DNA of 60,571 nucleotides, the filler included, from Candidatus Hydrogenedentota bacterium (GTDB taxonomy: Bacteria > JBFMHD01): assembly GCA_040752395.1 (NCBI GenBank). It is 6 parts of 6 records of this genome, joined end to end, with 100 filler letters (N's around TTAATTAATTAA, not from the genome) between each part and the next. Parts side by side here need not be neighbours in the genome. Positions count along the whole stretch, not along the records: positions 1 to 10,261 come from JBFMHD010000093.1; positions 10,362 to 20,577 come from JBFMHD010000094.1; positions 20,678 to 30,834 come from JBFMHD010000095.1; positions 30,935 to 40,801 come from JBFMHD010000096.1; positions 40,902 to 50,716 come from JBFMHD010000098.1; positions 50,817 to 60,571 come from JBFMHD010000099.1. One strand, written 5' to 3'. Below, one piece after another: positions 1 through 60,571 of this stretch (positions are counted from its first letter, which is position 1; every line of letters starts with the position of its first letter). The notes under the pieces are model-generated. The model worked only from the letters and a program-made list of their open reading frames with translations, made no database searches and was not told the origin of the DNA. Made by a program: the position numbers and the translations under genes.

Positions 1-351
1 ACCTTAGCCGGAAGGTCTAAGGATGGGAAGGCAGTAACCATAATAATTGCCAATTTTAACCCTCATCTGTATTTTAAGGAATATCCTTTTTCCCCTCCAC
101 AAGATGCTCCATCCAGAGAAGCACCTTCTCAAGTAAGGGAAGTTATGGAAGAGGCCAAACGAGGGTATAACTATACAAAATATAATTTAGAAATGAACAA
201 TCTTCCCTGGAAATCGGCGCGGTTTGAAAGATACTTGGTTGATGATAGTCATAAGCTCGAACTAATAGAAACTGGCAAACTATCTGACTACTCATTAACC
301 CGAGAAACAAAATCTCCATCTGTAGAGATTATAAGGCTGTATGAAAAATAA
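1..351 (+). CDS. 3' end of a hypothetical protein (contig edge), possibly the C-terminal beta-domain of a glycoside hydrolase-like protein
   Basis: Reading frame continues upstream of the listed 145 start; stop at 351, 8 nt before the next gene. Confidence 0.5.
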   Translation, partial: TLAGRSKDGKAVTIIIANFNPHLYFKEYPFSPPQDAPSREAPSQVREVMEEAKRGYNYTKYNLEMNNLPWKSARFERYLVDDSHKLELIETGKLSDYSLTRETKSPSVEIIRLYEK

Positions 352-359
352 CACTGTAA

Positions 360-1568
360 ATGAAAGATAACATGAACAAAACAATCATTGCAATCATCAT
401 AGGGATTATCTTGATAACTGCGGATATCGGAGTAGTAATTAATTGTCATTCTCGAGAATCAGAGGAATCTTCAGAGCCAGCAACTTCCCAAATCAAGAAA
501 ACTTCAGGTACCTATATGGGTCACAACTGGCACATAGACGAAAACCACTTAATGTGGTGGGATGGGAAACCTTATGTGCCTTATATTAATCCATCACCGA
601 TACTGCCTGGTGAGAAGAGAGATAGATTCTGCAGAGTAGGTGATCTACACCCTACAATAGATTATCTTCATCAGCATGGAATAAGGGATATGATGCTTGA
701 GACAGCGTGGTCTCCAGAGGATGTGAATGAGTTCGCTACCCATCTCACAAATAAGGGGATGACTTATCTGTTTAGCATAGGTGGTCTGGATTTGCTGCTA
801 TTAGATAAAAAATACAATATAACTAAGGAGGATAGATTTGCTTATACCATACTGTACAGTACAACGCCAGGTTCGGCTTCTTATAATCTGAAATTAGGTG
901 TTCCCTTCATTAGCGATTACGGTTTTGGCTCAGGAGATTCTCCTGGGGTACAACTTGATGAAGTAAAGGCATATATCTTTGACTATTCCGAAGGGGAATA
1001 TGATTCATTGGAACAAGAAGAGAAAATAGCACAACTACAGAAGGAGTTCTTCTTGTATATATTAGGAAAGGGTGCAGGAGAATTCTCTGCAATGATAAAA
1101 TGGATTTTTGGAGATGTTCCCACACTTATAGAAGCATGGGCTGCATATGATCTGATTTTTAACGAACCTGCCTTAAAATATGGAGTAGATGCCTTGAGTG
1201 TGACTTATAATGGTAACTTTGAAGTAGATGATCCGATGATTAATTTCAATACCCGAGGAGATTTTGCTAATGCCCTAAGAGTGCTGGATAGAGTCCAAAA
1301 CGAAAGTGGAAAAACAAAATTGTATTGGAGCATTCAAACATTTGGGATAGGACCTTTTAAAACCAAGGATGAAATGAAAAGGTTTTATATGAAATTGGCA
1401 GATGTTGGTGTAAAAGGTTTCCAGTATCTGAATGAGAATAATTATGGCTGGTATAAAAGGCATCCAGAGATTGACATGCCATCTCATCAACAAGAACGCT
1501 TTAAGTGGTTTTCCGAATTAAGGGATGAGATAATCCAGGCTGTGATTGAAGAAGGAAGTAAAAAATGA
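360..1568 (+). CDS. Secreted or membrane-anchored hypothetical protein, possibly glycoside hydrolase-like
   Basis: 402-aa ORF with N-terminal hydrophobic segment; no family recognised with certainty. Confidence 0.6.
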   Translation: MKDNMNKTIIAIIIGIILITADIGVVINCHSRESEESSEPATSQIKKTSGTYMGHNWHIDENHLMWWDGKPYVPYINPSPILPGEKRDRFCRVGDLHPTIDYLHQHGIRDMMLETAWSPEDVNEFATHLTNKGMTYLFSIGGLDLLLLDKKYNITKEDRFAYTILYSTTPGSASYNLKLGVPFISDYGFGSGDSPGVQLDEVKAYIFDYSEGEYDSLEQEEKIAQLQKEFFLYILGKGAGEFSAMIKWIFGDVPTLIEAWAAYDLIFNEPALKYGVDALSVTYNGNFEVDDPMINFNTRGDFANALRVLDRVQNESGKTKLYWSIQTFGIGPFKTKDEMKRFYMKLADVGVKGFQYLNENNYGWYKRHPEIDMPSHQQERFKWFSELRDEIIQAVIEEGSKK

Positions 1569-1636
1569 TTACAAAATTTAGGCGGGGTTTGGAACTCTGG
1601 GGAAATCTTCGGTTTCCTTGCCTCGTTTCGCTCGGT

Positions 1637-1748
1637 CATATAACTGGTGGGTATACGCTCGTCGGGACTTTGTCCATCCTCGGATTCGCTTCGCTTACCA
1701 AATTACGACCTTCGGTCGCAACTTCGGATACCAGCCTGACGTTATATG
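1637..1748 (+). other. Integron attC-like recombination site (solitary)
   Basis: CATATAAC (1637-1644) and GTTATATG (1741-1748) are complementary ends with AAC/GTT cores; inner GGTATACG/CGGATACC boxes; internal hairpins; 112 bp. Confidence 0.6.
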
Positions 1749-1918
1749 AAATTCGGCTCAGATAGTAAGGAGGATGTAATCAAAGCTTTTGACTGAGGAA
1801 TGAGGCGTCATCCTCCTTATCGTGGTCATACCACACAAACTATGAAGACGTGTTCCTCATCACCTCGGAATAACATATACAATAAGTTGCAATTTTTGCA
1901 ACTAAACTAACAACTATT

Positions 1919-2986
1919 ATGAGAGATAAAACTATGAGAGTTCAAAAGAATGAAGGTTTGGATTTGTTCCCTGCTTTAGACCTTGTCAAAAAGGATAAGC
2001 GTAAAGGGAAAACTACTGAGAAACTTGAACGATTAGACTTACATGGTGAATTGAGAAAGAAAATATTGCCACTTTGTAGGTTAAAATATGGCGAAATATG
2101 GGAAGATCCTATTAAAGGACACAGGGTAGGCGTATTGGATGCAACAAATCTGAAAGAAGTAAAAAAAATAATGGGCGTGGAAAAAGCAAAGTTAGTTGTA
2201 AATGACCCACCCTATAATGTGCCAGTGGGAAATGCAAACACAAAAGCGCTCTTTAAGATAAATATAGGAGAATATTTAGAGTTTTCAGAAAAATGGGTCC
2301 GAAATGCAATTTTAGTAATGGATAAAAATGCTCATTTTTATATTTGGTTGGGAGCGGATTACAGAGACAATCTTCAACCACATCCTGATTTTATTATTTT
2401 AATAAGAAAATTCAAAGAGTTGAAACCTAAAAATTTCATTACAATGAGAAACCAAAGGGGATATGGTACGCAAAAAAACTGGATGTGGGTTAGGCAAGAA
2501 CTCCTTTATTATGTTAAGGGCAATCCCGATTTTAATGTAGAAGCTGAATATACAGATATTCCTAAAATATTAAGGGGATACTATAAAGAAGTTAATGGAA
2601 GAATTACAGAAAATTTAGAGCGGAGCAGGTCAAAGTATATAAGAGCCGGCAATGTATGGGTAGATATTCAGCAAGTATTTTATAGGATGGAAGAAAATGT
2701 GCCAGGATGTTATGCCCAGAAACCTTTAAAGGCAGTAGAAAGAATAATTTTATCAAGTAGTCATGAAAAAGATTTGGTTGTAGACTTCTTCGCTCATTCT
2801 GGGACAACTTTAATTGCCGGGGAAAGGTTAGAAAGAAAAGTATATACATTTGATATTGATTCTATATTTGCCGAGATTACAATACGGAGATTAGAACGTT
2901 TTAGAAAGACAGGGGAAACAGGTTGGCAGTGGCAAAATCCTTTCCCCGAAATTGAAGATGAAAAGGAGAAACAAAAATGGACATAA
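1919..2986 (+). CDS. Site-specific DNA methyltransferase (N6-A/N4-C, beta-class), orphan
   Basis: NDPPY catalytic motif precedes the DFFAHSGTT SAM-binding motif; QKP motif; no neighbouring REase. Confidence 0.9.
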   Translation: MRDKTMRVQKNEGLDLFPALDLVKKDKRKGKTTEKLERLDLHGELRKKILPLCRLKYGEIWEDPIKGHRVGVLDATNLKEVKKIMGVEKAKLVVNDPPYNVPVGNANTKALFKINIGEYLEFSEKWVRNAILVMDKNAHFYIWLGADYRDNLQPHPDFIILIRKFKELKPKNFITMRNQRGYGTQKNWMWVRQELLYYVKGNPDFNVEAEYTDIPKILRGYYKEVNGRITENLERSRSKYIRAGNVWVDIQQVFYRMEENVPGCYAQKPLKAVERIILSSSHEKDLVVDFFAHSGTTLIAGERLERKVYTFDIDSIFAEITIRRLERFRKTGETGWQWQNPFPEIEDEKEKQKWT

Positions 2987-3243
2987 AACAGTTGAAGCAA
3001 CTTATTAGAGTATATAAGCCTCAGAAGATTATCTTATTTGGTTCTTTAGTAAGTGGCAAAATAAAGGAAGGGACAGATATCGACCTTTTTATTGTCAAAG
3101 AAGATGTGCCTAATCTTGGTGTCGATAGAATACGCCAATTGGATGGATTGATCAAATATAAACTAGCTACTGACTTCATTGTGTACAGACCTGAAGAAGT
3201 GGAGCAAAGGTTGAAATTAGGTGATCCATATTCAGACTCTTAA
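2977..3243 (+). pseudogene. Minimal nucleotidyltransferase (MNT antitoxin-type), C-terminally clipped, no HEPN partner
   Basis: IILFGS...DIDL motif; ends LGDPYSDS overlapping a convergent gene. Confidence 0.7.
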
Positions 3244-3528
3244 TATACGAAACACTACACCATAACCGGTATATGGTTTTCCCGGGTCGATACAATGTAC
3301 ATACAGTTCGTCTTCTATACCGTGTCGTACTTTCACAACTTCTGAACACATAGGAGGTATGCACCACATACATATAGTATGTGTAGAACTTTTATCAGTA
3401 TCTATGACCCAGGCGCCCTGTTCGGTGCTACGCATATAAATAAAATCGCCAGGTTTGAATACCGGACAATCGTTTTTTAATTCAACAACTTCTGCTTTGA
3501 CATCAAACTTTTGTTTTGTCGGTTCCAT
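3232..3528 (-). CDS. TIGR04076-like small Cys-rich protein
   Basis: CPVFKPGD...ICMWC...HCIDPG...GVVFRI pattern. Confidence 0.7.
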   Translation of the reverse strand: MEPTKQKFDVKAEVVELKNDCPVFKPGDFIYMRSTEQGAWVIDTDKSSTHTICMWCIPPMCSEVVKVRHGIEDELYVHCIDPGKPYTGYGVVFRILRV

Positions 3529-3557
3529 AACTATACCCAGGGTAATCTCATAAAAAT

Positions 3558-4799
3558 TCAGAAATATTTTTCAACGAATGATTCGAGTGCGTCTTCAAAA
3601 CATTTCATTGGTGGGTTGACAAGTCCGGCACCAACCTGACCGATACCTGCCTCTTTATGAGCGATACCGGTATTAATCTGTGGCAAAATATTTAGTTCGC
3701 AGACTTTAATAATATTGATACCTGTTGGAGAGCCACGGAAATCAAGTGCAGGGATTTGAAAAGTTTCTGATTCGGTTTCTGTTATCTCATACATCTTCAT
3801 AGTAAAATTCAAAGCATCTTTAACTGTTCCGCCAACGAATTTAACGATAGCAGGTGCAGCTGCCATCGCGAATCCGCCAAGGCCGCAGGTCTCTGTTATT
3901 GAGCTATCACCGATATCAGGGTTTGCATCTTTTTCAGAAAAGCCGGGGAAATATAAACCTTTTATATATGATGCAGGCCCTGTAAACCATTTGTCTTTCA
4001 ATCCAGCGACACGGATCCCAAACTCAGTACCATTTCTACTCATTGTGGTAACGATACTTGAGCCTGGAATCCATTCAGCAGATTGCATTATAGCTTTACA
4101 GGCTGGCATACTGAGATTAAGGAAGAAATGGTCGTTTGAGTTCATAAATTCAAGCACTTTTTTCTTATCTTTAGCCTGGAACTTTGTTTCGAGGATACAT
4201 GGTGCGAGCTCTCTGATTAAGAGCGAGGTTGCAGCGCGATTACGGTTATGTAACTCGTCGCCCATTTGTAATGCTTGAGCAATGATTGTTTTAAGATTTA
4301 TTTCGCCATGCAATTTAATTGCTTCGGCTAACACCGGTGCAAGGGCTTCCTCGATCCATTTTAATCTGTCTAACACCTCATCCTGGTATGCACCGTATCT
4401 TAATACTTTTCCTAAACCTTCATTTAGTGTACAGAAAGTTTTATTACCTTTAGTTTTGTTTTCGATTATAAAGACAGGCATTCGAGCTGTGCAGACACCA
4501 GCCATCGGTCCAACGCCGCTATGTTCATGCCACGGTTCAAACTTGATTTCGCCAGAAGATGCAAGTTCTATAGCTTCTTTTTCGTTTTTACATAAACCCT
4601 GATATATAAGTCCACCAATAACAGCACCTCTTAGCGGTCCGGACATTTTATCCCAGCTTATAGGTGGGCCTGCGTGCAGAACCAACTTTTCATTCATTCC
4701 CGGGACAACGTTTTTTGCGGTCTCTATACCGATTAAAACAGGTTGGCTCGATTGGATATTCTTAATAGCTTCTGTATTTGCTTTATCTATATCGACCAT
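3558..4799 (-). CDS. DUF1116 / YlbE-YahG family protein
   Basis: LHAGPP, VGPMAG, NEGLGKVLRYGA, MGDELHNRN, DIGDSSITET, GIGQVGAG motifs. Confidence 0.88.
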   Translation of the reverse strand: MVDIDKANTEAIKNIQSSQPVLIGIETAKNVVPGMNEKLVLHAGPPISWDKMSGPLRGAVIGGLIYQGLCKNEKEAIELASSGEIKFEPWHEHSGVGPMAGVCTARMPVFIIENKTKGNKTFCTLNEGLGKVLRYGAYQDEVLDRLKWIEEALAPVLAEAIKLHGEINLKTIIAQALQMGDELHNRNRAATSLLIRELAPCILETKFQAKDKKKVLEFMNSNDHFFLNLSMPACKAIMQSAEWIPGSSIVTTMSRNGTEFGIRVAGLKDKWFTGPASYIKGLYFPGFSEKDANPDIGDSSITETCGLGGFAMAAAPAIVKFVGGTVKDALNFTMKMYEITETESETFQIPALDFRGSPTGINIIKVCELNILPQINTGIAHKEAGIGQVGAGLVNPPMKCFEDALESFVEKYF

Positions 4800-4808
4800 A
4801 ATGTAACC

Positions 4809-4878
4809 CCCATCAGTTATAGGTGGTGAAGAAATAAGAAGTGAGAAGTATCAGAACACCAAACACCGAACTTAAGAA
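4809..4878 (-). repeat. Partial mosaic intergenic repeat upstream of the DUF1116 gene
   Basis: CCCATCAGTTAT shared with 56551-56562; AAGAAGTGAGAAGTATCAG shared with the 5681-5950 and 10362-10725 elements; ACCGAACTTAAGAA shared with 42047-42060. Confidence 0.7.
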
Positions 4879-4934
4879 TACTATCGAAAGACTAAAGGAA
4901 TACACCATAATATTTTTAGGTACAGGGGTTTTAT

Positions 4935-5672
4935 TTAAATCTCAATTTCCTCTGGAAGAGTAAATTTTTCATTTGCTTTTAATAGTTCAGGTGGTACTGG
5001 TCGTTGAAACTCAGCACCTACAAGGTCTCTCAAATACTTTTTTACTCGTTTATCCCAATAATCTTTTGTCATATAAAAGACTTTAGCTCCGCCAAGTTCA
5101 TGTTGGTACTCGGGATAAGGTTTAGAGGGTTGAGCCATCTGGATAGCCCATCGTTTAAATCCGTTATAGCTCTCATAGGTTGCCCAGAACTCTTTCTGAC
5201 CCAATATATCAAAACAGTATTCAGCTTTAGCATAATACATAGTTGCTCCAGCGCGCATTCCGCGGGCAAAAGCCATAGTATGTAAAGAGATATTTATATC
5301 TTCATTCCATAGCCTGCCATTACAGAAACCTGCTAATTTTCCGTCAATCAAACCTACGAAGGTATATGGGTCTTTTAGTCTTTTACGGATAACGCCGAGG
5401 AGTTCTGCATAGACACGGATGCCAACTATATCATAAAAATCTTTTCCTTCTTTAAATTGTTCGCTAGCTACTAATTTTTGCATCATTTCTATAAGTAGAG
5501 GGAATTCATCTTCTCTTGCTTCTCTTATAACCATATTCTTGCCTTTAAGAGTGATGAATGCAGGTGGGTATGGTTTCTGGGCTAATGGTGGTAGTTGAAA
5601 CAGGGCCTCGAGTTCGCTGACATCGAACTCTATTTTTTCTTGAGACACTTTACAGGGAACTTTTTCTTTCAT
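4935..5672 (-). CDS. GNAT-family N-acetyltransferase-like protein
   Basis: MVIREAREDE...FVGLIDGKLAGF GNAT-like strands. Confidence 0.65.
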   Translation of the reverse strand: MKEKVPCKVSQEKIEFDVSELEALFQLPPLAQKPYPPAFITLKGKNMVIREAREDEFPLLIEMMQKLVASEQFKEGKDFYDIVGIRVYAELLGVIRKRLKDPYTFVGLIDGKLAGFCNGRLWNEDINISLHTMAFARGMRAGATMYYAKAEYCFDILGQKEFWATYESYNGFKRWAIQMAQPSKPYPEYQHELGGAKVFYMTKDYWDKRVKKYLRDLVGAEFQRPVPPELLKANEKFTLPEEIEI

Positions 5673-5680
5673 AACTAATA

Positions 5681-5950
5681 TCCTCCTCTGAAAAAGTAAG
5701 AAGTAAGAAGTGAGAAGTATCAGGACAGGCTACAGGCTTCGGACTACAGCCGGCTGGAACCCGAAGCCCGGAGCCTGAAGCCAACATATCATCTTTAGTT
5801 TTTCATCCTTTGTGTAGAACGCAATAACCCAATAACCCAAGAACCCAATAGTGTAGAGCGCAAACCGCGCTCATGAGTACTCCTTCGAAAAAGTTCGGAG
5901 TTCGGAGCTCGTATTTATTATTACGAACTCCTAACTCCTATCTTTTTCAT
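5681..5950 (-). repeat. Mosaic intergenic repeat, modules A-B-C-D, ending in SD of the GNAT gene
   Basis: Segments near-identical to 51806-52083, 42020-42256 and 54361-54540. Confidence 0.95.
5803..5874 (-). CDS. Putative module-B mini-ORF MSAVCALHYWVLGLLGYCVLHKG (23 aa)
   Basis: GAAGGAG-N5-ATG; open to a TGA overlapping the next ATG. Confidence 0.35.
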   Translation of the reverse strand: MSAVCALHYWVLGLLGYCVLHKG

Positions 5951-6221
5951 GGGATTCCGGTATCTCCAATCAACAATTTTTTTCTTTACATTAAATTTTT
6001 TTGAGAATAATTCAATTCCTGGTAGACCCATTTTTTTTCTACCACTTTTTACTTCAATTGCGATTATTGATTTATGCTTGCAAATTACAAAATCAACCTC
6101 GCGATTGTTACCAGCCCAGTAAAATAACTCTATACTGTCTGGGTCCTGTAAGTACTTGTATAAAACGTCTCTTCTCTCGTAATCTTTTAAAAATTATGTC
6201 TACAGCATTTCTTTTGAACAT
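5948..6221 (-). pseudogene. AAA_14/DUF4143 ATPase remnant with large internal deletion
   Basis: MFKRN...FIQVLTGPRQ (start of Walker A) joined out of frame to IELFYW...EVDFV...IAIEVKSG (C-terminal PD-(D/E)XK part). Confidence 0.75.
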
Positions 6222-6338
6222 TTAGCCACCAAAACCGTCTGGTATTTTACTCATCATCCTGAGTAATTTTACTCAAAATTATTAACAATGTCAATAGTCT
6301 TGTTTCTGAATAAAGCAAGTGGAGATAACTGGAAAGAG

Positions 6339-8063
6339 TTACATAGGGTGGATGGTTTTGATGCCAAGTAAAGAAAGACCGCGGGTCATTATTTTTAATG
6401 TCATATCGCAGAGTAATAAGCGAAATTGACGAGGTGATGAATCGGCTTTAAGAACCGGGTTTTCTATATAAAATTTGTGAAAGGTATTAGCGAGATTAAA
6501 GAGATATTCGCAGAGTAGATGAGGGTAATATTTATTTGTAACGTTTCTTACATTTTCAGGATAAAAGAGTAGAGACTTAAGTAAATTAATATCCATCTGA
6601 TTGAGGTTATCAGGTAATTTGTCTATATAAAGATTATTTTCATTTATGTTACCTTTTTCAAATATGCTTTTAATACGTGCGCAGGTATATTGCAAATAGG
6701 GTGCGGTATTACCGTCAAATGACAGCATTTTATCCCATTCGAATACCACCATAGTTTCACGGTTCTGTGATAAATCATTATATTTCACAGCGCCGGTACC
6801 GATGATTTCTGCTACCTTTTGTTTATGTGATTCATCCATCTCGCCCCGTTTATCTGATATAAGTCTATAAGCACGCTCCTTTGCTTCGGAAAGAAGGCTT
6901 GATAATTCAATTACTCTACCTTCTCGTGTAGAAAGATGGCCATCAGCAAGCCGCATAAGTCCAAAAGAGATATGCTCAAGTTCGCAAGCTATATTCATAT
7001 AATTTTTTGCAGTATAGAATAACTGCTGGAAATGAAGTGATTGGCGATCGTCTGTGACATATAAAATACGATCAGGCTTGAATATTTCTATACGATATTT
7101 TATTGTAGCGATATCAGTGGTTGCATACAAAAAGCCGCCATCCTGTTTTCTTATTATAACTGGCGATAGTTTTGTTTGTTCCGGGAAAAAGAGGCAGCAG
7201 GCGCCATCATCAATTTTTGCGATACCTTTGTTGATAAACTCAGAAACGATACCAGGGAGCATAGCTTGATAGAAACTTTCACCGAGGCTATAATCGAACC
7301 CGATATCGAGTAATTTGTATATCTTTGACCACTCTTTACTACTTATATCAACGAGTTTCTGCCATATTTCTATATTCTCCTTATCGTTATTCTGGAGTTT
7401 TACAAGTTCTTGTTTAGCTTTTTCAGTCAGGTCCGGGTCGTTTTTTTCTTTTTTCTCGAAATCAACATAGATTTCAAGGAGCTTCTGCATCGGTTCTTGC
7501 TCTAAGGAATCTATATTTGCGAAATGTTTCAGGGAATAAATAAGTTTACCAAACTGCGTACCCCAATCACCTATGTGATTATCGGCAATAACAGTGTGAC
7601 CGAGTTCTTTGAGTATCCGTCTTATGGAGTCGCCGATTATGGTTGAGCGGATATGACCTATGTGCATAGGTTTGGCAACATTAGGTGACGAAAAGTCAAT
7701 GACTATGGTTTCAAGTTTCTCTGGCTGTGGGATACCAAGAGATGGAGAGGCATAATTCTCAATAAGTAATTTATAACAGTAGTATGGATTTAATTTAAAA
7801 TTAATAAAACCAGGACCAGCTATCTCAGATCTAAAATCATTTTGGCCTAAATTTTTCTGGATGAGTAGTGCTATTTCTTTAGAAGACTTTTTATAGATTT
7901 TAGCAAGAGCCATCGCACCATTAAATTGATAATCACCATAGTCTTGTTTTTGGTTAGGGACAACTTTTAGATAAGGATATAATTGTGGGTCGATATTTTC
8001 TGATATCGACTTTTTGAAAGAGGAGACAATCTGTTCAGAAATAGCTTTATCTAAAAATGGCAT
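6339..8063 (-). CDS. argS: Arginine--tRNA ligase
   Basis: DFSSPNVAKPMHIGHIRST (HIGH), NHIGDWGTQFG, GNTAPYLQY. Confidence 0.98.
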   Translation of the reverse strand: MPFLDKAISEQIVSSFKKSISENIDPQLYPYLKVVPNQKQDYGDYQFNGAMALAKIYKKSSKEIALLIQKNLGQNDFRSEIAGPGFINFKLNPYYCYKLLIENYASPSLGIPQPEKLETIVIDFSSPNVAKPMHIGHIRSTIIGDSIRRILKELGHTVIADNHIGDWGTQFGKLIYSLKHFANIDSLEQEPMQKLLEIYVDFEKKEKNDPDLTEKAKQELVKLQNNDKENIEIWQKLVDISSKEWSKIYKLLDIGFDYSLGESFYQAMLPGIVSEFINKGIAKIDDGACCLFFPEQTKLSPVIIRKQDGGFLYATTDIATIKYRIEIFKPDRILYVTDDRQSLHFQQLFYTAKNYMNIACELEHISFGLMRLADGHLSTREGRVIELSSLLSEAKERAYRLISDKRGEMDESHKQKVAEIIGTGAVKYNDLSQNRETMVVFEWDKMLSFDGNTAPYLQYTCARIKSIFEKGNINENNLYIDKLPDNLNQMDINLLKSLLFYPENVRNVTNKYYPHLLCEYLFNLANTFHKFYIENPVLKADSSPRQFRLLLCDMTLKIMTRGLSLLGIKTIHPM

Positions 8064-8227
8064 AAGTTATACACCGCTACCATGACGCCACACAAATAGC
8101 CTGGTGGCGTTGGTATCGGCTATTTTTCTATGAGATACGGAATTTGTAAATAATTTTTTTTGACAGAAATCTGATATTGAGGTAAAAAAAAGAAGTGTAT
8201 GGCTTTGTGGTTTTAAAAAAGGTAGTT

Positions 8228-9250
8228 ATGATATGGCTAATCTTTTTTATAATTGTTTTCATACTTTTGTGTGCTTTCCAGATAATTCTTAGAATAGTGG
8301 TCAAGAAACTTAGCGAGGTATCTAAAAAGACCAGGACAGACGTAGATGACCTTATAGTTGAGTTACTCGGTAAGACTAAGTTTGTATCTTTACTTTTTGT
8401 TTCTTTATATATAGCTTCATTTATTTTAAATTTATCGGATAGGGTGCGGAGACTTACAAACGGCGTTATTATAATAGTTTTATTATTGCAGGTCGCGTTT
8501 TATGTAAATGCTATAATCAATTACTGGATAACAAAATACAAAACGAAAAAAAGAGATGAAGGTGCTATGGACGGCACGACCATCACAGCGATTGGATACA
8601 TAAGCAGAATGATATTATGGGTTGTGATACTGCTTCTTGTACTTGAGAACGCCGGGATTGATATAACTGCTCTTGTTGCAGGACTTGGTATAGGCGGCAT
8701 AGCGGTAGCATTAGCAGTTCAGAATATTCTCGGTGATATTTTTTCGTCATTATCTATCATACTTGATAAACCCTTTGTTATCGGTGATTTCATCGTGGTT
8801 GGTGATTATTTGGGAACAGTTGAACATATAGGATTGAAAACCACTCGTATTCGCAGTCTCTCAGGTGAGCAGCTTGTGTTTTCAAACACTGATCTTTTAA
8901 ACAGCCGGATACGCAATTACAAACGGATGGCGGAGCGCCGCGTGGTATTTAAGTTTGGAGTTATCTACCAGACCCCACTTGAAAAACTTAAAAAGATACC
9001 ATCTATACTAAAGGGGATAATCACAGCGATTAACGATACAAGATTTGACCGCACTCATTTCGTTTCGTTTGGAGATTCATCACTTGATTTCGAGGTGGTG
9101 TATTACGTTTTAAAGCCAGATTACAACGTTTATATGGATATCCAGCAGGCAATAAATCTTGCATTATATAAAGAGTTTAAAGAAGAGGGTATAGAGTTTG
9201 CCTATCCTACACAAACGATTTATATAGAGAAAACAGATTTACCCTGTTAG
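8228..9250 (+). CDS. mscS: Small-conductance mechanosensitive channel
   Basis: GLGIGGIAVALAVQ...DKPFVIGD...GTVEHIGLKTTRIR; start uncertain (8195 or 8228). Confidence 0.92.
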   Translation: MIWLIFFIIVFILLCAFQIILRIVVKKLSEVSKKTRTDVDDLIVELLGKTKFVSLLFVSLYIASFILNLSDRVRRLTNGVIIIVLLLQVAFYVNAIINYWITKYKTKKRDEGAMDGTTITAIGYISRMILWVVILLLVLENAGIDITALVAGLGIGGIAVALAVQNILGDIFSSLSIILDKPFVIGDFIVVGDYLGTVEHIGLKTTRIRSLSGEQLVFSNTDLLNSRIRNYKRMAERRVVFKFGVIYQTPLEKLKKIPSILKGIITAINDTRFDRTHFVSFGDSSLDFEVVYYVLKPDYNVYMDIQQAINLALYKEFKEEGIEFAYPTQTIYIEKTDLPC

Positions 9251-9277
9251 AGAAAATTACTTTGTCAGTACCTAATT

Positions 9278-10222
9278 ATGAATAAGAGACATACTTTATT
9301 TTGGCTTGCAATCTGTGTAATCCTTTTATATTTAACCTTCAGGGATTCTAATTTTGATAATATATATAATTTTTTAATCAAAACGAAGTTTGTTTATCTT
9401 TTATTTGTTATACTTGCTGATTTTTGTGCTATAACTATACGGAGTTTGAAGTGGCAATTTTTATTATTTAACATAAAAGTATCAAAAACACGATTTGGGA
9501 CTGATATTAAATTTTCAAGAATATTTAGATTAATAGTAATAGGTTTGATGGTCAATACATTTCTGCCTTTTCGGATGGCTGAAATAATCCGATCGTATAT
9601 ACTTGGCGAAAAAGAGAATATAAGTAAAGCACTTGTTTTTGGGTCAACTGTGATTGAGGGTTTGTGGGATATAGTTTTTCTTTTTGGAGTTATTGGCGTA
9701 TCATCATTTTTCTTAGATTTGCCGCAATGGTTATGCTATGGAGGTTACATAGCGTTATTTATATCTGTTATTTTTGTTCTGGTAATTTTATTTTTAAATA
9801 AGATACCAGTATTAAAAAAATTTTCTATTGTAAGGTCGTTTATTGAGGGAACTGAGTCTTTTCATAATCTCCGGGGGATATTTTTGCCGCTTGTTTATTG
9901 TTTTTTAGAGTGGTTATTTGGGTTAATTTATATTAAATTCACTTTAATGTCATTGAAGATAGACATTTCTTTAGCAGGGATAATACTTATCTTGATTGCG
10001 ATTTATTTAAGTTTCAGTCTTACTTTTGTTCCTGGTGCTCTTGGGGTTTTCGAATTTATAAATAAAAACATACTTGTCGGACTTTTAGGTGTTGATGTAG
10101 ATCAAGCCTTAAGTTTTATAATATTATTAAGGGTTATGCTTACGATACCAATAACAATTCTGGGGCTGGTATTTTTATTTATTGAATGGGTATCGTTTAG
10201 AGAAGTAAGGAGAGGGGGATGA
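9278..10222 (+). CDS. Lysylphosphatidylglycerol synthase TM / flippase-like membrane protein (UPF0104)
   Basis: RSLKW, NTFLPFRMAE, PGALGVFE motifs; multiple TM helices. Confidence 0.85.
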   Translation: MNKRHTLFWLAICVILLYLTFRDSNFDNIYNFLIKTKFVYLLFVILADFCAITIRSLKWQFLLFNIKVSKTRFGTDIKFSRIFRLIVIGLMVNTFLPFRMAEIIRSYILGEKENISKALVFGSTVIEGLWDIVFLFGVIGVSSFFLDLPQWLCYGGYIALFISVIFVLVILFLNKIPVLKKFSIVRSFIEGTESFHNLRGIFLPLVYCFLEWLFGLIYIKFTLMSLKIDISLAGIILILIAIYLSFSLTFVPGALGVFEFINKNILVGLLGVDVDQALSFIILLRVMLTIPITILGLVFLFIEWVSFREVRRGG

Positions 10223-10261
10223 GAAAAAAGTAATATGATTTTATAAATTTTACTTGAAATA

Positions 10262-10361
10262 NNNNNNNNNNNNNNNNNNNNNNNNNNNNNNNNNNNNNNN
10301 NNNNNTTAATTAATTAANNNNNNNNNNNNNNNNNNNNNNNNNNNNNNNNNNNNNNNNNNNN
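10262..10361. other. Artificial contig linker
   Basis: N44-TTAATTAATTAA-N44. Confidence 0.99.
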
Positions 10362-10725
10362 GGCACAAAGTATGAAAAGAGTCACAAGTCGCAAGTCGTG
10401 AGTCAAAACAGGACTCGAGACTCAAGACTCAAGACTCAAGACTTTTCAGCAGGCTTTGGGCTTTTGGCTCCAGCCGGCTGTAGTCCGTAGCCTGTAGCCA
10501 GAATTATTAGAGTTACAGCGTTTTTCAGAGGATAGGAGATAGGAGTTAGAAGTTAGGAGTTCGTAATAATAGCTCCGAGTTCCGAACTTTTTTCGAAGTT
10601 TATGAGGTCAAGTAGTGAGGGTCAAAAGACCCGTAGTAGGCAAATAAATTTGCAATTTGCAATTTACAATGGAGCGAAGCGACAAGAAGCAAGATAATGG
10701 AAGAAGTGAGAAGTATCAGAAAAAA
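10362..10725 (+). repeat. Mosaic intergenic repeat, modules S-C-T-A-J plus inverted F/D, upstream of the atp operon
   Basis: Near-identical blocks at 12651-12820, 20504-20577, 17587-17660, 23429-23452. Confidence 0.95.
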
Positions 10726-10782
10726 GATGCAATATAATGAATGGACCAAGAAATAGATGAGTGAAGACGGGGGAAATACAAA

Positions 10783-11022
10783 ATGGTAAATAGTAATAAT
10801 AAAACAGAGAAAAAAGATGATGACTGGAAGATAGCTGTGCTTCAGGCGTCATCTGTTGGGTTTGTAATGGTTTTCTCTGTTTTAATAGGGCTGGCTATAG
10901 GATTGTGGCTTGATAAGTTGTTAAGAACAACACCCTGGCTTATGATTATTGGTATATTTATAGGTATGTTCTCTGGTTTTTACAGTATATGGTTGATAAT
11001 GAAAGAGATAGCGAAACATTGA
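10783..11022 (+). CDS. atpZ: AtpZ/AtpI-family ATP synthase accessory protein (gene 1)
   Basis: SSVGF...IGLAIGLWLDK...TTPWLMIIG; first gene of the atp operon. Confidence 0.85.
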   Translation: MVNSNNKTEKKDDDWKIAVLQASSVGFVMVFSVLIGLAIGLWLDKLLRTTPWLMIIGIFIGMFSGFYSIWLIMKEIAKH

Positions 11023-11402
11023 TTTTTAAGATAATAATCTTAACAAATATTATTCTTGCATTTTTAAGCTTGTTGACTCTTTTAATTAGCAAAATAGCTA
11101 AATTAAAAATAATAGCTTTTCTTTCTGGTGAGATTTTCGGGTTAATATTATTTGGTACCTTAATTTTAATTTCGAGAATTATTATTTCAGAGTATATAAC
11201 TAAAAAGAAGCTTTATAAACTTGTATTACTTTTGATTATATATTTATTTAAATTTTTATTAGTTTTTGGAATAGTATATATTTTATTAATCGAATTAAGA
11301 TTGAGTGCTATATATTTTTCATCAGGGTTTACTTTATTATTAGTTTCCATAGTAATCGGTACATTGATTTACGGATTCAGGTTAATTATAAAAATAAAGT
11401 AA
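10989..11402 (+). CDS. atpI: ATP synthase protein I (start uncertain)
   Basis: Four-TM hydrophobic ORF between gene 1 and atpB. Confidence 0.7.
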   Translation: MVDNERDSETLIFKIIILTNIILAFLSLLTLLISKIAKLKIIAFLSGEIFGLILFGTLILISRIIISEYITKKKLYKLVLLLIIYLFKFLLVFGIVYILLIELRLSAIYFSSGFTLLLVSIVIGTLIYGFRLIIKIK

Positions 11403-11419
11403 ATAAATAAAATTAATGC

Positions 11420-11448
11420 TTGCACGGATACTGTGATATATTTACAAT
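11420..11448 (+). promoter_or_regulatory. Sigma70-type promoter of the higBA remnant
   Basis: TTGCAC-N17-TACAAT. Confidence 0.6.
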
Positions 11449-11461
11449 AATTCAAGATATT

Positions 11462-11623
11462 ATGGTTATCTCTCTTGGCAACCAGGCGACTGCGGATTTA
11501 TATCATAACCGACAGACATCACGCGTACGTCGGTTTCCACGTGATATTATACCAACAGCATTAAGAAGATTAGACATGTTAAATGCGATTACATCCTGGC
11601 ATTCTCCTCCTGCGTATCAATGA
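11462..11623 (+). pseudogene. higB: HigB/RelE-family toxin, truncated
   Basis: MVISLGNQATADLY...ALRRLDMLNA matches the HigB N-terminus; C-terminal half missing. Confidence 0.8.
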
Positions 11624-11783
11624 AATTGTCCAAAAAAAACGAGGGGTAACCCCTGAAACTGCATGGTTATTAGCACAAGCGTTTGGCACCTCGACTGAAT
11701 TCTGGATCAATTTGCAGACCTCATTTGAGCTATCCAGGCCAAAACCTAAACGAGCTATTCCAAAACCGAAACTTGCAGTATGA
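11583..11783 (+). pseudogene. higA: HigA antitoxin, internally deleted
   Basis: HPG-ILL joined directly to RINEIV..KRGVTPETAWLLAQAFGTSTEFWINLQ. Confidence 0.8.
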
Positions 11784-11787
11784 AATT

Positions 11788-12582
11788 ATGATTAAGCGAT
11801 TTTTAGTAATGATTTTTATTTTTTTACCTGCTATCTTGATAGCAAAAGCAGGTGGCGAAAGTCATACCACTACTGTTTTTGTATATCTCTCTTTTCTTGA
11901 GAAATATCTATATGATCATAAAAATGTAGCAATTATTTCTTCTACCTGGTTTGTAATGATAATGTTATGGTTATTTTTTTATTATAGTAGCAGAAAAGAA
12001 AGATTGATACCTAACTTAATGCAGGGGATTGCAGAGAGTATAGTTCTTTTATTTTATAATTTTTTGAAAGAGCAGCTTGATGAGAGACGTGCTACTAAAT
12101 ATTGTACATTTATAATCTCGCTTGGTTTATTTATATTTTGCGGTAATTTTTTAGGGTTGGTGCCAGGGTTTGAAGGCACTACTGCGAATTGGTCAACAAC
12201 CGCAGCTTTAGCTATACTTGTTTTTATTTTTTATAATATGTGTGGTATTATTGAGATGGGGTTCTGGAAACACATCGGTCATTTCTTTGGACCCAAACTG
12301 CCATGGTATCTAAAAATTATAAATCTTTTTTTATTTCCTATAGAATTAATAAGTCATCTTGTAAGACCGTTATCGTTATCTTTACGGCTTGCAGGTAATA
12401 TGACAGGGGGTCATGTTGTAATTGGCATATTTTTAGGTCTTACTGCGATCCCTTTGATATATCCCATACCTTTGATGGGGTTAGAATTTGTTGCAGCGAT
12501 AGTTCAGACTTTTATTTTTGTTTTACTGACCACTATATATATAAAATTAGCAACTGATCACACAGAAGGCGAAGGACATTAA
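11788..12582 (+). CDS. atpB: F0 subunit a
   Basis: PIELISHLVRPLSLSLRLAGNMTGGH, QTFIFVLLT; likely start ATG 11788. Confidence 0.97.
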   Translation: MIKRFLVMIFIFLPAILIAKAGGESHTTTVFVYLSFLEKYLYDHKNVAIISSTWFVMIMLWLFFYYSSRKERLIPNLMQGIAESIVLLFYNFLKEQLDERRATKYCTFIISLGLFIFCGNFLGLVPGFEGTTANWSTTAALAILVFIFYNMCGIIEMGFWKHIGHFFGPKLPWYLKIINLFLFPIELISHLVRPLSLSLRLAGNMTGGHVVIGIFLGLTAIPLIYPIPLMGLEFVAAIVQTFIFVLLTTIYIKLATDHTEGEGH

Positions 12583-12585
12583 AAC

Positions 12586-12821
12586 GAGGAGTTGTCATGA
12601 GCGTTTTTGCGTTTTTGCGCTCTACACAAAGTATGAAAAACTAAAGATGATATGAAAAGAGTCGTGAGTCGTGAGTTGCAAGTCGTGAGTCAAAACAGGA
12701 CTAAAGACTCAAGACTCAAGACTTTTCAGCAGGCTTTGGGCTTTTGGCTCCAGCCGGCTGTAGTCCGTAGCCCGTAGCCTGTACCCCGAATTATTAGAGT
12801 TACAGCGTTTTTCAGAGGAGG
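12586..12821 (+). repeat. Mosaic intergenic repeat, modules B(short)-S-C-T, ending in SD of atpE
   Basis: Shared blocks with 10362-10532 and 36911-37014. Confidence 0.95.
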
Positions 12822-12826
12822 TTATT

Positions 12827-13132
12827 ATGGATTATTATGTGATGTTAGCGCTTGGTATGGCGTTTGGGCTTGCGATAGCTGCGATGGCTGGAGCCATTGG
12901 TCAGTCACTCGTAACCCAGAGAGCGATTGATGGGCTGGTGAGACAACCTGAGGTTAAAGTCTGGGTTATGATACTTATGGTTCTTGGCCTGGCGTTTATT
13001 GAATCACTTGTCATTTACTGTATGGTTATATCATTTACTTTAGCAGGTGACCCATTCAAAGATGCGGTTAAAGATATGGCTGGTTTAGAGATGGGGAAAA
13101 CACCGGCGATAACTGAGAGAGTTGAAAAATAG
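12827..13132 (+). CDS. atpE: F0 subunit c
   Basis: GAIGQ...RQPE...IESLVIY. Confidence 0.97.
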   Translation: MDYYVMLALGMAFGLAIAAMAGAIGQSLVTQRAIDGLVRQPEVKVWVMILMVLGLAFIESLVIYCMVISFTLAGDPFKDAVKDMAGLEMGKTPAITERVEK

Positions 13133-13176
13133 TAGTAGGCCAGGTTAGCGAGCCACCTATACATTGGGCAGGGATA

Positions 13177-13659
13177 ATGAAATTTGATATCAGGTTATTT
13201 ATTTTTCAGTTAATAAATTTTCTTATATTCTGGGCTGTTATACATTTTGCATTAGTAAAGATACTTAAGGTTATAAAAACACGTAATCAACAGATAGCAG
13301 ATGATTTACAAAAAGCAAAAGAAGAGAGAGAAGAAGCTTTTAAAATACGAAAAGAGTGGGATGAAAAGATTAAAACAGCTGAAGCCGAGGCGAATAAGAT
13401 TATAGAGACCACCAAAAAAGAGGCACTGGATATAAGAAGAGAAGAAACAGAGAAAACTAAAAAAGAGATTGAGCAGATGATTACGCTTGCAAAACAGGAG
13501 ATAGAGAAATCAAAAAAAGAGGTGGTCAAAAAAATACAGGGAGAGATAGCTGAGATCGCAGGCAATATCGCATTAAGATTTATAAAAGAAAAGATCGATG
13601 TTAAAAGAGCAGATGAGATGGTTGATGAGATGATTAAAGAACAGGAGGGTATTAGGTGA
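13177..13659 (+). CDS. atpF: F0 subunit b
   Basis: FQLINFLI TM helix plus coiled coil; operon position. Confidence 0.95.
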   Translation: MKFDIRLFIFQLINFLIFWAVIHFALVKILKVIKTRNQQIADDLQKAKEEREEAFKIRKEWDEKIKTAEAEANKIIETTKKEALDIRREETEKTKKEIEQMITLAKQEIEKSKKEVVKKIQGEIAEIAGNIALRFIKEKIDVKRADEMVDEMIKEQEGIR

Positions 13660-14192
13660 GAGCGGCTTCGTTATTAAGTATGCGTTATGGTAAAACTTTA
13701 TTTGAAACAGTAAAAGAAGAAGAATTGCTTAAAGTAGAAGAAGAACTGGGCAGATTTATTAAGTTATTAGAAGTATCACAAAAGCTTAAAGATATTTTGA
13801 AAAATCCTACAATTAACAATGAATTAAAATATTCTATAATAGAAAAACTTGAGATTAAAGACGAACAGGTAAAATTTTTTATTAAGTTATTGATAGAGAA
13901 ACGCAGAATAGAGCAGATTGAATATATATACGAGAATTTTAGAAAAAGGATTGATGAGAAATTCAACCGCGGACGTGGTGAATTAGTTTTACCCTTAGAA
14001 GGGTTGCATCAAAGTAAAATGAAAATTACTGAATTTATAAAATGGGTTACTGGTTTTAAGAATGTATATTTAGAAGAAAAGATTGACAAAGATATAGCAG
14101 GTGGTTTTATAGTTAAAATAAAGGATAAATTAATAGATGCGAGTGTTAAGGGAAGTATTGATAGCTATATTAAGCGAATCGCAGAAGGATAG
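13656..14192 (+). CDS. atpH: F1 subunit delta
   Basis: RYGKTLF...LKNP...DIAGGFIVKI.DKLIDASV. Confidence 0.95.
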   Translation: MRAASLLSMRYGKTLFETVKEEELLKVEEELGRFIKLLEVSQKLKDILKNPTINNELKYSIIEKLEIKDEQVKFFIKLLIEKRRIEQIEYIYENFRKRIDEKFNRGRGELVLPLEGLHQSKMKITEFIKWVTGFKNVYLEEKIDKDIAGGFIVKIKDKLIDASVKGSIDSYIKRIAEG

Positions 14193-14203
14193 AAAGGATT
14201 ATA

Positions 14204-14241
14204 TTGACTAATTTTTAATTTTGTTATACAATATGTAATAC
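14204..14241 (+). promoter_or_regulatory. Sigma70 promoter and palindromic operator of vapBC
   Basis: TTGACT-N17-TACAAT with overlapping TACA-ATA-TGTA inverted repeat. Confidence 0.7.
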
Positions 14242-14263
14242 ATAAATTTAAGAGGTGATTATT

Positions 14264-14518
14264 ATGTCTGTCAGCGCACGGCTGGATGATTCGATACTAA
14301 ACAAGCTTAATTTAATTAGTCAAATTGAAGGTTTATCTAAATCCAAAATTATAGCAAAGAGTATATCCGAATATTTCAAGAGACATATCCCGGATAACAC
14401 CCCGTATAAAATAGGAGAATTACTTTTTGGCAAATATCAGAGCGGGAAAAGTGATTTATCTTCGAACAGAAAAAAATATTTAAAAGAGAAACTGAATGAA
14501 AAATATCGCAATTATTGA
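14264..14518 (+). CDS. Ribbon-helix-helix (CopG-like) antitoxin
   Basis: SVSARLD...SKSKII...LFGKYQSGKSDLS; overlaps the PIN gene. Confidence 0.85.
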   Translation: MSVSARLDDSILNKLNLISQIEGLSKSKIIAKSISEYFKRHIPDNTPYKIGELLFGKYQSGKSDLSSNRKKYLKEKLNEKYRNY

Positions 14519-14912
14519 CGCTGGACCATTAATCGCATTATTTGATGCATCAGATAAATATCATCAAAAGGTTAAAGAATATTTAAAAAAATACAAAGGA
14601 TATTTAATTACCACCATACCTGTTATTACAGAAGCAACACATTTACTGGATTTTAATATACAGGCACAATTGGATTTACTTAAATGGATTGAATTAGGGG
14701 GTGTTTCTATATTTCATATCACAGAAGAACACATAAAACGAATAATTAAGTTGATTGAGAAATATCTGGATAGACCGATGGATTTTGCTGATGCATCCTT
14801 AATAGTATTAGCTGAGGAATTGAATATAAATTCTATTATAAGCGTTGACATCGATTTTTACATATACAGACTTAAACAAAAAAAGAAATTTACAAATTTA
14901 CTGGATATATGA
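14496..14912 (+). CDS. vapC: PIN-domain VapC toxin
   Basis: IIDAGPLIALF..SDKYH, VITEA, PMDFADASL, SVDIDF. Confidence 0.92.
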   Translation: MKNIAIIDAGPLIALFDASDKYHQKVKEYLKKYKGYLITTIPVITEATHLLDFNIQAQLDLLKWIELGGVSIFHITEEHIKRIIKLIEKYLDRPMDFADASLIVLAEELNINSIISVDIDFYIYRLKQKKKFTNLLDI

Positions 14913-14964
14913 TAATTCTAATTAACCGCTTCTGCGTTTTCGTGCAGAGAAAGGAAATAAATTT

Positions 14965-16623
14965 ATGGTTGATGTAAAAATAAGACCTGATGAGATAACG
15001 TCGGTGTTAAAGAAAGAGTTAGAGAAGATAGGGTTAAGACCCGATGAAAAAGAGATAGGTAGTGTTATACAGGTTGGTGATGGTGTGGCTAAAATATACG
15101 GGTTACGCAATGCTAAATCAAATGAGCTACTAAAATTTCCACATGATGTTTATGGTATAGCGTTAAACCTGGAAGAAGAGACTATAGGATGTGTGTTACT
15201 TGGCGAAGAGACACTGGTAAAAGAGGGCGATATTGTTGAATCTACTGGTCGGATCGCGTCTGTTCCTGTTGGTGAGGCTTTAATAGGAAGAGTCGTTGAT
15301 CCAGTAGGAAGACCGCTTGATGGTAAAGGACCGATAAATACAGATGAATTTAGCGTTATAGAGAAGATAGCCCCGGGTGTTGTAAAGAGACAGCCAGTAA
15401 GGCAACCGCTACAAACAGGACTTAAAGCAATAGATTCAATGATACCCATAGGCAGGGGCCAGCGTGAGTTGATAATAGGTGACCGTCAGACCGGTAAAAC
15501 AGCTATCGCTATAGACACAATAATAAACCAAAAAGACCAGGATGTTATCTGTGTTTATGTTGCTATCGGTCAGAAAAAATCTACAGTAGCGCAGATACTC
15601 AAGGTTTTAAGTGATTATGATGCTATGAGATACACTATTATTGTCAGTGCTACTGCGAGTGTATCTTCAGCTTTACAATATATAGCCCCGTATGCTGGTT
15701 GTACAATGGGTGAGTATTTTAGAGACAAAGGTAGAGATGTTTTATGTATCTATGATGACTTATCAAAGCATGCACAGGCATACAGACAGGTTTCACTCTT
15801 ATTACGGAGACCGCCTGGCAGAGAAGCCTTCCCAGGAGATGTATTTTATCTACATTCACGTTTACTTGAGAGAGCCTGTAAATTTGCTGAGAAATATGTG
15901 ATAGTAAAGACAAAAGATGAACCAACCGAAAGAAATTCTATAAACGGTAAAGTTTACCAGGGACCGCTTGAACTGCACTATGCTAAAGAAGAACTAAAGA
16001 AATTTAAAGATGATTATGTGATTAAAAAGATACCGGGTTCAGGTGGGTCGTTAACAGCTTTACCGATAATTGAGACTCAGGCAGGCGATGTCGCTGCGTA
16101 TATACCTACGAATGTTATCTCGATAACAGATGGCCAGATATATTTAGGAACAGAGTTATTTTATTCAGGTATAAGGCCTGCGATAAATGTCGGGCTATCT
16201 GTTTCCCGAGTTGGTGGTAGCGCCCAGATACCAGCAATGAAAAAGGTTGCGGCCAGATTGCGACTTGACCTTGCTCAATATCGTGAATTAGCTGCGTTTG
16301 CCCAGTTCGGTTCGGATTTAGATGCCGTAACACGCGCTCAGATAGGCCGCGGTGAACGGATGGTAGAGATATTAAAGCAGGACCAATATACACCGATGCC
16401 AGTCGAAAAGCAGATAGTATCAATTTTTGCCGGGGTTCGGGGTTATCTTGATGATTTAAGAGTTGATGAGATTCGTGAGTTTGAGAGAGGCTTACATTCT
16501 TTTATAGATGAGAGACATCCTGACATTTTCAAAAAATTAAAAGAGAAGAAAGAGATCACACAAGAGATTGAACGTGATTTAAATAATGTGATAGTAGAAT
16601 ATAAAACAATACGTAAGAAATAA
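14965..16623 (+). CDS. atpA: F1 subunit alpha
   Basis: [30 protein letters not shown]; carries a ~45-aa insert. Confidence 0.99.
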
Positions 16624-16628
16624 TATTT

Positions 16629-17498
16629 ATGCCATCGGTTCGAGATATAAAAAGACGTATAAGATCAGTAAAAAACATTCAGCAGATTACCAAAGCTATG
16701 AAGATAGTAGCAGCTACGAAACTTCGGAAAGCACAGGAAGCTATACTGCGAGCCCGACCATATGCCATAGCTTTAGAAAACCTTATAGCTCGGCTCGCTA
16801 AAAGAGTTGATCATTCTAAACATCCGCTTCTACATATCCCGGAGAAAAGGGGCCAGATAGGTATAATGGTTATAACTGGTGACAGAGGGCTCTGTGGCTC
16901 ATTCAATGCAAATATTATCAGAAAGACTTTATATTTTTTAGAGAATGAGACCAAAGACAAAGAAGTAGAGCTTCTTCTTATAGGACGGAAAGGTTATGAT
17001 TATTTTAAGAGACGAAAATATAAAATTCGAGATTATTATGCTAATTTTTTTGAAGAATTAAGTTATGCGAATGCTATTGCTATTACAGATAAATTATGCG
17101 ACTTCTTTTTACAACACCACTTTGATGAGGTGTATCTTATCTATAACTGGTTCAAGAGTGTTTTGACACAGCAGGTGCTGGTACAGAAGATTTTACCAAT
17201 AGAACCAGTAAAAATAGAAGAGACTGAACTAATGAATATAGATTATCTTTACGAACCCTCGATTGATAAAGTGCTTGAAAAATTGATACCGCGATATTTA
17301 GTAGTTGAGGTCTGGCGATGTTTGCTTGAATCAGTATCAGCAGAGCATGCAGCAAGGATGACAGCTATGGAAAACGCGACAAAAAATGCATGTGAGATGA
17401 TAGATAAACTGACCCTGACGTTTAACAGAGCAAGGCAGGCAAGTATAACAAAAGAAATGTGTGAAATCGTTGCAGGCGTTGAAGCTCTCAAAGGTTAA
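16629..17498 (+). CDS. atpG: F1 subunit gamma
   Basis: ITKAMKIVA, DRGLCGSFN, RQASITKE. Confidence 0.99.
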   Translation: MPSVRDIKRRIRSVKNIQQITKAMKIVAATKLRKAQEAILRARPYAIALENLIARLAKRVDHSKHPLLHIPEKRGQIGIMVITGDRGLCGSFNANIIRKTLYFLENETKDKEVELLLIGRKGYDYFKRRKYKIRDYYANFFEELSYANAIAITDKLCDFFLQHHFDEVYLIYNWFKSVLTQQVLVQKILPIEPVKIEETELMNIDYLYEPSIDKVLEKLIPRYLVVEVWRCLLESVSAEHAARMTAMENATKNACEMIDKLTLTFNRARQASITKEMCEIVAGVEALKG

Positions 17499-19118
<1,620 letters not shown>

Positions 19119-19133
19119 TACGAGGAGGAGATT

Positions 19134-19355
19134 ATGAAATATACTATTATATTAAAGAAAGGGAAAGAGAGTGGATATACAGCGGTTGTCCCTGCGTTAA
19201 AAGGATGCGTTTCACAAGGGAAGACAAGAACAGAAGCCTTGAAAAATATTAAAGAAGCGATTCAATTATATGTTGAGACATTATTAGAAGATGGGATGAC
19301 TGTCCCAAGAGAAGAATATAAAGACATAGTGGAATTGAAGGTTGCAGTTAGATGA
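19134..19355 (+). CDS. hicB: HicB-family antitoxin
   Basis: GYTAVVPALKGCVSQGKT..EAL.NIKEAI. Confidence 0.93.
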   Translation: MKYTIILKKGKESGYTAVVPALKGCVSQGKTRTEALKNIKEAIQLYVETLLEDGMTVPREEYKDIVELKVAVR

Positions 19356-19575
19356 CAAAAATCCCGAGAGGATTAAGTTATAAGAAGGTTATTAATAATT
19401 AATGAAATGCGGATTTTATATAAAAAGACAGAAAGGAAGTCATATAGTCTTAAAACGAGATAGCCCGTACTCTTTAGTTATAGTTCCTGCACATAAATCT
19501 ATTGATACAGGGACGCTTGATGAAATAATAGAGAGTGCAGGTTTAGCACTTCAGCAATTTGTAGATATGCTATAA
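19352..19575 (+). pseudogene. hicA: HicA toxin with a 1-nt frameshift near codon 16
   Basis: MTKIPRGLSYKKVIN / LMKCGFYIKRQKGSHIVL...VIVPAH...GTLDEII; 224 nt. Confidence 0.88.
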
Positions 19576-19585
19576 AGGAGACGAG

Positions 19586-19996
19586 ATGGCGATTAAAGTA
19601 GAAATCACAACTCCGTTTGGCAAGGTTTATGAAGATACCGCAGATATGGTGATTGTTCCCGCAGAGTTAGGCGAGCTTGGAATATTGCCAGGACATACGC
19701 CATATCTTGCGAACTTATCAATGGGTGTTATGAGAATAAAAAAAGACAGCAACACAGAATATTTTGCAGCTAATAAAGGGTTTGTAGAGATAAACCCTGA
19801 TAGAGTTGAGGTATTATGTGAAACCTGCGAGAACGCAAAAAAGATCGATATCAATCGTGCCATAGAAGCAAGGGATAGGGCTGTGTTTCGGTTAAAAGAA
19901 AGAAAAAAAGGGGTCGATTTACAGAGAGCTGAGATAGCGTTAAAAAAAGCGTTACTGCGATTAAAAACCGCTAATGTTTCTAAAATATATCAATAA
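19586..19996 (+). CDS. atpC: F1 subunit epsilon
   Basis: GELGILPGHTP, GFVEI. Confidence 0.97.
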   Translation: MAIKVEITTPFGKVYEDTADMVIVPAELGELGILPGHTPYLANLSMGVMRIKKDSNTEYFAANKGFVEINPDRVEVLCETCENAKKIDINRAIEARDRAVFRLKERKKGVDLQRAEIALKKALLRLKTANVSKIYQ

Positions 19997-20027
19997 AAAA
20001 TTTATCATAATTGAGGGTTGATTCTCT

Positions 20028-20426
20028 ATGAAAGATTATAAAAAAGAAGAATTACAGATATTCGGACTGATGTTATCAGCTATACTGATCTTTGTCGCTT
20101 ATCTATTATTAAAAAACAAGAACCCGAGATTAGCTTCGATCTTTGTATGGACAGGTTGCATTTTATTTTTAATCTCAGTTTTATTTCCCGCATTATTAAA
20201 TAGACCTTATTATTACTGGATGAAAGTTGTTCTTTCTATAGGAACATTTGTTAGTAATGTGTTAATGATAGCTCTTTATTATACAGGTATCGCCGTGACC
20301 GCTATATATGTAAAGTTGTTTAAGAAGGACCCATTAGATAGAAAAATTGAAAAGGATAAGAAAACCTATTGGAATGAGATAGATAAGATAAAGTATGATT
20401 TAGAATCAATGAGAAAACAATATTGA
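20028..20426 (+). CDS. SxtJ-family membrane protein
   Basis: FG...P.LL.PY..WMK...IG.F.S...KDPL.RK....TYW...KQY. Confidence 0.75.
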   Translation: MKDYKKEELQIFGLMLSAILIFVAYLLLKNKNPRLASIFVWTGCILFLISVLFPALLNRPYYYWMKVVLSIGTFVSNVLMIALYYTGIAVTAIYVKLFKKDPLDRKIEKDKKTYWNEIDKIKYDLESMRKQY

Positions 20427-20429
20427 TAA

Positions 20430-20577
20430 TTGAAAGATTGAAAGATTAAAATTTTTTCTGATACTTCTTACTTTCAAAGGCACAAAGGCACAGAGGCACA
20501 AAGTATGAAAAGAGTCGTGAGTCGCAAGTCGTGAGTCAAAACAGGACTCGAGACTCAAGACTCAAGACTCAAGACTT
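20430..20577 (+). repeat. Mosaic intergenic repeat (G'-D'-GGCACARA array-S), contig end
   Basis: Module S near-identical to 10372-10448. Confidence 0.93.
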
Positions 20578-20677
20578 NNNNNNNNNNNNNNNNNNNNNNN
20601 NNNNNNNNNNNNNNNNNNNNNTTAATTAATTAANNNNNNNNNNNNNNNNNNNNNNNNNNNNNNNNNNNNNNNNNNNN
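20578..20677. other. Artificial contig linker
   Basis: N-run containing TTAATTAATTAA. Confidence 0.99.
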
Positions 20678-20900
20678 CCAAAGCCTGCTGAAAAGTCTTG
20701 AGTCTTGAGTCTCGAGTCCTGTTTTGACTCACGACTTGCGACTTTTGACTCTTTTCATATCATCTTCAGTTTTTCAGACGTTGTGTAGAGCGCAAAAACG
20801 CAATAATCCAAGAACCCAATAGTGTAAAGTGCAACCCACGCTCATGAGTACTCCTGTGAAAAAGTTAATGAGTTCAAGAGTTGAGGAATTAAAAAGTAAA
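20678..20900 (-). repeat. Mosaic intergenic repeat, modules B-S-C(start), contig end
   Basis: Reverse complement of the 12597-12740 blocks. Confidence 0.93.
20774..20845 (-). CDS. Putative module-B mini-ORF MSVGCTLHYWVLGLLRFCALHNV (23 aa)
   Basis: CAGGAG-N5-ATG; 72-nt open frame. Confidence 0.35.
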   Translation of the reverse strand: MSVGCTLHYWVLGLLRFCALHNV

Positions 20901-20918
20901 TATCATCTTCGTTTTAAG

Positions 20919-21400
20919 CTACCATTTGCCTTTCTGTTCGTGTAAGATGCGCCAATTCTCAAGTGTAGCTATCTCAAGATTTGCGGTCCTCAATCTCATA
21001 CTTATCCAACCTGCTAAAGACAACGCTATACTCAAAGCGGTATAAGGCTCCACCGAAATAACTTTCTTATAATTCTCGGTCGAAAATTTATATAGTAACG
21101 ATTCGCGCGTAGTTAAAGCTGTGGCGCTGCGTGGATAACCATCAACAAGCGACATCTCACCAAAAAATTGGCCATGAGCAAAAGTCGCAAGCGTCTTTTT
21201 GTTAAAGCCATCAATGAGTTTGTTAATCTTAACACCGCCATAAACAATTATATACATTCCATCCGAATCATCGCCCTCCTCAAAAATAAATTCATCTTTC
21301 TTATAAACCTTTTTTCAAGATAGGGAACTATTATCTCAAGCTGTTCGTTGTTAAGATTCTCAAATAACGGATTGTTCTTCAATAACTCTTTTAGTTTCAT
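20919..21400 (-). CDS. Cyclic nucleotide-binding domain protein, frameshifted at an A6 run (21310-21315)
   Basis: [16 protein letters not shown]... / KKDEFIFEEGDDSDGMYII...GQFFGEMSL..PRSA; ATG overlaps the trpA stop. Confidence 0.85.
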
Positions 21401-22203
21401 TTACCCATCTCAAGAGCTGCTCTGATAGAATAAATAAAATCCTCTATACTTTTTAATACTTTTTTCTCGCTTATGTCAATCATATCTTCAATAATTTTTA
21501 TTATTTTGCTCCCGACAATTATGCCGTCACAATATGGTATTATCTCTCGAACCTGCAATGGATTACTTATCCCGAAACCTACATAAACAGGTTTCTCCTT
21601 ACTTAGAGATGTTAGTATATTTAAATTATCTTTTATATCAACGGGTAGTTTTTCTCTTATACCTGTTATGCCTTTCACAGAAACATAATATATAAATCCA
21701 GTTGACAATTTAACAATAGTTTTGAACCTCTTTATCCCGCTTGCAGGTGTAGCTAAAAATATAGTATCAATCCTATCTTTTGCAAGATAACAATATTCGT
21801 CTGCTTCTTCAATTGGTAGATCAGGTATAATTAAACCTTTGATACCTGTCCGTATCGAGTCTTCTATAAATCTTTGCATGCCACGTCTGTGAATAATGTT
21901 GTAGGATGTCATAATAACCACTGGTTTTTCTATAGAGTCCATAATTTTTTTACATAGGGTATATATTTTATTAGTATTCATCCCTCTTTGAAGAGAACGA
22001 GCTATCGAATTTTGTATAACAGGTCCGTCAGCTACAGAGTCTGTAAAAGGTATGCCTATCTCAAATATATCAACATACTTACTTAAAATTCTGGTAATTT
22101 TTAAAAATAGTTTTTCCTCTGGATCCCCGGCGCAAAGATATGTCACAAAAGCTTTTTTATTCATCTTTTTAATTTCTTGTAATTTATTGCCAAGTTCAGC
22201 CAT
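21397..22203 (-). CDS. trpA: Tryptophan synthase alpha chain
   Basis: [31 protein letters not shown]. Confidence 0.97.
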
Positions 22204-23365
22204 AGTAATCCTTATATACTATATCTATATCTTTGTCACCTCTGCCAGAAAGATTAACTATTACAATACTTCCCTTTTTTAGTTTTAATTTAAAAAGATA
22301 AGCGATGGCATGAGCGCTCTCAAGCGCAGGCATTATACCCTCTTTCTCTGATAGATAACTAAAAGCATCTAATGTTTCTTTATCATTCACAGAATCAAAT
22401 TTTATTCTATTGGTCTTTTTGAGGTACGAATGTTCAGGACCTATCGCGGGATAATCAAGTCCAGCTGATATAGAATGAGTCGGCAAAATCTGTCCCCACT
22501 CATCCTGAAGAATATATGTTCTGGTCCCGTGTAAAATACCTATGCTTCCGCCTTTAAATCTTGAAGCATGTTCCCCTGCTTTAAAGCCTCTGCCACCAGC
22601 CTCTATTCCATACATTTTTACATCTTTATCTTTAAGGAACGAATAAAACAAACCGATTGAATTACTCCCGCCACCAACGCACGCTAATAAAACATCAGGC
22701 AGTCTCTTCTCTTTTTGAATTATCTGTTTTTTTGTTTCAATACCAATGATGCTTTGAAAATGTCGTATCATTAGTGGATATGGGTGCGGCCCAAGTACAG
22801 AGCCTAATAAATAATAAGTATTATCAACATTAGCCATCCAATCTCTTAAAGCCTCTGTAATAGCATCTTTGAGTATTTTATTACCCGAAGAGACCGGTGT
22901 AACTTTAGCTCCTAAAAGTTCCATTCTAAAGACATTTAGTTTCTGTCTTTCTATATCACAGGTTCCCATATATACTTCACATTTTAATCCAAGCAAAGCA
23001 CAGACAGTAGCTGTGGCAACACCGTGTTGTCCTGCGCCTGTCTCTGCTATAACCCTTGTTTTGCCCATTTTTTTAGCAAGGAGTGCCTGACCAAGAGCAT
23101 TGTTAATCTTATGCGAGCCTGTATGACACAGATCCTCGCGTTTAAGATAAACCTTAAAACCTAAGTCTTTGCTTATATTAGGGGCATAAGTAAGCGGTGT
23201 GGGTCTACCTGCATAATTATAAAATAAATTGTTAAGTTCTTTATTAAAAGACTTATCTTTTATAAAAAAATAAAAACTCTTTTCTAATTCACAAACAGCT
23301 GGCATTAATGTTTCGGGTATAAACTTACCACCAAATTCATCAAAATAGCCATTAACCGGTCTCAT
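22196..23365 (-). CDS. trpB: Tryptophan synthase beta chain
   Basis: [31 protein letters not shown]. Confidence 0.98.
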
Positions 23366-23410
23366 TTTGTAATATCCTCAAGCTTCTACCCATTTAGAAA
23401 AAAAATAGGT

Positions 23411-23480
23411 CCTCTATCTCCTGAGTTCGGGTCTTGTGACCCTCACTACTACTTTTAATCTTTGTGCCTCTGCGCCTATC
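23411..23480 (-). repeat. Short mosaic repeat (GGCACA + module J GTAGTGAGGGTCACAAGACCC) upstream of trpB
   Basis: Matches 10612-10632 and 51235-51261. Confidence 0.75.
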
Positions 23481-23630
23481 TATTGACTCCTGCAATTTTA
23501 ATGGACGCAATCCCGTTATTTAAGCAGCAGTCAATAATATATAATATTTAATATATTGAACTAAACAAGGATTATTTTATTAAGTTAATGTATGCTTCCC
23601 CAATCTCCAATGTTGAGGTTGGTGGAATGA

Positions 23631-24017
23631 TTACTTTTCAACAGCAAGCTGTTTATCTCTCGGTCTTTTCAAACCTTTAGGAGCTGATGGTGTACCATAT
23701 CCTTTCTTAACTTCTTTTTTAACCCAGTTTCTCTTAATCCCAATTTTTTTACCCCTGGTTACTTTTAACATCTCATCAGCTGGTCTTTCTAAACCCTGGG
23801 TAACGTCATACATTTCATAATCTTGTTGTGCATCTCTTTTAGCCCAGTTTCTTTGAGCCACATCCCTTGTTCCAAAAGCCTTGGAAGGTTGAGAATCAGA
23901 GGGTCTTTTTAAACCCTGAGTTACATCATACCTTTGAGTAGCATCTCTACCTGCTGCATATAATACTCCGTAAAGTACAAAACCACCTGCAAGAACAATT
24001 GATACAAACCTTTTCAT
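23631..24017 (-). CDS. Small secreted protein with internal repeats
   Basis: GGAGG SD; signal peptide; three GL(K/E)RPxD units. Confidence 0.75.
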   Translation of the reverse strand: MKRFVSIVLAGGFVLYGVLYAAGRDATQRYDVTQGLKRPSDSQPSKAFGTRDVAQRNWAKRDAQQDYEMYDVTQGLERPADEMLKVTRGKKIGIKRNWVKKEVKKGYGTPSAPKGLKRPRDKQLAVEK

Positions 24018-24137
24018 AAGATAACCTCCTTTATTATTTTATGATAAAAATTTATTGATTAATGATTTTCTGTCAAATAAAATTTTCTTTATTTTTTGTT
24101 GAATTTAATGGATATTATAGTCTCAAGGTGTTTAAGT

Positions 24138-24866
24138 ATGAAGAAAGAACTTTTTTCTTTTTTGTGTGGTATAGAAGAATCTATACTTGGTGACATAATT
24201 ATTATCAGTCCCTGTATCACTTTTTCTGATCTAAAAATTTTTTCAAAGAATATAACTTATAAATTTAGTGGTAATGTTTATCGTGGTTGTAATTTGAATA
24301 TGGGCAGGAATAATATAACTTTTATTAAATCTCCTCAGGGTGCAACATTTATAGGCGATTTAATATTAAGTTTGAGTCGGAATAATTATAAAGCGATCAT
24401 ATTCTTTGGTTACGCAGGTCTTTTAAAAGATATAGCTGCGGGTACGTTATTTATAATAGATACTGCTTATAATGGTGAGGGTTTCAGCAGGTATATCTTA
24501 TGTACTAAAACATTTGATGTAAAAATTCTTGATAATTACCATCCTGATCCAGAACTTAAAGAAAAAGCAAAACAAATATTTAAAGATGCTCTGGTTGGTT
24601 CCATATATACTACGGGTTCATTCTGTATGGAGTTTCTTAATCGTAAATTTATCAAAGCTGTAAAGGGTGGAAATATCGATTTAATTGATTTAGAGGTTTC
24701 AGCTTTTTATTCAGCTTGTGCTTATAAAAAATTAAAAAGTATAGGGTTTTGTTTAGCAACTGATAATGTCTTACAACAAACGATATTAAAGATCGGTGTC
24801 TCTTATAAAGACCTTATCTTTTGTAAACAAAAGGCTTTCTTAAAAAAGATAGTCAATCTTATATAG
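24138..24866 (+). CDS. Purine/uridine nucleoside phosphorylase-like protein
   Basis: IFFGYAG, GEGFSRY, GSIYTT, IDLEVSAFY, LATDN. Confidence 0.65.
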   Translation: MKKELFSFLCGIEESILGDIIIISPCITFSDLKIFSKNITYKFSGNVYRGCNLNMGRNNITFIKSPQGATFIGDLILSLSRNNYKAIIFFGYAGLLKDIAAGTLFIIDTAYNGEGFSRYILCTKTFDVKILDNYHPDPELKEKAKQIFKDALVGSIYTTGSFCMEFLNRKFIKAVKGGNIDLIDLEVSAFYSACAYKKLKSIGFCLATDNVLQQTILKIGVSYKDLIFCKQKAFLKKIVNLI

Positions 24867-26325
24867 TAATCTCAATGCCTCTGCGCTTGAGTTTCTCGAT
24901 AAATGTTGGTTTATAACCGGTTGGTTGATGTCTCCCTAAAATTTTTCCATCGGCATCTATACCTGATTCAATAAATTGAAAGATATCATTGGTCTGGATT
25001 TCGCCTTTTTTGTTAATCCCGCCCACTTCTGTCACATAAGTTAGTTTACGAGTGCCGTCGGGTAGTCGTTCAATATGAACGATCAAATCAATTGCAGAAG
25101 AGATTTGTTTTCTTACAACAGCTAAAGGGACTTCTGAGACAGCCATCATTACCATAGCTTCAAGTCTTGTAAGCATATCTTTTGGCGAATTAGCGTGTCC
25201 TGTAGATATGGAGCCGTCGTGGCCTGTGTTCATTGCCTGCAGCATATCATAAGCTTCGGCTCCGCGTACTTCTCCTACAATGATTCTATCCGGTCTCATT
25301 CTTAAAGAATTTCTAACAAGTGTCCGAATAGAGATCTCCCCTTTATCTTCAATATTTGCGGGTCTTGTTTCCATTCTAACAACATGTTTGTGGTACTGCC
25401 ACAATTTAAGTTCTGCAGAATCCTCAATTGTTATTATTCTCTCATCAGGCGGAATAAATGAGCCAAGTATATTTAATAAGGTTGTTTTACCTGAGCCTGT
25501 ACCACCTGAGACAATAATATTCAATCTGCCCCGAACACAGCAGCTTAAAAACGTTGCTATTGTTTCGTTGATACTACCCCATTGTATTAGATTAAGCATC
25601 TGTATAGGTGTTTTAGAAAATTTTCTTATAGTAAGTAATGGTCCATCAAGTGCGATAGGTGATATAACAGCATTGATTCGTGAGCCATCAGGTAATCGTG
25701 CATCGACCATCGGATTCGATTCGTCAATACGCTTTCCTAAAGGAGATATTATTCTTCTAATAATAGAGAGAAGATGTTCAGCATCATAAAATTCAAGTGG
25801 CGTCAGTTCTGATCTACCATTACGTTCAACGAAAATATTTTGGGGTCCATTAACCATTATCTCATTTATATTTTCATCTCTCATCAACTGTTCAATGGGT
25901 CCAAGACCATAAATCTCATCTTCAAGATCTAATAGTAAATTATCCTTTTCTTCTTTTGAAAGACGGATCTTGTTATTAAATAAAAACTCATTTATAAGGA
26001 ACAATATTTTCTCTTTCAAAAACGCTCTACGCTTGAATTCGGACATTTTTTCAATAAGATTATGTTCAAGATTTTCTATAAGAGTATTTAATAAAGTTTT
26101 CTTGATTTCTAAAAACTTCCTCAATTCTTTTTTATGCGAGTCAAGATATTCATCTGTTGATGGTCGAGAGATATGAATAAATGGTAGGGTTTCCTCTATC
26201 TCTTCTAATACTTTTAAACGTTCACCGGTATCAAGAGCAACAATATTCTCGATATCTTTCTTTTGGCTATCTTTCTGGAATATGCTTTTTTCAATATAAA
26301 TATAACTTTTATCTTCAGAACTCAT
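24859..26325 (-). CDS. cpaF: CpaF/TadA-family pilus assembly ATPase
   Basis: GGTGSGKTT, LRMRPDRIIVGEVRG, AMNTGHDG. Confidence 0.93.
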   Translation of the reverse strand: MSSEDKSYIYIEKSIFQKDSQKKDIENIVALDTGERLKVLEEIEETLPFIHISRPSTDEYLDSHKKELRKFLEIKKTLLNTLIENLEHNLIEKMSEFKRRAFLKEKILFLINEFLFNNKIRLSKEEKDNLLLDLEDEIYGLGPIEQLMRDENINEIMVNGPQNIFVERNGRSELTPLEFYDAEHLLSIIRRIISPLGKRIDESNPMVDARLPDGSRINAVISPIALDGPLLTIRKFSKTPIQMLNLIQWGSINETIATFLSCCVRGRLNIIVSGGTGSGKTTLLNILGSFIPPDERIITIEDSAELKLWQYHKHVVRMETRPANIEDKGEISIRTLVRNSLRMRPDRIIVGEVRGAEAYDMLQAMNTGHDGSISTGHANSPKDMLTRLEAMVMMAVSEVPLAVVRKQISSAIDLIVHIERLPDGTRKLTYVTEVGGINKKGEIQTNDIFQFIESGIDADGKILGRHQPTGYKPTFIEKLKRRGIEITI

Positions 26326-26708
26326 TTAAAGGCCTCAATCGCTTTTTGTTCGTTATTATATATATCAAATAATCTATCGAGTCGTACATACTTAAAAATA
26401 TTCATAATATGGTCGGGTATACAGACAAATTTTATATCTCCGCCTTTATTTACAACTGCTTTAAGATTTTTAATAATAACACCTATACCGCTGCTATCAA
26501 TATACCTTAAATTAGCCATATGAATTATTATGTTGAAGATATTATTCTTGATACATTTTTCAAGCTCTGTATGGAAATACTCGTTATTTGTTAAATCAAT
26601 TTCACCATCAAGATAAAATATTACTTTATCTCCTACCTCGCTTTTTTCAATTTTTATTCCTTTCTTCTTTACTACTACTGTTCTCTGGCATCTAATCTCA
26701 TAAACCAT
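26322..26708 (-). CDS. STAS-domain anti-sigma factor antagonist
   Basis: LDGEID...YIDSSGIG. Confidence 0.9.
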   Translation of the reverse strand: MVYEIRCQRTVVVKKKGIKIEKSEVGDKVIFYLDGEIDLTNNEYFHTELEKCIKNNIFNIIIHMANLRYIDSSGIGVIIKNLKAVVNKGGDIKFVCIPDHIMNIFKYVRLDRLFDIYNNEQKAIEAFK

Positions 26709-26942
26709 CTGCTCACCCCCCTTTGAAAAAATAAGAAACAAAAATTAAGTCTCTCTATTAATTTTTTACTATATCAAATTAAAAAAAGATGTCAAAGAAA
26801 AATATTTCCCCTCCAATAAAAAAGCAAAAAATAATCCTATAAAAAAATAGAAGAGTACGTTTTATTTAAAGATTTCTCCGGTCTGGTTGGATCAGAATAA
26901 TAAATCAAGATGTGGTACTGGTATATGGAATTGTGATAATAT

Positions 26943-26971
26943 TTGACAGACGGCCAGAGATAAAATAAAAT
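26943..26971 (+). promoter_or_regulatory. Sigma70 promoter of the DUF433 cassette
   Basis: TTGACA-N17-TAAAAT. Confidence 0.65.
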
Positions 26972-26987
26972 TATCTGTATTGATACA

Positions 26988-27212
26988 ATGCTATATAATG
27001 AACGAATCACAGTAAATCCTGATATAATGCCTGGAAAACCAGTAATAAAAGGAACCCGAATTACTGTTGAATTTATTTTAAAAAAATTGTCAGAAGGCAT
27101 GACAATTCAAGAACTGATAGAAGCATATCAAACATTAAATTATGAAGACGTTCTGGCAGCTTTATCATACTCTGCTAATGTGGTAGGCAAGGAGGAATTA
27201 CTTGCAATTTAA
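26988..27212 (+). CDS. DUF433 antitoxin
   Basis: ERITVNPDIMPGKPVIKGTRITV. Confidence 0.93.
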   Translation: MLYNERITVNPDIMPGKPVIKGTRITVEFILKKLSEGMTIQELIEAYQTLNYEDVLAALSYSANVVGKEELLAI

Positions 27213-27318
27213 AATACTGGCTGATGAAAACATTCACCGTAAAATAATAAATTCTCTGCAGGAACATAAATACGATGTGATCTCCATATGGCATACTTTC
27301 CCAAAATTTTGTTGTTAA
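27202..27318 (+). pseudogene. DUF5615 PIN-like toxin, truncated at 38 aa
   Basis: AGGAGG-TTG start; FKILADENIHRKIINSLQEHKYDVISI then an early stop. Confidence 0.78.
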
Positions 27319-27348
27319 AACCTTTCTTTATATCTATACTTTTGGCTT

Positions 27349-27717
27349 ATGCATGAATATTCGATCGCAAAAAACATTATGGATTCATTAACTGAATTAA
27401 AGCCAGAGTATCAGGATAAACCTGTAATTAAAGTCACCATTCTTGCTGGTAGACTTCATCGGATTGTACCAGAATCGTTATTTTTTTATCTTGACCTGCT
27501 CAAAAAAGATAGCGAATTTAAAGACACAGAATTCGTTTTCAGGGAAAAAGATGTTGAAGTAAGGTGTAGTACCTGTAATAATATATCGAAACTGGCTGAT
27601 TTTTTTCTTTTCTGTCCCCTCTGTAACAGTTTAGATGTGAGACTCGTCTCAGGTAATGAACTTGTCATAGAGTCCATAGAAATTGAGGAGAAAGAAGATG
27701 GAGATAAAAGTCTATAA
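27349..27717 (+). CDS. hypA: Hydrogenase nickel metallochaperone HypA
   Basis: MHEYSIA, two CxxC. Confidence 0.95.
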   Translation: MHEYSIAKNIMDSLTELKPEYQDKPVIKVTILAGRLHRIVPESLFFYLDLLKKDSEFKDTEFVFREKDVEVRCSTCNNISKLADFFLFCPLCNSLDVRLVSGNELVIESIEIEEKEDGDKSL

Positions 27718-28348
27718 AGAGATAATGGAAGCCAGTGACCAGATTGCGCAGCAGATAAGAGACTTGCTGGATAATTTCCGTATATTCGCAATAAATCTTA
27801 TCAGTTCACCGGGTAGTGGAAAAACCACGCTTCTTGAACGTTTGATACCGGTATTAGAAGAATCAGGGATAAAAATCGGTGTGATAGAAGGCGACCTTGC
27901 AACCTCCAACGATGCTGAGAGAATCTCAAGATTGAATATTCCGGTCGCTCAGATAAACACAGGTTCAGGATGTCATCTCGGTGCAGAGATGGTACATCAG
28001 GCTTTGAAAGGGTTTCCGCTTGCTAAAATCAATTTATTGATTATCGAGAACGTGGGTAACCTTGTCTGTCCTACGGGCTTTTATCTTGGTGAAAACATCA
28101 AAATAGGTATGATGAGTGTTCCTGAAGGTGACGACAAGCCTGTTAAATATCCGCTACTTTTAAACGTCTCTGAAGCAATAATACTTAATAAAATCGACCT
28201 CATCCCATACACAAATTTCAATAAAGATAATTTCATCAATTATTGTAAACGTATTAATTCTAAAGTTAAAATTTTTGAAACCTGCGCAACCACAGGTGAA
28301 GGTATTACCGAGTTTGTGGATTGGCTGATCTTAAAATCTAAAACTTAA
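27698..28348 (+). CDS. hypB: Hydrogenase nickel incorporation GTPase HypB
   Basis: SSPGSGKTT, GCHL, ENVGNLVCP, NKID. Confidence 0.96.
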   Translation: MEIKVYKEIMEASDQIAQQIRDLLDNFRIFAINLISSPGSGKTTLLERLIPVLEESGIKIGVIEGDLATSNDAERISRLNIPVAQINTGSGCHLGAEMVHQALKGFPLAKINLLIIENVGNLVCPTGFYLGENIKIGMMSVPEGDDKPVKYPLLLNVSEAIILNKIDLIPYTNFNKDNFINYCKRINSKVKIFETCATTGEGITEFVDWLILKSKT

Positions 28349-28744
28349 GCTGTATTCTGTATAAACCCAGTAAACCATTGCCCCGAGAAAAGCAAACCCC
28401 AGCAATAAAAAGACCGTAAGCAAAATAGTGTTGGTTGTGGCTTCACGTCTATGTTTATCGCACAGGGCTTTCATATATGATCTGGTTATGTATGGTTTAG
28501 CCGGTGCACCACAAACCTCACATACTAACATTTTATCCTCGACTATGACTTTTTTAATATTGATTCCTGATGGTTTATCAGTTTTTTCAATCAGGGTTTT
28601 CAACCGTTCAACAGTGATCCCGAAATTCTGGCTACAAAATTTGCAGTACCAGGTTTCAGCTATTTTTTGGCCTGAGTCGTTCCTTACATCTGAAATATAC
28701 TTTGTTTCAGTTCTGTTGCATTTAGGGCATTTAATTTCAGGCAT
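28331..28744 (-). CDS. Zinc-ribbon protein with C-terminal TM helix
   Basis: CPKC, CKFC, CEVC, CDKH motifs; GGAGG SD. Confidence 0.7.
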   Translation of the reverse strand: MPEIKCPKCNRTETKYISDVRNDSGQKIAETWYCKFCSQNFGITVERLKTLIEKTDKPSGINIKKVIVEDKMLVCEVCGAPAKPYITRSYMKALCDKHRREATTNTILLTVFLLLGFAFLGAMVYWVYTEYSLSFRF

Positions 28745-28833
28745 AGAATCAAATTCCTCCTTATATTTTCAATACTCTGAAAAATAGTGTTTGTAAGGCA
28801 CAAAGGTTAAGAAATTCAAATTTTTGTTAAAGA

Positions 28834-29349
28834 TTAGTCTGCTCTACATAATAGCAGTATCTTATCGCAGGCTCGGGGTATTGAGTCTCTTACGGTTTTT
28901 GATAACCCTGTGGATACTTCAGAAGGAATATGCTCTACCTGCACAGAGACTATCTTTACATCAACCTCGCACAATTCTTTTAATTCTTTTAATAGATTAG
29001 AAGTAGGAAGTTGATGCATAGAAAAATCATTTATTTTTATGCCCTGTATCTCGGATATATCCGGCTCAAAAACTTCACCCGGTGTTCTACCCACATCCAT
29101 AGCATCAACTATGATTATACGTTCAGGTCGTGTCTGGCTCAGAATAATATTAAATAATACCTCTCTTACGCTTGTCCCGCAATCCATCACATAAACATCC
29201 TCGGGTATCTTGTAATTTTTCGACAAATATTCCACAGTTTCGGGTCCAAACCCGTCATCACCAAACAATACGTTGCCGCAACCTAGCACCATGACTTTTT
29301 TCATACAGTATTCGAGTGATGTTGCAGGGTCGAACGGCTGTTTGGCCAT
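28834..29349 (-). CDS. Hydrogenase maturation protease
   Basis: LGCGNVLFGDDGFG, IIVDA, SMHQ. Confidence 0.93.
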   Translation of the reverse strand: MAKQPFDPATSLEYCMKKVMVLGCGNVLFGDDGFGPETVEYLSKNYKIPEDVYVMDCGTSVREVLFNIILSQTRPERIIIVDAMDVGRTPGEVFEPDISEIQGIKINDFSMHQLPTSNLLKELKELCEVDVKIVSVQVEHIPSEVSTGLSKTVRDSIPRACDKILLLCRAD

Positions 29350-29351
29350 CG

Positions 29352-30797
29352 TCAGTTCTTCAGCGTTTCTATCAGCTCGCCATCTGCATCCAGTATGTCA
29401 ATCCGTACAGGTAAACTGCCATCGAGTTTATGTGTGGCACAGGATAAGCACGGGTCATACGCTCTTATGGACATCTCAATTCTGTTCAGTATGCCCTGGT
29501 CGTATTTACCGTCCTTGATCAACGCCTTTGCAGCCTGGTTCACGGACATATTGATTGATGCGTTGTTGTGGGTTGTTCCTACAATGAGGTTAACATTCGT
29601 TACAGTACCGTTGGCATCAGTTTCATAATCGTGGATGAGTGTACCACGTGGTGCTTCGACACAACCTACCCCTCTTGCAGCCCGTGGTGTTACCGCAACT
29701 CTTGTCTCTCTACCTGTTATATCCGGGTCATTCAAAAGTTCAACAACGTGTTCTGCTGCATACACAAGTTCAATCAATCTTGCCCAGTGATAGAGTAAAG
29801 TCAATTGTGCTGGCCGACCAAACTTTGACCTGAATTCCTCAAGTTCTTTCTGTGCTAATGGGGTTGCCATTTTATCCGCAACATTGATTCTTGCTAAACA
29901 GTTTGACCTGTAGATTCCTTTTGGAGCAGCAGTATCCATCGAGAACCCTTCACCCCATGATTTGGCATACGGGAACTTAAGATATGTCCAGTTTTCAATC
30001 CGTTCTGAAATGAAATCCGTGTATTTATCACACGGAAAATCTGTATACGAACCATCAGGCTTCATCAATCTGAGTTTACCATCATAGAAATTAAGTGAAC
30101 CATCATCAGTAACTGTTCCAATAAATCCGGTATTAATAACACCTAAAACTTTAACCACATCAAGATACTTTGGGAAAATATTTTCTTTAGCAAATGCTAT
30201 AGTAAATTTAGCGAACTCGAGCATCTCGTTTGCCATAGGAACAAGTTTATCTCTTTCAGCTTCAGTTAAAGGTTTACTGAACCCACCCGGGACAGCAGTA
30301 ACCGGATGTATTTTCTTTCCGGAAACTATCTCCAGCATCTTTGTGCCAAGAAAACGGGTCAGAGCAACCTTCTTGCCAAGTTCAGGGTTTGCCTTAATAA
30401 TACCAATCACATTACGTACAGAATAATCAGCATCAGGTCCCATAACAAAATCTGGACCTGCAAGGAAGAAGAAATGAAGAATCTTGTCTTCACACTGGGC
30501 GATACTATGGCAAAGGTCTCTGAGTTTTTTCCCTGCAGGTGGAGGTGTTACGCCAAACACAGCATCGTTTGCCTTGGCAGACGCAAGATGATGGTGCCAG
30601 GGACATACACCGCAGATACTGGTTACTATCCTCGGGAGTTCCTCCACGGGTCTTCCTATACAGAACTTTTCGAACCCTCGTAACTCAACTACGTTTACTT
30701 TTGTGTCTGCCACATTGCCCGAGTCATCGAGTTGTATGGTCACCTTTGCGTGTCCTTCTATTCTTGAAACTGGTTGTATAACTAATGTTTTACCCAT
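29352..30797 (-). CDS. mvhA: NiFe hydrogenase large subunit, MvhA-like (group 3c)
   Basis: RIEGH, RGFEKF, ICGVC (L1), EAPRGTL, YDPCLSCATH (L2) plus cleavable tail. Confidence 0.88.
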   Translation of the reverse strand: MGKTLVIQPVSRIEGHAKVTIQLDDSGNVADTKVNVVELRGFEKFCIGRPVEELPRIVTSICGVCPWHHHLASAKANDAVFGVTPPPAGKKLRDLCHSIAQCEDKILHFFFLAGPDFVMGPDADYSVRNVIGIIKANPELGKKVALTRFLGTKMLEIVSGKKIHPVTAVPGGFSKPLTEAERDKLVPMANEMLEFAKFTIAFAKENIFPKYLDVVKVLGVINTGFIGTVTDDGSLNFYDGKLRLMKPDGSYTDFPCDKYTDFISERIENWTYLKFPYAKSWGEGFSMDTAAPKGIYRSNCLARINVADKMATPLAQKELEEFRSKFGRPAQLTLLYHWARLIELVYAAEHVVELLNDPDITGRETRVAVTPRAARGVGCVEAPRGTLIHDYETDANGTVTNVNLIVGTTHNNASINMSVNQAAKALIKDGKYDQGILNRIEMSIRAYDPCLSCATHKLDGSLPVRIDILDADGELIETLKN

Positions 30798-30834
30798 TGT
30801 AATCACCTCCCTGCCTTTGCTGGTAACGGTCTTA

Positions 30835-30934
30835 NNNNNNNNNNNNNNNNNNNNNNNNNNNNNNNNNNNNNNNNNNNNTTAATTAATTAANNNNNNNNNN
30901 NNNNNNNNNNNNNNNNNNNNNNNNNNNNNNNNNN
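30835..30934. other. Artificial contig linker
   Basis: N-run containing TTAATTAATTAA. Confidence 0.99.
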
Positions 30935-31130
30935 CTACACTATTGTGTTCTTGGGTTATTGGGTTATTGGGTTATTGGGTTATTGGGTTATTGGGTTATT
31001 GCGTTTTTGCGTTATCTTGCTTCTTGCCTCTCGCTTCTTTCGTTATCTTTCTTTTTTGTTATCTTGCTTCTTGCCTCTCGCTTCTTGTTTCTACTTGATA
31101 TCATTAGAGTTACGGCGTTTTTCGGAGGAG
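30935..31130 (+). repeat. Mosaic intergenic repeat, modules B-F-T, ending in SD of sat
   Basis: (GGGTTATT)6 array, TTCTTGC array, ATTAGAGTTACGGCGTTTTTCGGAGGAG. Confidence 0.95.
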
Positions 31131-31135
31131 TGTTT

Positions 31136-32281
31136 ATGAGTCTTGAACCCTATGGTGGTAAACTGGTTGAACGTTGTGTTAAAAGCGAGGAAGTAAACGA
31201 GTGGAGAGAATGGGGAGCCTCGTTAAAAAATATACAGATCGCTCCAAGAATCGAATCTGATGTATATCTACTTGCAATCGGTGCATTGTCACCGCTTGAA
31301 GGATTTGTCTCTAAAAAAGAGTATGATTCTATAATTAATGAGATGAAACTTTCTAATGGATTACCCTGGGCTATACCAATTACCTGCCAAATAACAAAAG
31401 AGAAACTTGTAGAACTAAAAAAAGAAAAATCTGTTTCTTTGGTTAATACTGAGAATAAAATTATTGCTACTCTGGATGTTAATGAAATTTTTGAGTTGGA
31501 TAAGAAAAGAGAAGCAGAGAAAGTTTTTAGAACAATTGATACAGCGCATCCGGGTGTTTTTAAATTATTTGAACTCGGTGAGTTTTCTGTAGCAGGTAAG
31601 ATAAAGTATGATTTAACTACCTTTATACCGGAGTTCACTGAATATACCAATACCCCGAGGCAATTAAGAAAAAAATTCAAAGAATCAGGCTGGAGAACTA
31701 TCGTGGCTTTTCAAACAAGAAACCCGGTACACAGAGCACATGAGTATTTACAGAAATGTGCGCTTGAGATAGTTGATGGACTGCTTTTACACCCGATAGT
31801 AGGTGAGATAAAAAAGGATGATATACCTGCAAATATACGAATGGAGTGTTATAAAACTTTGCTTAATAATTACTATCCTGCAAATAGGGTTTGTTTATCG
31901 GTTCTACCTATGGCTATGCGTTATGCAGGACCTTCAGAAGCTATACATCATTCAATTATAAGACGAAATTATGGATGTACGCATATTATAATAGGTCGAG
32001 ATCATGCAGGTGTTGGGAATTACTATGACCCATACGATGCACAGAAGATTTTCGATTATGTTGATAAAGAAAAACTTGGTATTATTCCTTTGTTTTTTGA
32101 GAACTCGTTCTACTGTAAGAAGTGTAAGCAGATGGCTACTTCTAAAACCTGTCCACATAGTGAAAAGGAGCAGGTTTTCTTATCAGGTACTAAATTAAGG
32201 GAACTTTTAAAAGAAGGCGTGCTGCCGCCAGAGGAGTTCTCAAGAAAGGAAGTAGCTCAAATATTAATGAGATCACTTTAG
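31136..32281 (+). CDS. sat: Sulfate adenylyltransferase
   Basis: FQTRNPVHRAHE, MRYAGP, GRDHAGVG; start ATG 31136. Confidence 0.97.
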   Translation: MSLEPYGGKLVERCVKSEEVNEWREWGASLKNIQIAPRIESDVYLLAIGALSPLEGFVSKKEYDSIINEMKLSNGLPWAIPITCQITKEKLVELKKEKSVSLVNTENKIIATLDVNEIFELDKKREAEKVFRTIDTAHPGVFKLFELGEFSVAGKIKYDLTTFIPEFTEYTNTPRQLRKKFKESGWRTIVAFQTRNPVHRAHEYLQKCALEIVDGLLLHPIVGEIKKDDIPANIRMECYKTLLNNYYPANRVCLSVLPMAMRYAGPSEAIHHSIIRRNYGCTHIIIGRDHAGVGNYYDPYDAQKIFDYVDKEKLGIIPLFFENSFYCKKCKQMATSKTCPHSEKEQVFLSGTKLRELLKEGVLPPEEFSRKEVAQILMRSL

Positions 32282-32383
32282 GGAGTCAAAGAGTCGAGAG
32301 TCAGGAGTCAGACTTCTTGCTTCTTGCCTCTTGCCTCTTGCTTCTACTTGATATTATTAGAGTTACAATGTTTTTCAGAGGAG
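32282..32383 (+). repeat. Mosaic intergenic repeat (GAGTC array-F-T)
   Basis: Near-identical to 44345-44430. Confidence 0.93.
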
Positions 32384-32387
32384 ATCA

Positions 32388-33770
32388 ATGGTAAAGGTTG
32401 CTGTTATTGGAATAGATAGCGCTGTCTGGGATTTTGTTTTTAATAAATATAAAGTTTATTTACCCAATTTACAAAAACTTATGAATAATGGTGTTTATGG
32501 GATAATGGAAAGTACAATCCCGGCTGTTACTGTTCCTGCATGGTCATCTATGATGTCGGGTAAGGACCCCGGACAACTTGGTGTTTATGGTTTCAGAAAC
32601 AGGAAAGATTATTCTTATACTGAATTAATTATCTCAGATTCTTTATCAATAAAAGAACCGAGAATCTGGGACATTCTTTCAAGAAATAGAAAACAATCCA
32701 TAGTATTTACAGTGCCACAGACATATCCCCCAAAGCCATTACGTGGTCAGCTGGTAGGTTGTTTTCTCACACCTGATAATAATGCTAATTACACATATCC
32801 TGAAAGTTTAAAAGAAGAGATAGAGAGAACCACCTCTGGTTTTATAATTGATGTGCGGGAATTCAGAACAGAAGACAAAGAAAGATTACTAAAAGAGATT
32901 TACGAGATGACTGATAAACAATTCTTTGCAGTAAAATATCTTTTAACAAAATACGAATGGGATTTTTTTATGATGGTACAGATGGGGATTGATAGAATCC
33001 AGCACGGGTTCTGGAGATTCTGCGATGAGAAACACAGGCTTTATGAAAAAGGGAATAAATATGAATTTGTTTTAAGAGATTATTATATTTATATTGACAG
33101 GAAAATAGGGGAGTTAATCGAGAAGTTCGATAATGACACTGTTATTTTTGTGGTTTCAGACCATGGGTCGCAGAATATGTATGGCGGGGTTTGCATTAAT
33201 GAGGTATTAATAGAGGAAGGATTATTAAAACTCAAGGAGTATCCAGCAAAAATAACACAGCTTAAACCTGAGATGATAGATTGGGAGAGAACCTACTGCT
33301 TTGGTGAGGGCGGTTATTTTGCCAGACTTTTTCTGAATGTCAAAGATAGAGAAGAGAGAGGTATCGTTCATTATAACGAAATAGAATTATTTATAAAAAG
33401 GGTTGAAGCAGCGTTAAACAATGTTAAAGATAAGGATAACAATAAAATTAAGATAACTATATACAGGCCACAGGAGATTTATAAAGAATGCAAAAACATC
33501 CCGCCAGATGCTATTATCTATTTTGGAGATTTGTCATACAGGTCAGTGGGTTCGGTTGGGTACAAATCATTTATCACCTATGAGAACGATACAGGTCCCG
33601 ATGATTCAAACCACCACCCGGATGCTTTATTCATTCTCTCAAATTGTAAACAACTAAATAAAAACGGCAAACTTCTGCATAAAATCTCAATCTACGATAT
33701 AGCACCTACTATTTTAACATTATTTAATGTATCTTTACCACCAGGTATGATAGGTAAATCATTAATATAA
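32388..33770 (+). CDS. Alkaline phosphatase-superfamily / type I phosphodiesterase protein
   Basis: IGIDS, STIPAVTVPAW, DRIQH, SDHG, DIAPT. Confidence 0.9.
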   Translation: MVKVAVIGIDSAVWDFVFNKYKVYLPNLQKLMNNGVYGIMESTIPAVTVPAWSSMMSGKDPGQLGVYGFRNRKDYSYTELIISDSLSIKEPRIWDILSRNRKQSIVFTVPQTYPPKPLRGQLVGCFLTPDNNANYTYPESLKEEIERTTSGFIIDVREFRTEDKERLLKEIYEMTDKQFFAVKYLLTKYEWDFFMMVQMGIDRIQHGFWRFCDEKHRLYEKGNKYEFVLRDYYIYIDRKIGELIEKFDNDTVIFVVSDHGSQNMYGGVCINEVLIEEGLLKLKEYPAKITQLKPEMIDWERTYCFGEGGYFARLFLNVKDREERGIVHYNEIELFIKRVEAALNNVKDKDNNKIKITIYRPQEIYKECKNIPPDAIIYFGDLSYRSVGSVGYKSFITYENDTGPDDSNHHPDALFILSNCKQLNKNGKLLHKISIYDIAPTILTLFNVSLPPGMIGKSLI

Positions 33771-33776
33771 AAATAC

Positions 33777-36053
33777 TTATTTAATAAGTTGCGGCTGGAT
33801 GAGATTAATTTTCACTCTATCTTTTCTGTAACCGAAGATTACAAGACCAAGTTGAACATTGCTTGTTAATGAAGAATGTGGTATATCACAGCTTATATTA
33901 AAATTATTAAAACCTGTATCAACAACTTCTCTTTTATATATCAGATATGTTTCATTATCAACAATATGCAGAATAAAAATATTTAGTGGCTCGGTTAATA
34001 CATCAAATTCAAGCCCCAGCTTAAACAAGAATTTATAATTATTACCAGCTGGTATCCTCCAGACAACCCTTACAGGAAATGGCAGTAGAATAGAGTAATT
34101 ATCACTATTTTCCTCTCTGATCCGTATAATATTTTCTTTATATAAAGAGACGATATATTCGGGCTGATTAAATAAGAAATAAGGGAGTTTGTTTTTATTT
34201 ATATTATCATAGACAAATGTAAAATGTGATTCCCATCTATTGCGTTTTTTCATCTCTTTTCTATTTTTTAATTTTTTTCTGATTTTGTTTCTGGTCATTC
34301 TAAATTTGTCTATGAACCAGCCCCTGAACCTACCCCACAGATTTTTACCAAGAAGATAATCTTCGATTACAAGATAATCTATATTAGTAGAGAGGAAAGT
34401 TCTTATAGCATCATCCGGGGTTTCTACAATGGGCTCGCCTGCTATATTAAATGAGGTATTCAGTATTACAGGCGTCCCTGTGATCTCGCCAAACTTTTTT
34501 ACCATCCTGTAATAACTATCATTCTCTTCTTCAGTAATGGTTTGAACCCTTGCGGTATTATCAATGTGTGTTATAGCTGGGACCTCTTTTATCTTATTTG
34601 GGAGAACAGGAGCGACAATGAGCATATAGGGGCTTTCCAAATCAAGATCAAAGTATTTTTTAGTATTTTCTAAAGGCACAGAGGGAGCAAAAGGTCTGAA
34701 GCTTTCTCTGTGTTTAACTCGTTTATTAAGTATATCCTTGGTTTTTTCACCACGGGAATCAGTAATGATTGAGCGGTGACCGAGGCTACGTGGCCCGAAT
34801 TCGCTGCCTCCTTGAAACCATCCCAATATATAACCCTTTGACAATAATCTTGCTGATTCTTCTTCTACATTGCCTTTTTTAAGTATCGTAACACCATTAC
34901 GAGACCGAACAGATTGAGATATCTCATCTTTTGTATAGGGTCTTCCTAAAAAGGCATTTTTCATTCTCCATTTTGACGGTTGATTTAAAATAACGCGCCA
35001 CCCATATAACGCGTTCCCGAGACAACAACCATCGTCAGTTGCAGCTGGCTGTATAAACAGATTTTTTATCGGTGTTTTATCAATGATAAGTTTGTTTGTT
35101 ACGCTATTTAAAGCAACGCCGCCACCAAGACATAAATTCGGTTCACCTGTTTGATTATACAGCCACTCCACGCAATGGATGAGTATCTCTTGAAGAATTT
35201 CTTGCACAGCATAAGCCATATTTAAGTCATCTTTCCGATATGTCGTACCAATGGCTTTAGGTCGTCCGAATAATATTTCAAAAAGGCGCTCATAACTGCT
35301 CTCAACAAAATATTCTTTAAAAAATCTTAAAGCCGGTTTGATTTTATAGATGCTATCCCGGTCATTTAGAAAGTATTGTGTCTTAAACAATTCAAGTAAA
35401 CCCGAGGCTCTTCCATAAGGCGCAATGCCCATTGTTTTGCCTTCCTCAGTATTCCGAAAACCTATATACCTTGTTATGGAAGTATAGAGCGCACCAAGTG
35501 ATATAGTGTAATCAAAATCAGAGGTGCTGTACGGTTCTGAGAGTTTCTTTAATAACGTTATTTTATTATCTACTCCATAATAAAAACTTGTTGCTTCTAT
35601 TCTTAAACTCTCTTCTTCATCAACGATACTTCCCCAACCATCAACAACGAGGATAGCAGAATGCTCAAAACCAGAAGCAAAATAAGCGCTTGCAGAGTGA
35701 CTTAAATGATGGGTTATTATATGAATTTTATTTTTATCTTTAATCTTAAGCTGGGAATGTATATCTTCTACGGTTAATTGTCTTTGAATATTTTTTCGGG
35801 TATCATCCACCCAGATGGTAGAGCATACGATACAATCTATATCATTGATATTTATTCCAGCATAATCAAGACAATAGTTAAGTGATAATGGGGCGATGGA
35901 CCTCCAGAAAAATCCATCCCTATCTTTGGGCATATGATATTTTTTTATTCGGTTAAGCCGTTCCTCATTAATCGCAACTAATGGGATACCGTCTTTTATA
36001 ATGCAGGCTGATGGGTCGTGTGATAGATTTAACCCGAGAACATAAACTGACAT
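33777..36053 (-). CDS. NodU/CmcH-family O-carbamoyltransferase with C-terminal extension
   Basis: HDPSA, EERLNRIK, HHLSH, EGKTMG, GGVALN, EFGPRSLG, RPFAP, NTSFN. Confidence 0.94.
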   Translation of the reverse strand: MSVYVLGLNLSHDPSACIIKDGIPLVAINEERLNRIKKYHMPKDRDGFFWRSIAPLSLNYCLDYAGININDIDCIVCSTIWVDDTRKNIQRQLTVEDIHSQLKIKDKNKIHIITHHLSHSASAYFASGFEHSAILVVDGWGSIVDEEESLRIEATSFYYGVDNKITLLKKLSEPYSTSDFDYTISLGALYTSITRYIGFRNTEEGKTMGIAPYGRASGLLELFKTQYFLNDRDSIYKIKPALRFFKEYFVESSYERLFEILFGRPKAIGTTYRKDDLNMAYAVQEILQEILIHCVEWLYNQTGEPNLCLGGGVALNSVTNKLIIDKTPIKNLFIQPAATDDGCCLGNALYGWRVILNQPSKWRMKNAFLGRPYTKDEISQSVRSRNGVTILKKGNVEEESARLLSKGYILGWFQGGSEFGPRSLGHRSIITDSRGEKTKDILNKRVKHRESFRPFAPSVPLENTKKYFDLDLESPYMLIVAPVLPNKIKEVPAITHIDNTARVQTITEEENDSYYRMVKKFGEITGTPVILNTSFNIAGEPIVETPDDAIRTFLSTNIDYLVIEDYLLGKNLWGRFRGWFIDKFRMTRNKIRKKLKNRKEMKKRNRWESHFTFVYDNINKNKLPYFLFNQPEYIVSLYKENIIRIREENSDNYSILLPFPVRVVWRIPAGNNYKFLFKLGLEFDVLTEPLNIFILHIVDNETYLIYKREVVDTGFNNFNISCDIPHSSLTSNVQLGLVIFGYRKDRVKINLIQPQLIK

Positions 36054-36061
36054 AAATACCT

Positions 36062-36100
36062 CGTCTTTTCTTCTTTGTGCCTGATGACTGTCGAAACTCT
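36062..36100 (-). repeat. Module H leader repeat
   Basis: AGAGTTTCGACAGTCATCAGGCACAAAGAAGAAAA; copy at 37971-38017. Confidence 0.85.
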
Positions 36101-36219
36101 AAATCTCATATTTTTCTATCAAAAGGTCAAGAATTACCTTGACGTTTTTTATTAAATTTTTAAATTTAATATATGTAGAAAGGCAAACGTTTTTTCTTTT
36201 TATATGGGAAGAAATAACT

Positions 36220-36879
36220 ATGAAGAAAAGATATGATATAGACAAAATCTTAAAAGGGATTGAAGAACTAAAAGAGAGCCAGAAGAAAACAGATGAGCAG
36301 TTAAAGAAAACAGATGAGCAGTTAAAGAAAACGGATGAGCAGTTAAATAGGACAGATGCAGAAATAGATAGAGTTATTAAGGAGGCAGAAGAGCGGTCAA
36401 AGAGGATAGACGCAGAGATAGAGAAAGTTAACAAGATGGTAGGTAATTTAACAGATGGCTGGGGTAAATTCGTAGAAGGGCTTGTTGAACCCGCTGTCTG
36501 GGTGCTATTTAAGAGATTAGGTTATAAGATAACAAGGACATTGCAGAGAGTGAGTTCAAATGTGAATGGTAGGAATTTAGAGATAGATATTCTTGCGATA
36601 GGTAAAAACAAAGAAGGCGAAGATATAATTTTAGTGACAGAGGTAAAAAGCAATTTAACAATAGAGGAAGTAAAAAAAATCGAGGGGGTGCTAAGAGAGT
36701 TCATAGAATTTTTTCCAGAATATAGAGGTAAAAAGGTGATAGGTGTTGCAAGTGGGATAAGATTTGAGAAAGGTGCGGGGGGATATGCAGAGGGCCGGGG
36801 ATTATATGTATTGGCGCCATCAGGTGAGAATATGAAGATATTGAATAGTTCTGATTTTAAGCCAAGGATATGGGGCTAA
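36220..36879 (+). CDS. Coiled-coil + PD-(D/E)XK nuclease-like protein (DUF3782-like)
   Basis: KKTDEQL repeats; WGKFVE; EIDIL...EVKS. Confidence 0.8.
   Translation: MKKRYDIDKILKGIEELKESQKKTDEQLKKTDEQLKKTDEQLNRTDAEIDRVIKEAEERSKRIDAEIEKVNKMVGNLTDGWGKFVEGLVEPAVWVLFKRLGYKITRTLQRVSSNVNGRNLEIDILAIGKNKEGEDIILVTEVKSNLTIEEVKKIEGVLREFIEFFPEYRGKKVIGVASGIRFEKGAGGYAEGRGLYVLAPSGENMKILNSSDFKPRIWG
36283..36345 (+). repeat. In-frame 21-bp tandem repeat x3
   Basis: AAGAAAACRGATGAGCAGTTA x3. Confidence 0.95.
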
Positions 36880-36910
36880 ATTACGCATTTCGTATTTTGA
36901 ATTTTTTAAA

Positions 36911-37014
36911 GGATGTTGGCTTCAGTCTCCGGGCTTTTGGCTCCAGCCGGCTGTAGTCCGTAGCCTGTAGCCTGTACCCCGAATTATTAGAGTTACAGCG
37001 TTTTTCGAAGGAGG
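36911..37014 (+). repeat. Mosaic intergenic repeat, modules C-T, ending in SD of fba
   Basis: Matches 12735-12820. Confidence 0.95.
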
Positions 37015-37021
37015 ATAATTT

Positions 37022-37948
37022 ATGCCACTTGTATCATCTAAAGAATTATTTAAAAAGGCTTATAAAGAGGGTTATGCTATTGGTGCGTTTAATGTAAATA
37101 ATATGGAGATACTCCAGGGTATCATGGATGGCTGTTCTGAGGAAAAGGCGCCGGTTATATTGCAGTTTTCAGCTGGCGCAAGAAAATATGCTCGGCATGA
37201 ATATTTATGGCATCTTGTAGCAGCTGCGCTTGAAACAGCTAATATACCTGTAGTATTACACCTTGATCATGGTGAAGATTTCGAGGTAGCTAAATCCTGT
37301 GTAGATGGCGGATTTACATCGGTTATGATTGATGGCTCGAAACATCCGCTTGAAGAAAACATAAGATTAACAAAAAAGGTTGTGGATTATGCCCATTCCA
37401 AAGGTGTTGTTGTAGAAGCAGAGCTCGGTCGGCTTGCTGGTGTTGAGGATGCCATCTCAGTAAAGGAGAAGGATGCTATTTTTACTAATCCAGATGAAGC
37501 AAAACGGTTTGTTGAAGAGACAGGTTGCGATTCGTTAGCGGTTGCGATAGGTACAAGTCACGGCGCTTATAAATTCAAAGGCGAGCCAAAACTTGATTTT
37601 GAAAGACTGCAAAAGATTCAGGACAAATTACCCGGGTTTCCACTTGTGCTTCACGGCGCCTCGAGTGTGCTTGATTATCTTGTTGAGCAGTGTAATAAAT
37701 ATGGTGGCAAACTACCGGGGACCAGGGGTGTACCTGAGGAGATGATATCACAGGCAGCTAAAATGGCTGTATGCAAAGTTAATATTGATACGGATTTAAG
37801 AATCGCAATGACAGCCTCGATTAGAAAAGTATTTGCTGAAAGCCCATCCGAGTTTGATCCGAGAAAATATCTTGGGCCTGCTCGTGATGCTATAAAAGAG
37901 GTTGTGAAACATAAATTGCACATACTTGGTTGCGCGGGTAAAGTATAA
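37022..37948 (+). CDS. fba: Class II fructose-1,6-bisphosphate aldolase
   Basis: [34 protein letters not shown]. Confidence 0.97.
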
Positions 37949-37970
37949 CCCGAGTCCAAAGTTTGTCAAC

Positions 37971-38017
37971 AGAGTTTCGGCAGTCATCAGGCACAGAGGC
38001 ACAAAGAAGAAAAAACG
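37971..38017 (+). repeat. Module H leader repeat
   Basis: Copy of 36062-36100 with one extra GGCACAGA unit. Confidence 0.85.
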
Positions 38018-38028
38018 TGGAAGTATAT

Positions 38029-39276
38029 ATGGGTTTATTATCAACTTTTGATCCGGAAATTTTTCAAGCGATTAAAAATGAAGAATATCGTCAGATGATG
38101 CATCTTGAAATGATAGCTTCTGAAAATTTTGTTAGCCCGGCTGTATTAGAAGCGCAAGCCTGTGTAATGACAAATAAATATGCTGAAGGGTATCCGGGTA
38201 AAAGATATTATGCTGGTTGTGAGTTTGTTGATGTTGCTGAACAGCTCGCTATTGATAGAACAAAATCTATTTTTAAATGTGAACATGCAAACGTCCAGCC
38301 ACATTCAGGTTCACAGGCTAATATGGCTGTATATATGTGTTTACTTAATCCGGGGGATACGATTCTCGGAATGAGTCTATCACACGGCGGTCATCTTACA
38401 CATGGTAGCCCTGTAAATTTTAGCGGGAAATTATATAAAGTGGTATCCTATGGCGTTGACCCGGAAACAGAAGTTCTAAATTATGATGAGATTCTAAAAA
38501 TAGCTGAACAAACCAGACCAAAACTTATTATGTGTGGTGCGAGCGCTTATCCACGTATTATACGTTTTGACAGATTCAAAGAAATAGCTGATAAAGTTGG
38601 CGCATTTCTTGTCGCTGACATCGCTCATATAGCAGGCCTTATTGCAACTGATTTACATCCATCACCAGAACCCTACTGCGATTTTGTAACAACTACAACT
38701 CATAAAACTTTACGCGGACCACGCGGCGGGATTGTAATGTGTAAAGAAAAATTCGCTAAAGATTTAGATAAAACTGTATTCCCCGGTGAACAGGGCGGAC
38801 CTTTTATGCATACTATCGCTGCCAAGGCTGTATGTTTAAAAGAAGTTATGTCAGAGTCGTTTAAAATTTATTCCCAGCAGATTATTAAAAATGCTAAAAG
38901 ATTGGCTGATGTCTTAATTTCAAAGGGTTTTAGACTTATAAGTAACGGCACTGATAATCATCTTATGCTTGTTGATTTAACTGATAAGAATATTACAGGT
39001 AAAGATGCAGAAAAAACTCTTGAAAAAATCGGGATAACTGTTAATAAAAATACAGTCCCCAGAGAAACACGCTCACCTTTTGTGGCGAGCGGTATAAGAA
39101 TCGGAACACCTGCGATTACTACCAGAGGGATGAAAGAAAAAGAAATGGAAAAGATTGGCGAATGGATAGCTTATGTATTATCTGATATAACTAATGATAA
39201 AAGAATTGGTTCTATAAAAGAAGAGGTATTAAAGCTTTGTAAAAACTACCCACTTTTCAAAGAAGAGTGGAATTAA
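38029..39276 (+). CDS. glyA: Serine hydroxymethyltransferase
   Basis: [33 protein letters not shown]. Confidence 0.98.
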
Positions 39277-39290
39277 GAGGAGGTTAAACA

Positions 39291-40679
39291 ATGTTTGATC
39301 TAATTATTAATAATGGCAAGGTTGTTACAGCTAAAGACTCATTTAAAGCAGATGTAGGGATTAAGAATGGGAAGATACTTGCAATAGGTGAGCGGCTTAA
39401 AGGTAATAGTAGAACCGAGATAATCGATGCCAAGGGTAAACTTGTAATGCCTGGTGCTATTGATGTCCATGTCCATCTACAACTGCCTTTTTGTGGAACC
39501 GTTAGTGCAGATGATTTTGAGAACGGAACCAAAGCAGCTGCGTGCGGCGGAGTAACCACTGTAATTGATTATGCTATCCAGACAAAAGGCTCAACAATTA
39601 CTGAAGCTATTAAAGCAAGAAAGAAAGAAGCTGAGACTAAAGTTTGTGTGGACTATTCGCTACATGGCGGTATAACTGACTGGAATGATAGAACACAGAA
39701 AGAGGTTGGCGAGATAATTAAGAAAGAGGGTATCCCGAGTTTTAAGATGTTTATGATTTATAAAACCCAGGGCTGGATGGCTGATGACGGCGCTTTATAT
39801 CAGGCGCTTGAAACCACAGCACCGCTTGGCGGTATGATTATGGTGCATGCTGAAAGCGTGTTTGTGCTTGATATGCTTGTGGCACGGTATCATGAAATAA
39901 AGAATAAGGTCAGCGCTTATGGACATGTTTTATCAAGACCGAATTTTACAGAATACGAAGCAGTACAACGGGCTGTTTTATGGGCAGAGGTAACAGGTGG
40001 TAAACTTTATGTTGTTCATATCTCAACAGGTGAAGCTTGTGATATACTAAAAAGGAGTCAGGAGAAAGGTGCACGAGTCTATGGCGAGACCTGCCCGCAA
40101 TACCTTTTACTTGATGACTCGGTATTTAAGGGTAAGGATGGCCATCTTTATGCAACCTGCCCACAGATAAAAAAGAAAAAAGATTCGCTAAGATTATGGA
40201 AAGCTTTATATGATGGTGAGTTAGCCATCGTATCCACAGATACCTGCACATTTGATAAAAAACAGAAAGCGATGTGGAAGGGTGATTTTACTAAAATACC
40301 GTTCGGGATGCCAGGCGTAGAAACAATGTTGCCACTTACTTTTCATTTCGGAAAAAAGAAAGGGTTTAGTATTAATAAAATAGTTGAGATATGTTGTACT
40401 AACCCTGCAAAACTTCATGGATTGTATCCTGAAAAAGGAACACTTGCTATTGGTAGCGATGCTGATATCGTTGTTTATGACCCAAATATTAAAGTAAAAA
40501 TTGATTACCATAAACTTCAAACAAACTGTGATTGGAGCCCGTATCAGGGATGGCAGATTCAAGGCTGGCCCACCGTGACCTTATCGCGCGGTAAAATAGT
40601 TGCCATGAATGCTAAGTTCGTTGGTGAGAAAGGCTGGGGTAGATTCGTTAAAAGAAAACCATTTGGTGAAATAAGATAA
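39291..40679 (+). CDS. hydA: Dihydropyrimidinase / hydantoinase
   Basis: PGAIDVHVH, SFKMFM, HAE, ETCPQYL, DFTKIPFGMPGVE. Confidence 0.92.
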   Translation: MFDLIINNGKVVTAKDSFKADVGIKNGKILAIGERLKGNSRTEIIDAKGKLVMPGAIDVHVHLQLPFCGTVSADDFENGTKAAACGGVTTVIDYAIQTKGSTITEAIKARKKEAETKVCVDYSLHGGITDWNDRTQKEVGEIIKKEGIPSFKMFMIYKTQGWMADDGALYQALETTAPLGGMIMVHAESVFVLDMLVARYHEIKNKVSAYGHVLSRPNFTEYEAVQRAVLWAEVTGGKLYVVHISTGEACDILKRSQEKGARVYGETCPQYLLLDDSVFKGKDGHLYATCPQIKKKKDSLRLWKALYDGELAIVSTDTCTFDKKQKAMWKGDFTKIPFGMPGVETMLPLTFHFGKKKGFSINKIVEICCTNPAKLHGLYPEKGTLAIGSDADIVVYDPNIKVKIDYHKLQTNCDWSPYQGWQIQGWPTVTLSRGKIVAMNAKFVGEKGWGRFVKRKPFGEIR

Positions 40680-40690
40680 GATTTCTTCGA

Positions 40691-40801
40691 AAGATTGAAA
40701 GATTGAAAGATACGGCAAGGAAGTGTATATTTTCGCTTTCTTTACTTTTAACTTTTGACTTTTTACTTTTAACTTGTCATAGGAGTTAGAAGTTAGGAGT
40801 T
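40691..40801 (+). repeat. Mosaic intergenic repeat, modules G-A (contig end)
   Basis: Near-identical to 17499-17608. Confidence 0.95.
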
Positions 40802-40901
40802 NNNNNNNNNNNNNNNNNNNNNNNNNNNNNNNNNNNNNNNNNNNNTTAATTAATTAANNNNNNNNNNNNNNNNNNNNNNNNNNNNNNNNNNNNNNNNNNN
40901 N
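40802..40901. other. Artificial contig linker
   Basis: N-run containing TTAATTAATTAA. Confidence 0.99.
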
Positions 40902-40950
40902 TCCTTTCTGTCTCCTGTCTTCTAATTTTGAATTTTGAATTTTGAATCTT
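40902..40950 (+). repeat. Repeat fragments (CTGTCTY and TTTTGAA arrays) at contig start
   Basis: (AATTTTG)3; CTGTCTCCTGTCTTCT is the reverse complement of module M. Confidence 0.7.
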
Positions 40951-41115
40951 TTAATCTCATATTTAGCCAAAATTTTCAAGTAAAATTTAAGTTCATTTTT
41001 TAATAAAAAAAAATCAAAAAAATACTTGCATTATTTTTAAAGTTTACATAATATTTTGACGATAGGGAATATAGATGTAATTTTTACAGTAATATTCACA
41101 GGGAGGGTCGTAGCA

Positions 41116-41553
41116 ATGTATATTCCCACTAATCAATATTTTGCAATCGCTCAACGGTCTTTAGACGCTTGTGCCTTAAGACATAAGGTTTTAGCGAACA
41201 ACATAGCAAATATAGACACCCCGAATTTCAAACGAAGTGGCGTAACTTTTGAATCACATCTTGCCATCGCTTTACAACCAAAAAAGCCAGGCAAATTAGA
41301 TGCACGTAAAACTAATCCTCTGCACTTTGATTTTGAAGATAGAAAAAAAATAATCCCCATAGATGTCAAACCCTATATAGTTAGAGAAATGGAGACCGAT
41401 TACCGCAATGATAATAACAATGTTGATCCTGATTTTGAAGCAACTGAACTTGCTAAAAATACTATGCAGTATACGACAATCGCGCAGATTCTAAGAAATA
41501 AGTTTAGAGAAATCTCAGATGTAATTAACAGAGCAGGTGGAGGTGCTAGATAA
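41116..41553 (+). CDS. flgB: Flagellar basal-body rod protein FlgB
   Basis: RHKVLANNIANIDTPNFKR, RNDNNNVD. Confidence 0.96.
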   Translation: MYIPTNQYFAIAQRSLDACALRHKVLANNIANIDTPNFKRSGVTFESHLAIALQPKKPGKLDARKTNPLHFDFEDRKKIIPIDVKPYIVREMETDYRNDNNNVDPDFEATELAKNTMQYTTIAQILRNKFREISDVINRAGGGAR

Positions 41554-42014
41554 TGTCAATATATAATTCGTATCAGATAAGCGGCTCCGGGCTTACTGCT
41601 CAAAGAACAAGACTCGATGTAATAGCTAATAACATCGCTAATGCTGAGACCAGCCGCGGGCTTGATGGTAAACCATATATAAGAAAAAGAGTGATATTCC
41701 AGCCCATCGGTGAGGAGATACAATTCAGATGGTTCTTGCCCCCCGGTGACCCGAGATACAGACTTGGTATTAAAAATTCCGGTGAAGGCGTGAGGATTCT
41801 CGGAATAGAAGATGACAGAATCACACCATTTAGAAAGATTTATGACCCAACTCACCCGGACGCGGATAAAGATGGTTATGTCTTAATGCCCAATATAAAT
41901 ATAATTGAAGAGATGGTTAATATGATAGATGCCACAAGGGCTTATGAAGCCAATGCCCAGGCATTAAGAGCAGCAAAAACAATGGACCAGCGAGCACTGG
42001 ATATTGGTAGATAA
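41553..42014 (+). CDS. flgC: Flagellar basal-body rod protein FlgC
   Basis: SGLTAQRTRLDVIANNIAN, YDPTHPDA, RAYEAN. Confidence 0.97.
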   Translation: MSIYNSYQISGSGLTAQRTRLDVIANNIANAETSRGLDGKPYIRKRVIFQPIGEEIQFRWFLPPGDPRYRLGIKNSGEGVRILGIEDDRITPFRKIYDPTHPDADKDGYVLMPNINIIEEMVNMIDATRAYEANAQALRAAKTMDQRALDIGR

Positions 42015-42019
42015 TATAA

Positions 42020-42256
42020 AGAGGCAAGATATTCGGTTCACTGATAACCGAACTTAAGAAGCTTCACGTTTTTCAGAGGAGTCAACATGAGCGCGGGTTG
42101 CGCTCTACACTATTGTGTTATTGGGTTCTTGTGTTATTGGGTTCTTGGGTTATTGGGTTATTGCGTTCTACACAAAGGATGAAAAATATAGGAGTTAGGA
42201 GTTTGTAATAATAGCTACGAACTCCGAACTCCGAACTTCAAAGTTTTTCGGAGGGG
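42020..42256 (+). repeat. Mosaic intergenic repeat, modules B-A, ending in SD of fliE
   Basis: Shared blocks with 5803-5950 and 51880-52074. Confidence 0.95.
42087..42182 (+). CDS. Putative module-B mini-ORF MSAGCALHYCVIGFLCYWVLGLLGYCVLHKG (31 aa)
   Basis: AGAGGAG-N5-ATG; 96-nt open frame. Confidence 0.35.
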   Translation: MSAGCALHYCVIGFLCYWVLGLLGYCVLHKG

Positions 42257-42263
42257 TGATTAA

Positions 42264-42593
42264 ATGGCTACAACAGGTGATGTGCTTAAAATAATAGCCG
42301 ACGATAAGACAAATACTATATTTCAGGCTACAAAAGCAAAACAGAAAAATGATACAACAAATACAGATAGTCTGATTGAATCGTTTCAGGATATATTTAA
42401 AGAAAAAATAAACGAAGTGGATAAATTGATTAAGCACGAAGAGGAGATGGAGATAAAGCTACAAGCAGGCGAGGTTCAAAATCTGCACGATGTGATGATA
42501 GCAGAACAAAAAGCTAAAATAGCGCTCGATTTAGCCATTGCTATAAGAAGTTTTCTGCTCTCGGCTTATGATAAACTTATCCAGCTAAGATAA
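42264..42593 (+). CDS. fliE: Flagellar hook-basal body protein FliE
   Basis: LHDVMIAEQKA.IAL...IR..L.AY. Confidence 0.93.
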   Translation: MATTGDVLKIIADDKTNTIFQATKAKQKNDTTNTDSLIESFQDIFKEKINEVDKLIKHEEEMEIKLQAGEVQNLHDVMIAEQKAKIALDLAIAIRSFLLSAYDKLIQLR

Positions 42594-42619
42594 AGAAGTC
42601 TCTTTGGAGGGGAAACATT

Positions 42620-44278
42620 ATGCGTGAATTTTTATTAAAAGTTAAAGACCAGTTTTTAAAGTCCTGGCAGACTATGAAATTACCTCAAAAAATAATATTC
42701 ATATTTCTTCTCTCTGTCATAGTTATAACATTGTGTATCGCGATATACATATATTCAAAACCCCAGATGGTAACTATTTTAAAAGAGCTTGATTTAAAGG
42801 ATGTTGCTAAAGTAAGAGATTTTCTACAGAAAGAGGGTTACAAAGTTGACATAGGTGATGATAATAAAAGCATATTAGTTCTACGAGATCAGACCAAGGA
42901 CGCATTAGCAGACCTTGCTTCACAGGATTTAGTTCCCGGGGCTAATATTGTGGGGCTTGAAATATTCGATAAAATTAAGTTTGGTCAGACAGATTATGAA
43001 AGAAGAATAAACCTTATACGTGGTATCACAGGTGAACTGGAGCGTGTCTTACGAAAATTCCCGCATGTTAAAGATGCTAATGTGGAAATACCACTGGTTG
43101 AAGAAAGTATCTATACAGATAAACAACAGCGACTTACCGCAAGTGTAACGCTTTTTCTCGACCCGGCGGATTTTAAATTAAGTTCCAAACAAATCTCAGG
43201 CATTAAAAGACTTATCTCTGCTTCAATAGCAGGTCTCAATCCAGAGGATGTAGCTGTATTTGACCAGGAATCAGTTGAGTTGATACCACGTACCGATGAC
43301 GAAGAAGAAGCCATCGCAGTCTCAAAAGTACCGCTCCGGCTTCAAATACAGAACAGAGAAGCAAATAGACTGAAACGTGAGATAGAGGACCATCTCGGAA
43401 AAGCTTTATCACGTGATAAAGTAGAAGTAATGGTAAAAGTTGAGATGCTCTGGGATAAGATTTCAAAAGAAAGTGAGATCAAGGATTTACCCCAGTGGAT
43501 GCAGCCAAAATTCGGCGGTCAACCAATCCAGCTGAAGGTTTCCAGTCTGGAGAAAAATGAGAAACTCAGAGGTGAAGGAGTTCGGCCTGAGGGTGAACCC
43601 GGACTTAAACCCAATGAACCAGTTTATAAATTCGTAAATGAAAAAGGCGAGGTGGTTTACGAAAGTCATGAAAAACGAGACAATTTTATGGACCCAAGTG
43701 TGTTCAAAGAAATAATGGAAAAAGCTGCGGATTTCAGAAGAATAACAGCAAGCGTTATTATAGATGGCGACTGGAAAAAAACTGTTACTAAAGATAATAA
43801 AATCGAGAGAAAATACCTCCCACGAAGTGATGAATTCCTGAAAGATATTAAAGAGATAGTTATGGGAGCCATCGGCGCGGATGAATCAAGGGGAGATGTG
43901 GTTTATGTTAAATGTATACCATTTGATAGATCAAAACAGTTCGAAATAGAAGAATCAGAACTTAAAAAACACTTAATAATAAAACAATCCATTATCTGGG
44001 CGTTTATTATTACAGTATTTCTATTTATCACAACTATGGTATTCCGTGAACTCGGCCGAAGAAGAAGGATCCGAGAAGAAGAACTCGCAAGACTCCGAGA
44101 ACTCGAAAGACAGAAAGCTATCGCTGAGCAAGGACCACCAGAATTAACCCTTGAGGAACAGGAACGACTCGAATTAGTAAAACGGGCTGAAGCAATGGCT
44201 AAACAGAAACCTGAAATGGTTGCAAACCTTATTAGAACCTGGTTACAGGCTGATATGGAACGACCAGCGATTGAATGA
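42620..44278 (+). CDS. fliF: Flagellar M-ring protein FliF
   Basis: GLEIFD..KFGQTDYE, GELER, TASV, GAIG....RGD; two TM helices. Confidence 0.95.
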   Translation: MREFLLKVKDQFLKSWQTMKLPQKIIFIFLLSVIVITLCIAIYIYSKPQMVTILKELDLKDVAKVRDFLQKEGYKVDIGDDNKSILVLRDQTKDALADLASQDLVPGANIVGLEIFDKIKFGQTDYERRINLIRGITGELERVLRKFPHVKDANVEIPLVEESIYTDKQQRLTASVTLFLDPADFKLSSKQISGIKRLISASIAGLNPEDVAVFDQESVELIPRTDDEEEAIAVSKVPLRLQIQNREANRLKREIEDHLGKALSRDKVEVMVKVEMLWDKISKESEIKDLPQWMQPKFGGQPIQLKVSSLEKNEKLRGEGVRPEGEPGLKPNEPVYKFVNEKGEVVYESHEKRDNFMDPSVFKEIMEKAADFRRITASVIIDGDWKKTVTKDNKIERKYLPRSDEFLKDIKEIVMGAIGADESRGDVVYVKCIPFDRSKQFEIEESELKKHLIIKQSIIWAFIITVFLFITTMVFRELGRRRRIREEELARLRELERQKAIAEQGPPELTLEEQERLELVKRAEAMAKQKPEMVANLIRTWLQADMERPAIE

Positions 44279-44296
44279 TAATGATAATTTTTATAT

Positions 44297-44325
44297 TTGC
44301 AATTTTCTAAAAAATATGATATAAT
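44297..44325 (+). promoter_or_regulatory. Internal sigma70 promoter before fliG
   Basis: TTGCAA-N17-TATAAT with extended -10 TG. Confidence 0.65.
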
Positions 44326-44344
44326 AAAGATTAAAAAGTTAAAA

Positions 44345-44430
44345 ATTAGAAGTTAGGAGTCAGGAGTCAGACTTCTTGCTTCTTGCTTCTACTTGCTATT
44401 ATTAGAGTCACAATGTTTTTCAGGGGGGGA
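44345..44430 (+). repeat. Mosaic intergenic repeat (GAGTC array-F-T), ending in SD of fliG
   Basis: Matches 32299-32383. Confidence 0.92.
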
Positions 44431-44437
44431 TATTAAA

Positions 44438-45469
44438 ATGCCTGTAAGAAAAGTATCAACTGATGTATTACGCAAACTCACTGGCAAACAGAAAGCAGCT
44501 GTCTTTCTCGTCTCAATGGGTCAGGATGCCTCAAGTGAGGTTATGAAACATTTAAGAGACGAGGAGATAGAAGAGTTAACAATGGAGATAGCTAAATTAG
44601 AGCGTGTTACTCCTGAAGAAAAAGATGCTGTGCTATTAGAGTTTCAGGATATGATGCTGGGTCAGGAGTTCATTGCGCAGGGTGGCATAGATTATGCCAG
44701 AACCATTCTTGAAAAAGCGCTTGGCAGTGAACGTGCTGTTGAAGTAATAAACAAACTTACCTCATCTTTACAGGTTCGACCCTTTGATTTTATGAAAGGT
44801 GCTGACCCGCAACATCTTCTAAACTTTATTCAGGGTGAACATCCACAGACAATAGCATTAATTTTATCTTATCTTGAACCTGATATGTCATCAAAGATAC
44901 TTGCTTCGCTTGATGAGAAGATACAGGCTGATGTCACAAGAAGGATCGCAAAGATGGACAGAACCTCACCTGATGTATTACGCGAGGTTGAGCGGGTTCT
45001 TGAGAGAAAACTCTCGTCACTTGTAAGCGAAGAGTTCACCACAGCAGGCGGTGTTGATGCTATAGTTGAGATACTCAATCTCGTGGACCGCTCAACTGAA
45101 AAATCCATCATAGAAACGCTTGAAGATGAAGACCCAGAACTCGCTGAAGAAATAAAAAAGAGGATGTTCGTATTTGAAGATATAAAAATACTTGATGATA
45201 GAGCTGTACAACAGGTGTTAAGAGAAGTGGATACAAAAGACCTTGCGCTCGCTCTAAAAGGCGTCGATGAAACTGTCCAGACTAAAATTTTTAACAATAT
45301 GTCTAAAAGAGCAGGAACAATGCTTAGAGAAGAGATGGAGTTTATGGGACCTGTTAGATTACGTGACGTTGAAGAGGCTCAGCAGAGAATAGTTAATGTT
45401 ATAAGAAAACTTGAAGAATCCGGCGAAATTATTATTGCACGCGGTGGTGAGGAGGAGTTGATTGTCTGA
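44438..45469 (+). CDS. fliG: Flagellar motor switch protein FliG
   Basis: KQKAA, GGIDYA, EHPQTIA, MFVFED, GPVRLRDVE. Confidence 0.98.
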   Translation: MPVRKVSTDVLRKLTGKQKAAVFLVSMGQDASSEVMKHLRDEEIEELTMEIAKLERVTPEEKDAVLLEFQDMMLGQEFIAQGGIDYARTILEKALGSERAVEVINKLTSSLQVRPFDFMKGADPQHLLNFIQGEHPQTIALILSYLEPDMSSKILASLDEKIQADVTRRIAKMDRTSPDVLREVERVLERKLSSLVSEEFTTAGGVDAIVEILNLVDRSTEKSIIETLEDEDPELAEEIKKRMFVFEDIKILDDRAVQQVLREVDTKDLALALKGVDETVQTKIFNNMSKRAGTMLREEMEFMGPVRLRDVEEAQQRIVNVIRKLEESGEIIIARGGEEELIV

Positions 45470-46397
45470 AAATATTTTTAAAAATCCAAATATAAAAATT
45501 GACGATAATGTCGTCGTCCTTAAAAGACCAAAACTGCGAACCGAAATACTCTACGAAGAAGAAGAGAAAAAAAAAGTATTAAGAGAAATTTTACTTAAAG
45601 AGTCCGAAGAAATAAAAGAAGCACAATCCCAGCTCGAAGCACTGCAGAAAGAAGCTGCTGAAATCATCGGTAGAGCTGAGAATAAAGCCGACGAAATATT
45701 GAAAAAAATTGAGGCCGATTGTAATAATAAAATCGTTGAGGCTGAAAGAAAAGAAAAAGAAATTTTAGAACTCGCTCAAAATGAAAAACAAAAAATCATA
45801 ACCGAAGCTAATAGTGAAAAACAAAGAATAATTGAGGAATTTCAAAAACAGGGATATGATTCAGGATATAAACAGGGGTTTGAAAAAATCAGTAAGGAAG
45901 CGCTCTCACTCCTCAAACAGGCTGATAAGGTACTTGAAAAAAGCCTCGCAATCAAACACTACATTATTGATACCGCTCGAGGTGACCTGCTCAATGTTAT
46001 AAGATTGATATGTAACAAGATCCTACATAAAGAAATCTCTCTCTCTCCTGAAGTTATAACCCCTCGCGTGGAATATGCTCTGAAAAAATTACAAGAAAAA
46101 GAAAAGATAGTTGTCAGGATCCACCCTGATTCAATACCCGAACTCGAAGGACATAGAGAACATTTCTATAAAGAAATACGCGGACTCGACCACCTCGTTT
46201 TTAAAGAAGACCCTTCTCTTGAATTGGGTGACTGCATTTTAGAAACCGACTTTGGAAGTATAGATTCAAGGGTTGAATCCGAGGTCCTGGAAATTACAGA
46301 AAGACTTGATGAAATAGGACTTGACCTGGATTATCTGGATAATGTTGAGAAACAATTATTCCCTGAGGATAAAAATAATGGCCTGCCCACTAACTGA
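45462..46397 (+). CDS. fliH: Flagellar assembly protein FliH
   Basis: Coiled coil, GYDSGYKQG repeat, GDCILETDFGSID. Confidence 0.92.
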   Translation: MSENIFKNPNIKIDDNVVVLKRPKLRTEILYEEEEKKKVLREILLKESEEIKEAQSQLEALQKEAAEIIGRAENKADEILKKIEADCNNKIVEAERKEKEILELAQNEKQKIITEANSEKQRIIEEFQKQGYDSGYKQGFEKISKEALSLLKQADKVLEKSLAIKHYIIDTARGDLLNVIRLICNKILHKEISLSPEVITPRVEYALKKLQEKEKIVVRIHPDSIPELEGHREHFYKEIRGLDHLVFKEDPSLELGDCILETDFGSIDSRVESEVLEITERLDEIGLDLDYLDNVEKQLFPEDKNNGLPTN

Positions 46398-47688
46398 TAC
46401 TTATCTCTCAATGATACCTGAAATAGAACATATAAGATTCACTGGCGCTGTAACTAAAATTATAGGACTGGTTATCGAGGCATCGGGACCCCGAGTGCCG
46501 GTCGGAGAAGTAGTACTTATAAAAAGAAAAAATAAAATACAAGCATTAAAAGCTGAGGTTGTGGGTTTTAAAGAAAATAGAGTGCTATTAATGCCGATAG
46601 GAGAGATGGAAGGTATCGCACCAGGTTGCGAGGTTATCGGAACAGACCATACTTTATCAATCCCTGTTGGACCTGAACTCCTCGGTAGAGTCTTAAATGG
46701 TATCGGCGACCCGATGGATGGTAAAGGCGCTCTACCCTGTAAAGAAAGATATTCTATATATAGAAACCCACCTCATCCTTTGAAACGACGCAGGGTTAAA
46801 GAGATTTTATCACTCGGGGTACGAGCTATAGACGGTTTATTTACAGTCGGTCGTGGCCAGAGAATGGGGATATTTTCCGGCAGCGGTGTGGGTAAAAGTA
46901 CGCTACTTGGTATGATAGCAAGATTTACAGAGGCTGATATAAATGTTATTGGACTCATTGGTGAGCGTGGCCGTGAGGTAAGAGATTTCCTTGAAAAAGA
47001 TTTACAGGAGGACGGTTTAAAAAAATCTGTGGTCGTTGTTGCAACGAGTGACTCACCACCACTCTGCAGACTGAGGGGTGCGTTCGTTGCTACTGCCATC
47101 GCTGAGTATTTCAGAGATATAGGTAAGAACGTTCTACTACTATTTGATTCAGTGACAAGATTTGCAAGAGCTCAAAGAGAGGTCGGCCTGGCTATCGGAG
47201 AACCGCCTGCTCAAAGGGGTTTCACACCATCAGTATTTGAGATCCTGCCACGACTCCTTGAAAGATCAGGTAATAGCGATAGAGGTTCTATAACAGGTAT
47301 CTATACTGTGCTCGTCGACGGCGACGATTTTACCGAACCTATATGTGATAATGTAAGGGGTATCCTTGATGGACATGTTATACTTGTAAGAAAACTCGCT
47401 GAACGCGGTCAATATCCTGCAATAGATGTTCTTGGCTCTATAAGCAGAATTATGGTTGAGATAGTTGATGAATACCAGTTCAATAAAGCTTTGAAACTAA
47501 AAGAACTGGTATCTGTGTATCAGGATGCAGAAGACCTGATTAATATCGGCGCTTATGTAAAGGGGTCTAACACCCTGATAGACGAATCAATTAACAAAAG
47601 AAACGATATTATAAATTATCTGAAACAGGGTATCTACGAAAAAGAGGATTATATCGGCTCAAAAGAAAAACTCTTAAAATTATTTTAG
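46378..47688 (+). CDS. fliI: Flagellar export ATPase FliI
   Basis: GQRMGIFSGSGVGKS, GERGREV, DSVTRFA. Confidence 0.97.
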   Translation: MACPLTDTYLSMIPEIEHIRFTGAVTKIIGLVIEASGPRVPVGEVVLIKRKNKIQALKAEVVGFKENRVLLMPIGEMEGIAPGCEVIGTDHTLSIPVGPELLGRVLNGIGDPMDGKGALPCKERYSIYRNPPHPLKRRRVKEILSLGVRAIDGLFTVGRGQRMGIFSGSGVGKSTLLGMIARFTEADINVIGLIGERGREVRDFLEKDLQEDGLKKSVVVVATSDSPPLCRLRGAFVATAIAEYFRDIGKNVLLLFDSVTRFARAQREVGLAIGEPPAQRGFTPSVFEILPRLLERSGNSDRGSITGIYTVLVDGDDFTEPICDNVRGILDGHVILVRKLAERGQYPAIDVLGSISRIMVEIVDEYQFNKALKLKELVSVYQDAEDLINIGAYVKGSNTLIDESINKRNDIINYLKQGIYEKEDYIGSKEKLLKLF

Positions 47689-47730
47689 TTTCTGCGAGGT
47701 ATCCCCTCAGTCTTCAGTTGCGAAGGTCTT

Positions 47731-48186
47731 ATGGTCTTTAAGTTCAGGTTTGAGAGAATCCTTGGGTTACGTAAACATAAAGAAAAAGAAAAGATGGAGG
47801 AATTAGCTAAAGAACAAAAAAAACTTTTTTTATTGTATAATGAATTAAAAAGAAATTTAGAAGAATCTGAAACAAAACTTAAAGAACTCAGAGAAAAAGA
47901 AAAAGGTATGGTAATAATAGAAGAACTCATAAGATACAGGGCTTATTTAACTAAACTTTATAAAGAAGAGGCTGCTTTGAGAAAAAAAATAAAAAAACAG
48001 GAAGAAGTAGTTGAAGAAAAAAGATTAGAATTAGTTGAAGCATCAAAAGAAAGAAGGATGATGGAAAGATTGAAAGAAAATCAAGAGAAAGAATACTGGA
48101 TTGAGTTCTGGAAACAGGATGAGAAAGTAAACGATGACCTGACCACAGCACGAACCATCGCAATGTCTGGAGAAAAAAATGGATAA
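47731..48186 (+). CDS. fliJ: Flagellar export protein FliJ
   Basis: FKFRFERIL.LR; coiled coil; position after fliI. Confidence 0.9.
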   Translation: MVFKFRFERILGLRKHKEKEKMEELAKEQKKLFLLYNELKRNLEESETKLKELREKEKGMVIIEELIRYRAYLTKLYKEEAALRKKIKKQEEVVEEKRLELVEASKERRMMERLKENQEKEYWIEFWKQDEKVNDDLTTARTIAMSGEKNG

Positions 48187-48721
48187 CTCAAGAGTAAATG
48201 AAATATTTGAACGGATACAGGAAATCCAGAATAAATGGAATGACCTCAAACAGAAAATATCAAGAATAAATAATAGAAAAAATAATAAGGATAAATTTAA
48301 GACTATATTAAATCAGGAGGTTAATAAAAAGATAGACGAAACTGATAAAAAATGTCTTGAGAAGAAAATAGATGAGGTCTCTAAAAAATACAATGTTGAC
48401 CCAAATCTAATCAAAGCGATTATAGAAGTTGAGTCGAACTGGAACAGATATGCTGTGAGCCATAGAGGCGCTAAGGGACTTATGCAGTTGATGGATATCA
48501 CGATAAGAGAGTTAGGAGTCAAAGACCCATTTGACCCTGAAGAAAACATCGAGGCAGGCACCCGATTTTTCAGCTCGCTCCTCAAAATGTACGACAATAG
48601 TCTCGAGGAGGCTCTATCAGCTTATAATTATGGCCCTTCAAAAGTAAAAAAAGGAGAGGGTGTACCTAACGTATATCAGGTGCAACAGTATGTTTCTAAT
48701 ATACTTAGAAAAGTTTTATAA
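48179..48721 (+). CDS. Lytic transglycosylase (SLT domain)
   Basis: ES...AVS..GAKGLMQL...AYNYG. Confidence 0.92.
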   Translation: MDNSRVNEIFERIQEIQNKWNDLKQKISRINNRKNNKDKFKTILNQEVNKKIDETDKKCLEKKIDEVSKKYNVDPNLIKAIIEVESNWNRYAVSHRGAKGLMQLMDITIRELGVKDPFDPEENIEAGTRFFSSLLKMYDNSLEEALSAYNYGPSKVKKGEGVPNVYQVQQYVSNILRKVL

Positions 48722-48767
48722 TATACCCAAGAAGACAGGAGACAGAAGGTAGAAGAGGAGTGGTTTT

Positions 48768-49373
48768 ATGCAAGAAAGAGCTAAAACAGTTTTTAAAATA
48801 ATAATTTTATTATTAATATTTTTTATTATGCTCGGTGTAACTATTTATGTCCTTGAAAAAAGTGAAATAATACACATTAAAGAAAGGTTTTATTCTGTTA
48901 TGGTGAAGATACCATATATCAGTAAATATTTCAAAGCGCCAGTGAAGATGACAGCTGAAGTATTAAAAGATGAACTCCTCTCCTGGGAAAACTCTCTAAA
49001 AATAAAAGAAGATGATTTAAGAAAAAGAGAAGAGAAGATAAAAGCTGATGAGGAAGAACTGCTTAAAAAGAAGGTAGAACTTAAATCACGAGAGGATAAC
49101 CTGAAATCGCAGGAAGAGGCATTAAGGAGTCGTAAAGAACGATATGAATCTATGGAGGCTCGGCTTAAAGAACAGGTTGAATATTACTCCGCTATGAAAC
49201 CAGAGGATGCAGCTGAACTCTTAAGCAGGATTGACCAGCTCCTTGTTATTGATATATTTAGAAGAATGAACAAAGATATAGTTGTAACTATTTTAACAAA
49301 AATGGACAAGCAGACAGCAAGCGATATATTGCGAAAAATGTCACTGGAACGTCCCGATATAGAAAACGAATAG
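48768..49373 (+). CDS. MotE/YlxF/FlbB-like flagellar protein
   Basis: N-terminal TM, coiled coil, YSAMKPEDAAELL MgtE_N-like end; position after fliJ. Confidence 0.8.
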   Translation: MQERAKTVFKIIILLLIFFIMLGVTIYVLEKSEIIHIKERFYSVMVKIPYISKYFKAPVKMTAEVLKDELLSWENSLKIKEDDLRKREEKIKADEEELLKKKVELKSREDNLKSQEEALRSRKERYESMEARLKEQVEYYSAMKPEDAAELLSRIDQLLVIDIFRRMNKDIVVTILTKMDKQTASDILRKMSLERPDIENE

Positions 49374-49510
49374 CAGGCAGACTGTCCAGGAATTCGATTT
49401 CAATATGTAATGTGTCCAGTGGAGCAGTATAAGGTAACACCTTAGAATATATGAAAAAATTAGCCGTGTCGCACTAATTTGGACAAGTCGGGAAAAAATA
49501 CAAAAAAGAT

Positions 49511-50071
49511 CTATTTTACAAAGCCGGTTTCGATAAGGATACGGTCCATTTTAACATCGTGTGGGTAAACTATATCTTTAAAACTATCAAATATCTGGAG
49601 ATTATAACATAGACCAACTTTATACATCTTTTTATTTTTTGCAAGCAGTCTATCAAAATATCCGCCTCCGCGGCCTATTCTGTACCCATGTCTATCAAAC
49701 GCAAGTCCAGGGACAAAAGCTAATTCAACATTTTTTAAGTCTATTTTTTTACCAGTAGGATTCATATATTTACCTTTCCATTTCTTGAAACCCAAAGAAG
49801 AATTAAATCGCCGGACTTCTATTTGTGAAGGTTCGCCGGTGTAAACCGGTGCGCACAGAATTTTTTTCTTTTTTATCAGGAGATCGTACAAATCACGCAG
49901 GTCTGGTTCGTCAGGCAGAGGGAAATATCCAAGAATCACTTCCTGATCTTTAATAATATCGTTCTGCAATATCTCAATCATTCGTTTATCATAAATCTTT
50001 TTATTCTTTTTAATTGTTTCGAGCCGCTTCTGGATCATAAATCTAAAATCTTCTTTTTCCATAGCTATCAA
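49511..50071 (-). CDS. 5-formyltetrahydrofolate cyclo-ligase
   Basis: VPGLAFDRHGYRIGRGGGYFDR, PHDVKMD. Confidence 0.95.
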   Translation of the reverse strand: MIAMEKEDFRFMIQKRLETIKKNKKIYDKRMIEILQNDIIKDQEVILGYFPLPDEPDLRDLYDLLIKKKKILCAPVYTGEPSQIEVRRFNSSLGFKKWKGKYMNPTGKKIDLKNVELAFVPGLAFDRHGYRIGRGGGYFDRLLAKNKKMYKVGLCYNLQIFDSFKDIVYPHDVKMDRILIETGFVK

Positions 50072-50124
50072 CCTTATTACAAATTAGTTTAAAAATATTT
50101 ATAAAAATGTCAACAAAAAAATAG

Positions 50125-50153
50125 TTGCATCAAATTTAATTTTTGAGTATAAT
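50125..50153 (+). promoter_or_regulatory. Sigma70 promoter
   Basis: TTGCAT-N17-TATAAT. Confidence 0.65.
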
Positions 50154-50164
50154 ATATATAAAGC

Positions 50165-50346
50165 AAAGATAGGAGACAGAAGACAGAAGACAGGAGGAGA
50201 AGACACAAAGGATATTAGGGGATGGGTCATAGGGGATGGGGTATATTAGGGGCGGCGCTTAGGGGTTAGGGGTCCGGAGTCGAGAGTCGTGAGTCAGGAT
50301 AAGACTGACGACTTAATGACCGGAGACTAGAGACTTTTCAGAGGAG
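50165..50346 (+). repeat. Mosaic intergenic repeat (module M, TAGGGG tract, S-like hairpin) ending in SD
   Basis: AGACAGA array; 5x TAGGGG; GAGTC/GACT arms; TTTTCAGAGGAG. Confidence 0.88.
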
Positions 50347-50353
50347 ATTATTT

Positions 50354-50545
50354 ATGACTGAAGAAAGAGATATGATAGACGATGAATTACTGGCTATACT
50401 TGCGTGCCCGGCGTGTAAAGGCGATATAGAATATGACAAACCCAATCAGAAACTTATCTGCAAAGGTGAATGCGGCAGAAGGTATCCGATAAGAGAAGGG
50501 ATACCGATTATGCTTATCGATGAAGCTGAATTACCATCTAAATGA
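50354..50545 (+). CDS. Trm112/YcaR-family protein
   Basis: LLAILACPACKG...YPIREGIPIML.DEA. Confidence 0.93.
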   Translation: MTEERDMIDDELLAILACPACKGDIEYDKPNQKLICKGECGRRYPIREGIPIMLIDEAELPSK

Positions 50546-50716
50546 TAGGAGATAGTGGATCTGACTTTTTCGAAGGAGTCGTAATGAGCGCACTTTGCGC
50601 TCTACACTATTGGGTTCTTGGGTTCTTGGGTTCTTGGGTTCTTGCGTTTTTGGGTTTTTGCGCTCTACACAAAGGATGAAAAACTAAAGATGATATAAAA
50701 AGAGTCGTGAGTCACA
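50546..50716 (+). repeat. Mosaic intergenic repeat, modules B-S (contig end)
   Basis: Shared blocks with 12597-12680. Confidence 0.95.
50584..50679 (+). CDS. Putative module-B mini-ORF MSALCALHYWVLGFLGSWVLAFLGFCALHKG (31 aa)
   Basis: GAAGGAG-N5-ATG; 96-nt open frame. Confidence 0.35.
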   Translation: MSALCALHYWVLGFLGSWVLAFLGFCALHKG

Positions 50717-50816
50717 NNNNNNNNNNNNNNNNNNNNNNNNNNNNNNNNNNNNNNNNNNNNTTAATTAATTAANNNNNNNNNNNNNNNNNNNNNNNNNNNN
50801 NNNNNNNNNNNNNNNN
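50717..50816. other. Artificial contig linker
   Basis: N-run containing TTAATTAATTAA. Confidence 0.99.
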
Positions 50817-51130
50817 TGCCTGAGCTTTATAACTTCCATTGCGATCTTTTCATGTTCCTCACGTCGGACAATTACTTCATATAAAGTATTAAGCCGTTGA
50901 TTTGTTTCATCGATTCGATTATTTGTTTCATCGATTCGATTATCTAAGCGCATTATATGAGTATTAATATCAGAAATTCTTAGAGACATCTCACCCATAG
51001 TTTTATGTATACCTGTTATCCCAGCCTTTATACCTGTTATCTCACCCTTAACAGTGGATATCTCTATTTGTATTTTTTCGAGTTCTGGCAAAAACATTGT
51101 TTTAAAAGCAGTTATTATTTCGTCTTTCAT
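50817..51130 (-). CDS. Coiled-coil hypothetical protein (partial, runs off the contig)
   Basis: RIDETN heptad repeats encoded by a 21-bp duplication. Confidence 0.7.
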
Positions 51131-51396
51131 AATTTTGACCACCTTAAAATCATCTTTATATATTTCAATATATCTTATTTTTCAGATATTTGTCAAGAAT
51201 TTGTTAAGAGATTTCTTGAAAAACCTCATTTTTTAAAGACGGGTCTTGTGACCCTCTTTACATTATATTGATTATATTGAAATTACAAAAAATAGAAAAT
51301 GTAGTGAGCATCTTTAGATGCGATAAGCAGGGTTTAAAAGAGACCTGCTTAATTTTTTTTGACAAAAGGGGTAAAAATTTTATATATGAGTCTCAA

Positions 51397-51795
51397 ATGA
51401 ACAGGTGTTTTTATTGTGGGAAAAAAATAATGCCCCAAAATCTATTGTATTATAATTTAGAAAAAGACAGAACTGTTTTTGTATGCAGTTTCGAACATTT
51501 AAAAAAAGTAACAGCATATATTGAGTTCCTTCAGGAATATTATAAAATGTTTACAAGAGTTGGGTTTGTCTCGTTATTTATATATCTTGCATTTTTTGTT
51601 TTTTCACCTAAATCCTGGCTGAAATGGATATATTTAATTTTTACTCTTGATTGGGGTATCGGCTGCTTTTTTTATCCATTCTTGTGGTCGTCTATCTCTA
51701 ATTTTATACCGCTATATTACGTAACTATACTCCATCGGGTATTCAGTGTTTCACTTATATTCAGTGGCTTTATTGTTTTGATTATCTTCTTTTAA
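51397..51795 (+). CDS. Hypothetical membrane protein with N-terminal CxxC
   Basis: MNRCFYCG...VCS.EH plus about 3 TM helices. Confidence 0.65.
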   Translation: MNRCFYCGKKIMPQNLLYYNLEKDRTVFVCSFEHLKKVTAYIEFLQEYYKMFTRVGFVSLFIYLAFFVFSPKSWLKWIYLIFTLDWGIGCFFYPFLWSSISNFIPLYYVTILHRVFSVSLIFSGFIVLIIFF

Positions 51796-51805
51796 AATAT
51801 ACACT

Positions 51806-52083
51806 CTCCTCTGAAAAACGTTGTAACTCTAATAATATCAAATAGAAGCAAGAAGCAAGATAAACAAACATCTGGTTTTTCATGCTTTGTGTAGAGCGCA
51901 AAAACGCAAGAACGCAATAACCCAAGAACCCCAAAAACCCAAAAACCCAATAGTGTAGAGCGCAACCCGCGCTCATGTTGACTCCTTCGAAAAAGTTCGG
52001 AGTTCGGAGTTCGGAGCTCGTATCTATTATTACGAACTCCTAACTTCTAACTCCTAACTCCTATCTTTTTCATCCTTTGTGTA
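51806..52083 (-). repeat. Mosaic intergenic repeat, modules A-B-F-T, with no downstream gene
   Basis: Full set of shared blocks; SD points into the 3' end of a convergent ORF. Confidence 0.95.
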
Positions 52084-52225
52084 CCCCCTTAGAGAACCTA
52101 AGTCAACTTATATGTCAACAAATTGTGGTCAGGCCGTTACTTTGTATCTACCTTAAACATTCAATTGACTTTATAAATGATTTTATTATAATGTTTTATA
52201 TTGCACGGATTAGAGGTTATGCTTT

Positions 52226-53479
52226 ATGGACAATAATAAATGGAAGTTTGAGACGCAGGTCATTCATTGTGGTCAGACACCTTCGTTATGGGAAAACACA
52301 ACACTTGTCCCAATTTATCAAAGTGTTTCGCATAAATTTGAGACCGCAGAAGAATTAAAAGAGGTGTTTTCCGGCAAGAAACCGGGGTTTATTTACCAGC
52401 GACTCCGTAACCCGACAAATCAGGTGCTTGAGAAGCGGTTAACGCTTCTTGAAGGCGGTGCCGACGCAGTGGTCACCAGCTCTGGCATGTCAGCAATCAA
52501 TAATGCGGTGCTTGCTATCTGTCGAAGCGGTGATACCATAGTTTCAGGGAATTCATTATTTATGACTACATTTCTTCTGTTTAATAATGTTTTGCGGAAA
52601 CTTGGTATCAACGTTGTGTTTGTTGAAAGTAGTGATATCGAGGCATGGAAATCTGTAGTAAATCCGAAAATCAAGCTCTTATTTGTTGAAACCATAGGTA
52701 ATCCAAAAATGGACGTGCCTAACATAAAAGAGCTTGCAAATTTGGCTCATATAAACAACGCACCGCTGATTGTTGATAATACACTTGCAACACCGTATCT
52801 CTTCAGGGCCATTGAAGCTGGTGCTGATATAGTTGTTCATTCAACAACAAAATATTTAAATGGTCATGGATCCGCGACTGGCGGTGTGGTCATTGATTCT
52901 GCAAAATTCAGCTGGCCATCGGATAAATATCCTGATTTCAATCCATTCAAAGAGCGCAAAGGCCAGCTCGCTTTTATTGACAAGCTCTGGCGCGAGATAC
53001 ACATCAATTTCGGAACCACACAATCTCCTTTTCAGTCATATCTGACTTTGATCGGGCTTGACACACTCGCGCTCCGGATGGAACGACATATGAGTAATGC
53101 TATGAAGATCGCGGAATATCTTGAGAAACACCCGAAAGTAAAATGGATAAAATATCCCGGGCTTGCTTCAAATCCGTTTTATCAAATAGCAAAAACACAG
53201 TTTAAAGGCAGGGGTTTTGGCGGCCTTATGTCAATAGGTCTTCAAAACGAAAAAGCGTGTTCTGATTTTATCAAGAACCTAAAACTTGTGTATCACCTTG
53301 CGAATTTAGGTGACTGTAAAACACTGGTTATCCATCCATGGTCATCACAATATATAAATTTTCCAGAGGAGATCCGGCGTGCAAACGGTATAGTTCCTGA
53401 AATGTTGCGTATCTCTGTCGGAATTGAAAATAGCGACGATATACTTGATGATATCAGTCAGTCTTTAGAAAAAATATAA
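52226..53479 (+). CDS. metY: O-acetylhomoserine aminocarboxypropyltransferase (Cys/Met PLP family)
   Basis: YQRLRNPT, SSGMSA, ETIGNP, HSTTKYLNGHG, HLANLGD. Confidence 0.88.
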   Translation: MDNNKWKFETQVIHCGQTPSLWENTTLVPIYQSVSHKFETAEELKEVFSGKKPGFIYQRLRNPTNQVLEKRLTLLEGGADAVVTSSGMSAINNAVLAICRSGDTIVSGNSLFMTTFLLFNNVLRKLGINVVFVESSDIEAWKSVVNPKIKLLFVETIGNPKMDVPNIKELANLAHINNAPLIVDNTLATPYLFRAIEAGADIVVHSTTKYLNGHGSATGGVVIDSAKFSWPSDKYPDFNPFKERKGQLAFIDKLWREIHINFGTTQSPFQSYLTLIGLDTLALRMERHMSNAMKIAEYLEKHPKVKWIKYPGLASNPFYQIAKTQFKGRGFGGLMSIGLQNEKACSDFIKNLKLVYHLANLGDCKTLVIHPWSSQYINFPEEIRRANGIVPEMLRISVGIENSDDILDDISQSLEKI

Positions 53480-53625
53480 TCGATACCTTCTCGTCCTTGC
53501 TACCCTGTTCAATCCAATTAAAAGCATTGAGTCTGGGGATCGCTAAAAGAAGTAAGAAATGAGAAATAGGAAATAAAAAAGAAAATTTGAATAATAGACA
53601 CAAGAGATTGTGGCGACCTATGAAA

Positions 53626-54354
53626 TCAAAGAAAAAACTTAAATGTTTCGGGTTTGAGTTTAAGTATAATTCTATATTCCTCAATAGCATTTAATATATC
53701 TATAGATAGTTCTTCAATAAATTTCAGTTCAAGGATGTCTTTCAGATTTACACAAAGTGGCATACCTGTGAATATTTTCTTTTTATCATCAGAGAGCTCT
53801 GTTTGTAAATAAAGATATAAACCAACCATACTTCCAAGTCCTGTAGCGATACTAATAAAATCAGTTTCTGGATACAAACTTTTTGCAATATATCTTGCAA
53901 TGGTTTTAAATGAAGAATTGTTAACAAGTTCTATTATTTCTTCAAGTAGCACGAATTTTCGTTTATGCGCAGCTAAATCAATCATCAATCCTCTGCCACG
54001 TAACATACTATCAACATTATCTGTAACAAATGAAAGGTAGTCACCAGCTTCTTTATAAGCAAGTGTCAACAAACCATCAGCAATAAGAAGATGTATAGCT
54101 TTATCATCTTTATCCATTTCTCTACGCAGGACTAATTTTATAAGATAAAATGAAAGATTCACGAGCTCAATGCTAAATAAAAACCTTTTGTCTTTTTCTT
54201 CAACTTCTTTATCCCAGCCTTTAAACATATGTAAACCGAATTCATATCGTAAAGGTCTATAACTTCTATCCGTAATAATTTTTATTTTTCTTTTAGTATT
54301 TGCGAAAGGGGATAATTGTAATTCCTTTTCCAATAATTCATAAAATGTTTTCAT
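53626..54354 (-). CDS. Hypothetical protein, possibly a degenerate polyprenyl-synthase fold
   Basis: RPL...IELV...LLIADGLLTLAY resemble isoprenyl synthase helices, but no DDxxD. Confidence 0.5.
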   Translation of the reverse strand: MKTFYELLEKELQLSPFANTKRKIKIITDRSYRPLRYEFGLHMFKGWDKEVEEKDKRFLFSIELVNLSFYLIKLVLRREMDKDDKAIHLLIADGLLTLAYKEAGDYLSFVTDNVDSMLRGRGLMIDLAAHKRKFVLLEEIIELVNNSSFKTIARYIAKSLYPETDFISIATGLGSMVGLYLYLQTELSDDKKKIFTGMPLCVNLKDILELKFIEELSIDILNAIEEYRIILKLKPETFKFFL

Positions 54355-54360
54355 AGACTC

Positions 54361-54540
54361 TCCTCCTCTCCTCTGAAAAAGTAAGAAGTAAGAAGTGGGA
54401 AGTATCAGGACAGGCTACAGGCTACGGACTACAGCCGGCTGGAGCCCGAAGCCCGGAGCCAACATATCATTTACTTCTTGCATCTTTCGTTATCTTTCTT
54501 TCCGTTATCTTGCTTCTTTCGTTATCTTGCCTCTACCTAT
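54361..54540 (-). repeat. Mosaic intergenic repeat, modules F(inv)-C-D, ending in SD
   Basis: Matches 5683-5790 and 57605-57790. Confidence 0.95.
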
Positions 54541-54546
54541 CATCTC

Positions 54547-56544
54547 TTATGGCACGAAATAAACTGCTCTATCCTGTATAAGCTGTGCCTTGGGGTCAGG
54601 TGGCTCATTGCGGAAAAGATTCAAAATGACTTTTACTTCAAACATAGTTTTATAAGGCACTTTTCTATAAGGTGTTCTGTAAACCACTAAATATTCTTCC
54701 TGAAAATTATAATCTTTTAATCTTCTAAACTCATTTTTAAAATACGGTGAATTAATATCAAAAAAATTTCCACCTGTCCACTGAGATATATATCTGGCAT
54801 TACTTAAAATTTTATCACTTACAATGCTTATAGGTAGATGCAGTCCTTTTGCAAGGTATATAATTTTTCTGCAAGAATCTTCTTTTAAATCTTCAGCTGT
54901 TATAAGTATTACATTTCTTAAGTTCTTATCAAGATAAGCATTCCATAAAGCTTTATCCAGAGCTGATTCAAGATTTTTATAATAGATGCTACCCATATCA
55001 GTTATGGTTTTGTTCTTCTTACTATCAATAATAAAATAATACTTATTTTTAATACCTATAAAATCTAACTCCTTTTCTAAAACTTCTACTAATTTTTTTT
55101 CATTCTCTTTGAGTTTAGAAATCACTATGTGTACTGACGAAGTTTTATCACTTCTTATTTTTGAGACATCGATTGGATAAACTCTGTTATTATTTTCATA
55201 TACTGCAAAATTATTTTTATTAAGGTTTGGATAATGAAATCCTCTGTCATCAGTAACAGTAAAGTAAATGCCGAGTAGATGTTCTTTTTCATAATGAGAA
55301 ACATCTATTTTCTTTATATCAAGAAAAATCCTTTCGTCTTTAATAAGAGAGGGTCGATAAATTCTTATTCTGCTTTTTTCAAGGTCAGATAAATAGAGAT
55401 AATCTTTATTATCAATCTCAATATCAGAAATAGATACAATCGTATCAGAATTAATATTATCAAGAATTAAAGTTTCGTTTAAAAGATTCCCATTTTTCAT
55501 TTTAAATACATTACCGTTTTTTGTTACAATAAAAAATAAATCATCTTTAATTGAAGAGAATCCCTGGGGTTCAAAAAATTGAGGATTTTTAAATTCCTGC
55601 AGTATCAATCCATTTATATCGAACTTCTCTATCCTGTTATTATTCTTATCAATCACATAAAGAAATCCGTCCCTATCGAATAATAAATCACAAGGATTAA
55701 TAAAGAGACCAGGTTCTATACCATAACCACCAATCATACTTATGCAGTTGTAGCTTTTATCAAAAATAGAGATACGATGATTCCCGCTTTCTGTTATATA
55801 AATATTTTCAAATACATCCTTTGTAATAAATGATGGTCCTGATAATTCACCTTTTAACTTTCCAAGCCCACCTATCTCTTTAATTGTTTTTCCATTATAA
55901 TTTATAATCCTTACCTTATTAATATTAAATAAACCAACGGTTATTTTATCTTTTTCAAAGAAAAACCCTTTGGGTTTACTCCCTCTTTTAAATTTAAACT
56001 CTTTTATTCTCTCACCGTTCTGATTTAATATTACTATTTCATCAGTAGCATATGATGAGAGATATAAATAATTATCTGAGGGGTTATAATAAAGTGCGAC
56101 TGGTAACGAAAAAAATCCTGTGCCTATATCTTTTCCGTAAATCTCTTTTATTAAAGTATATTTATCAGTAGAAAAAATATCATCAGTTGTACCAATCTTT
56201 ATGTTTTCCCAGTTTTTCGAGCGTTTAATCTTCCATCCAACAGGATAAGTATCACCATAACCTTTGTCCTGTATCTTCTGCCAGCATTCATTAGCCTTTT
56301 TTGGATCGCCCATTAAAAGGTTAAGTTTTCCGAAATAATAAAGAGTTTCAATATTATCAGGATAAAAATTTAACGACTCGTTGAAATAATTTTTAGCAGA
56401 ATTATAGTCACCAAGATAAAACGAAATTATTCCTTCATAGAGTCTCTTACCCGACTGAAGTAATTCATAGTATCCTGGTTCTTTAGCCCGGGTATTTGTC
56501 ACTAATACTATTAAGAGTAAAATACTGCTAAAATAATTCTTCAT
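54547..56544 (-). CDS. Secreted TPR + NHL-repeat protein with vWA-like C-terminus
   Basis: Signal peptide; TPR helices; GELSGP..I..D...NIYITESGNHRISIFD NHL repeats. Confidence 0.85.
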   Translation of the reverse strand: MKNYFSSILLLIVLVTNTRAKEPGYYELLQSGKRLYEGIISFYLGDYNSAKNYFNESLNFYPDNIETLYYFGKLNLLMGDPKKANECWQKIQDKGYGDTYPVGWKIKRSKNWENIKIGTTDDIFSTDKYTLIKEIYGKDIGTGFFSLPVALYYNPSDNYLYLSSYATDEIVILNQNGERIKEFKFKRGSKPKGFFFEKDKITVGLFNINKVRIINYNGKTIKEIGGLGKLKGELSGPSFITKDVFENIYITESGNHRISIFDKSYNCISMIGGYGIEPGLFINPCDLLFDRDGFLYVIDKNNNRIEKFDINGLILQEFKNPQFFEPQGFSSIKDDLFFIVTKNGNVFKMKNGNLLNETLILDNINSDTIVSISDIEIDNKDYLYLSDLEKSRIRIYRPSLIKDERIFLDIKKIDVSHYEKEHLLGIYFTVTDDRGFHYPNLNKNNFAVYENNNRVYPIDVSKIRSDKTSSVHIVISKLKENEKKLVEVLEKELDFIGIKNKYYFIIDSKKNKTITDMGSIYYKNLESALDKALWNAYLDKNLRNVILITAEDLKEDSCRKIIYLAKGLHLPISIVSDKILSNARYISQWTGGNFFDINSPYFKNEFRRLKDYNFQEEYLVVYRTPYRKVPYKTMFEVKVILNLFRNEPPDPKAQLIQDRAVYFVP

Positions 56545-56550
56545 TTGTAT

Positions 56551-56595
56551 CCCATCAGTTATCTGTCTTCTGTCTTCTGTCTCCTGTTTTCTATC
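56551..56595 (-). repeat. Short leader repeat (module M + ATAACTGATGGG)
   Basis: GGAGACAGAAGACAGAAGACAG as at 50172; tail as at 4809. Confidence 0.8.
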
Positions 56596-57564
56596 CTAAT
56601 ACATCCGTGTTAAAGGATATATTTTTGTGTTATCATAAATAACAACATCTTTTAAAACAGAACATGCACCAATCCTGCAATTCTTTCCTATAATCGAGCG
56701 TCCCCTGATAATAACTCCAGTTTCAATGTATGTATCCATACCTATGGACGTCTCATCTGAGATATAGCAGGTATCTGGATTTTCAAATGATACGCCTTCT
56801 AACATAAGAATTTTTATTTTTCTCTGGTTCCTTAATTTTTCAACATAAGCCAATTCTTCTCTTTGATTTATCCCGCAAATCTCAGCACTATCATCCGTGG
56901 TATAGGCTGTAACCATCCTTTTCTTTTTATTAAGATAATAAATAACATCAGTAAGATAATATTCTTTCTGGTCGTTTTTATTTTTAAGCAGGTTTAAAAC
57001 ATTTAAAACAGGCTCTTTTTTAAAAATATATACCCCAGAGTTAACCTCTTTTATTTTAAGTTCGTTTTTATTAGCATCTCTATGTTCAACTATTTTTAAA
57101 ACTCTATTATTTTTATCTTTGACGATTCTGCCATATCCAGCTGGATTTTCAAAAATAGCTGTTAAAATTATAGCATCTTGCTCTGTTTTCTCATATATTT
57201 CAAGTAGTTTTTTTATAGTAGCAAGACTAATTAAAGGCATATCACCGCAAAAAACAAAAATATCATCGCTTTTAACTTGCCCACTGTTTCTCGCAGCCAT
57301 AAATGCATCGCCTGTTCCAAGCTGGTTTTTCTGAATAGCAAAATGAATCCTTACAGAATCAGAAGGAAAATACCGTTTGATGGTTTCAGAAATTAATTTA
57401 TAGTCTGGTGGTACCACAATAATTATATTATTAATTTGATTTACTTTGCAGATAGTTTTTAAAAGATAACAAATCATAGGGGTATCATCAATAGGATGAA
57501 GTACTTTTGGCAATTTGGTTTTCATTCTTTTGCCAATGCCGGCTGCAAGTATCACTGCATCCAT
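56596..57564 (-). CDS. glmU: GlmU-like UDP-GlcNAc pyrophosphorylase, short C-terminus
   Basis: LAAG.GKRMK..LPKVLH, QLGTGDA, GYGRIV, EVNSG, EYYLTD. Confidence 0.85.
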   Translation of the reverse strand: MDAVILAAGIGKRMKTKLPKVLHPIDDTPMICYLLKTICKVNQINNIIIVVPPDYKLISETIKRYFPSDSVRIHFAIQKNQLGTGDAFMAARNSGQVKSDDIFVFCGDMPLISLATIKKLLEIYEKTEQDAIILTAIFENPAGYGRIVKDKNNRVLKIVEHRDANKNELKIKEVNSGVYIFKKEPVLNVLNLLKNKNDQKEYYLTDVIYYLNKKKRMVTAYTTDDSAEICGINQREELAYVEKLRNQRKIKILMLEGVSFENPDTCYISDETSIGMDTYIETGVIIRGRSIIGKNCRIGACSVLKDVVIYDNTKIYPLTRMY

Positions 57565-57571
57565 TGTATAT

Positions 57572-57800
57572 CTCCTCTGAAAAACGTTGTAACTCTAATA
57601 ATTCGGGCTACAGGCTACGGACTACAGCTGGCTGGAGCTCGGGGCCCGGAGCCTGAAGTCAACATATCATCTACTTCTTGCATCTTTTCCGTTATCTTGC
57701 TTCTTGCTTCTTTCGTTGTCTTTCTTTTCCGTTTCTCAACCTCAACCTCAACCTTAACCTTTTCTTTCTTTCCGTTATCTTGCCTCTATATATCATCTCC
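57572..57800 (-). repeat. Mosaic intergenic repeat, modules F(inv)-C-T, ending in SD of glmU
   Basis: Shared blocks plus a GGTTGA array. Confidence 0.95.
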
Positions 57801-57807
57801 TATGAAA

Positions 57808-58938
57808 TTATTCTACCTCTAAATCCGGGTTAATCTGCATAAGAATCTTTCCTTCTTTAAGATAAAATCCACATTGTTTTACAGAACTTGTCACAAGATG
57901 AGAGATACCAGCAATCTCAATTTTCACCCCCGGGTAAATTTCATTAAATACCACAACATTACAATACCCTTTGGCTTTGCGTTTTCTAATCTTTAAATCA
58001 AGTTCTTTTCTTTTATTTTCAGCATCCTCCATTTTCTTTTTCAGTTCAAAATAAAGTTTACTCTGTAAAGCGAGTTGTTCTTTTTTGTCCTGAGGGAGTG
58101 TCCTTATCTTTTCACCCATTGTTTTGATAACCATAATAAGTTTTTCAAGTCGTTTAAGTTTTGGTAAGTCTTCTCTTACAATACTCTCAAGTTCTAAGAA
58201 GTCGCTCACCCATTTTTTCATCTTGTCATTTTTAATAATGATTTCAACAGGTGTCATCTCTTTGTTTCCTAAAAACTTCACAGCCACTCTATCGCCCGCC
58301 TCAATTGTAGAGTCTACTATGGTACCTTTATAGAGTGTACAATCAATACTATCACTAGCCACTACTTTACTTTTTTTAATCTCACCTGTATTAACTCTAT
58401 CTTTAACTCTTATATCAGCTTCTCTGATATAAGGTGATGTAAGGGATGCTGCTTCAATCCATGTAGTTGACATACCATTTATGCCTCCCTCAATAACTAA
58501 CTCTTCGCCACATATTATAACAGCATCCTGTACATAGCCTTTAAGAACTATCTTTCCAGAAGCCTCGACTCTTGAACCTCCTTCAATATTCCCTATTATT
58601 TCAAGATTTTTATCAAACTTTACAAGAGTATCAGCTCCTTTAATAGACTTTTTTATAGAATAAGTAGTTTTATCCGGATCAATAAATGATCCATCTGGTA
58701 GCGCAACCTCTTTTACTTCAGCAATCTGTTTAGCTTTTTCTTCCTCTTTTTTATATAAATCTTCAATATCTTTAATCTCTTCATCTATCTCACCATACTC
58801 AATACCCCAATCTTTAAGTTTATTCAATTGTGATTCAGTAATAGTATCTCCTTTTGAGAATATTGGTCCGCCATCATAATATATATCTCTATTAAGAACT
58901 TTATTGGGTTTAAGTTCACTAATTTTAATAGTAGCCAT
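57808..58938 (-). CDS. FapA/DUF342-family protein
   Basis: IIGNIEGGSRVEASGKIV beta-solenoid, coiled coil, IYPGVKIEI. Confidence 0.82.
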   Translation of the reverse strand: MATIKISELKPNKVLNRDIYYDGGPIFSKGDTITESQLNKLKDWGIEYGEIDEEIKDIEDLYKKEEEKAKQIAEVKEVALPDGSFIDPDKTTYSIKKSIKGADTLVKFDKNLEIIGNIEGGSRVEASGKIVLKGYVQDAVIICGEELVIEGGINGMSTTWIEAASLTSPYIREADIRVKDRVNTGEIKKSKVVASDSIDCTLYKGTIVDSTIEAGDRVAVKFLGNKEMTPVEIIIKNDKMKKWVSDFLELESIVREDLPKLKRLEKLIMVIKTMGEKIRTLPQDKKEQLALQSKLYFELKKKMEDAENKRKELDLKIRKRKAKGYCNVVVFNEIYPGVKIEIAGISHLVTSSVKQCGFYLKEGKILMQINPDLEVE

Positions 58939-60438
58939 TTATCCCCTCAATTTTAAAAGAGATTTATAGATATCTTCAGCTTCTTCAGGATAACTAACAA
59001 AACTAATTCTTACTGGATTATTATTTATTGTTTTATCAAGTTCTACGGTTAAAAGAGTTCTTCTAATCTCTTTTTTATCTTTGCCTGGAAGAACTGCTAT
59101 AAGTTCACCTGGATATACACTTATAACGTTTTTCGTAGTGGTTAATTTATTATATATTTCTTCTCTAAACTTTCTTATTTCTTCACCTGATATAATTTCA
59201 GACTGCACAACAAATTTTATAAGAGTTAACGGGTAATCAAGTTCTTTTGCCCTGATAAACTCATCCTTAAGAACCTCAACAAGCAATCTAAATGGTTCAT
59301 TTCTGATTTTGGATTCAAACTCAAGAGTTTTCGCGGTAACGATGGCTGGTCCAAGCATCGAACCAAGAATGGTAAAAAGCTTTAAAAGAAAATCTTTATC
59401 TTCGAGTTTTTCATAATCATTTAAGATTATTAAACCTCCTATCTTATCTCCGGCAGGTAATGGTATTATTACATCGTCTCCATTAAACGAGGTACCACAT
59501 ATATTTTTATCAGATAATTGGTCAAAATATAAAGCCTCGGTTTTTAATCCTTTTTCAGATAATTCATTTTGTGATAATTTTTCAGGCAGGGTAAGGTCTT
59601 CCTTCTCAAACCCAAGTTTTTTAAGAAAATCTTCTTCGGATTTCTGATATATAGCACCTGATTTTGCTCCAAACCCTGTCTGTAGTGCTTCAAGCGATAA
59701 TTGAAATACATCATTAATATTATCACTTGAGCTGATTATTTTACCCACCTCATAGATAGCAGAGAGCTCATCATTTGCCTTTTGTAACTTTTCATGAGAT
59801 TTTTTAATCTCTAAAACCATTTCATTAAATACCTGGGCAAGTGTACCGATCTCGTCCCTGGTCCTGGGCGTGACACTCTGATTTAAATCACCCTCTCTTA
59901 CTTTAATGCTCGCAGCTGTTAGTTTTTCAAGCTGTTTTGTTAACCTTGTTGATAAAAGACTTGAAATAATAATAGAAAACAATACAAGAATAACCGCAAA
60001 TTTAACCATCTCCTTTTTTATCTCGTCCCTTTTTTGTAAAAAACTATCTCTGTTATAAAATATCTCAACGAAGCCTAATTCAACATCTGTTCCTGGTATA
60101 ATGATACGAGATGCAAATTTTTTATATTTACCAAGTACACCCCTTTTTTCAGCAAGCGTTTTGTTTTCGTCATCTTTGACAATTATTAATGCGATGTCTT
60201 TATCAGATGCAACTAATAGTTCTATAACAGTCTCTATAGTAGAAAGCTCATTCTTTAATATATTCTCAGAAAGGCTCGGCATTAAAGTATTGGTTATAAC
60301 ATTTACTTTTCGTATGATATCATCTTCTGTGATCTGATCTAATCGATAAAGAAATATATTCGTACCTATGCTTACTGTTATTATGATAAAAATAGCCACA
60401 AGAAGAGCTATTTTGCCTGCAAGAGTTAGTTTAAACAT
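58939..60438 (-). CDS. Membrane sensor with HAMP and GAF-like domains
   Basis: Two TM helices, GDLN...RDEIGTLAQVFNEM; start ATG 60438 after the repeat-borne SD. Confidence 0.85.
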   Translation of the reverse strand: MFKLTLAGKIALLVAIFIIITVSIGTNIFLYRLDQITEDDIIRKVNVITNTLMPSLSENILKNELSTIETVIELLVASDKDIALIIVKDDENKTLAEKRGVLGKYKKFASRIIIPGTDVELGFVEIFYNRDSFLQKRDEIKKEMVKFAVILVLFSIIISSLLSTRLTKQLEKLTAASIKVREGDLNQSVTPRTRDEIGTLAQVFNEMVLEIKKSHEKLQKANDELSAIYEVGKIISSSDNINDVFQLSLEALQTGFGAKSGAIYQKSEEDFLKKLGFEKEDLTLPEKLSQNELSEKGLKTEALYFDQLSDKNICGTSFNGDDVIIPLPAGDKIGGLIILNDYEKLEDKDFLLKLFTILGSMLGPAIVTAKTLEFESKIRNEPFRLLVEVLKDEFIRAKELDYPLTLIKFVVQSEIISGEEIRKFREEIYNKLTTTKNVISVYPGELIAVLPGKDKKEIRRTLLTVELDKTINNNPVRISFVSYPEEAEDIYKSLLKLRG

Positions 60439-60445
60439 TTTTGGT

Positions 60446-60571
60446 CCTCCTCTGAAAAACATTGTAACTCTAATGATATCAAGTAGAAGCAAGAAGCAAG
60501 ATAACGGAAGAAGTGAGAGGTATCAGGACGGGCTACAGGCTACAGGCTACGGACTACAGCCGGCTGGAGCC
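60446..60571 (-). repeat. Mosaic intergenic repeat, modules C-D-F-T (window end)
   Basis: Shared blocks; supplies SD of the HAMP gene. Confidence 0.95.

Follow-up and report, generated by a model that had tools for sequence, protein, structure and literature searches.

What are the repeated sequences that occupy about half of all gene-to-gene gaps in this stretch of DNA, including those of the ATP-synthase and flagellar operons? The window, i.e. the whole stretch of 60,571 nt that was analysed, consists of six contigs of ~10 kb each with N spacers between them, and the genome sample comprised 60 kb + 2.2 kb. The host is an uncultured, deep-branching bacterium. Self-blastn of the window gave 25 repeated intervals with a sum of 3118 nt, essentially all of them intergenic. 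In a spacer census, 22 of the 45 spacers of at least 20 nt contained at least 20 nt of window-repeated DNA, and such DNA accounted for 3041 of 7530 intergenic nucleotides versus 42 of 52470 coding ones. All 32 period-7 arrays and 10 of the 11 period-8 arrays in the window were intergenic, and other periods were almost absent. A search with 14 typed module cores yielded 49 fuzzy matches (mean of 1.15 in 20 shuffles), and a Hamming scan with 15 cores yielded 85 matches, a few of them spurious. These data confirm the many-copy mosaic family proposed in the original prediction, except that its figure of about 25 intergenic stretches comes down to 22 sites.

The building blocks are tandem arrays of 7-nt units, some of 8 nt. 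Modules A, S, C, and G consist of an array, a short loop, and a second array of near-complement; on folding, they form "heptad hairpins" of 6-bp helices with one mismatch per 7-nt unit (1x1 loops), a trait absent from the original prediction. Module B combines a small REP-like palindrome with an octamer array, D and F are pyrimidine-rich arrays, and T is a unique 28-nt block. The z-scores of the 17 hairpin copies folded ranged from -1.2 to -9.1; 10 copies were matched by none of their 200 shuffles and 15 by at most 4, while two C copies were not better folded than their shuffles (14 and 21 of 200 matched them). The transcribed (sense) strand was more stable than the antisense strand in 15 of these 17 copies, with 50 sense versus 17 antisense G-U pairs. 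The copies are not independent, and the strand bias rests on four module families. Unit copy number varies between copies and also between the two arms of one hairpin. The C3 block shows 0-2 mismatches per 32 nt in seven true copies, and T shows 0-2 per 28 nt in eight of its nine copies.

These blocks are chained by short shared junction words, and the elements take up the whole spacer between a stop codon and the start codon that follows. By hand tally, 43 of 48 neighbouring pairs are colinear with a master order G<A<B<J<S<C<D<F<T, and four of the five exceptions are restarts at A, in line with the fixed grammar that had been proposed. Judged from sequence, most sites read as colinear subsets of this one order. 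Sequence subtypes of T and C track the upstream neighbour, so larger composites seem to have been copied as units, and the earlier wording that the system shuffles modules was too strong. Two junction words had been described as reused: CACAAAGNATGAAAA indeed occurs 8 times versus 0.08 expected, while AAGATGATATG is a weak case (7 versus 2.63 expected, with 7 reached in 2 of 100 shuffles). The predicted co-orientation with transcription was seen at 20 of 22 sites (hand tally). D and F are also found in inverted form (10684-10719, 54503-54535, and 57690-57788). The T block cannot be regarded as a constant terminal block, as had been assumed, because T at 10506 is internal and is followed by A. 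The usual end of an element is the Shine-Dalgarno (SD) word TTTTTCRRAGGAG (19 matches versus 0.81 expected).

As predicted, elements lie inside core operons, and the module orders named beforehand were recovered at their places, as indicated below. The atpB-atpE spacer (12583..12826, plus strand) contains SD-B(short)-J1-J2-S-C-T (named as B-S-C-T, 12586), with T ending 6 nt before the atpE ATG. In the atpG-atpD spacer (17490..17666, plus), G-A-SDword(variant) was found (G-A, 17499), the G array beginning at the atpG stop codon. The flgC-fliE spacer (42015..42263, plus) holds an inverted-F-like word, a small hairpin, and SDword-B-J1-A-SDword(variant) (B-A, 42020), and the fliF-fliG spacer (44279..44437, plus) holds a promoter-like TTGCAA-17-TATAAT, short G-, A-, and S-type arrays, F, and a variant T.

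Among the other plus-strand sites within contigs, the spacer between sat and a phosphodiesterase gene (32282..32387) contains (GGAGTCA)n-F-T, a J2-like word-C-T (36880..37021; C-T, 36911) precedes a class II fructose-bisphosphate aldolase gene, and an M array-(TTAGGGG/ATGGGT)n-S-like hairpin-SDword (50160..50353) precedes a Trm112-like gene. On the minus strand, a solitary pyrimidine-rich D (4829..4858; D core with 1 mismatch) lies in the spacer before an AllG-like gene (3558-4799), and J1-A-SDword-B-J1-J2-C-D-SDword (5673..5950; A-B-C-D, 5950-5681, minus) ends 10 nt before the ATG of gene 4935-5672. The spacer before a trpB-like gene (22196-23365) has a fragment with a GGCACAAAG-like word and an H hairpin (GGGTC..GACCC) (23428..23480, minus). 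A complete element, J1-A-SDword-B-J1-F-T (51796..52084, minus; A-B-F-T, 52083, minus), is an orphan: it is antisense to the plus-strand genes on either side, and no gene follows its T block. Further minus-strand sites are inverted-F arrays-J2-like word-C-D-SDword before gene 53626-54354 (54355..54546), a short M array, (AGACAGA)n, that makes up the spacer ahead of gene 54547-56544 (56545..56595), and inverted-F arrays-(GGTTGAG)n-inverted F-J2-like word-C-T before a nucleotidyltransferase gene, 56596-57564 (57565..57807).

Eight of the 12 contig ends lie inside elements, as expected if repeats break short-read assembly. A contig-start (B3/J1)-S-C-T-A-H-(AATTTGC)n-inverted F and D (10362..10721, plus) is located upstream of an atpZ-like gene, the first in the atp operon. 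Running into contig ends are (ATTGAAAG)n-D-like-(CAAAGGCA)n-J1-S (20427..20577, plus), a decayed A arm-SDword-B-J1-J2-S-C(5' arm) after gene 20919-21257 (20678..20918, minus), G then an A 5' arm after an amidohydrolase gene (40680..40801, plus; G-A, 40691), and an A-like array-SDword-B-J1-J2-S (50546..50716, plus). Two contigs start with B(octamer array)-F2 arrays-F-T, 5 nt before the ATP-sulfurylase ATG (30935..31135, plus; B-F-T, 30935), and with an inverted M array plus (AATTTTG)n (40902..40950, strand given as "."), respectively. Finally, C-D-F2-F-T before gene 58939-60438 (60439..60571, minus; C-D-F-T, 60571, minus) runs into the window end.

The usual element end has the form U5-C-RR-AGGAG and is placed 4-10 nt before an ATG; 10 of the SD words precede annotated gene ATGs and five precede the ATG of B. 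The strongest predicted SD pairing belongs to genes behind TTTTTCRRAGGAG: predicted anti-SD pairing was -10.75 kcal/mol for 12 element-led genes versus -6.47 kcal/mol for 39 others (p = 0.0006), a contrast that stems from one repeated word. The predicted accessibility of the region from SD to ATG did not differ (0.48 for the 12 element-led genes versus 0.47 for 31 others, p = 0.66). Because of the antisense orphan and the internal T, a role in supplying the SD is not obligatory.

The module set, which had been called unrecognised, gave no match in Rfam, in plasmid or phage records, in JGI metagenome contigs, or in 301 Nitrospirota genomes. Among 5.8 billion proteins, the nearest AtpG was 54% identical, and no close relative of the host was found. 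The mosaic family resembles heptamer SSR/STRR arrays as well as BIMEs and MIRUs. Its kind is already in print, namely heptamer intergenic repeats, some of them just before start codons (passages of PMC4679880 and PMC4692102). Heptamers are described as the commonest long SSRs, with slippage as the proposed origin (Mrazek 2007, as summarised in a passage of PMC4679880), and a part of the same source places heptamer repeats of Beggiatoaceae just 5' of start codons.

A question raised from these findings is whether the elements do anything for the cell. It is possible, though we hold it with reserve, that they are neutral or selfish filler, i.e. slippage arrays scattered by illegitimate recombination that survive only in a harmless orientation and position (no terminator, SD kept). 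Such survival would by itself account for the co-orientation and for the SD at the element end, and the filler reading agrees with the unchanged SD accessibility, the antisense orphan and internal T, the 13 of 26 co-directional spacers that have no element, and the over-representation of heptamer SSRs with no known role in many bacteria (passages of PMC4692102 and PMC4679880). However, the non-array blocks C3 and T are near-identical between copies, which needs recent spread, homogenisation, or selection; moreover, the transcribed strand is the one with more G-U pairs and greater stability, and the same 6+1 architecture is kept in every hairpin family.

We consider it rather doubtful that these are mobile elements at the DNA level, either gene-less (MITE-like) derivatives of inverted-heptamer-array cassettes around a small four-helix-bundle gene (23S rRNA intervening-sequence protein, PF05635) or units of the REP/BIME type that a RAYT transposase, encoded in another part of the genome, would mobilise. 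For the first option, PF05635 genes were present in 33 of 41 genomes of the cyanobacterial order sampled, with a period 6-9 array on at least one side in 26 of 30 loci and period-7 arrays nearby in 18 of 22 full loci. The density of period-7 arrays was 3.31/kb within 300 nt of these genes versus 0.17/kb farther out, a contrast that is partly trivial since the inner regions are intergenic and the outer ones mostly coding; strictly complementary flanking arrays occurred at only 5 of the 30 loci, and the single Nitrospirota IVP locus examined had no arrays. For the second, the reverse strand of B shows GTAG abutting a palindrome with a 6-bp stem, as in GTAG-tagged REPs (defined in a passage of PMC3733652), but the orientation here is locked to transcription and inverted REP dimers are absent, unlike in REP/BIME. 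The scanned ORFs of the window included no PF05635 (IVP) gene, Y1 or other transposase, RAYT, or reverse transcriptase, and no target-site duplication was seen by eye. With no transposase, empty site, or target duplication found and no close relative of the host, the mobility originally envisaged is unproven.

Translation of some modules appears improbable. Here, B would encode a small hydrophobic peptide or act as a mini-ORF like that of MIRUs, and would relay ribosomes across the spacer through start/stop overlaps; MIRUs are described as having an internal ORF, coupled at -4 nt, and as inserting at start codons (a passage of PMC12548453). In each of the six complete B copies, an ATG follows 5-7 nt after the SD word, whose predicted anti-SD pairing lies between -6.9 and -8.6 kcal/mol. 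In four of them, the TGA of the B ORF (23 or 31 aa) overlaps the next ATG as ATGA, and their octamer numbers are 4, 4, 7, and 7, a difference of three units (24 nt) that leaves the reading frame intact. Yet the other two copies are out of frame (chance of 4/6 in frame, ~0.1), and the overlapped ATG opens an ORF of only 3-9 codons, not a gene. The C frame differs between copies, 7- and 8-nt units cannot hold a frame as copy number drifts, and a 45-aa ORF had no homologue among proteins of 24-79 aa.

Slightly less credible still is that the elements are portable sigma-70-type promoters providing internal transcription starts before selected genes. A promoter-like site with 10 of 12 matches and a TG extension was found in the fliF-fliG spacer (44297-44325), and TTGAAA-17-TATATT in the G module copy scanned (17503-17531). 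Such sites were nevertheless not enriched (45 versus 35.6 +/- 6.1 and 80 versus 68.3 +/- 8.6 expected), T lacks a consistent -35/-10 pair suitably spaced from the ATG, and most elements lie within operons, where no promoter is needed. That the mosaics are chimeric joins of one uniform repeat is very hard to believe despite the short-read assembly and its contig ends in elements, as every site has unique flanks on both sides, the elements join gene pairs that are also neighbours in other bacteria (the four atp and flagellar pairs above), and an independent assembly (L089, 99% identical to window 1-193) has B3-J-C-T in the same order beside unique sequence.

Overall, the reading that we favour, as one somewhat better than even, is that these are lineage-specific, non-coding, gene-less, transcribed composite intergenic repeats that grow by slippage, spread by recombination, and serve through their hairpins and SD. 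Counting against it, atpA, whose output need equals that of atpD, has no element, and neither a recombination intermediate nor a polymorphism in copy number was seen in the genome sample. According to this favoured reading, the arrays would lengthen and shorten via slipped-strand mispairing, and the junction words may be where copy-paste recombination or gene conversion carries composites from one spacer to another; many variants are probably derived from longer composites by internal deletion. The elements would be transcribed as part of operon mRNAs and may persist because their hairpins act as intercistronic RNA structures, either protecting 3' ends or offering processing sites for double-strand RNases, while the U-rich tail and strong Shine-Dalgarno would restore or boost initiation on the next cistron.

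The mosaic repeats of the window are real and have their place in its spacers. Comparing the window with itself yielded 25 repeated intervals with a total of 3118 nt, which cover 3041 of the 7530 intergenic nt versus 42 of the 52,470 coding nt, and repeated DNA was found in 22 of the 45 spacers of at least 20 nt. The cores of the typed modules (G, A, B, S, C, D, F, T and M, together with the junction words J) matched 49 times compared with 1.15 times in shuffles, and a Hamming scan returned 85 matches, a few of them spurious. Based on TRF rows, with about 2.5 tandem copies of a 7-nt unit as the minimum for a heptanucleotide array, all 32 period-7 arrays were intergenic (4.26 per kb versus 0 per kb in coding DNA), as were 10 of the 11 period-8 arrays; periods 4–6 and 9–12 gave 0–3 arrays. 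The self-comparison, spacer census and module scans thus confirm the mosaic family described in the original prediction, and every module order that it had listed was found in its place. The claimed reuse of two junction words held strongly for CACAAAGNATGAAAA (8 occurrences versus 0.08 expected), while the second word was just weakly above chance.

The six contigs, each of about 10 kb and joined by N spacers, have an ordinary gene content: an F-type ATP synthase operon from an atpZ-like gene through atpC, a flagellar block from flgB through fliJ, and genes for ATP sulfurylase, class II aldolase, SHMT, TrpBA (trpBA), NiFe hydrogenase maturation and ArgRS. No tRNAs were found in the window. Searches with AtpG, AtpB and AtpD revealed no close relative of the host: the best AtpG match among 5.8 billion proteins has 54% identity, and the nearest relatives bear names from several phyla; the best AtpB match among species-representative genomes has 40% identity; and the best AtpD match has 76%, with top matches spread over many phyla. 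Two toxin-antitoxin pairs (window 14264–14912 and 19134–19575) lie inside the ATP synthase operon, namely a ribbon-helix-helix/PIN (VapBC-like) pair between atpH and atpA and a HicB/HicA pair between atpD and atpC. AtpA (14965–16623) has 552 aa, and its Pfam nucleotide-binding domain match is split into two stretches, which suggests an alpha-subunit insertion of several tens of residues. The 350-nt spacer before a DNA methylase gene (1569–1918) is G+C-richer and contains no repeats, long ORF or Rfam match; it could represent either an RNA that has escaped recognition or the remains of a gene. Next to elements or the atp operon there are also two long ORF-free stretches without any of the repeated modules, 5951–6338 (388 nt) and 11403–11682 (280 nt). 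In addition, 21-nt tandem repeats at 36283–36358, 50900–50943 and 51008–51049 are in-frame, forming 7-residue repeats within two coiled-coil-like ORFs (36139–36879 and 50819–51142).

Modules A, S, C and G share a hairpin design that is absent from the original prediction: a 7-nt array (8- and 7-nt units in G), a loop of 7–12 nt, and a near-complement array. In the 17 copies, these modules are predicted to fold into long hairpins composed of 6-bp helices with a 1×1 mismatch in each unit. The z-scores ranged from −1.2 to −9.1; none of 200 shuffles folded as well in 10 of the 17 copies and at most 4 of 200 did in 15, the folding of two C copies being not significantly different from shuffles. Each arm contains 2–4 units, and this number varies among copies and between the two arms, as slippage predicts. 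Of the 17 copies, which represent just four independent module families, 15 are more stably folded as the sense strand than as the antisense strand, and the sense strand contains 50 G-U pairs versus 17. This better folding and the G-U excess favor an RNA-level constraint on the transcribed strand, as judged from the predicted structures. As for the other modules, B comprises an SD-type word, an ATG, a palindrome with a 6-bp stem, and a variable octamer array bracketed by CTACAC, followed by CACAAAGGATGA; D and F are pyrimidine-rich arrays, which also occur as inverted copies; and T is a unique block of 28 nt.

By hand tally, the order G, A, B, J, S, C, D, F, T is kept in 43 of 48 neighboring module pairs, and four of the five exceptions are restarts at A. 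The same tally showed that the elements are oriented with the transcription of the flanking genes at 20 of 22 sites (site 40902 is ambiguous), bearing out the claim that they follow transcription inside core operons. The elements begin at the upstream stop codon or no more than a few nt from it and extend to the next start. They occupy 13 of 26 co-directional spacers, two of six divergent ones (both weakly) and neither of the two convergent ones, and four operon spacers (atpB-atpE, atpG-atpD, flgC-fliE and fliF-fliG) are among those occupied. The atpG-atpD spacer is 168 nt long here, compared with a median of 40 nt in the 65 of 80 other bacteria in which it was measured (at least as long in 7 of 65), a survey that is a weak stand-in for orthologous empty sites. 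One complete element (51796–52084) runs on the minus strand although both flanking genes are on the plus strand, and no gene follows it.

The shared terminal word of the elements, TTTTTCRRAGGAG, carries AGGAG (hereafter the SD word) and occurs 19 times versus 0.81 expected. Ten copies lie 4–10 nt before annotated start codons, and the genes behind the word include atpE, the ATP-sulfurylase gene (sat), the aldolase gene, fliE and a Trm112-like gene, with G-rich variants preceding atpD and fliG. Five copies stand 5–7 nt before the ATG of B, and the remainder are one internal copy, one orphan and two in coding sequence. Behind the T block, a gene start follows in 7 of 9 cases. The predicted anti-SD pairing was −10.75 kcal/mol for the 12 element-led genes versus −6.47 kcal/mol for the 39 others (p = 0.0006), a contrast that reflects one repeated word and not 12 independent events. 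The elements supply ribosome-binding sites inside core operons. According to partition-function folding, SD-to-ATG accessibility does not differ between genes with and without elements (0.48 versus 0.47, p = 0.66). Nor is an anti-SD switch supported: the 3' arm of A resembles an anti-SD, yet a 5-bp stem is the sole alternative pairing that involves the real SD, and the elements leave accessibility as it is. In scans, neither sigma-70 consensus sites nor the terminator consensus was enriched, the simple terminator rule missing mismatched hairpins. Between fliF and fliG, the repeat modules are preceded by a strong promoter-like site at 44297–44325, which consists of TTGCAA and a TG-extended TATAAT separated by 17 nt. 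On the minus strand, the SD word with one mismatch occurs at 26718–26730, just inside the annotated TTG start of a STAS-domain gene, the true start of which is probably at a downstream codon.

MIRUs, which are single 40–100-bp units, offer a different route by which such elements might act on the next gene. A review (PMC12548453) describes them as inserting at start codons with a coupled ORF, and the likeness to that description lies in the intercistronic, operon-oriented position, the anchoring at a gene start, and, in four of six copies of B, a short ORF within the element that ends in a 4-nt overlap with an ATG. The first of these is seen here between atpB and atpE, atpG and atpD, flgC and fliE, and fliF and fliG. 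In such a scheme, the mini-ORF of B (23 or 31 aa) would couple translation to the following cistron. It ends in ATGA in four of the six complete copies, but the other two are out of frame, and four of six has a chance probability of about one in ten; moreover, the overlapped ATG opens an ORF of just 3–9 codons rather than the real gene, and a natural 45-aa ORF containing the B peptide found no homologue among proteins of 24–79 aa. MIRU-like coupling is a minority possibility, and the window elements further differ from MIRUs in being heptamer hairpin mosaics. Module C was rejected as coding because its reading frame differs from copy to copy.

Sequence subtypes of T and of the 5' arm of C track the upstream neighbor, and so composites, rather than single modules, seem to be copied; at many sites the element resembles a longer master from which internal parts have been deleted. 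Elements are found at 8 of the 12 contig ends, as expected where repeats break short-read assembly, but assembly chimerism is an unlikely source of the mosaics, because the elements bridge gene pairs that adjoin in other bacteria and an independent assembly contains the identical J-C-T order beside unique sequence. The contig in question (L089, 2198 bp) is the sole related DNA found: its last 193 nt match window 1–193 at 99%, and it carries a B3-J-C-T element, behind which lie a 27-aa ORF and the gene for a large protein that looks secreted. The remaining contigs of its bin (G001) are unrelated, and L089 is a misbinned piece of the window's organism from a separate assembly. The module set had been called unrecognised, and it stayed so in every collection searched: the covariance models of Rfam gave no match at the gathering score and none at E ≤ 0.5; plasmid and phage records contained no match to the modules; the JGI metagenome contigs contained neither the T pattern nor a 27-mer of C, for which L089 was the sole match elsewhere; and none of the 301 Nitrospirota genomes sampled contained the A-hairpin pattern. 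An 18-mer of C gave mostly chance matches over species genomes.

In many bacteria, no long simple repeats are more over-represented than heptamers. They are described as the most frequent class of such repeats there, and slippage has been proposed as the cause (Mrazek 2007, per PMC4679880); G-rich heptamer arrays, some of them inverted, are reported to fill spacers of Xanthomonas and Nostoc (Rehm 2015, PMC4692102), and heptamers close to Nostoc start codons to affect reporter expression (bioRxiv 10.1101/2022.06.06.494920). As portrayed in two of these reports (PMC4679880, PMC4692102), heptanucleotide SSRs or STRRs resemble the window arrays in their tandem 7-nt units, intergenic location, several unit families per genome, variable copy number, stem-loops that some inverted arrays can form, and slippage as the proposed origin. 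Both the 7-nt tandem unit and the intergenic bias are present in the window; however, its arrays form part of a multi-module, colinear element that also contains unique blocks and junction words, and its units are unrelated and not G-quadruplex-forming. Strict STRRs belong to heterocystous cyanobacteria, whereas the host here is flagellated, deep-branching and non-cyanobacterial, as indicated by its flagellar, ATP sulfurylase and NiFe hydrogenase genes and by AtpG relatives of at most 54% identity from several phyla. The TAACTGA direct repeats found just upstream of start codons in marine Beggiatoaceae (MacGregor 2015, PMC4679880) are similar in that heptamers stand a few nt before the starts of unrelated genes, some essential, with a translational role proposed. 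That report describes one unit in simple direct repeats, with canonical ribosome-binding sites reported to be rare; in contrast, the window elements have many units, hairpin pairs and a built-in canonical strong SD. Membership of the TAACTGA type was rejected, as the units differ and the terminal word contains canonical AGGAG.

Among mosaic repeats, BIMEs and REPs are described as probably RNA-acting, located mainly downstream of genes and forming inverted dimers (Di Nocera 2013, PMC3733652). They resemble the window elements in being intergenic mosaics of palindromic units and linker motifs that are probably transcribed, with G-U pairing suggesting an RNA function (PMC3733652, PMC2817692). 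When a REP is defined as a 20–40 bp palindromic unit with a 6–13 bp stem, a short loop and an unpaired GTAG or CGTC tag at one end (PMC3733652), the 5' part of B has such a palindrome (GAGCGC-loop-GCGCTC, a 6-bp stem and a 4–5 nt loop, five copies); on the reverse strand of B, which resembles a GTAG-tagged palindrome of the kind described there, GTAG abuts this stem, but its last G is the first stem base. REPs are reported downstream of genes, including in convergent spacers, often as inverted dimers and linked to genes for RAYT, the REP-associated Y1 transposase (PMC3733652), whereas the window elements are orientation-locked and upstream or intercistronic, without dimers and with no RAYT seen among the ORFs scanned. 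Membership of the REP/BIME class was rejected on placement (0/2 convergent and 13/26 co-directional spacers, orientation locked at 20/22 sites, and no HH or TT dimers). In Streptococcus pneumoniae, BOX elements have a modular boxA-boxB(n)-boxC structure. By description, they are likewise modular composites with a variable internal unit number and transcribed intergenic repeats, but they have three modules and lack heptamer hairpins and an SD-bearing end, which, together with probably unrelated sequences, sets them apart. Overall, the heptamer-repeat and mosaic-repeat kinds are already known, and the window family combines features of published repeats while being a member of none.

The original prediction had taken the elements for a mobile or gene-converting system that targets operon junctions and shuffles modules, a reading that our analysis supports in part. 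An ordered, transcription-oriented mosaic family is what we observed; its function and mechanism of spread we infer from the sequence. The unique blocks show high identity between copies, which requires recent spread, homogenisation or selection. No target-site duplications were seen when nine left boundaries were compared by eye with right boundaries. As to a gene enclosed by copies, which the original prediction suggested looking for, the ORFs scanned in the 60-kb window included no transposase, RAYT, reverse transcriptase or gene for the 23S rRNA intervening-sequence protein (IVP; four-helix bundle, PF05635); PF05635 had no match among these ORFs, and NCBIfam gave nothing for the unnamed ones. 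Outside the window, PF05635 genes occur in 33 of 41 genomes of one cyanobacterial order, and period-7 arrays flank them in 18 of 22 full cyanobacterial loci (L127–L156). The array density was 3.31 per kb within 300 nt of these genes versus 0.17 farther out, about 20-fold, a contrast inflated by an imperfect control, since intergenic DNA close to the genes is set against mostly coding DNA farther away. Strictly complementary flanking arrays were found in just 5 of 30 cyanobacterial loci, and the one Nitrospirota IVP locus examined had no arrays. A literature search found nothing in print linking heptamer arrays with PF05635 genes. The layout of array, loop and near-complement array is common to the PF05635-flanking arrays and the window modules, whereas the window has no such gene and its loops are 7–12 nt; membership among IVP cassettes was rejected, since no four-helix-bundle gene lies between an array and its complement in the window. 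We hypothesize that heptamer-armed IVP cassettes may be the origin of this repeat class. An unlikely joint reading would extend this: the elements would be a mobile class with a translation-start module as sole cargo, gene-less descendants of such cassettes that copy into the stop-to-start gaps of operons; their mismatched hairpins would be double-strand-RNase sites at which the polycistronic mRNA is cut, and the U-rich strong-SD tail would re-launch the next cistron.

This genome is an unusually clean heptamer case, with an ordered grammar, a location in essential operons, and the next gene's ribosome-binding site carried by the element, so that an effect on mRNA processing or translation would be directly measurable with reporters. 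A genuine link to IVP cassettes would provide a genetic origin for the whole repeat class, and if the joint reading with RNase cutting and SD re-launch is true, cyanobacterial STRRs, the Beggiatoaceae repeats and the present mosaics would belong to a single superfamily that works in the same way across many phyla. If the hairpins are processing or stability signals, this would be a case of a repeat family reshaping how core operons are controlled between their cistrons.

Follow-up and report, generated by a model that had tools for sequence, protein, structure and literature searches.

Near-identical repeats stand a few nucleotides upstream of the start codons of unrelated housekeeping genes in an uncultured bacterium of Candidatus Hydrogenedentota. 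This arrangement raises the question of whether the repeats provide these genes with their Shine-Dalgarno (SD) sequence and, if so, whether the SD arrived with the repeat or was already in place. The window analyzed here (the whole stretch of 60,571 nt) consists of six contigs of one metagenome-assembled genome (MAG) with N spacers at the joins; the MAG is 94% complete, and its closest kin among the genomes compared are related only at the level of "same domain." A search of the window with the regular expression TTAGAGT[TC]AC[AG][AG][CT][GA]TTTTT found exactly nine copies of the 3'-terminal module of the repeat, module T (six on the plus and three on the minus strand), in the number and at the places given by the initial annotation, and a gene start lies directly 3' of seven of them (Table 1). 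The annotation had also described a tail motif 4 to 13 nt 5' of the start codon in 12 named genes, and all 12 have the tail, that of fliG (TTTTTCAGGGGGG) being one base off the motif. Its gene names stood for the 10 genes backed by Pfam ("glmU" is a 322-aa protein with NTP_transferase and hexapeptide domains), whereas the genes at 5672 ("GNAT") and 54354 had no Pfam match at E ≤ 1e-5. In the listed window genes, Pfam domains start no more than 13 residues from the proposed starts. A longer ORF for atpD, starting at GTG 17610, was rejected, the true start being ATG 17667. The organism has flagellar genes.

Table 1. Repeat modules, composites, and tails in the window (positions along the whole stretch)
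Feature	Position	Strand	Relation to neighboring genes
Composite E-A-O-a3-J-C-P, tail TTTTTCAGAGGAG at 5683-5695	5683..5950	-	10 nt 5' of ATG 5672 ("GNAT"-labeled gene)
Module T, tail GAGGAT	10503..10533	+	followed by module E in place of a gene
Modules A-a3-J-B-C (composite)	12597..12789	+	fills atpB-atpE spacer; starts 3 nt past atpB stop with GAGGAG-N5-ATGAGCG
Module T (C flavor), ends GAGGAG	12790..12820	+	6 nt 5' of atpE ATG 12827
Modules K + E, tail TTTTTTAGAGGGG	17499..17661	+	fills atpG-atpD spacer; tail ends 5 nt 5' of atpD ATG 17667
O + H arrays preceding sat module T	30935-31099	+	extend to contig end
Module T (H flavor)	31100..31130	+	5 nt 5' of sat ATG 31136
B-like half hairpin + H array + module T (T = 32353-32383)	32284..32383	+	takes up the entire sat-phosphodiesterase spacer; 4 nt between T and ATG 32388
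C hairpin + module T (T = 36983-37013)	36913..37013	+	8 nt 5' of fba ATG 37022
Partial T tail + A-O-a3 + module E, tail TTTTTCGGAGGGG	42066..42256	+	7 nt 5' of fliE ATG 42264
H array + module T (T = 44398-44428), variant tail CAGGGGGG	44351..44428	+	9 nt 5' of fliG ATG 44438
Tail CTTTTCAGAGGAG of B-like hairpin	50334..50346	+	7 nt 5' of Trm112 ATG 50354
Module T, then K-like fragment (AGTGTATATTTT)	51806..51836	-	no long ORF
Second SD-like sequence AGGAGGAG	within 54355-54367	-	spacer of 54354 gene, nearer the start than the repeat tail
Composite H'-C-P, tail TTTTTCAGAGGAG at 54368-54380	54368..54535	-	13 nt 5' of ATG 54354
Module T (C flavor)	57572..57602	-	7 nt 5' of NTP-transferase ("glmU") ATG 57564; composite on to ~57790
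Module T (H flavor)	60447..60477	-	8 nt 5' of HAMP-domain protein ATG 60438
P + C modules beyond HAMP-gene module T	to contig end 60571	-	

Genome-wide, 306 copies of module T were found, 289 of them testable. With start codons set by crude ORF rules of our own, a long ORF starts 0 to 20 nt 3' of T in 233 of the 289 (4 to 12 nt in 209), against 1 of 277 in the opposite-orientation control and 10.6% at random positions; the random orientation and spacing relative to start codons that would have spoken against the initial annotation is thus not what the distances give. About 10% of the genes have a T repeat just 5' of the start codon, and the repeat family makes up ~29% of the non-coding DNA. 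Between co-directional genes, T is oriented as its neighbors in 136 cases and reversed in 5, and the same holds for modules A (68:2), B (81:4), C (106:12), and E (30:1), while module hits inside T chains are co-oriented in 935 cases and reversed in 20. About 95% of the modules are oriented as the genes, and not in the alternating arrangement of REP/BIME elements. The pattern TTTTYRRAGGRG exceeds chance, with 448 genome-wide occurrences versus 13 for its reversed form; in four other genomes there are 12 to 28 copies versus 17 to 28 for the control.

Module T (~31 nt, copies nearly identical, consensus ATTATTAGAGTTACANNGTTTTTCAGAGGAG) is the invariant last (3') module of a collinear mosaic repeat, (E)-A-O-a3-J-B-C-(P-H)-T, which reaches up to ~400 nt and runs in the direction of the downstream gene. 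Its right boundary is exact: conservation falls to background right after GAGGAG, so that the start codon lies outside the repeat. The left breakpoints are ragged, some falling even inside T, and the hallmarks of MITEs, namely terminal inverted repeats and a fixed boundary at each end, were not found. Of 160 left boundaries, just 31 have GGAG (compared to 6 and 10 in control windows), which argues against a general target duplication of GGAG. Composites occupy the atpB-atpE, atpG-atpD, flgC-fliE, and fliF-fliG spacers of conserved operons, and the atpG-atpD spacer measures 168 nt here, its median length in 60 other bacteria being 53 nt. An ATG is found only in the AT subtype of T, and the T subtypes have no ORF in common; an internal ORF overlapping the downstream start (-4 coupling), as in MIRUs, was not found either, the spacer being 4 to 12 nt. 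The families D2 to D7 are tandem arrays of 7-8-nt units in intergenic spacers, where the arrays form hairpin arms.

Regarding the SD role of the T end, a match of at least 5 nt to the SD precedes 216 of 244 T-fronted genes but only 620 of 1,816 repeat-free genes. No 16S gene was found in the MAG; among 648 repeat-free genes whose starts are unambiguous, the 5-mers most enriched 5' of the start are AGGAG, GGAGG, and GAGGT, indicating that the canonical SD is in use by this organism. The spacer after T is mostly too short for another SD and, since GAGGAG is the sole SD-like sequence in most copies, ribosomes most probably initiate there. The GGAG of the repeat is the only SD before about 10% of the genes, including genes of the atp and flagellar operons. 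Among repeat-free genes with unambiguous starts, just 39% have an SD core, and initiation in this organism may rely less on SDs than assumed. The explanation that we favor, with a probability of roughly 70%, is that T is the exact 3' end of a composite located in leaders and intercistronic spacers, that its SD is used, and that it was joined at an existing GGAG.

The last point comes from two loci, in which T is fused to tRNA-Ser(UGA) and tRNA-Tyr(GUA) and the final GGAG of T is at the same time the first four bases of the tRNA. T-fused tRNAs represent two of the four that begin with GGAG and none of the 38 others; by hand calculation, the chance of both fused tRNAs falling among those four is 6/861 = 0.007. 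Moreover, native SDs with GGAG are followed by similar bases and lie at a similar distance from the start. Considering that T shares its GGAG with two tRNAs, the element probably joins at a GGAG already in place rather than delivering an SD to arbitrary positions. The initial annotation had credited the repeat with a portable SD; the repeat does end in GAGGAG at a working distance from most starts, but the tRNA fusions suggest a pre-existing GGAG, so that cause and effect may be reversed, the SD core of the gene having been kept and not replaced. The right end would be joined at an existing GGAG, either the SD core of a protein gene or the 5' end of a GGAG-initial tRNA, and an SD would always remain after joining. 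This would explain both why even the atp and flagellar operons tolerate the repeats and why copies away from gene starts are nearly absent. We tentatively propose a non-autonomous element homing to GGAG (SD cores and GGAG-initial tRNAs), whose exact 3' end is joined gene-wise and which would have standardized the leaders of at least a tenth of the genes by a copying mechanism not yet described for bacterial repeats, with an exact right end, a ragged left end, one orientation, and no RAYT or reverse transcriptase detected. The 94%-complete MAG gave no match to the Y1 transposase (PF01797, RAYT) and no reverse transcriptase, and the only Y2 trace was a 34-residue fragment. The T composites would resemble HUH elements (IS200/IS605, IS91), which have a specific 4-nt target at one exact end and no terminal inverted repeats and, in the case of IS91, a variable other end.

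Several other explanations have to be weighed against joining at GGAG. According to the favored reading, the repeat would sit in a transcribed leader or intercistronic spacer, but T or the composite might instead be a promoter-plus-RBS cassette that makes the T-fronted genes one co-regulated set, as documented for Neisseria REP2 (PMC3184786). T contains TACANN, its two most variable positions being the last two of a possible -10 hexamer (TACAAT in 116 of 271 H- and C-flavor copies), module K contains TTGAAA-N17-TATATT, and the two tRNA genes directly 3' of T require no SD but do require a promoter. Co-directional spacers leave no unique DNA for another promoter in 62 of 136 cases, the repeat beginning there no more than 15 nt past the upstream stop codon. 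We nevertheless find this rather unlikely, since neither flavor has an acceptable -35 hexamer 16 to 18 nt upstream of TACANN, more than half of the copies carry C or A at the essential last T of the -10 hexamer, and a consensus scan found no promoter wholly inside T, with totals close to those of shuffled sequence (45 versus 35.6 and 68 versus 61.4). Besides, divergent spacers keep, upstream of the composite, a unique AT-rich stretch resembling TTGACA-N17-TAnnnT, and a divergent upstream neighbor is similarly frequent among T-fronted genes (24/160) and other genes (327/1,797). The shared leader could also be a regulatory device, in which the conserved 24 nt, the CU-rich H array, or pairing between TGAAAAA and TTTTTCA (put forward by the initial annotation) lets one protein, small RNA, or fold set the translation of all T-fronted genes. 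Indeed, across ~280 copies the 24 nt 5' of the SD show the same conservation as the SD, with variation limited to three or four positions, and hairpin stability is somewhat higher on the sense strand (C 184:88, B 135:51, E 49:4). In the H flavor, predicted pairing with the upstream CU-rich array leaves the SD ~79% paired (probability of being unpaired 0.21 versus 0.49 in control genes). However, shuffling the upstream 90 nt leaves the SD equally paired (probability of being unpaired 0.18), so that base composition, not a defined fold, accounts for the effect, and the TGAAAAA-TTTTTCA pairing is predicted to be weak, exceeding a probability of 0.5 in just 16 of 60 leaders (mean 0.26, median 0.02). 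Recent spread explains the high conservation equally well, the T-fronted genes of the window have no common functional theme, and the Rfam 15 covariance models gave no match in the whole window at E ≤ 0.1; we thus regard shared control as unlikely.

It is harder still to attribute the pattern to random insertion without target preference, with survival only of copies whose SD fell at a working distance. Selection alone would favor copies that keep translation going, and the ragged left ends match the decay of a dispensable part, but neutral insertions farther upstream should persist and almost none are seen, 233 of the 289 testable copies being at a gene start and 12 being followed by another module. 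Furthermore, the tRNA junctions hold one common GGAG, not two, and native GAGGAG is rare (47 of 1,816 repeat-free genes), so that the uniformity belongs to the element. As for an assembly or binning artefact, 129 of the 306 T copies adjoin contig ends, and six contigs were joined artificially to make the window; yet many copies lie within contigs, between unique genes, copies vary at several positions and in their module sets, no redundant contigs were found, and contig breaks at repeats are expected of short-read assembly, all of which makes this extremely improbable. In practical terms, such repeats break short-read assemblies, as those copies at contig ends illustrate, and mislead gene callers toward longer upstream starts (atpD, fliG).

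RBS-carrying repeats are known only as small families, namely the 26 copies of Neisseria REP2 (also known as CREN) and the 40 to 50 MIRUs. In the present MAG, about a tenth of the genes, including core energy, glycolysis, and flagellar ones, receive their SD from a single 31-nt module or have it in common with that module. If joining at GGAG is true, a selfish element could spread through tight operons without polar damage, the genome would be a natural case of genome-wide standardized translation start regions, and there would be a handle for finding a new mobilizing activity.

Among known systems, the STRR of cyanobacteria are tandem heptamer repeats in intergenic spacers, and the arrays of 7-8-nt units found here between genes are similar, except that they are hairpin arms in a fixed module order ending at a gene start. 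REPs are mostly found 3' of genes in alternating orientation; the T composites share with REP/BIME elements the hairpin-rich units and mosaic clusters, but they lie 5' of genes in a single orientation, in a MAG where no Y1 transposase was found. The BOX elements of Streptococcus pneumoniae (boxA-boxB(n)-boxC) are described in PMC3049150 as co-transcribed with neighboring genes, as varying in how many internal units they contain, and as able to create small ORFs, which in that description have no good SD candidates. The T composite is likewise modular with variable internal units, would likewise be co-transcribed, and can form small ORFs; its defining end, unlike that of BOX, is an SD, and its orientation is almost always gene-wise.

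MIRUs, as portrayed in PMC12548453 and PMC3184786, lie in intercistronic operon spacers and are transcribed with the operon, and it is believed that insertion at gene starts leaves downstream expression unharmed; they measure 40 to 100 bp and have a small ORF overlapping the next start (-4 coupling) and 4-nt direct repeats. T resembles them in its intercistronic position and its orientation along the transcript, also in the atp and flagellar operons, but differs in the non-conserved spacer between SD and start, the lack of an ORF in all T subtypes, and the scarcity of GGAG at the left ends of its composites in place of direct repeats. In the account of PMC3184786, Neisseria REP2 and the Borrelia plasmid IR sequences are intergenic, have internal stem-loops and no terminal inverted repeats, and stand immediately 5' of unrelated ORFs to which they supply RBS and 5' UTR; REP2 (120 to 150 bp) includes promoter and ATG and marks one co-regulated gene set. 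T is also immediately 5' of unrelated ORFs and carries the RBS in its GAGGAG end. Compared by description and not by sequence, it departs from REP2 in its gene-specific spacer and start codon (the ATG lying outside the repeat), in its number (at least 306 copies), perhaps in the promoter, as none is evident, and in ending a left-truncated collinear chain of modules that is found also inside operons. Neisseria REP2 and the MIRUs are, nonetheless, the closest precedents for these repeats.

Module T, a repeat unit of about 31 nt that ends in GAGGAG, is placed at gene starts in a highly nonrandom manner. We found 306 copies in the genome (27-nt core, up to 5 substitutions) and excluded 17 located closer than 80 nt to a contig end. 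In 233 of the 289 copies tested, an ORF start (minimum ORF length 60 codons, or 20 codons where the ORF runs off the contig) was found 0 to 20 nt after the module, at a distance of 4 to 12 nt in 209 cases, 0 to 3 nt in 9, and 13 to 20 nt in 15. The start codon is ATG in 194 of these copies, GTG in 20, and TTG in 19. When the test was mirrored to the opposite flank and direction, 1 of 277 copies had a start at such a distance, and random positions gave 10.6% of 20,000. Thus, the genome-wide distances bear out what the initial annotation had expected, and the copies are not randomly oriented or spaced relative to start codons. After the 56 remaining copies come module A (7), E (3), or C (1), a fragment resembling module K (1), or a short ORF of 20 to 59 codons (9), and nothing was recognized next to the other 35. 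Overall, T lies no more than 20 nt from the start of 244 genes, 10.4% of the 2351 genes with a chosen start in our crude gene set. This figure is a lower bound, since 129 of the 306 copies adjoin contig ends in this metagenome-assembled genome (MAG; 349 contigs, 2,843,250 bases, 34.8% G+C, 93.8% completeness), where contig ends frequently fall within repeats of the T family. The 12-nt tail of the module, TTTT(C/T)RRAGGRG, occurs 448 times in the genome versus 13 for the reversed pattern, and in four other genomes it is present at background count only.

The window itself consists of six contigs (C343, C344, C345, C346, C348, and C349) and is not one chromosomal stretch; its longest "repeats" (D1 and I1 to I10) are the artificial N spacers between contigs. 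A regular expression for the T core recovered exactly nine copies, as counted and placed by the initial annotation, and a gene start comes directly after seven of them. The tail precedes the start codon by 4 to 13 nt in all 12 genes for which this had been claimed (GNAT at 5672, atpE, atpD, sat, a phosphodiesterase gene, fba, fliE, fliG, Trm112, the gene at 54354, glmU, and the HAMP gene), with a one-base departure from the motif in fliG. Pfam confirmed 10 of the 12 names, while the gene at 5672 ("GNAT") and that at 54354 had no match at an E value of ≤1e-5; "glmU" is a 322-aa NTP-transferase/hexapeptide protein. The proposed start codons are supported by the Pfam domains, which begin no more than 13 residues from the proposed N termini. 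Under a longest-ORF rule, both atpD and fliG are extended at their 5′ ends into repeat sequence, and automatic gene callers would probably mis-set starts such as these. Before the gene at 54354 there is a second SD-like (Shine-Dalgarno-like) sequence, AGGAGGAG, which may be a retained native SD. The window also contains an array of tandem 21-nt repeats (AAGAAAACAGATGAGCAGTTA) that does not belong to the intergenic family. No Rfam match was obtained for the window.

Positions of repeat modules, start codons, and other features in the window and in two further contigs of the MAG
Feature	Position	Strand	Remark
N spacers	window 10262-10361, 20578-20677, 30835-30934, 40802-40901, 50717-50816		each N44 + 12 nt + N44
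Module T, then module E	window 10503-10533		
Module T, then K-like fragment	window 51806-51836	-	
Variable positions of T, ACANNG example	window 12804-12805		
Module A, example	window 42066-42175		
Module K	window 17499-17560, 40689-40750		directly after the stops of atpG and another gene (end at 40679)
True starts (ATG)	window 17667, 31136, 44438, 50354		atpD, sat, fliG, Trm112, respectively
Longest-ORF extension of atpD	window 17610-17666		from GTG 17610
Longest-ORF extension of fliG	window 44393-44437		from TTG 44393
Second SD-like sequence, 54354 gene	window 54355-54367		between tail and ATG 54354
Tandem 21-nt repeats	window 36283-36412		within + strand ORF
T copy abutting tRNA-Ser(UGA)	G000 C28, 153-267		outside window
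T copy abutting tRNA-Tyr(GUA)	G000 C175, 3078-3185		outside window

Module T is the right end of a mosaic intergenic repeat, the composite, whose modules keep a fixed order 5′ of the gene, (E)-A-(O)-a3-J-B-C-(P-H)-T. The repeats were masked as 16-mers occurring at least five times; 12-mers had proved unsuitable, as chance alone brings AT-rich words of that length up to the threshold. The repeat 16-mers make up 5.2% of the genome, with 92% of that in noncoding DNA, where they account for 28.9% of all bases, and 583 of 1311 intergenic regions bear repeats. The chains seen most often are shorter forms of the full order, truncated on the left or internally deleted (T, H-T, P-H-T, C-P-H-T, B-C-P-H-T, C-T, and up to A-O-a3-J-B-C-P-H-T). 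Modules B, C, and E are hairpins with arms made of 7-nt repeats, O is built of arrayed 8-nt units, and H is a CTTGCYT array. Module A, with 158 copies genome-wide, is a GC hairpin opening with SD-N5-ATGAGCGC. This opening also begins a mini-ORF, with lengths clustering at 10, 23, 31, and 32 codons, and the mini-ORFs end in ATGAAAAA or CTAAAG, with stop codons in several frames.

Orientation is nearly uniform, with 935 module hits inside T chains co-oriented with T and 20 reversed. Between codirectional genes, the modules follow the direction of the genes at ratios of 136:5 (T), 68:2 (A), 67:3 (a3), 74:5 (J), 81:4 (B), 106:12 (C), 72:7 (P), 87:4 (O), and 30:1 (E), H being the only module found in both directions (132:76). 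In an alignment of 279 T copies, the upstream neighbor is H in 185 (H flavor), C in 86 (C flavor), and neither in 8. Bases are almost fully conserved up to and including GAGGAG, and conservation drops to background from the next base, so that the right end is exact and the SD belongs to the repeat. The left end, in contrast, is ragged; in the small number of copies that adjoin unique DNA there, the break falls at varying points 19 to 39 nt from the right end, in some cases within T itself. Variation inside T is limited to three or four positions.

We infer from sequence that the GAGGAG of module T would be a working SD. The SSU rRNA gene is absent from the MAG assembly, and primer-like motifs revealed no true 16S 3′ end. 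The use of a canonical SD by this organism is indicated by 648 genes with unambiguous starts and no nearby repeats, in which the most enriched 5-mers before the start are AGGAG, GGAGG, GAGGT, and AAGGA (2.3- to 5-fold). Only 39% of these repeat-free genes have a GGAG, GAGG, or AGGA core. SD matches of 5 nt or more were found in 216 of 244 T-fronted genes versus 620 of 1816 genes without repeats, and only 47 of the latter have a native GAGGAG; hence, the SD coming from T is uniform and stronger than average. As a description, the earlier proposal that the repeat supplies the SD of unrelated genes holds. It covers both a repeat that brought its SD along and one that docked onto an SD already in place, and our analysis leans towards docking.

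The junctions with tRNA genes bear on this choice. Neither a long ORF nor a recognized module follows T at 45 sites, and Rfam searches at 40 of these returned only tRNAs and two subthreshold chance hits. Two such copies abut tRNA genes, tRNA-Ser(UGA) and tRNA-Tyr(GUA), and at both junctions the terminal GGAG of T doubles as the first four bases of the tRNA (ARAGORN and Rfam). We evaluated 42 tRNAs, leaving a 43rd out of the tally because its coordinates were wrapped. Just 4 of them start with GGAG, and T is found at 2 of these 4; the hand-calculated chance that both T-bearing tRNAs would be among the 4 is 6/861 = 0.007. A third of the 4, tRNA-Ser(CGA) on C157, is abutted by a different repeat module. 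Neither T nor its tail was found beside any of the 38 non-GGAG tRNAs. A tRNA has no use for an SD, and there is one GGAG at the junction and not two; hence, the right end of T seems to join at a GGAG already in place. In protein genes, the GGAG docked onto would be the native SD core. The base after GGAG is G, A, T, or C at frequencies of.40,.29,.29, and.03 in T-fronted genes (median spacing 7, n=63) and of.33,.37,.24, and.06 at native GGAG SDs (median spacing 8, n=131). The two contexts are thus alike, in line with docking, although functional selection would yield the same picture. At the left boundaries, GGAG was found in 31 of 160 cases versus 6 and 10 in control windows, and it does not look like a general flanking duplication. 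We lean towards a repeat that docks at GGAG rather than one that brings the SD with it.

We found no good support for module T as a carrier of promoters. If TACANN is read as a −10 hexamer, the two most variable positions of T (AT, GC, AC, or AA) are its last two. No −35 hexamer fitting it exists in either the H or the C flavor, and the last T of the −10 hexamer is missing in more than half of the copies. The scans listed no consensus promoter wholly inside T, and their totals were similar to those of shuffled sequence. Divergent spacers, 24 in number, usually have unique AT-rich DNA bearing sites that resemble TTGACA-N17-TAnnnT upstream of the composite, which argues that the composite lies within the 5′ leader. 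A divergent upstream neighbor is not in excess among T-fronted genes (24 of 160 versus 327 of 1797 others). In 62 of 136 codirectional cases the repeat starts no more than 15 nt past the upstream stop codon; hence, their transcripts may either continue from upstream or begin within the repeat. Read-through fits the composites in the atpB-atpE, atpG-atpD, flgC-fliE, and fliF-fliG spacers. The atpG-atpD spacer measures 168 nt here versus a median of 53 nt in 60 other bacteria, 4 of which exceed 168 nt. Directly after the stops of atpG and of one other gene in the window lies module K, which combines a terminator-like hairpin (GAGAAAGTGTATATTTTCGCTTTCTT) with a promoter-like TTGAAA-N17-TATATT.

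At the RNA level, the B and C hairpins are predicted to fold as expected in the atpE leader, and family-wide the copies in which the hairpin is somewhat more stable on the sense strand predominate (C 184:88, B 135:51, E 49:4). The composite has a predicted energy of −82.9 kcal/mol in sense versus −69.4 kcal/mol in antisense. Shuffled sequences show a similar gap, so strand composition accounts for it, as it does for much of the difference in the family hairpins. In the H flavor, the predicted probability that the SD is unpaired is 0.21 versus 0.49 in 100 control genes; it is 0.18 after shuffling the upstream 90 nt. Since the shuffled upstream sequence pairs the SD equally, we reject a specific sequestration of the SD and regard this as an effect of CU-rich composition. 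The initial annotation had also suggested that an upstream TGAAAAA could pair with the TTTTTCA next to the SD. TGAAAAA is present within 300 nt upstream in 106 of 188 T copies, and among 60 sampled leaders the pairing is predicted with a probability above 0.5 in 16, with a mean of 0.26 and a median of 0.02.

Copies of T were absent from 40 other genomes, all of them related at the domain level only, and no match to the T family was found in viral contigs, plasmids, or phages. The best relatives of AtpG in metagenomes are at most 52% identical. A scan of one genome per species gave, among the matches listed, at least one further record (L011), a 2.2-kb contig (C128) of the distant MAG G041, with a composite 98% identical to the T family; the gene it precedes encodes at least 475 aa and lacks a homolog in our MAG. 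Elsewhere, G041 is about 65% identical to our MAG at shared genes. A pattern search of G041 gave a single T copy, as did the profile model R1, and neither showed any beyond C128; this contig may be misbinned, or a second host of the T family may exist. The G041 ortholog of fba (57% identical) has a plain AAGGAGG SD without the repeat and is too distant to date the insertion. Within our MAG, no pair of contigs shared at least 450 nt at ≥90% identity that could represent filled and empty alleles. Among mobilizing enzymes, neither a Y1 transposase (PF01797) nor a reverse transcriptase (PF00078) had a match in the MAG, and the single match to PF04986 (Y2), a 22-bit fragment in no real ORF, is meaningless.

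Judged by the defining tests of each class, the T family belongs neither to MITEs nor to REP/BIME elements or MIRUs. A 2024 review of MITEs nowhere mentions the RBS, Shine-Dalgarno sequences, or start codons, and our search, which covered literature outside subscription journals, found no description of a gene-start repeat system of such scale. The nearest functional precedents are REP2 of Neisseria and similar repeats of Borrelia plasmids. As outlined in PMC3184786, REP2 is a repeat of 120 to 150 bp with 26 copies, two stem-loops, and no terminal inverted repeats, located directly upstream of ORFs, to which it brings promoter, RBS, and ATG, and it fronts 14 coregulated genes. MIRUs are described as inserting at start codons, with expression kept via an overlapping small ORF (PMC12548453; PMC3184786). 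The T family works like all of these but differs from them in scale, in its exact end at the SD without inclusion of the ATG, in a fixed module order truncated on the left with near-total co-orientation with genes, and in the GGAG junctions at tRNAs.
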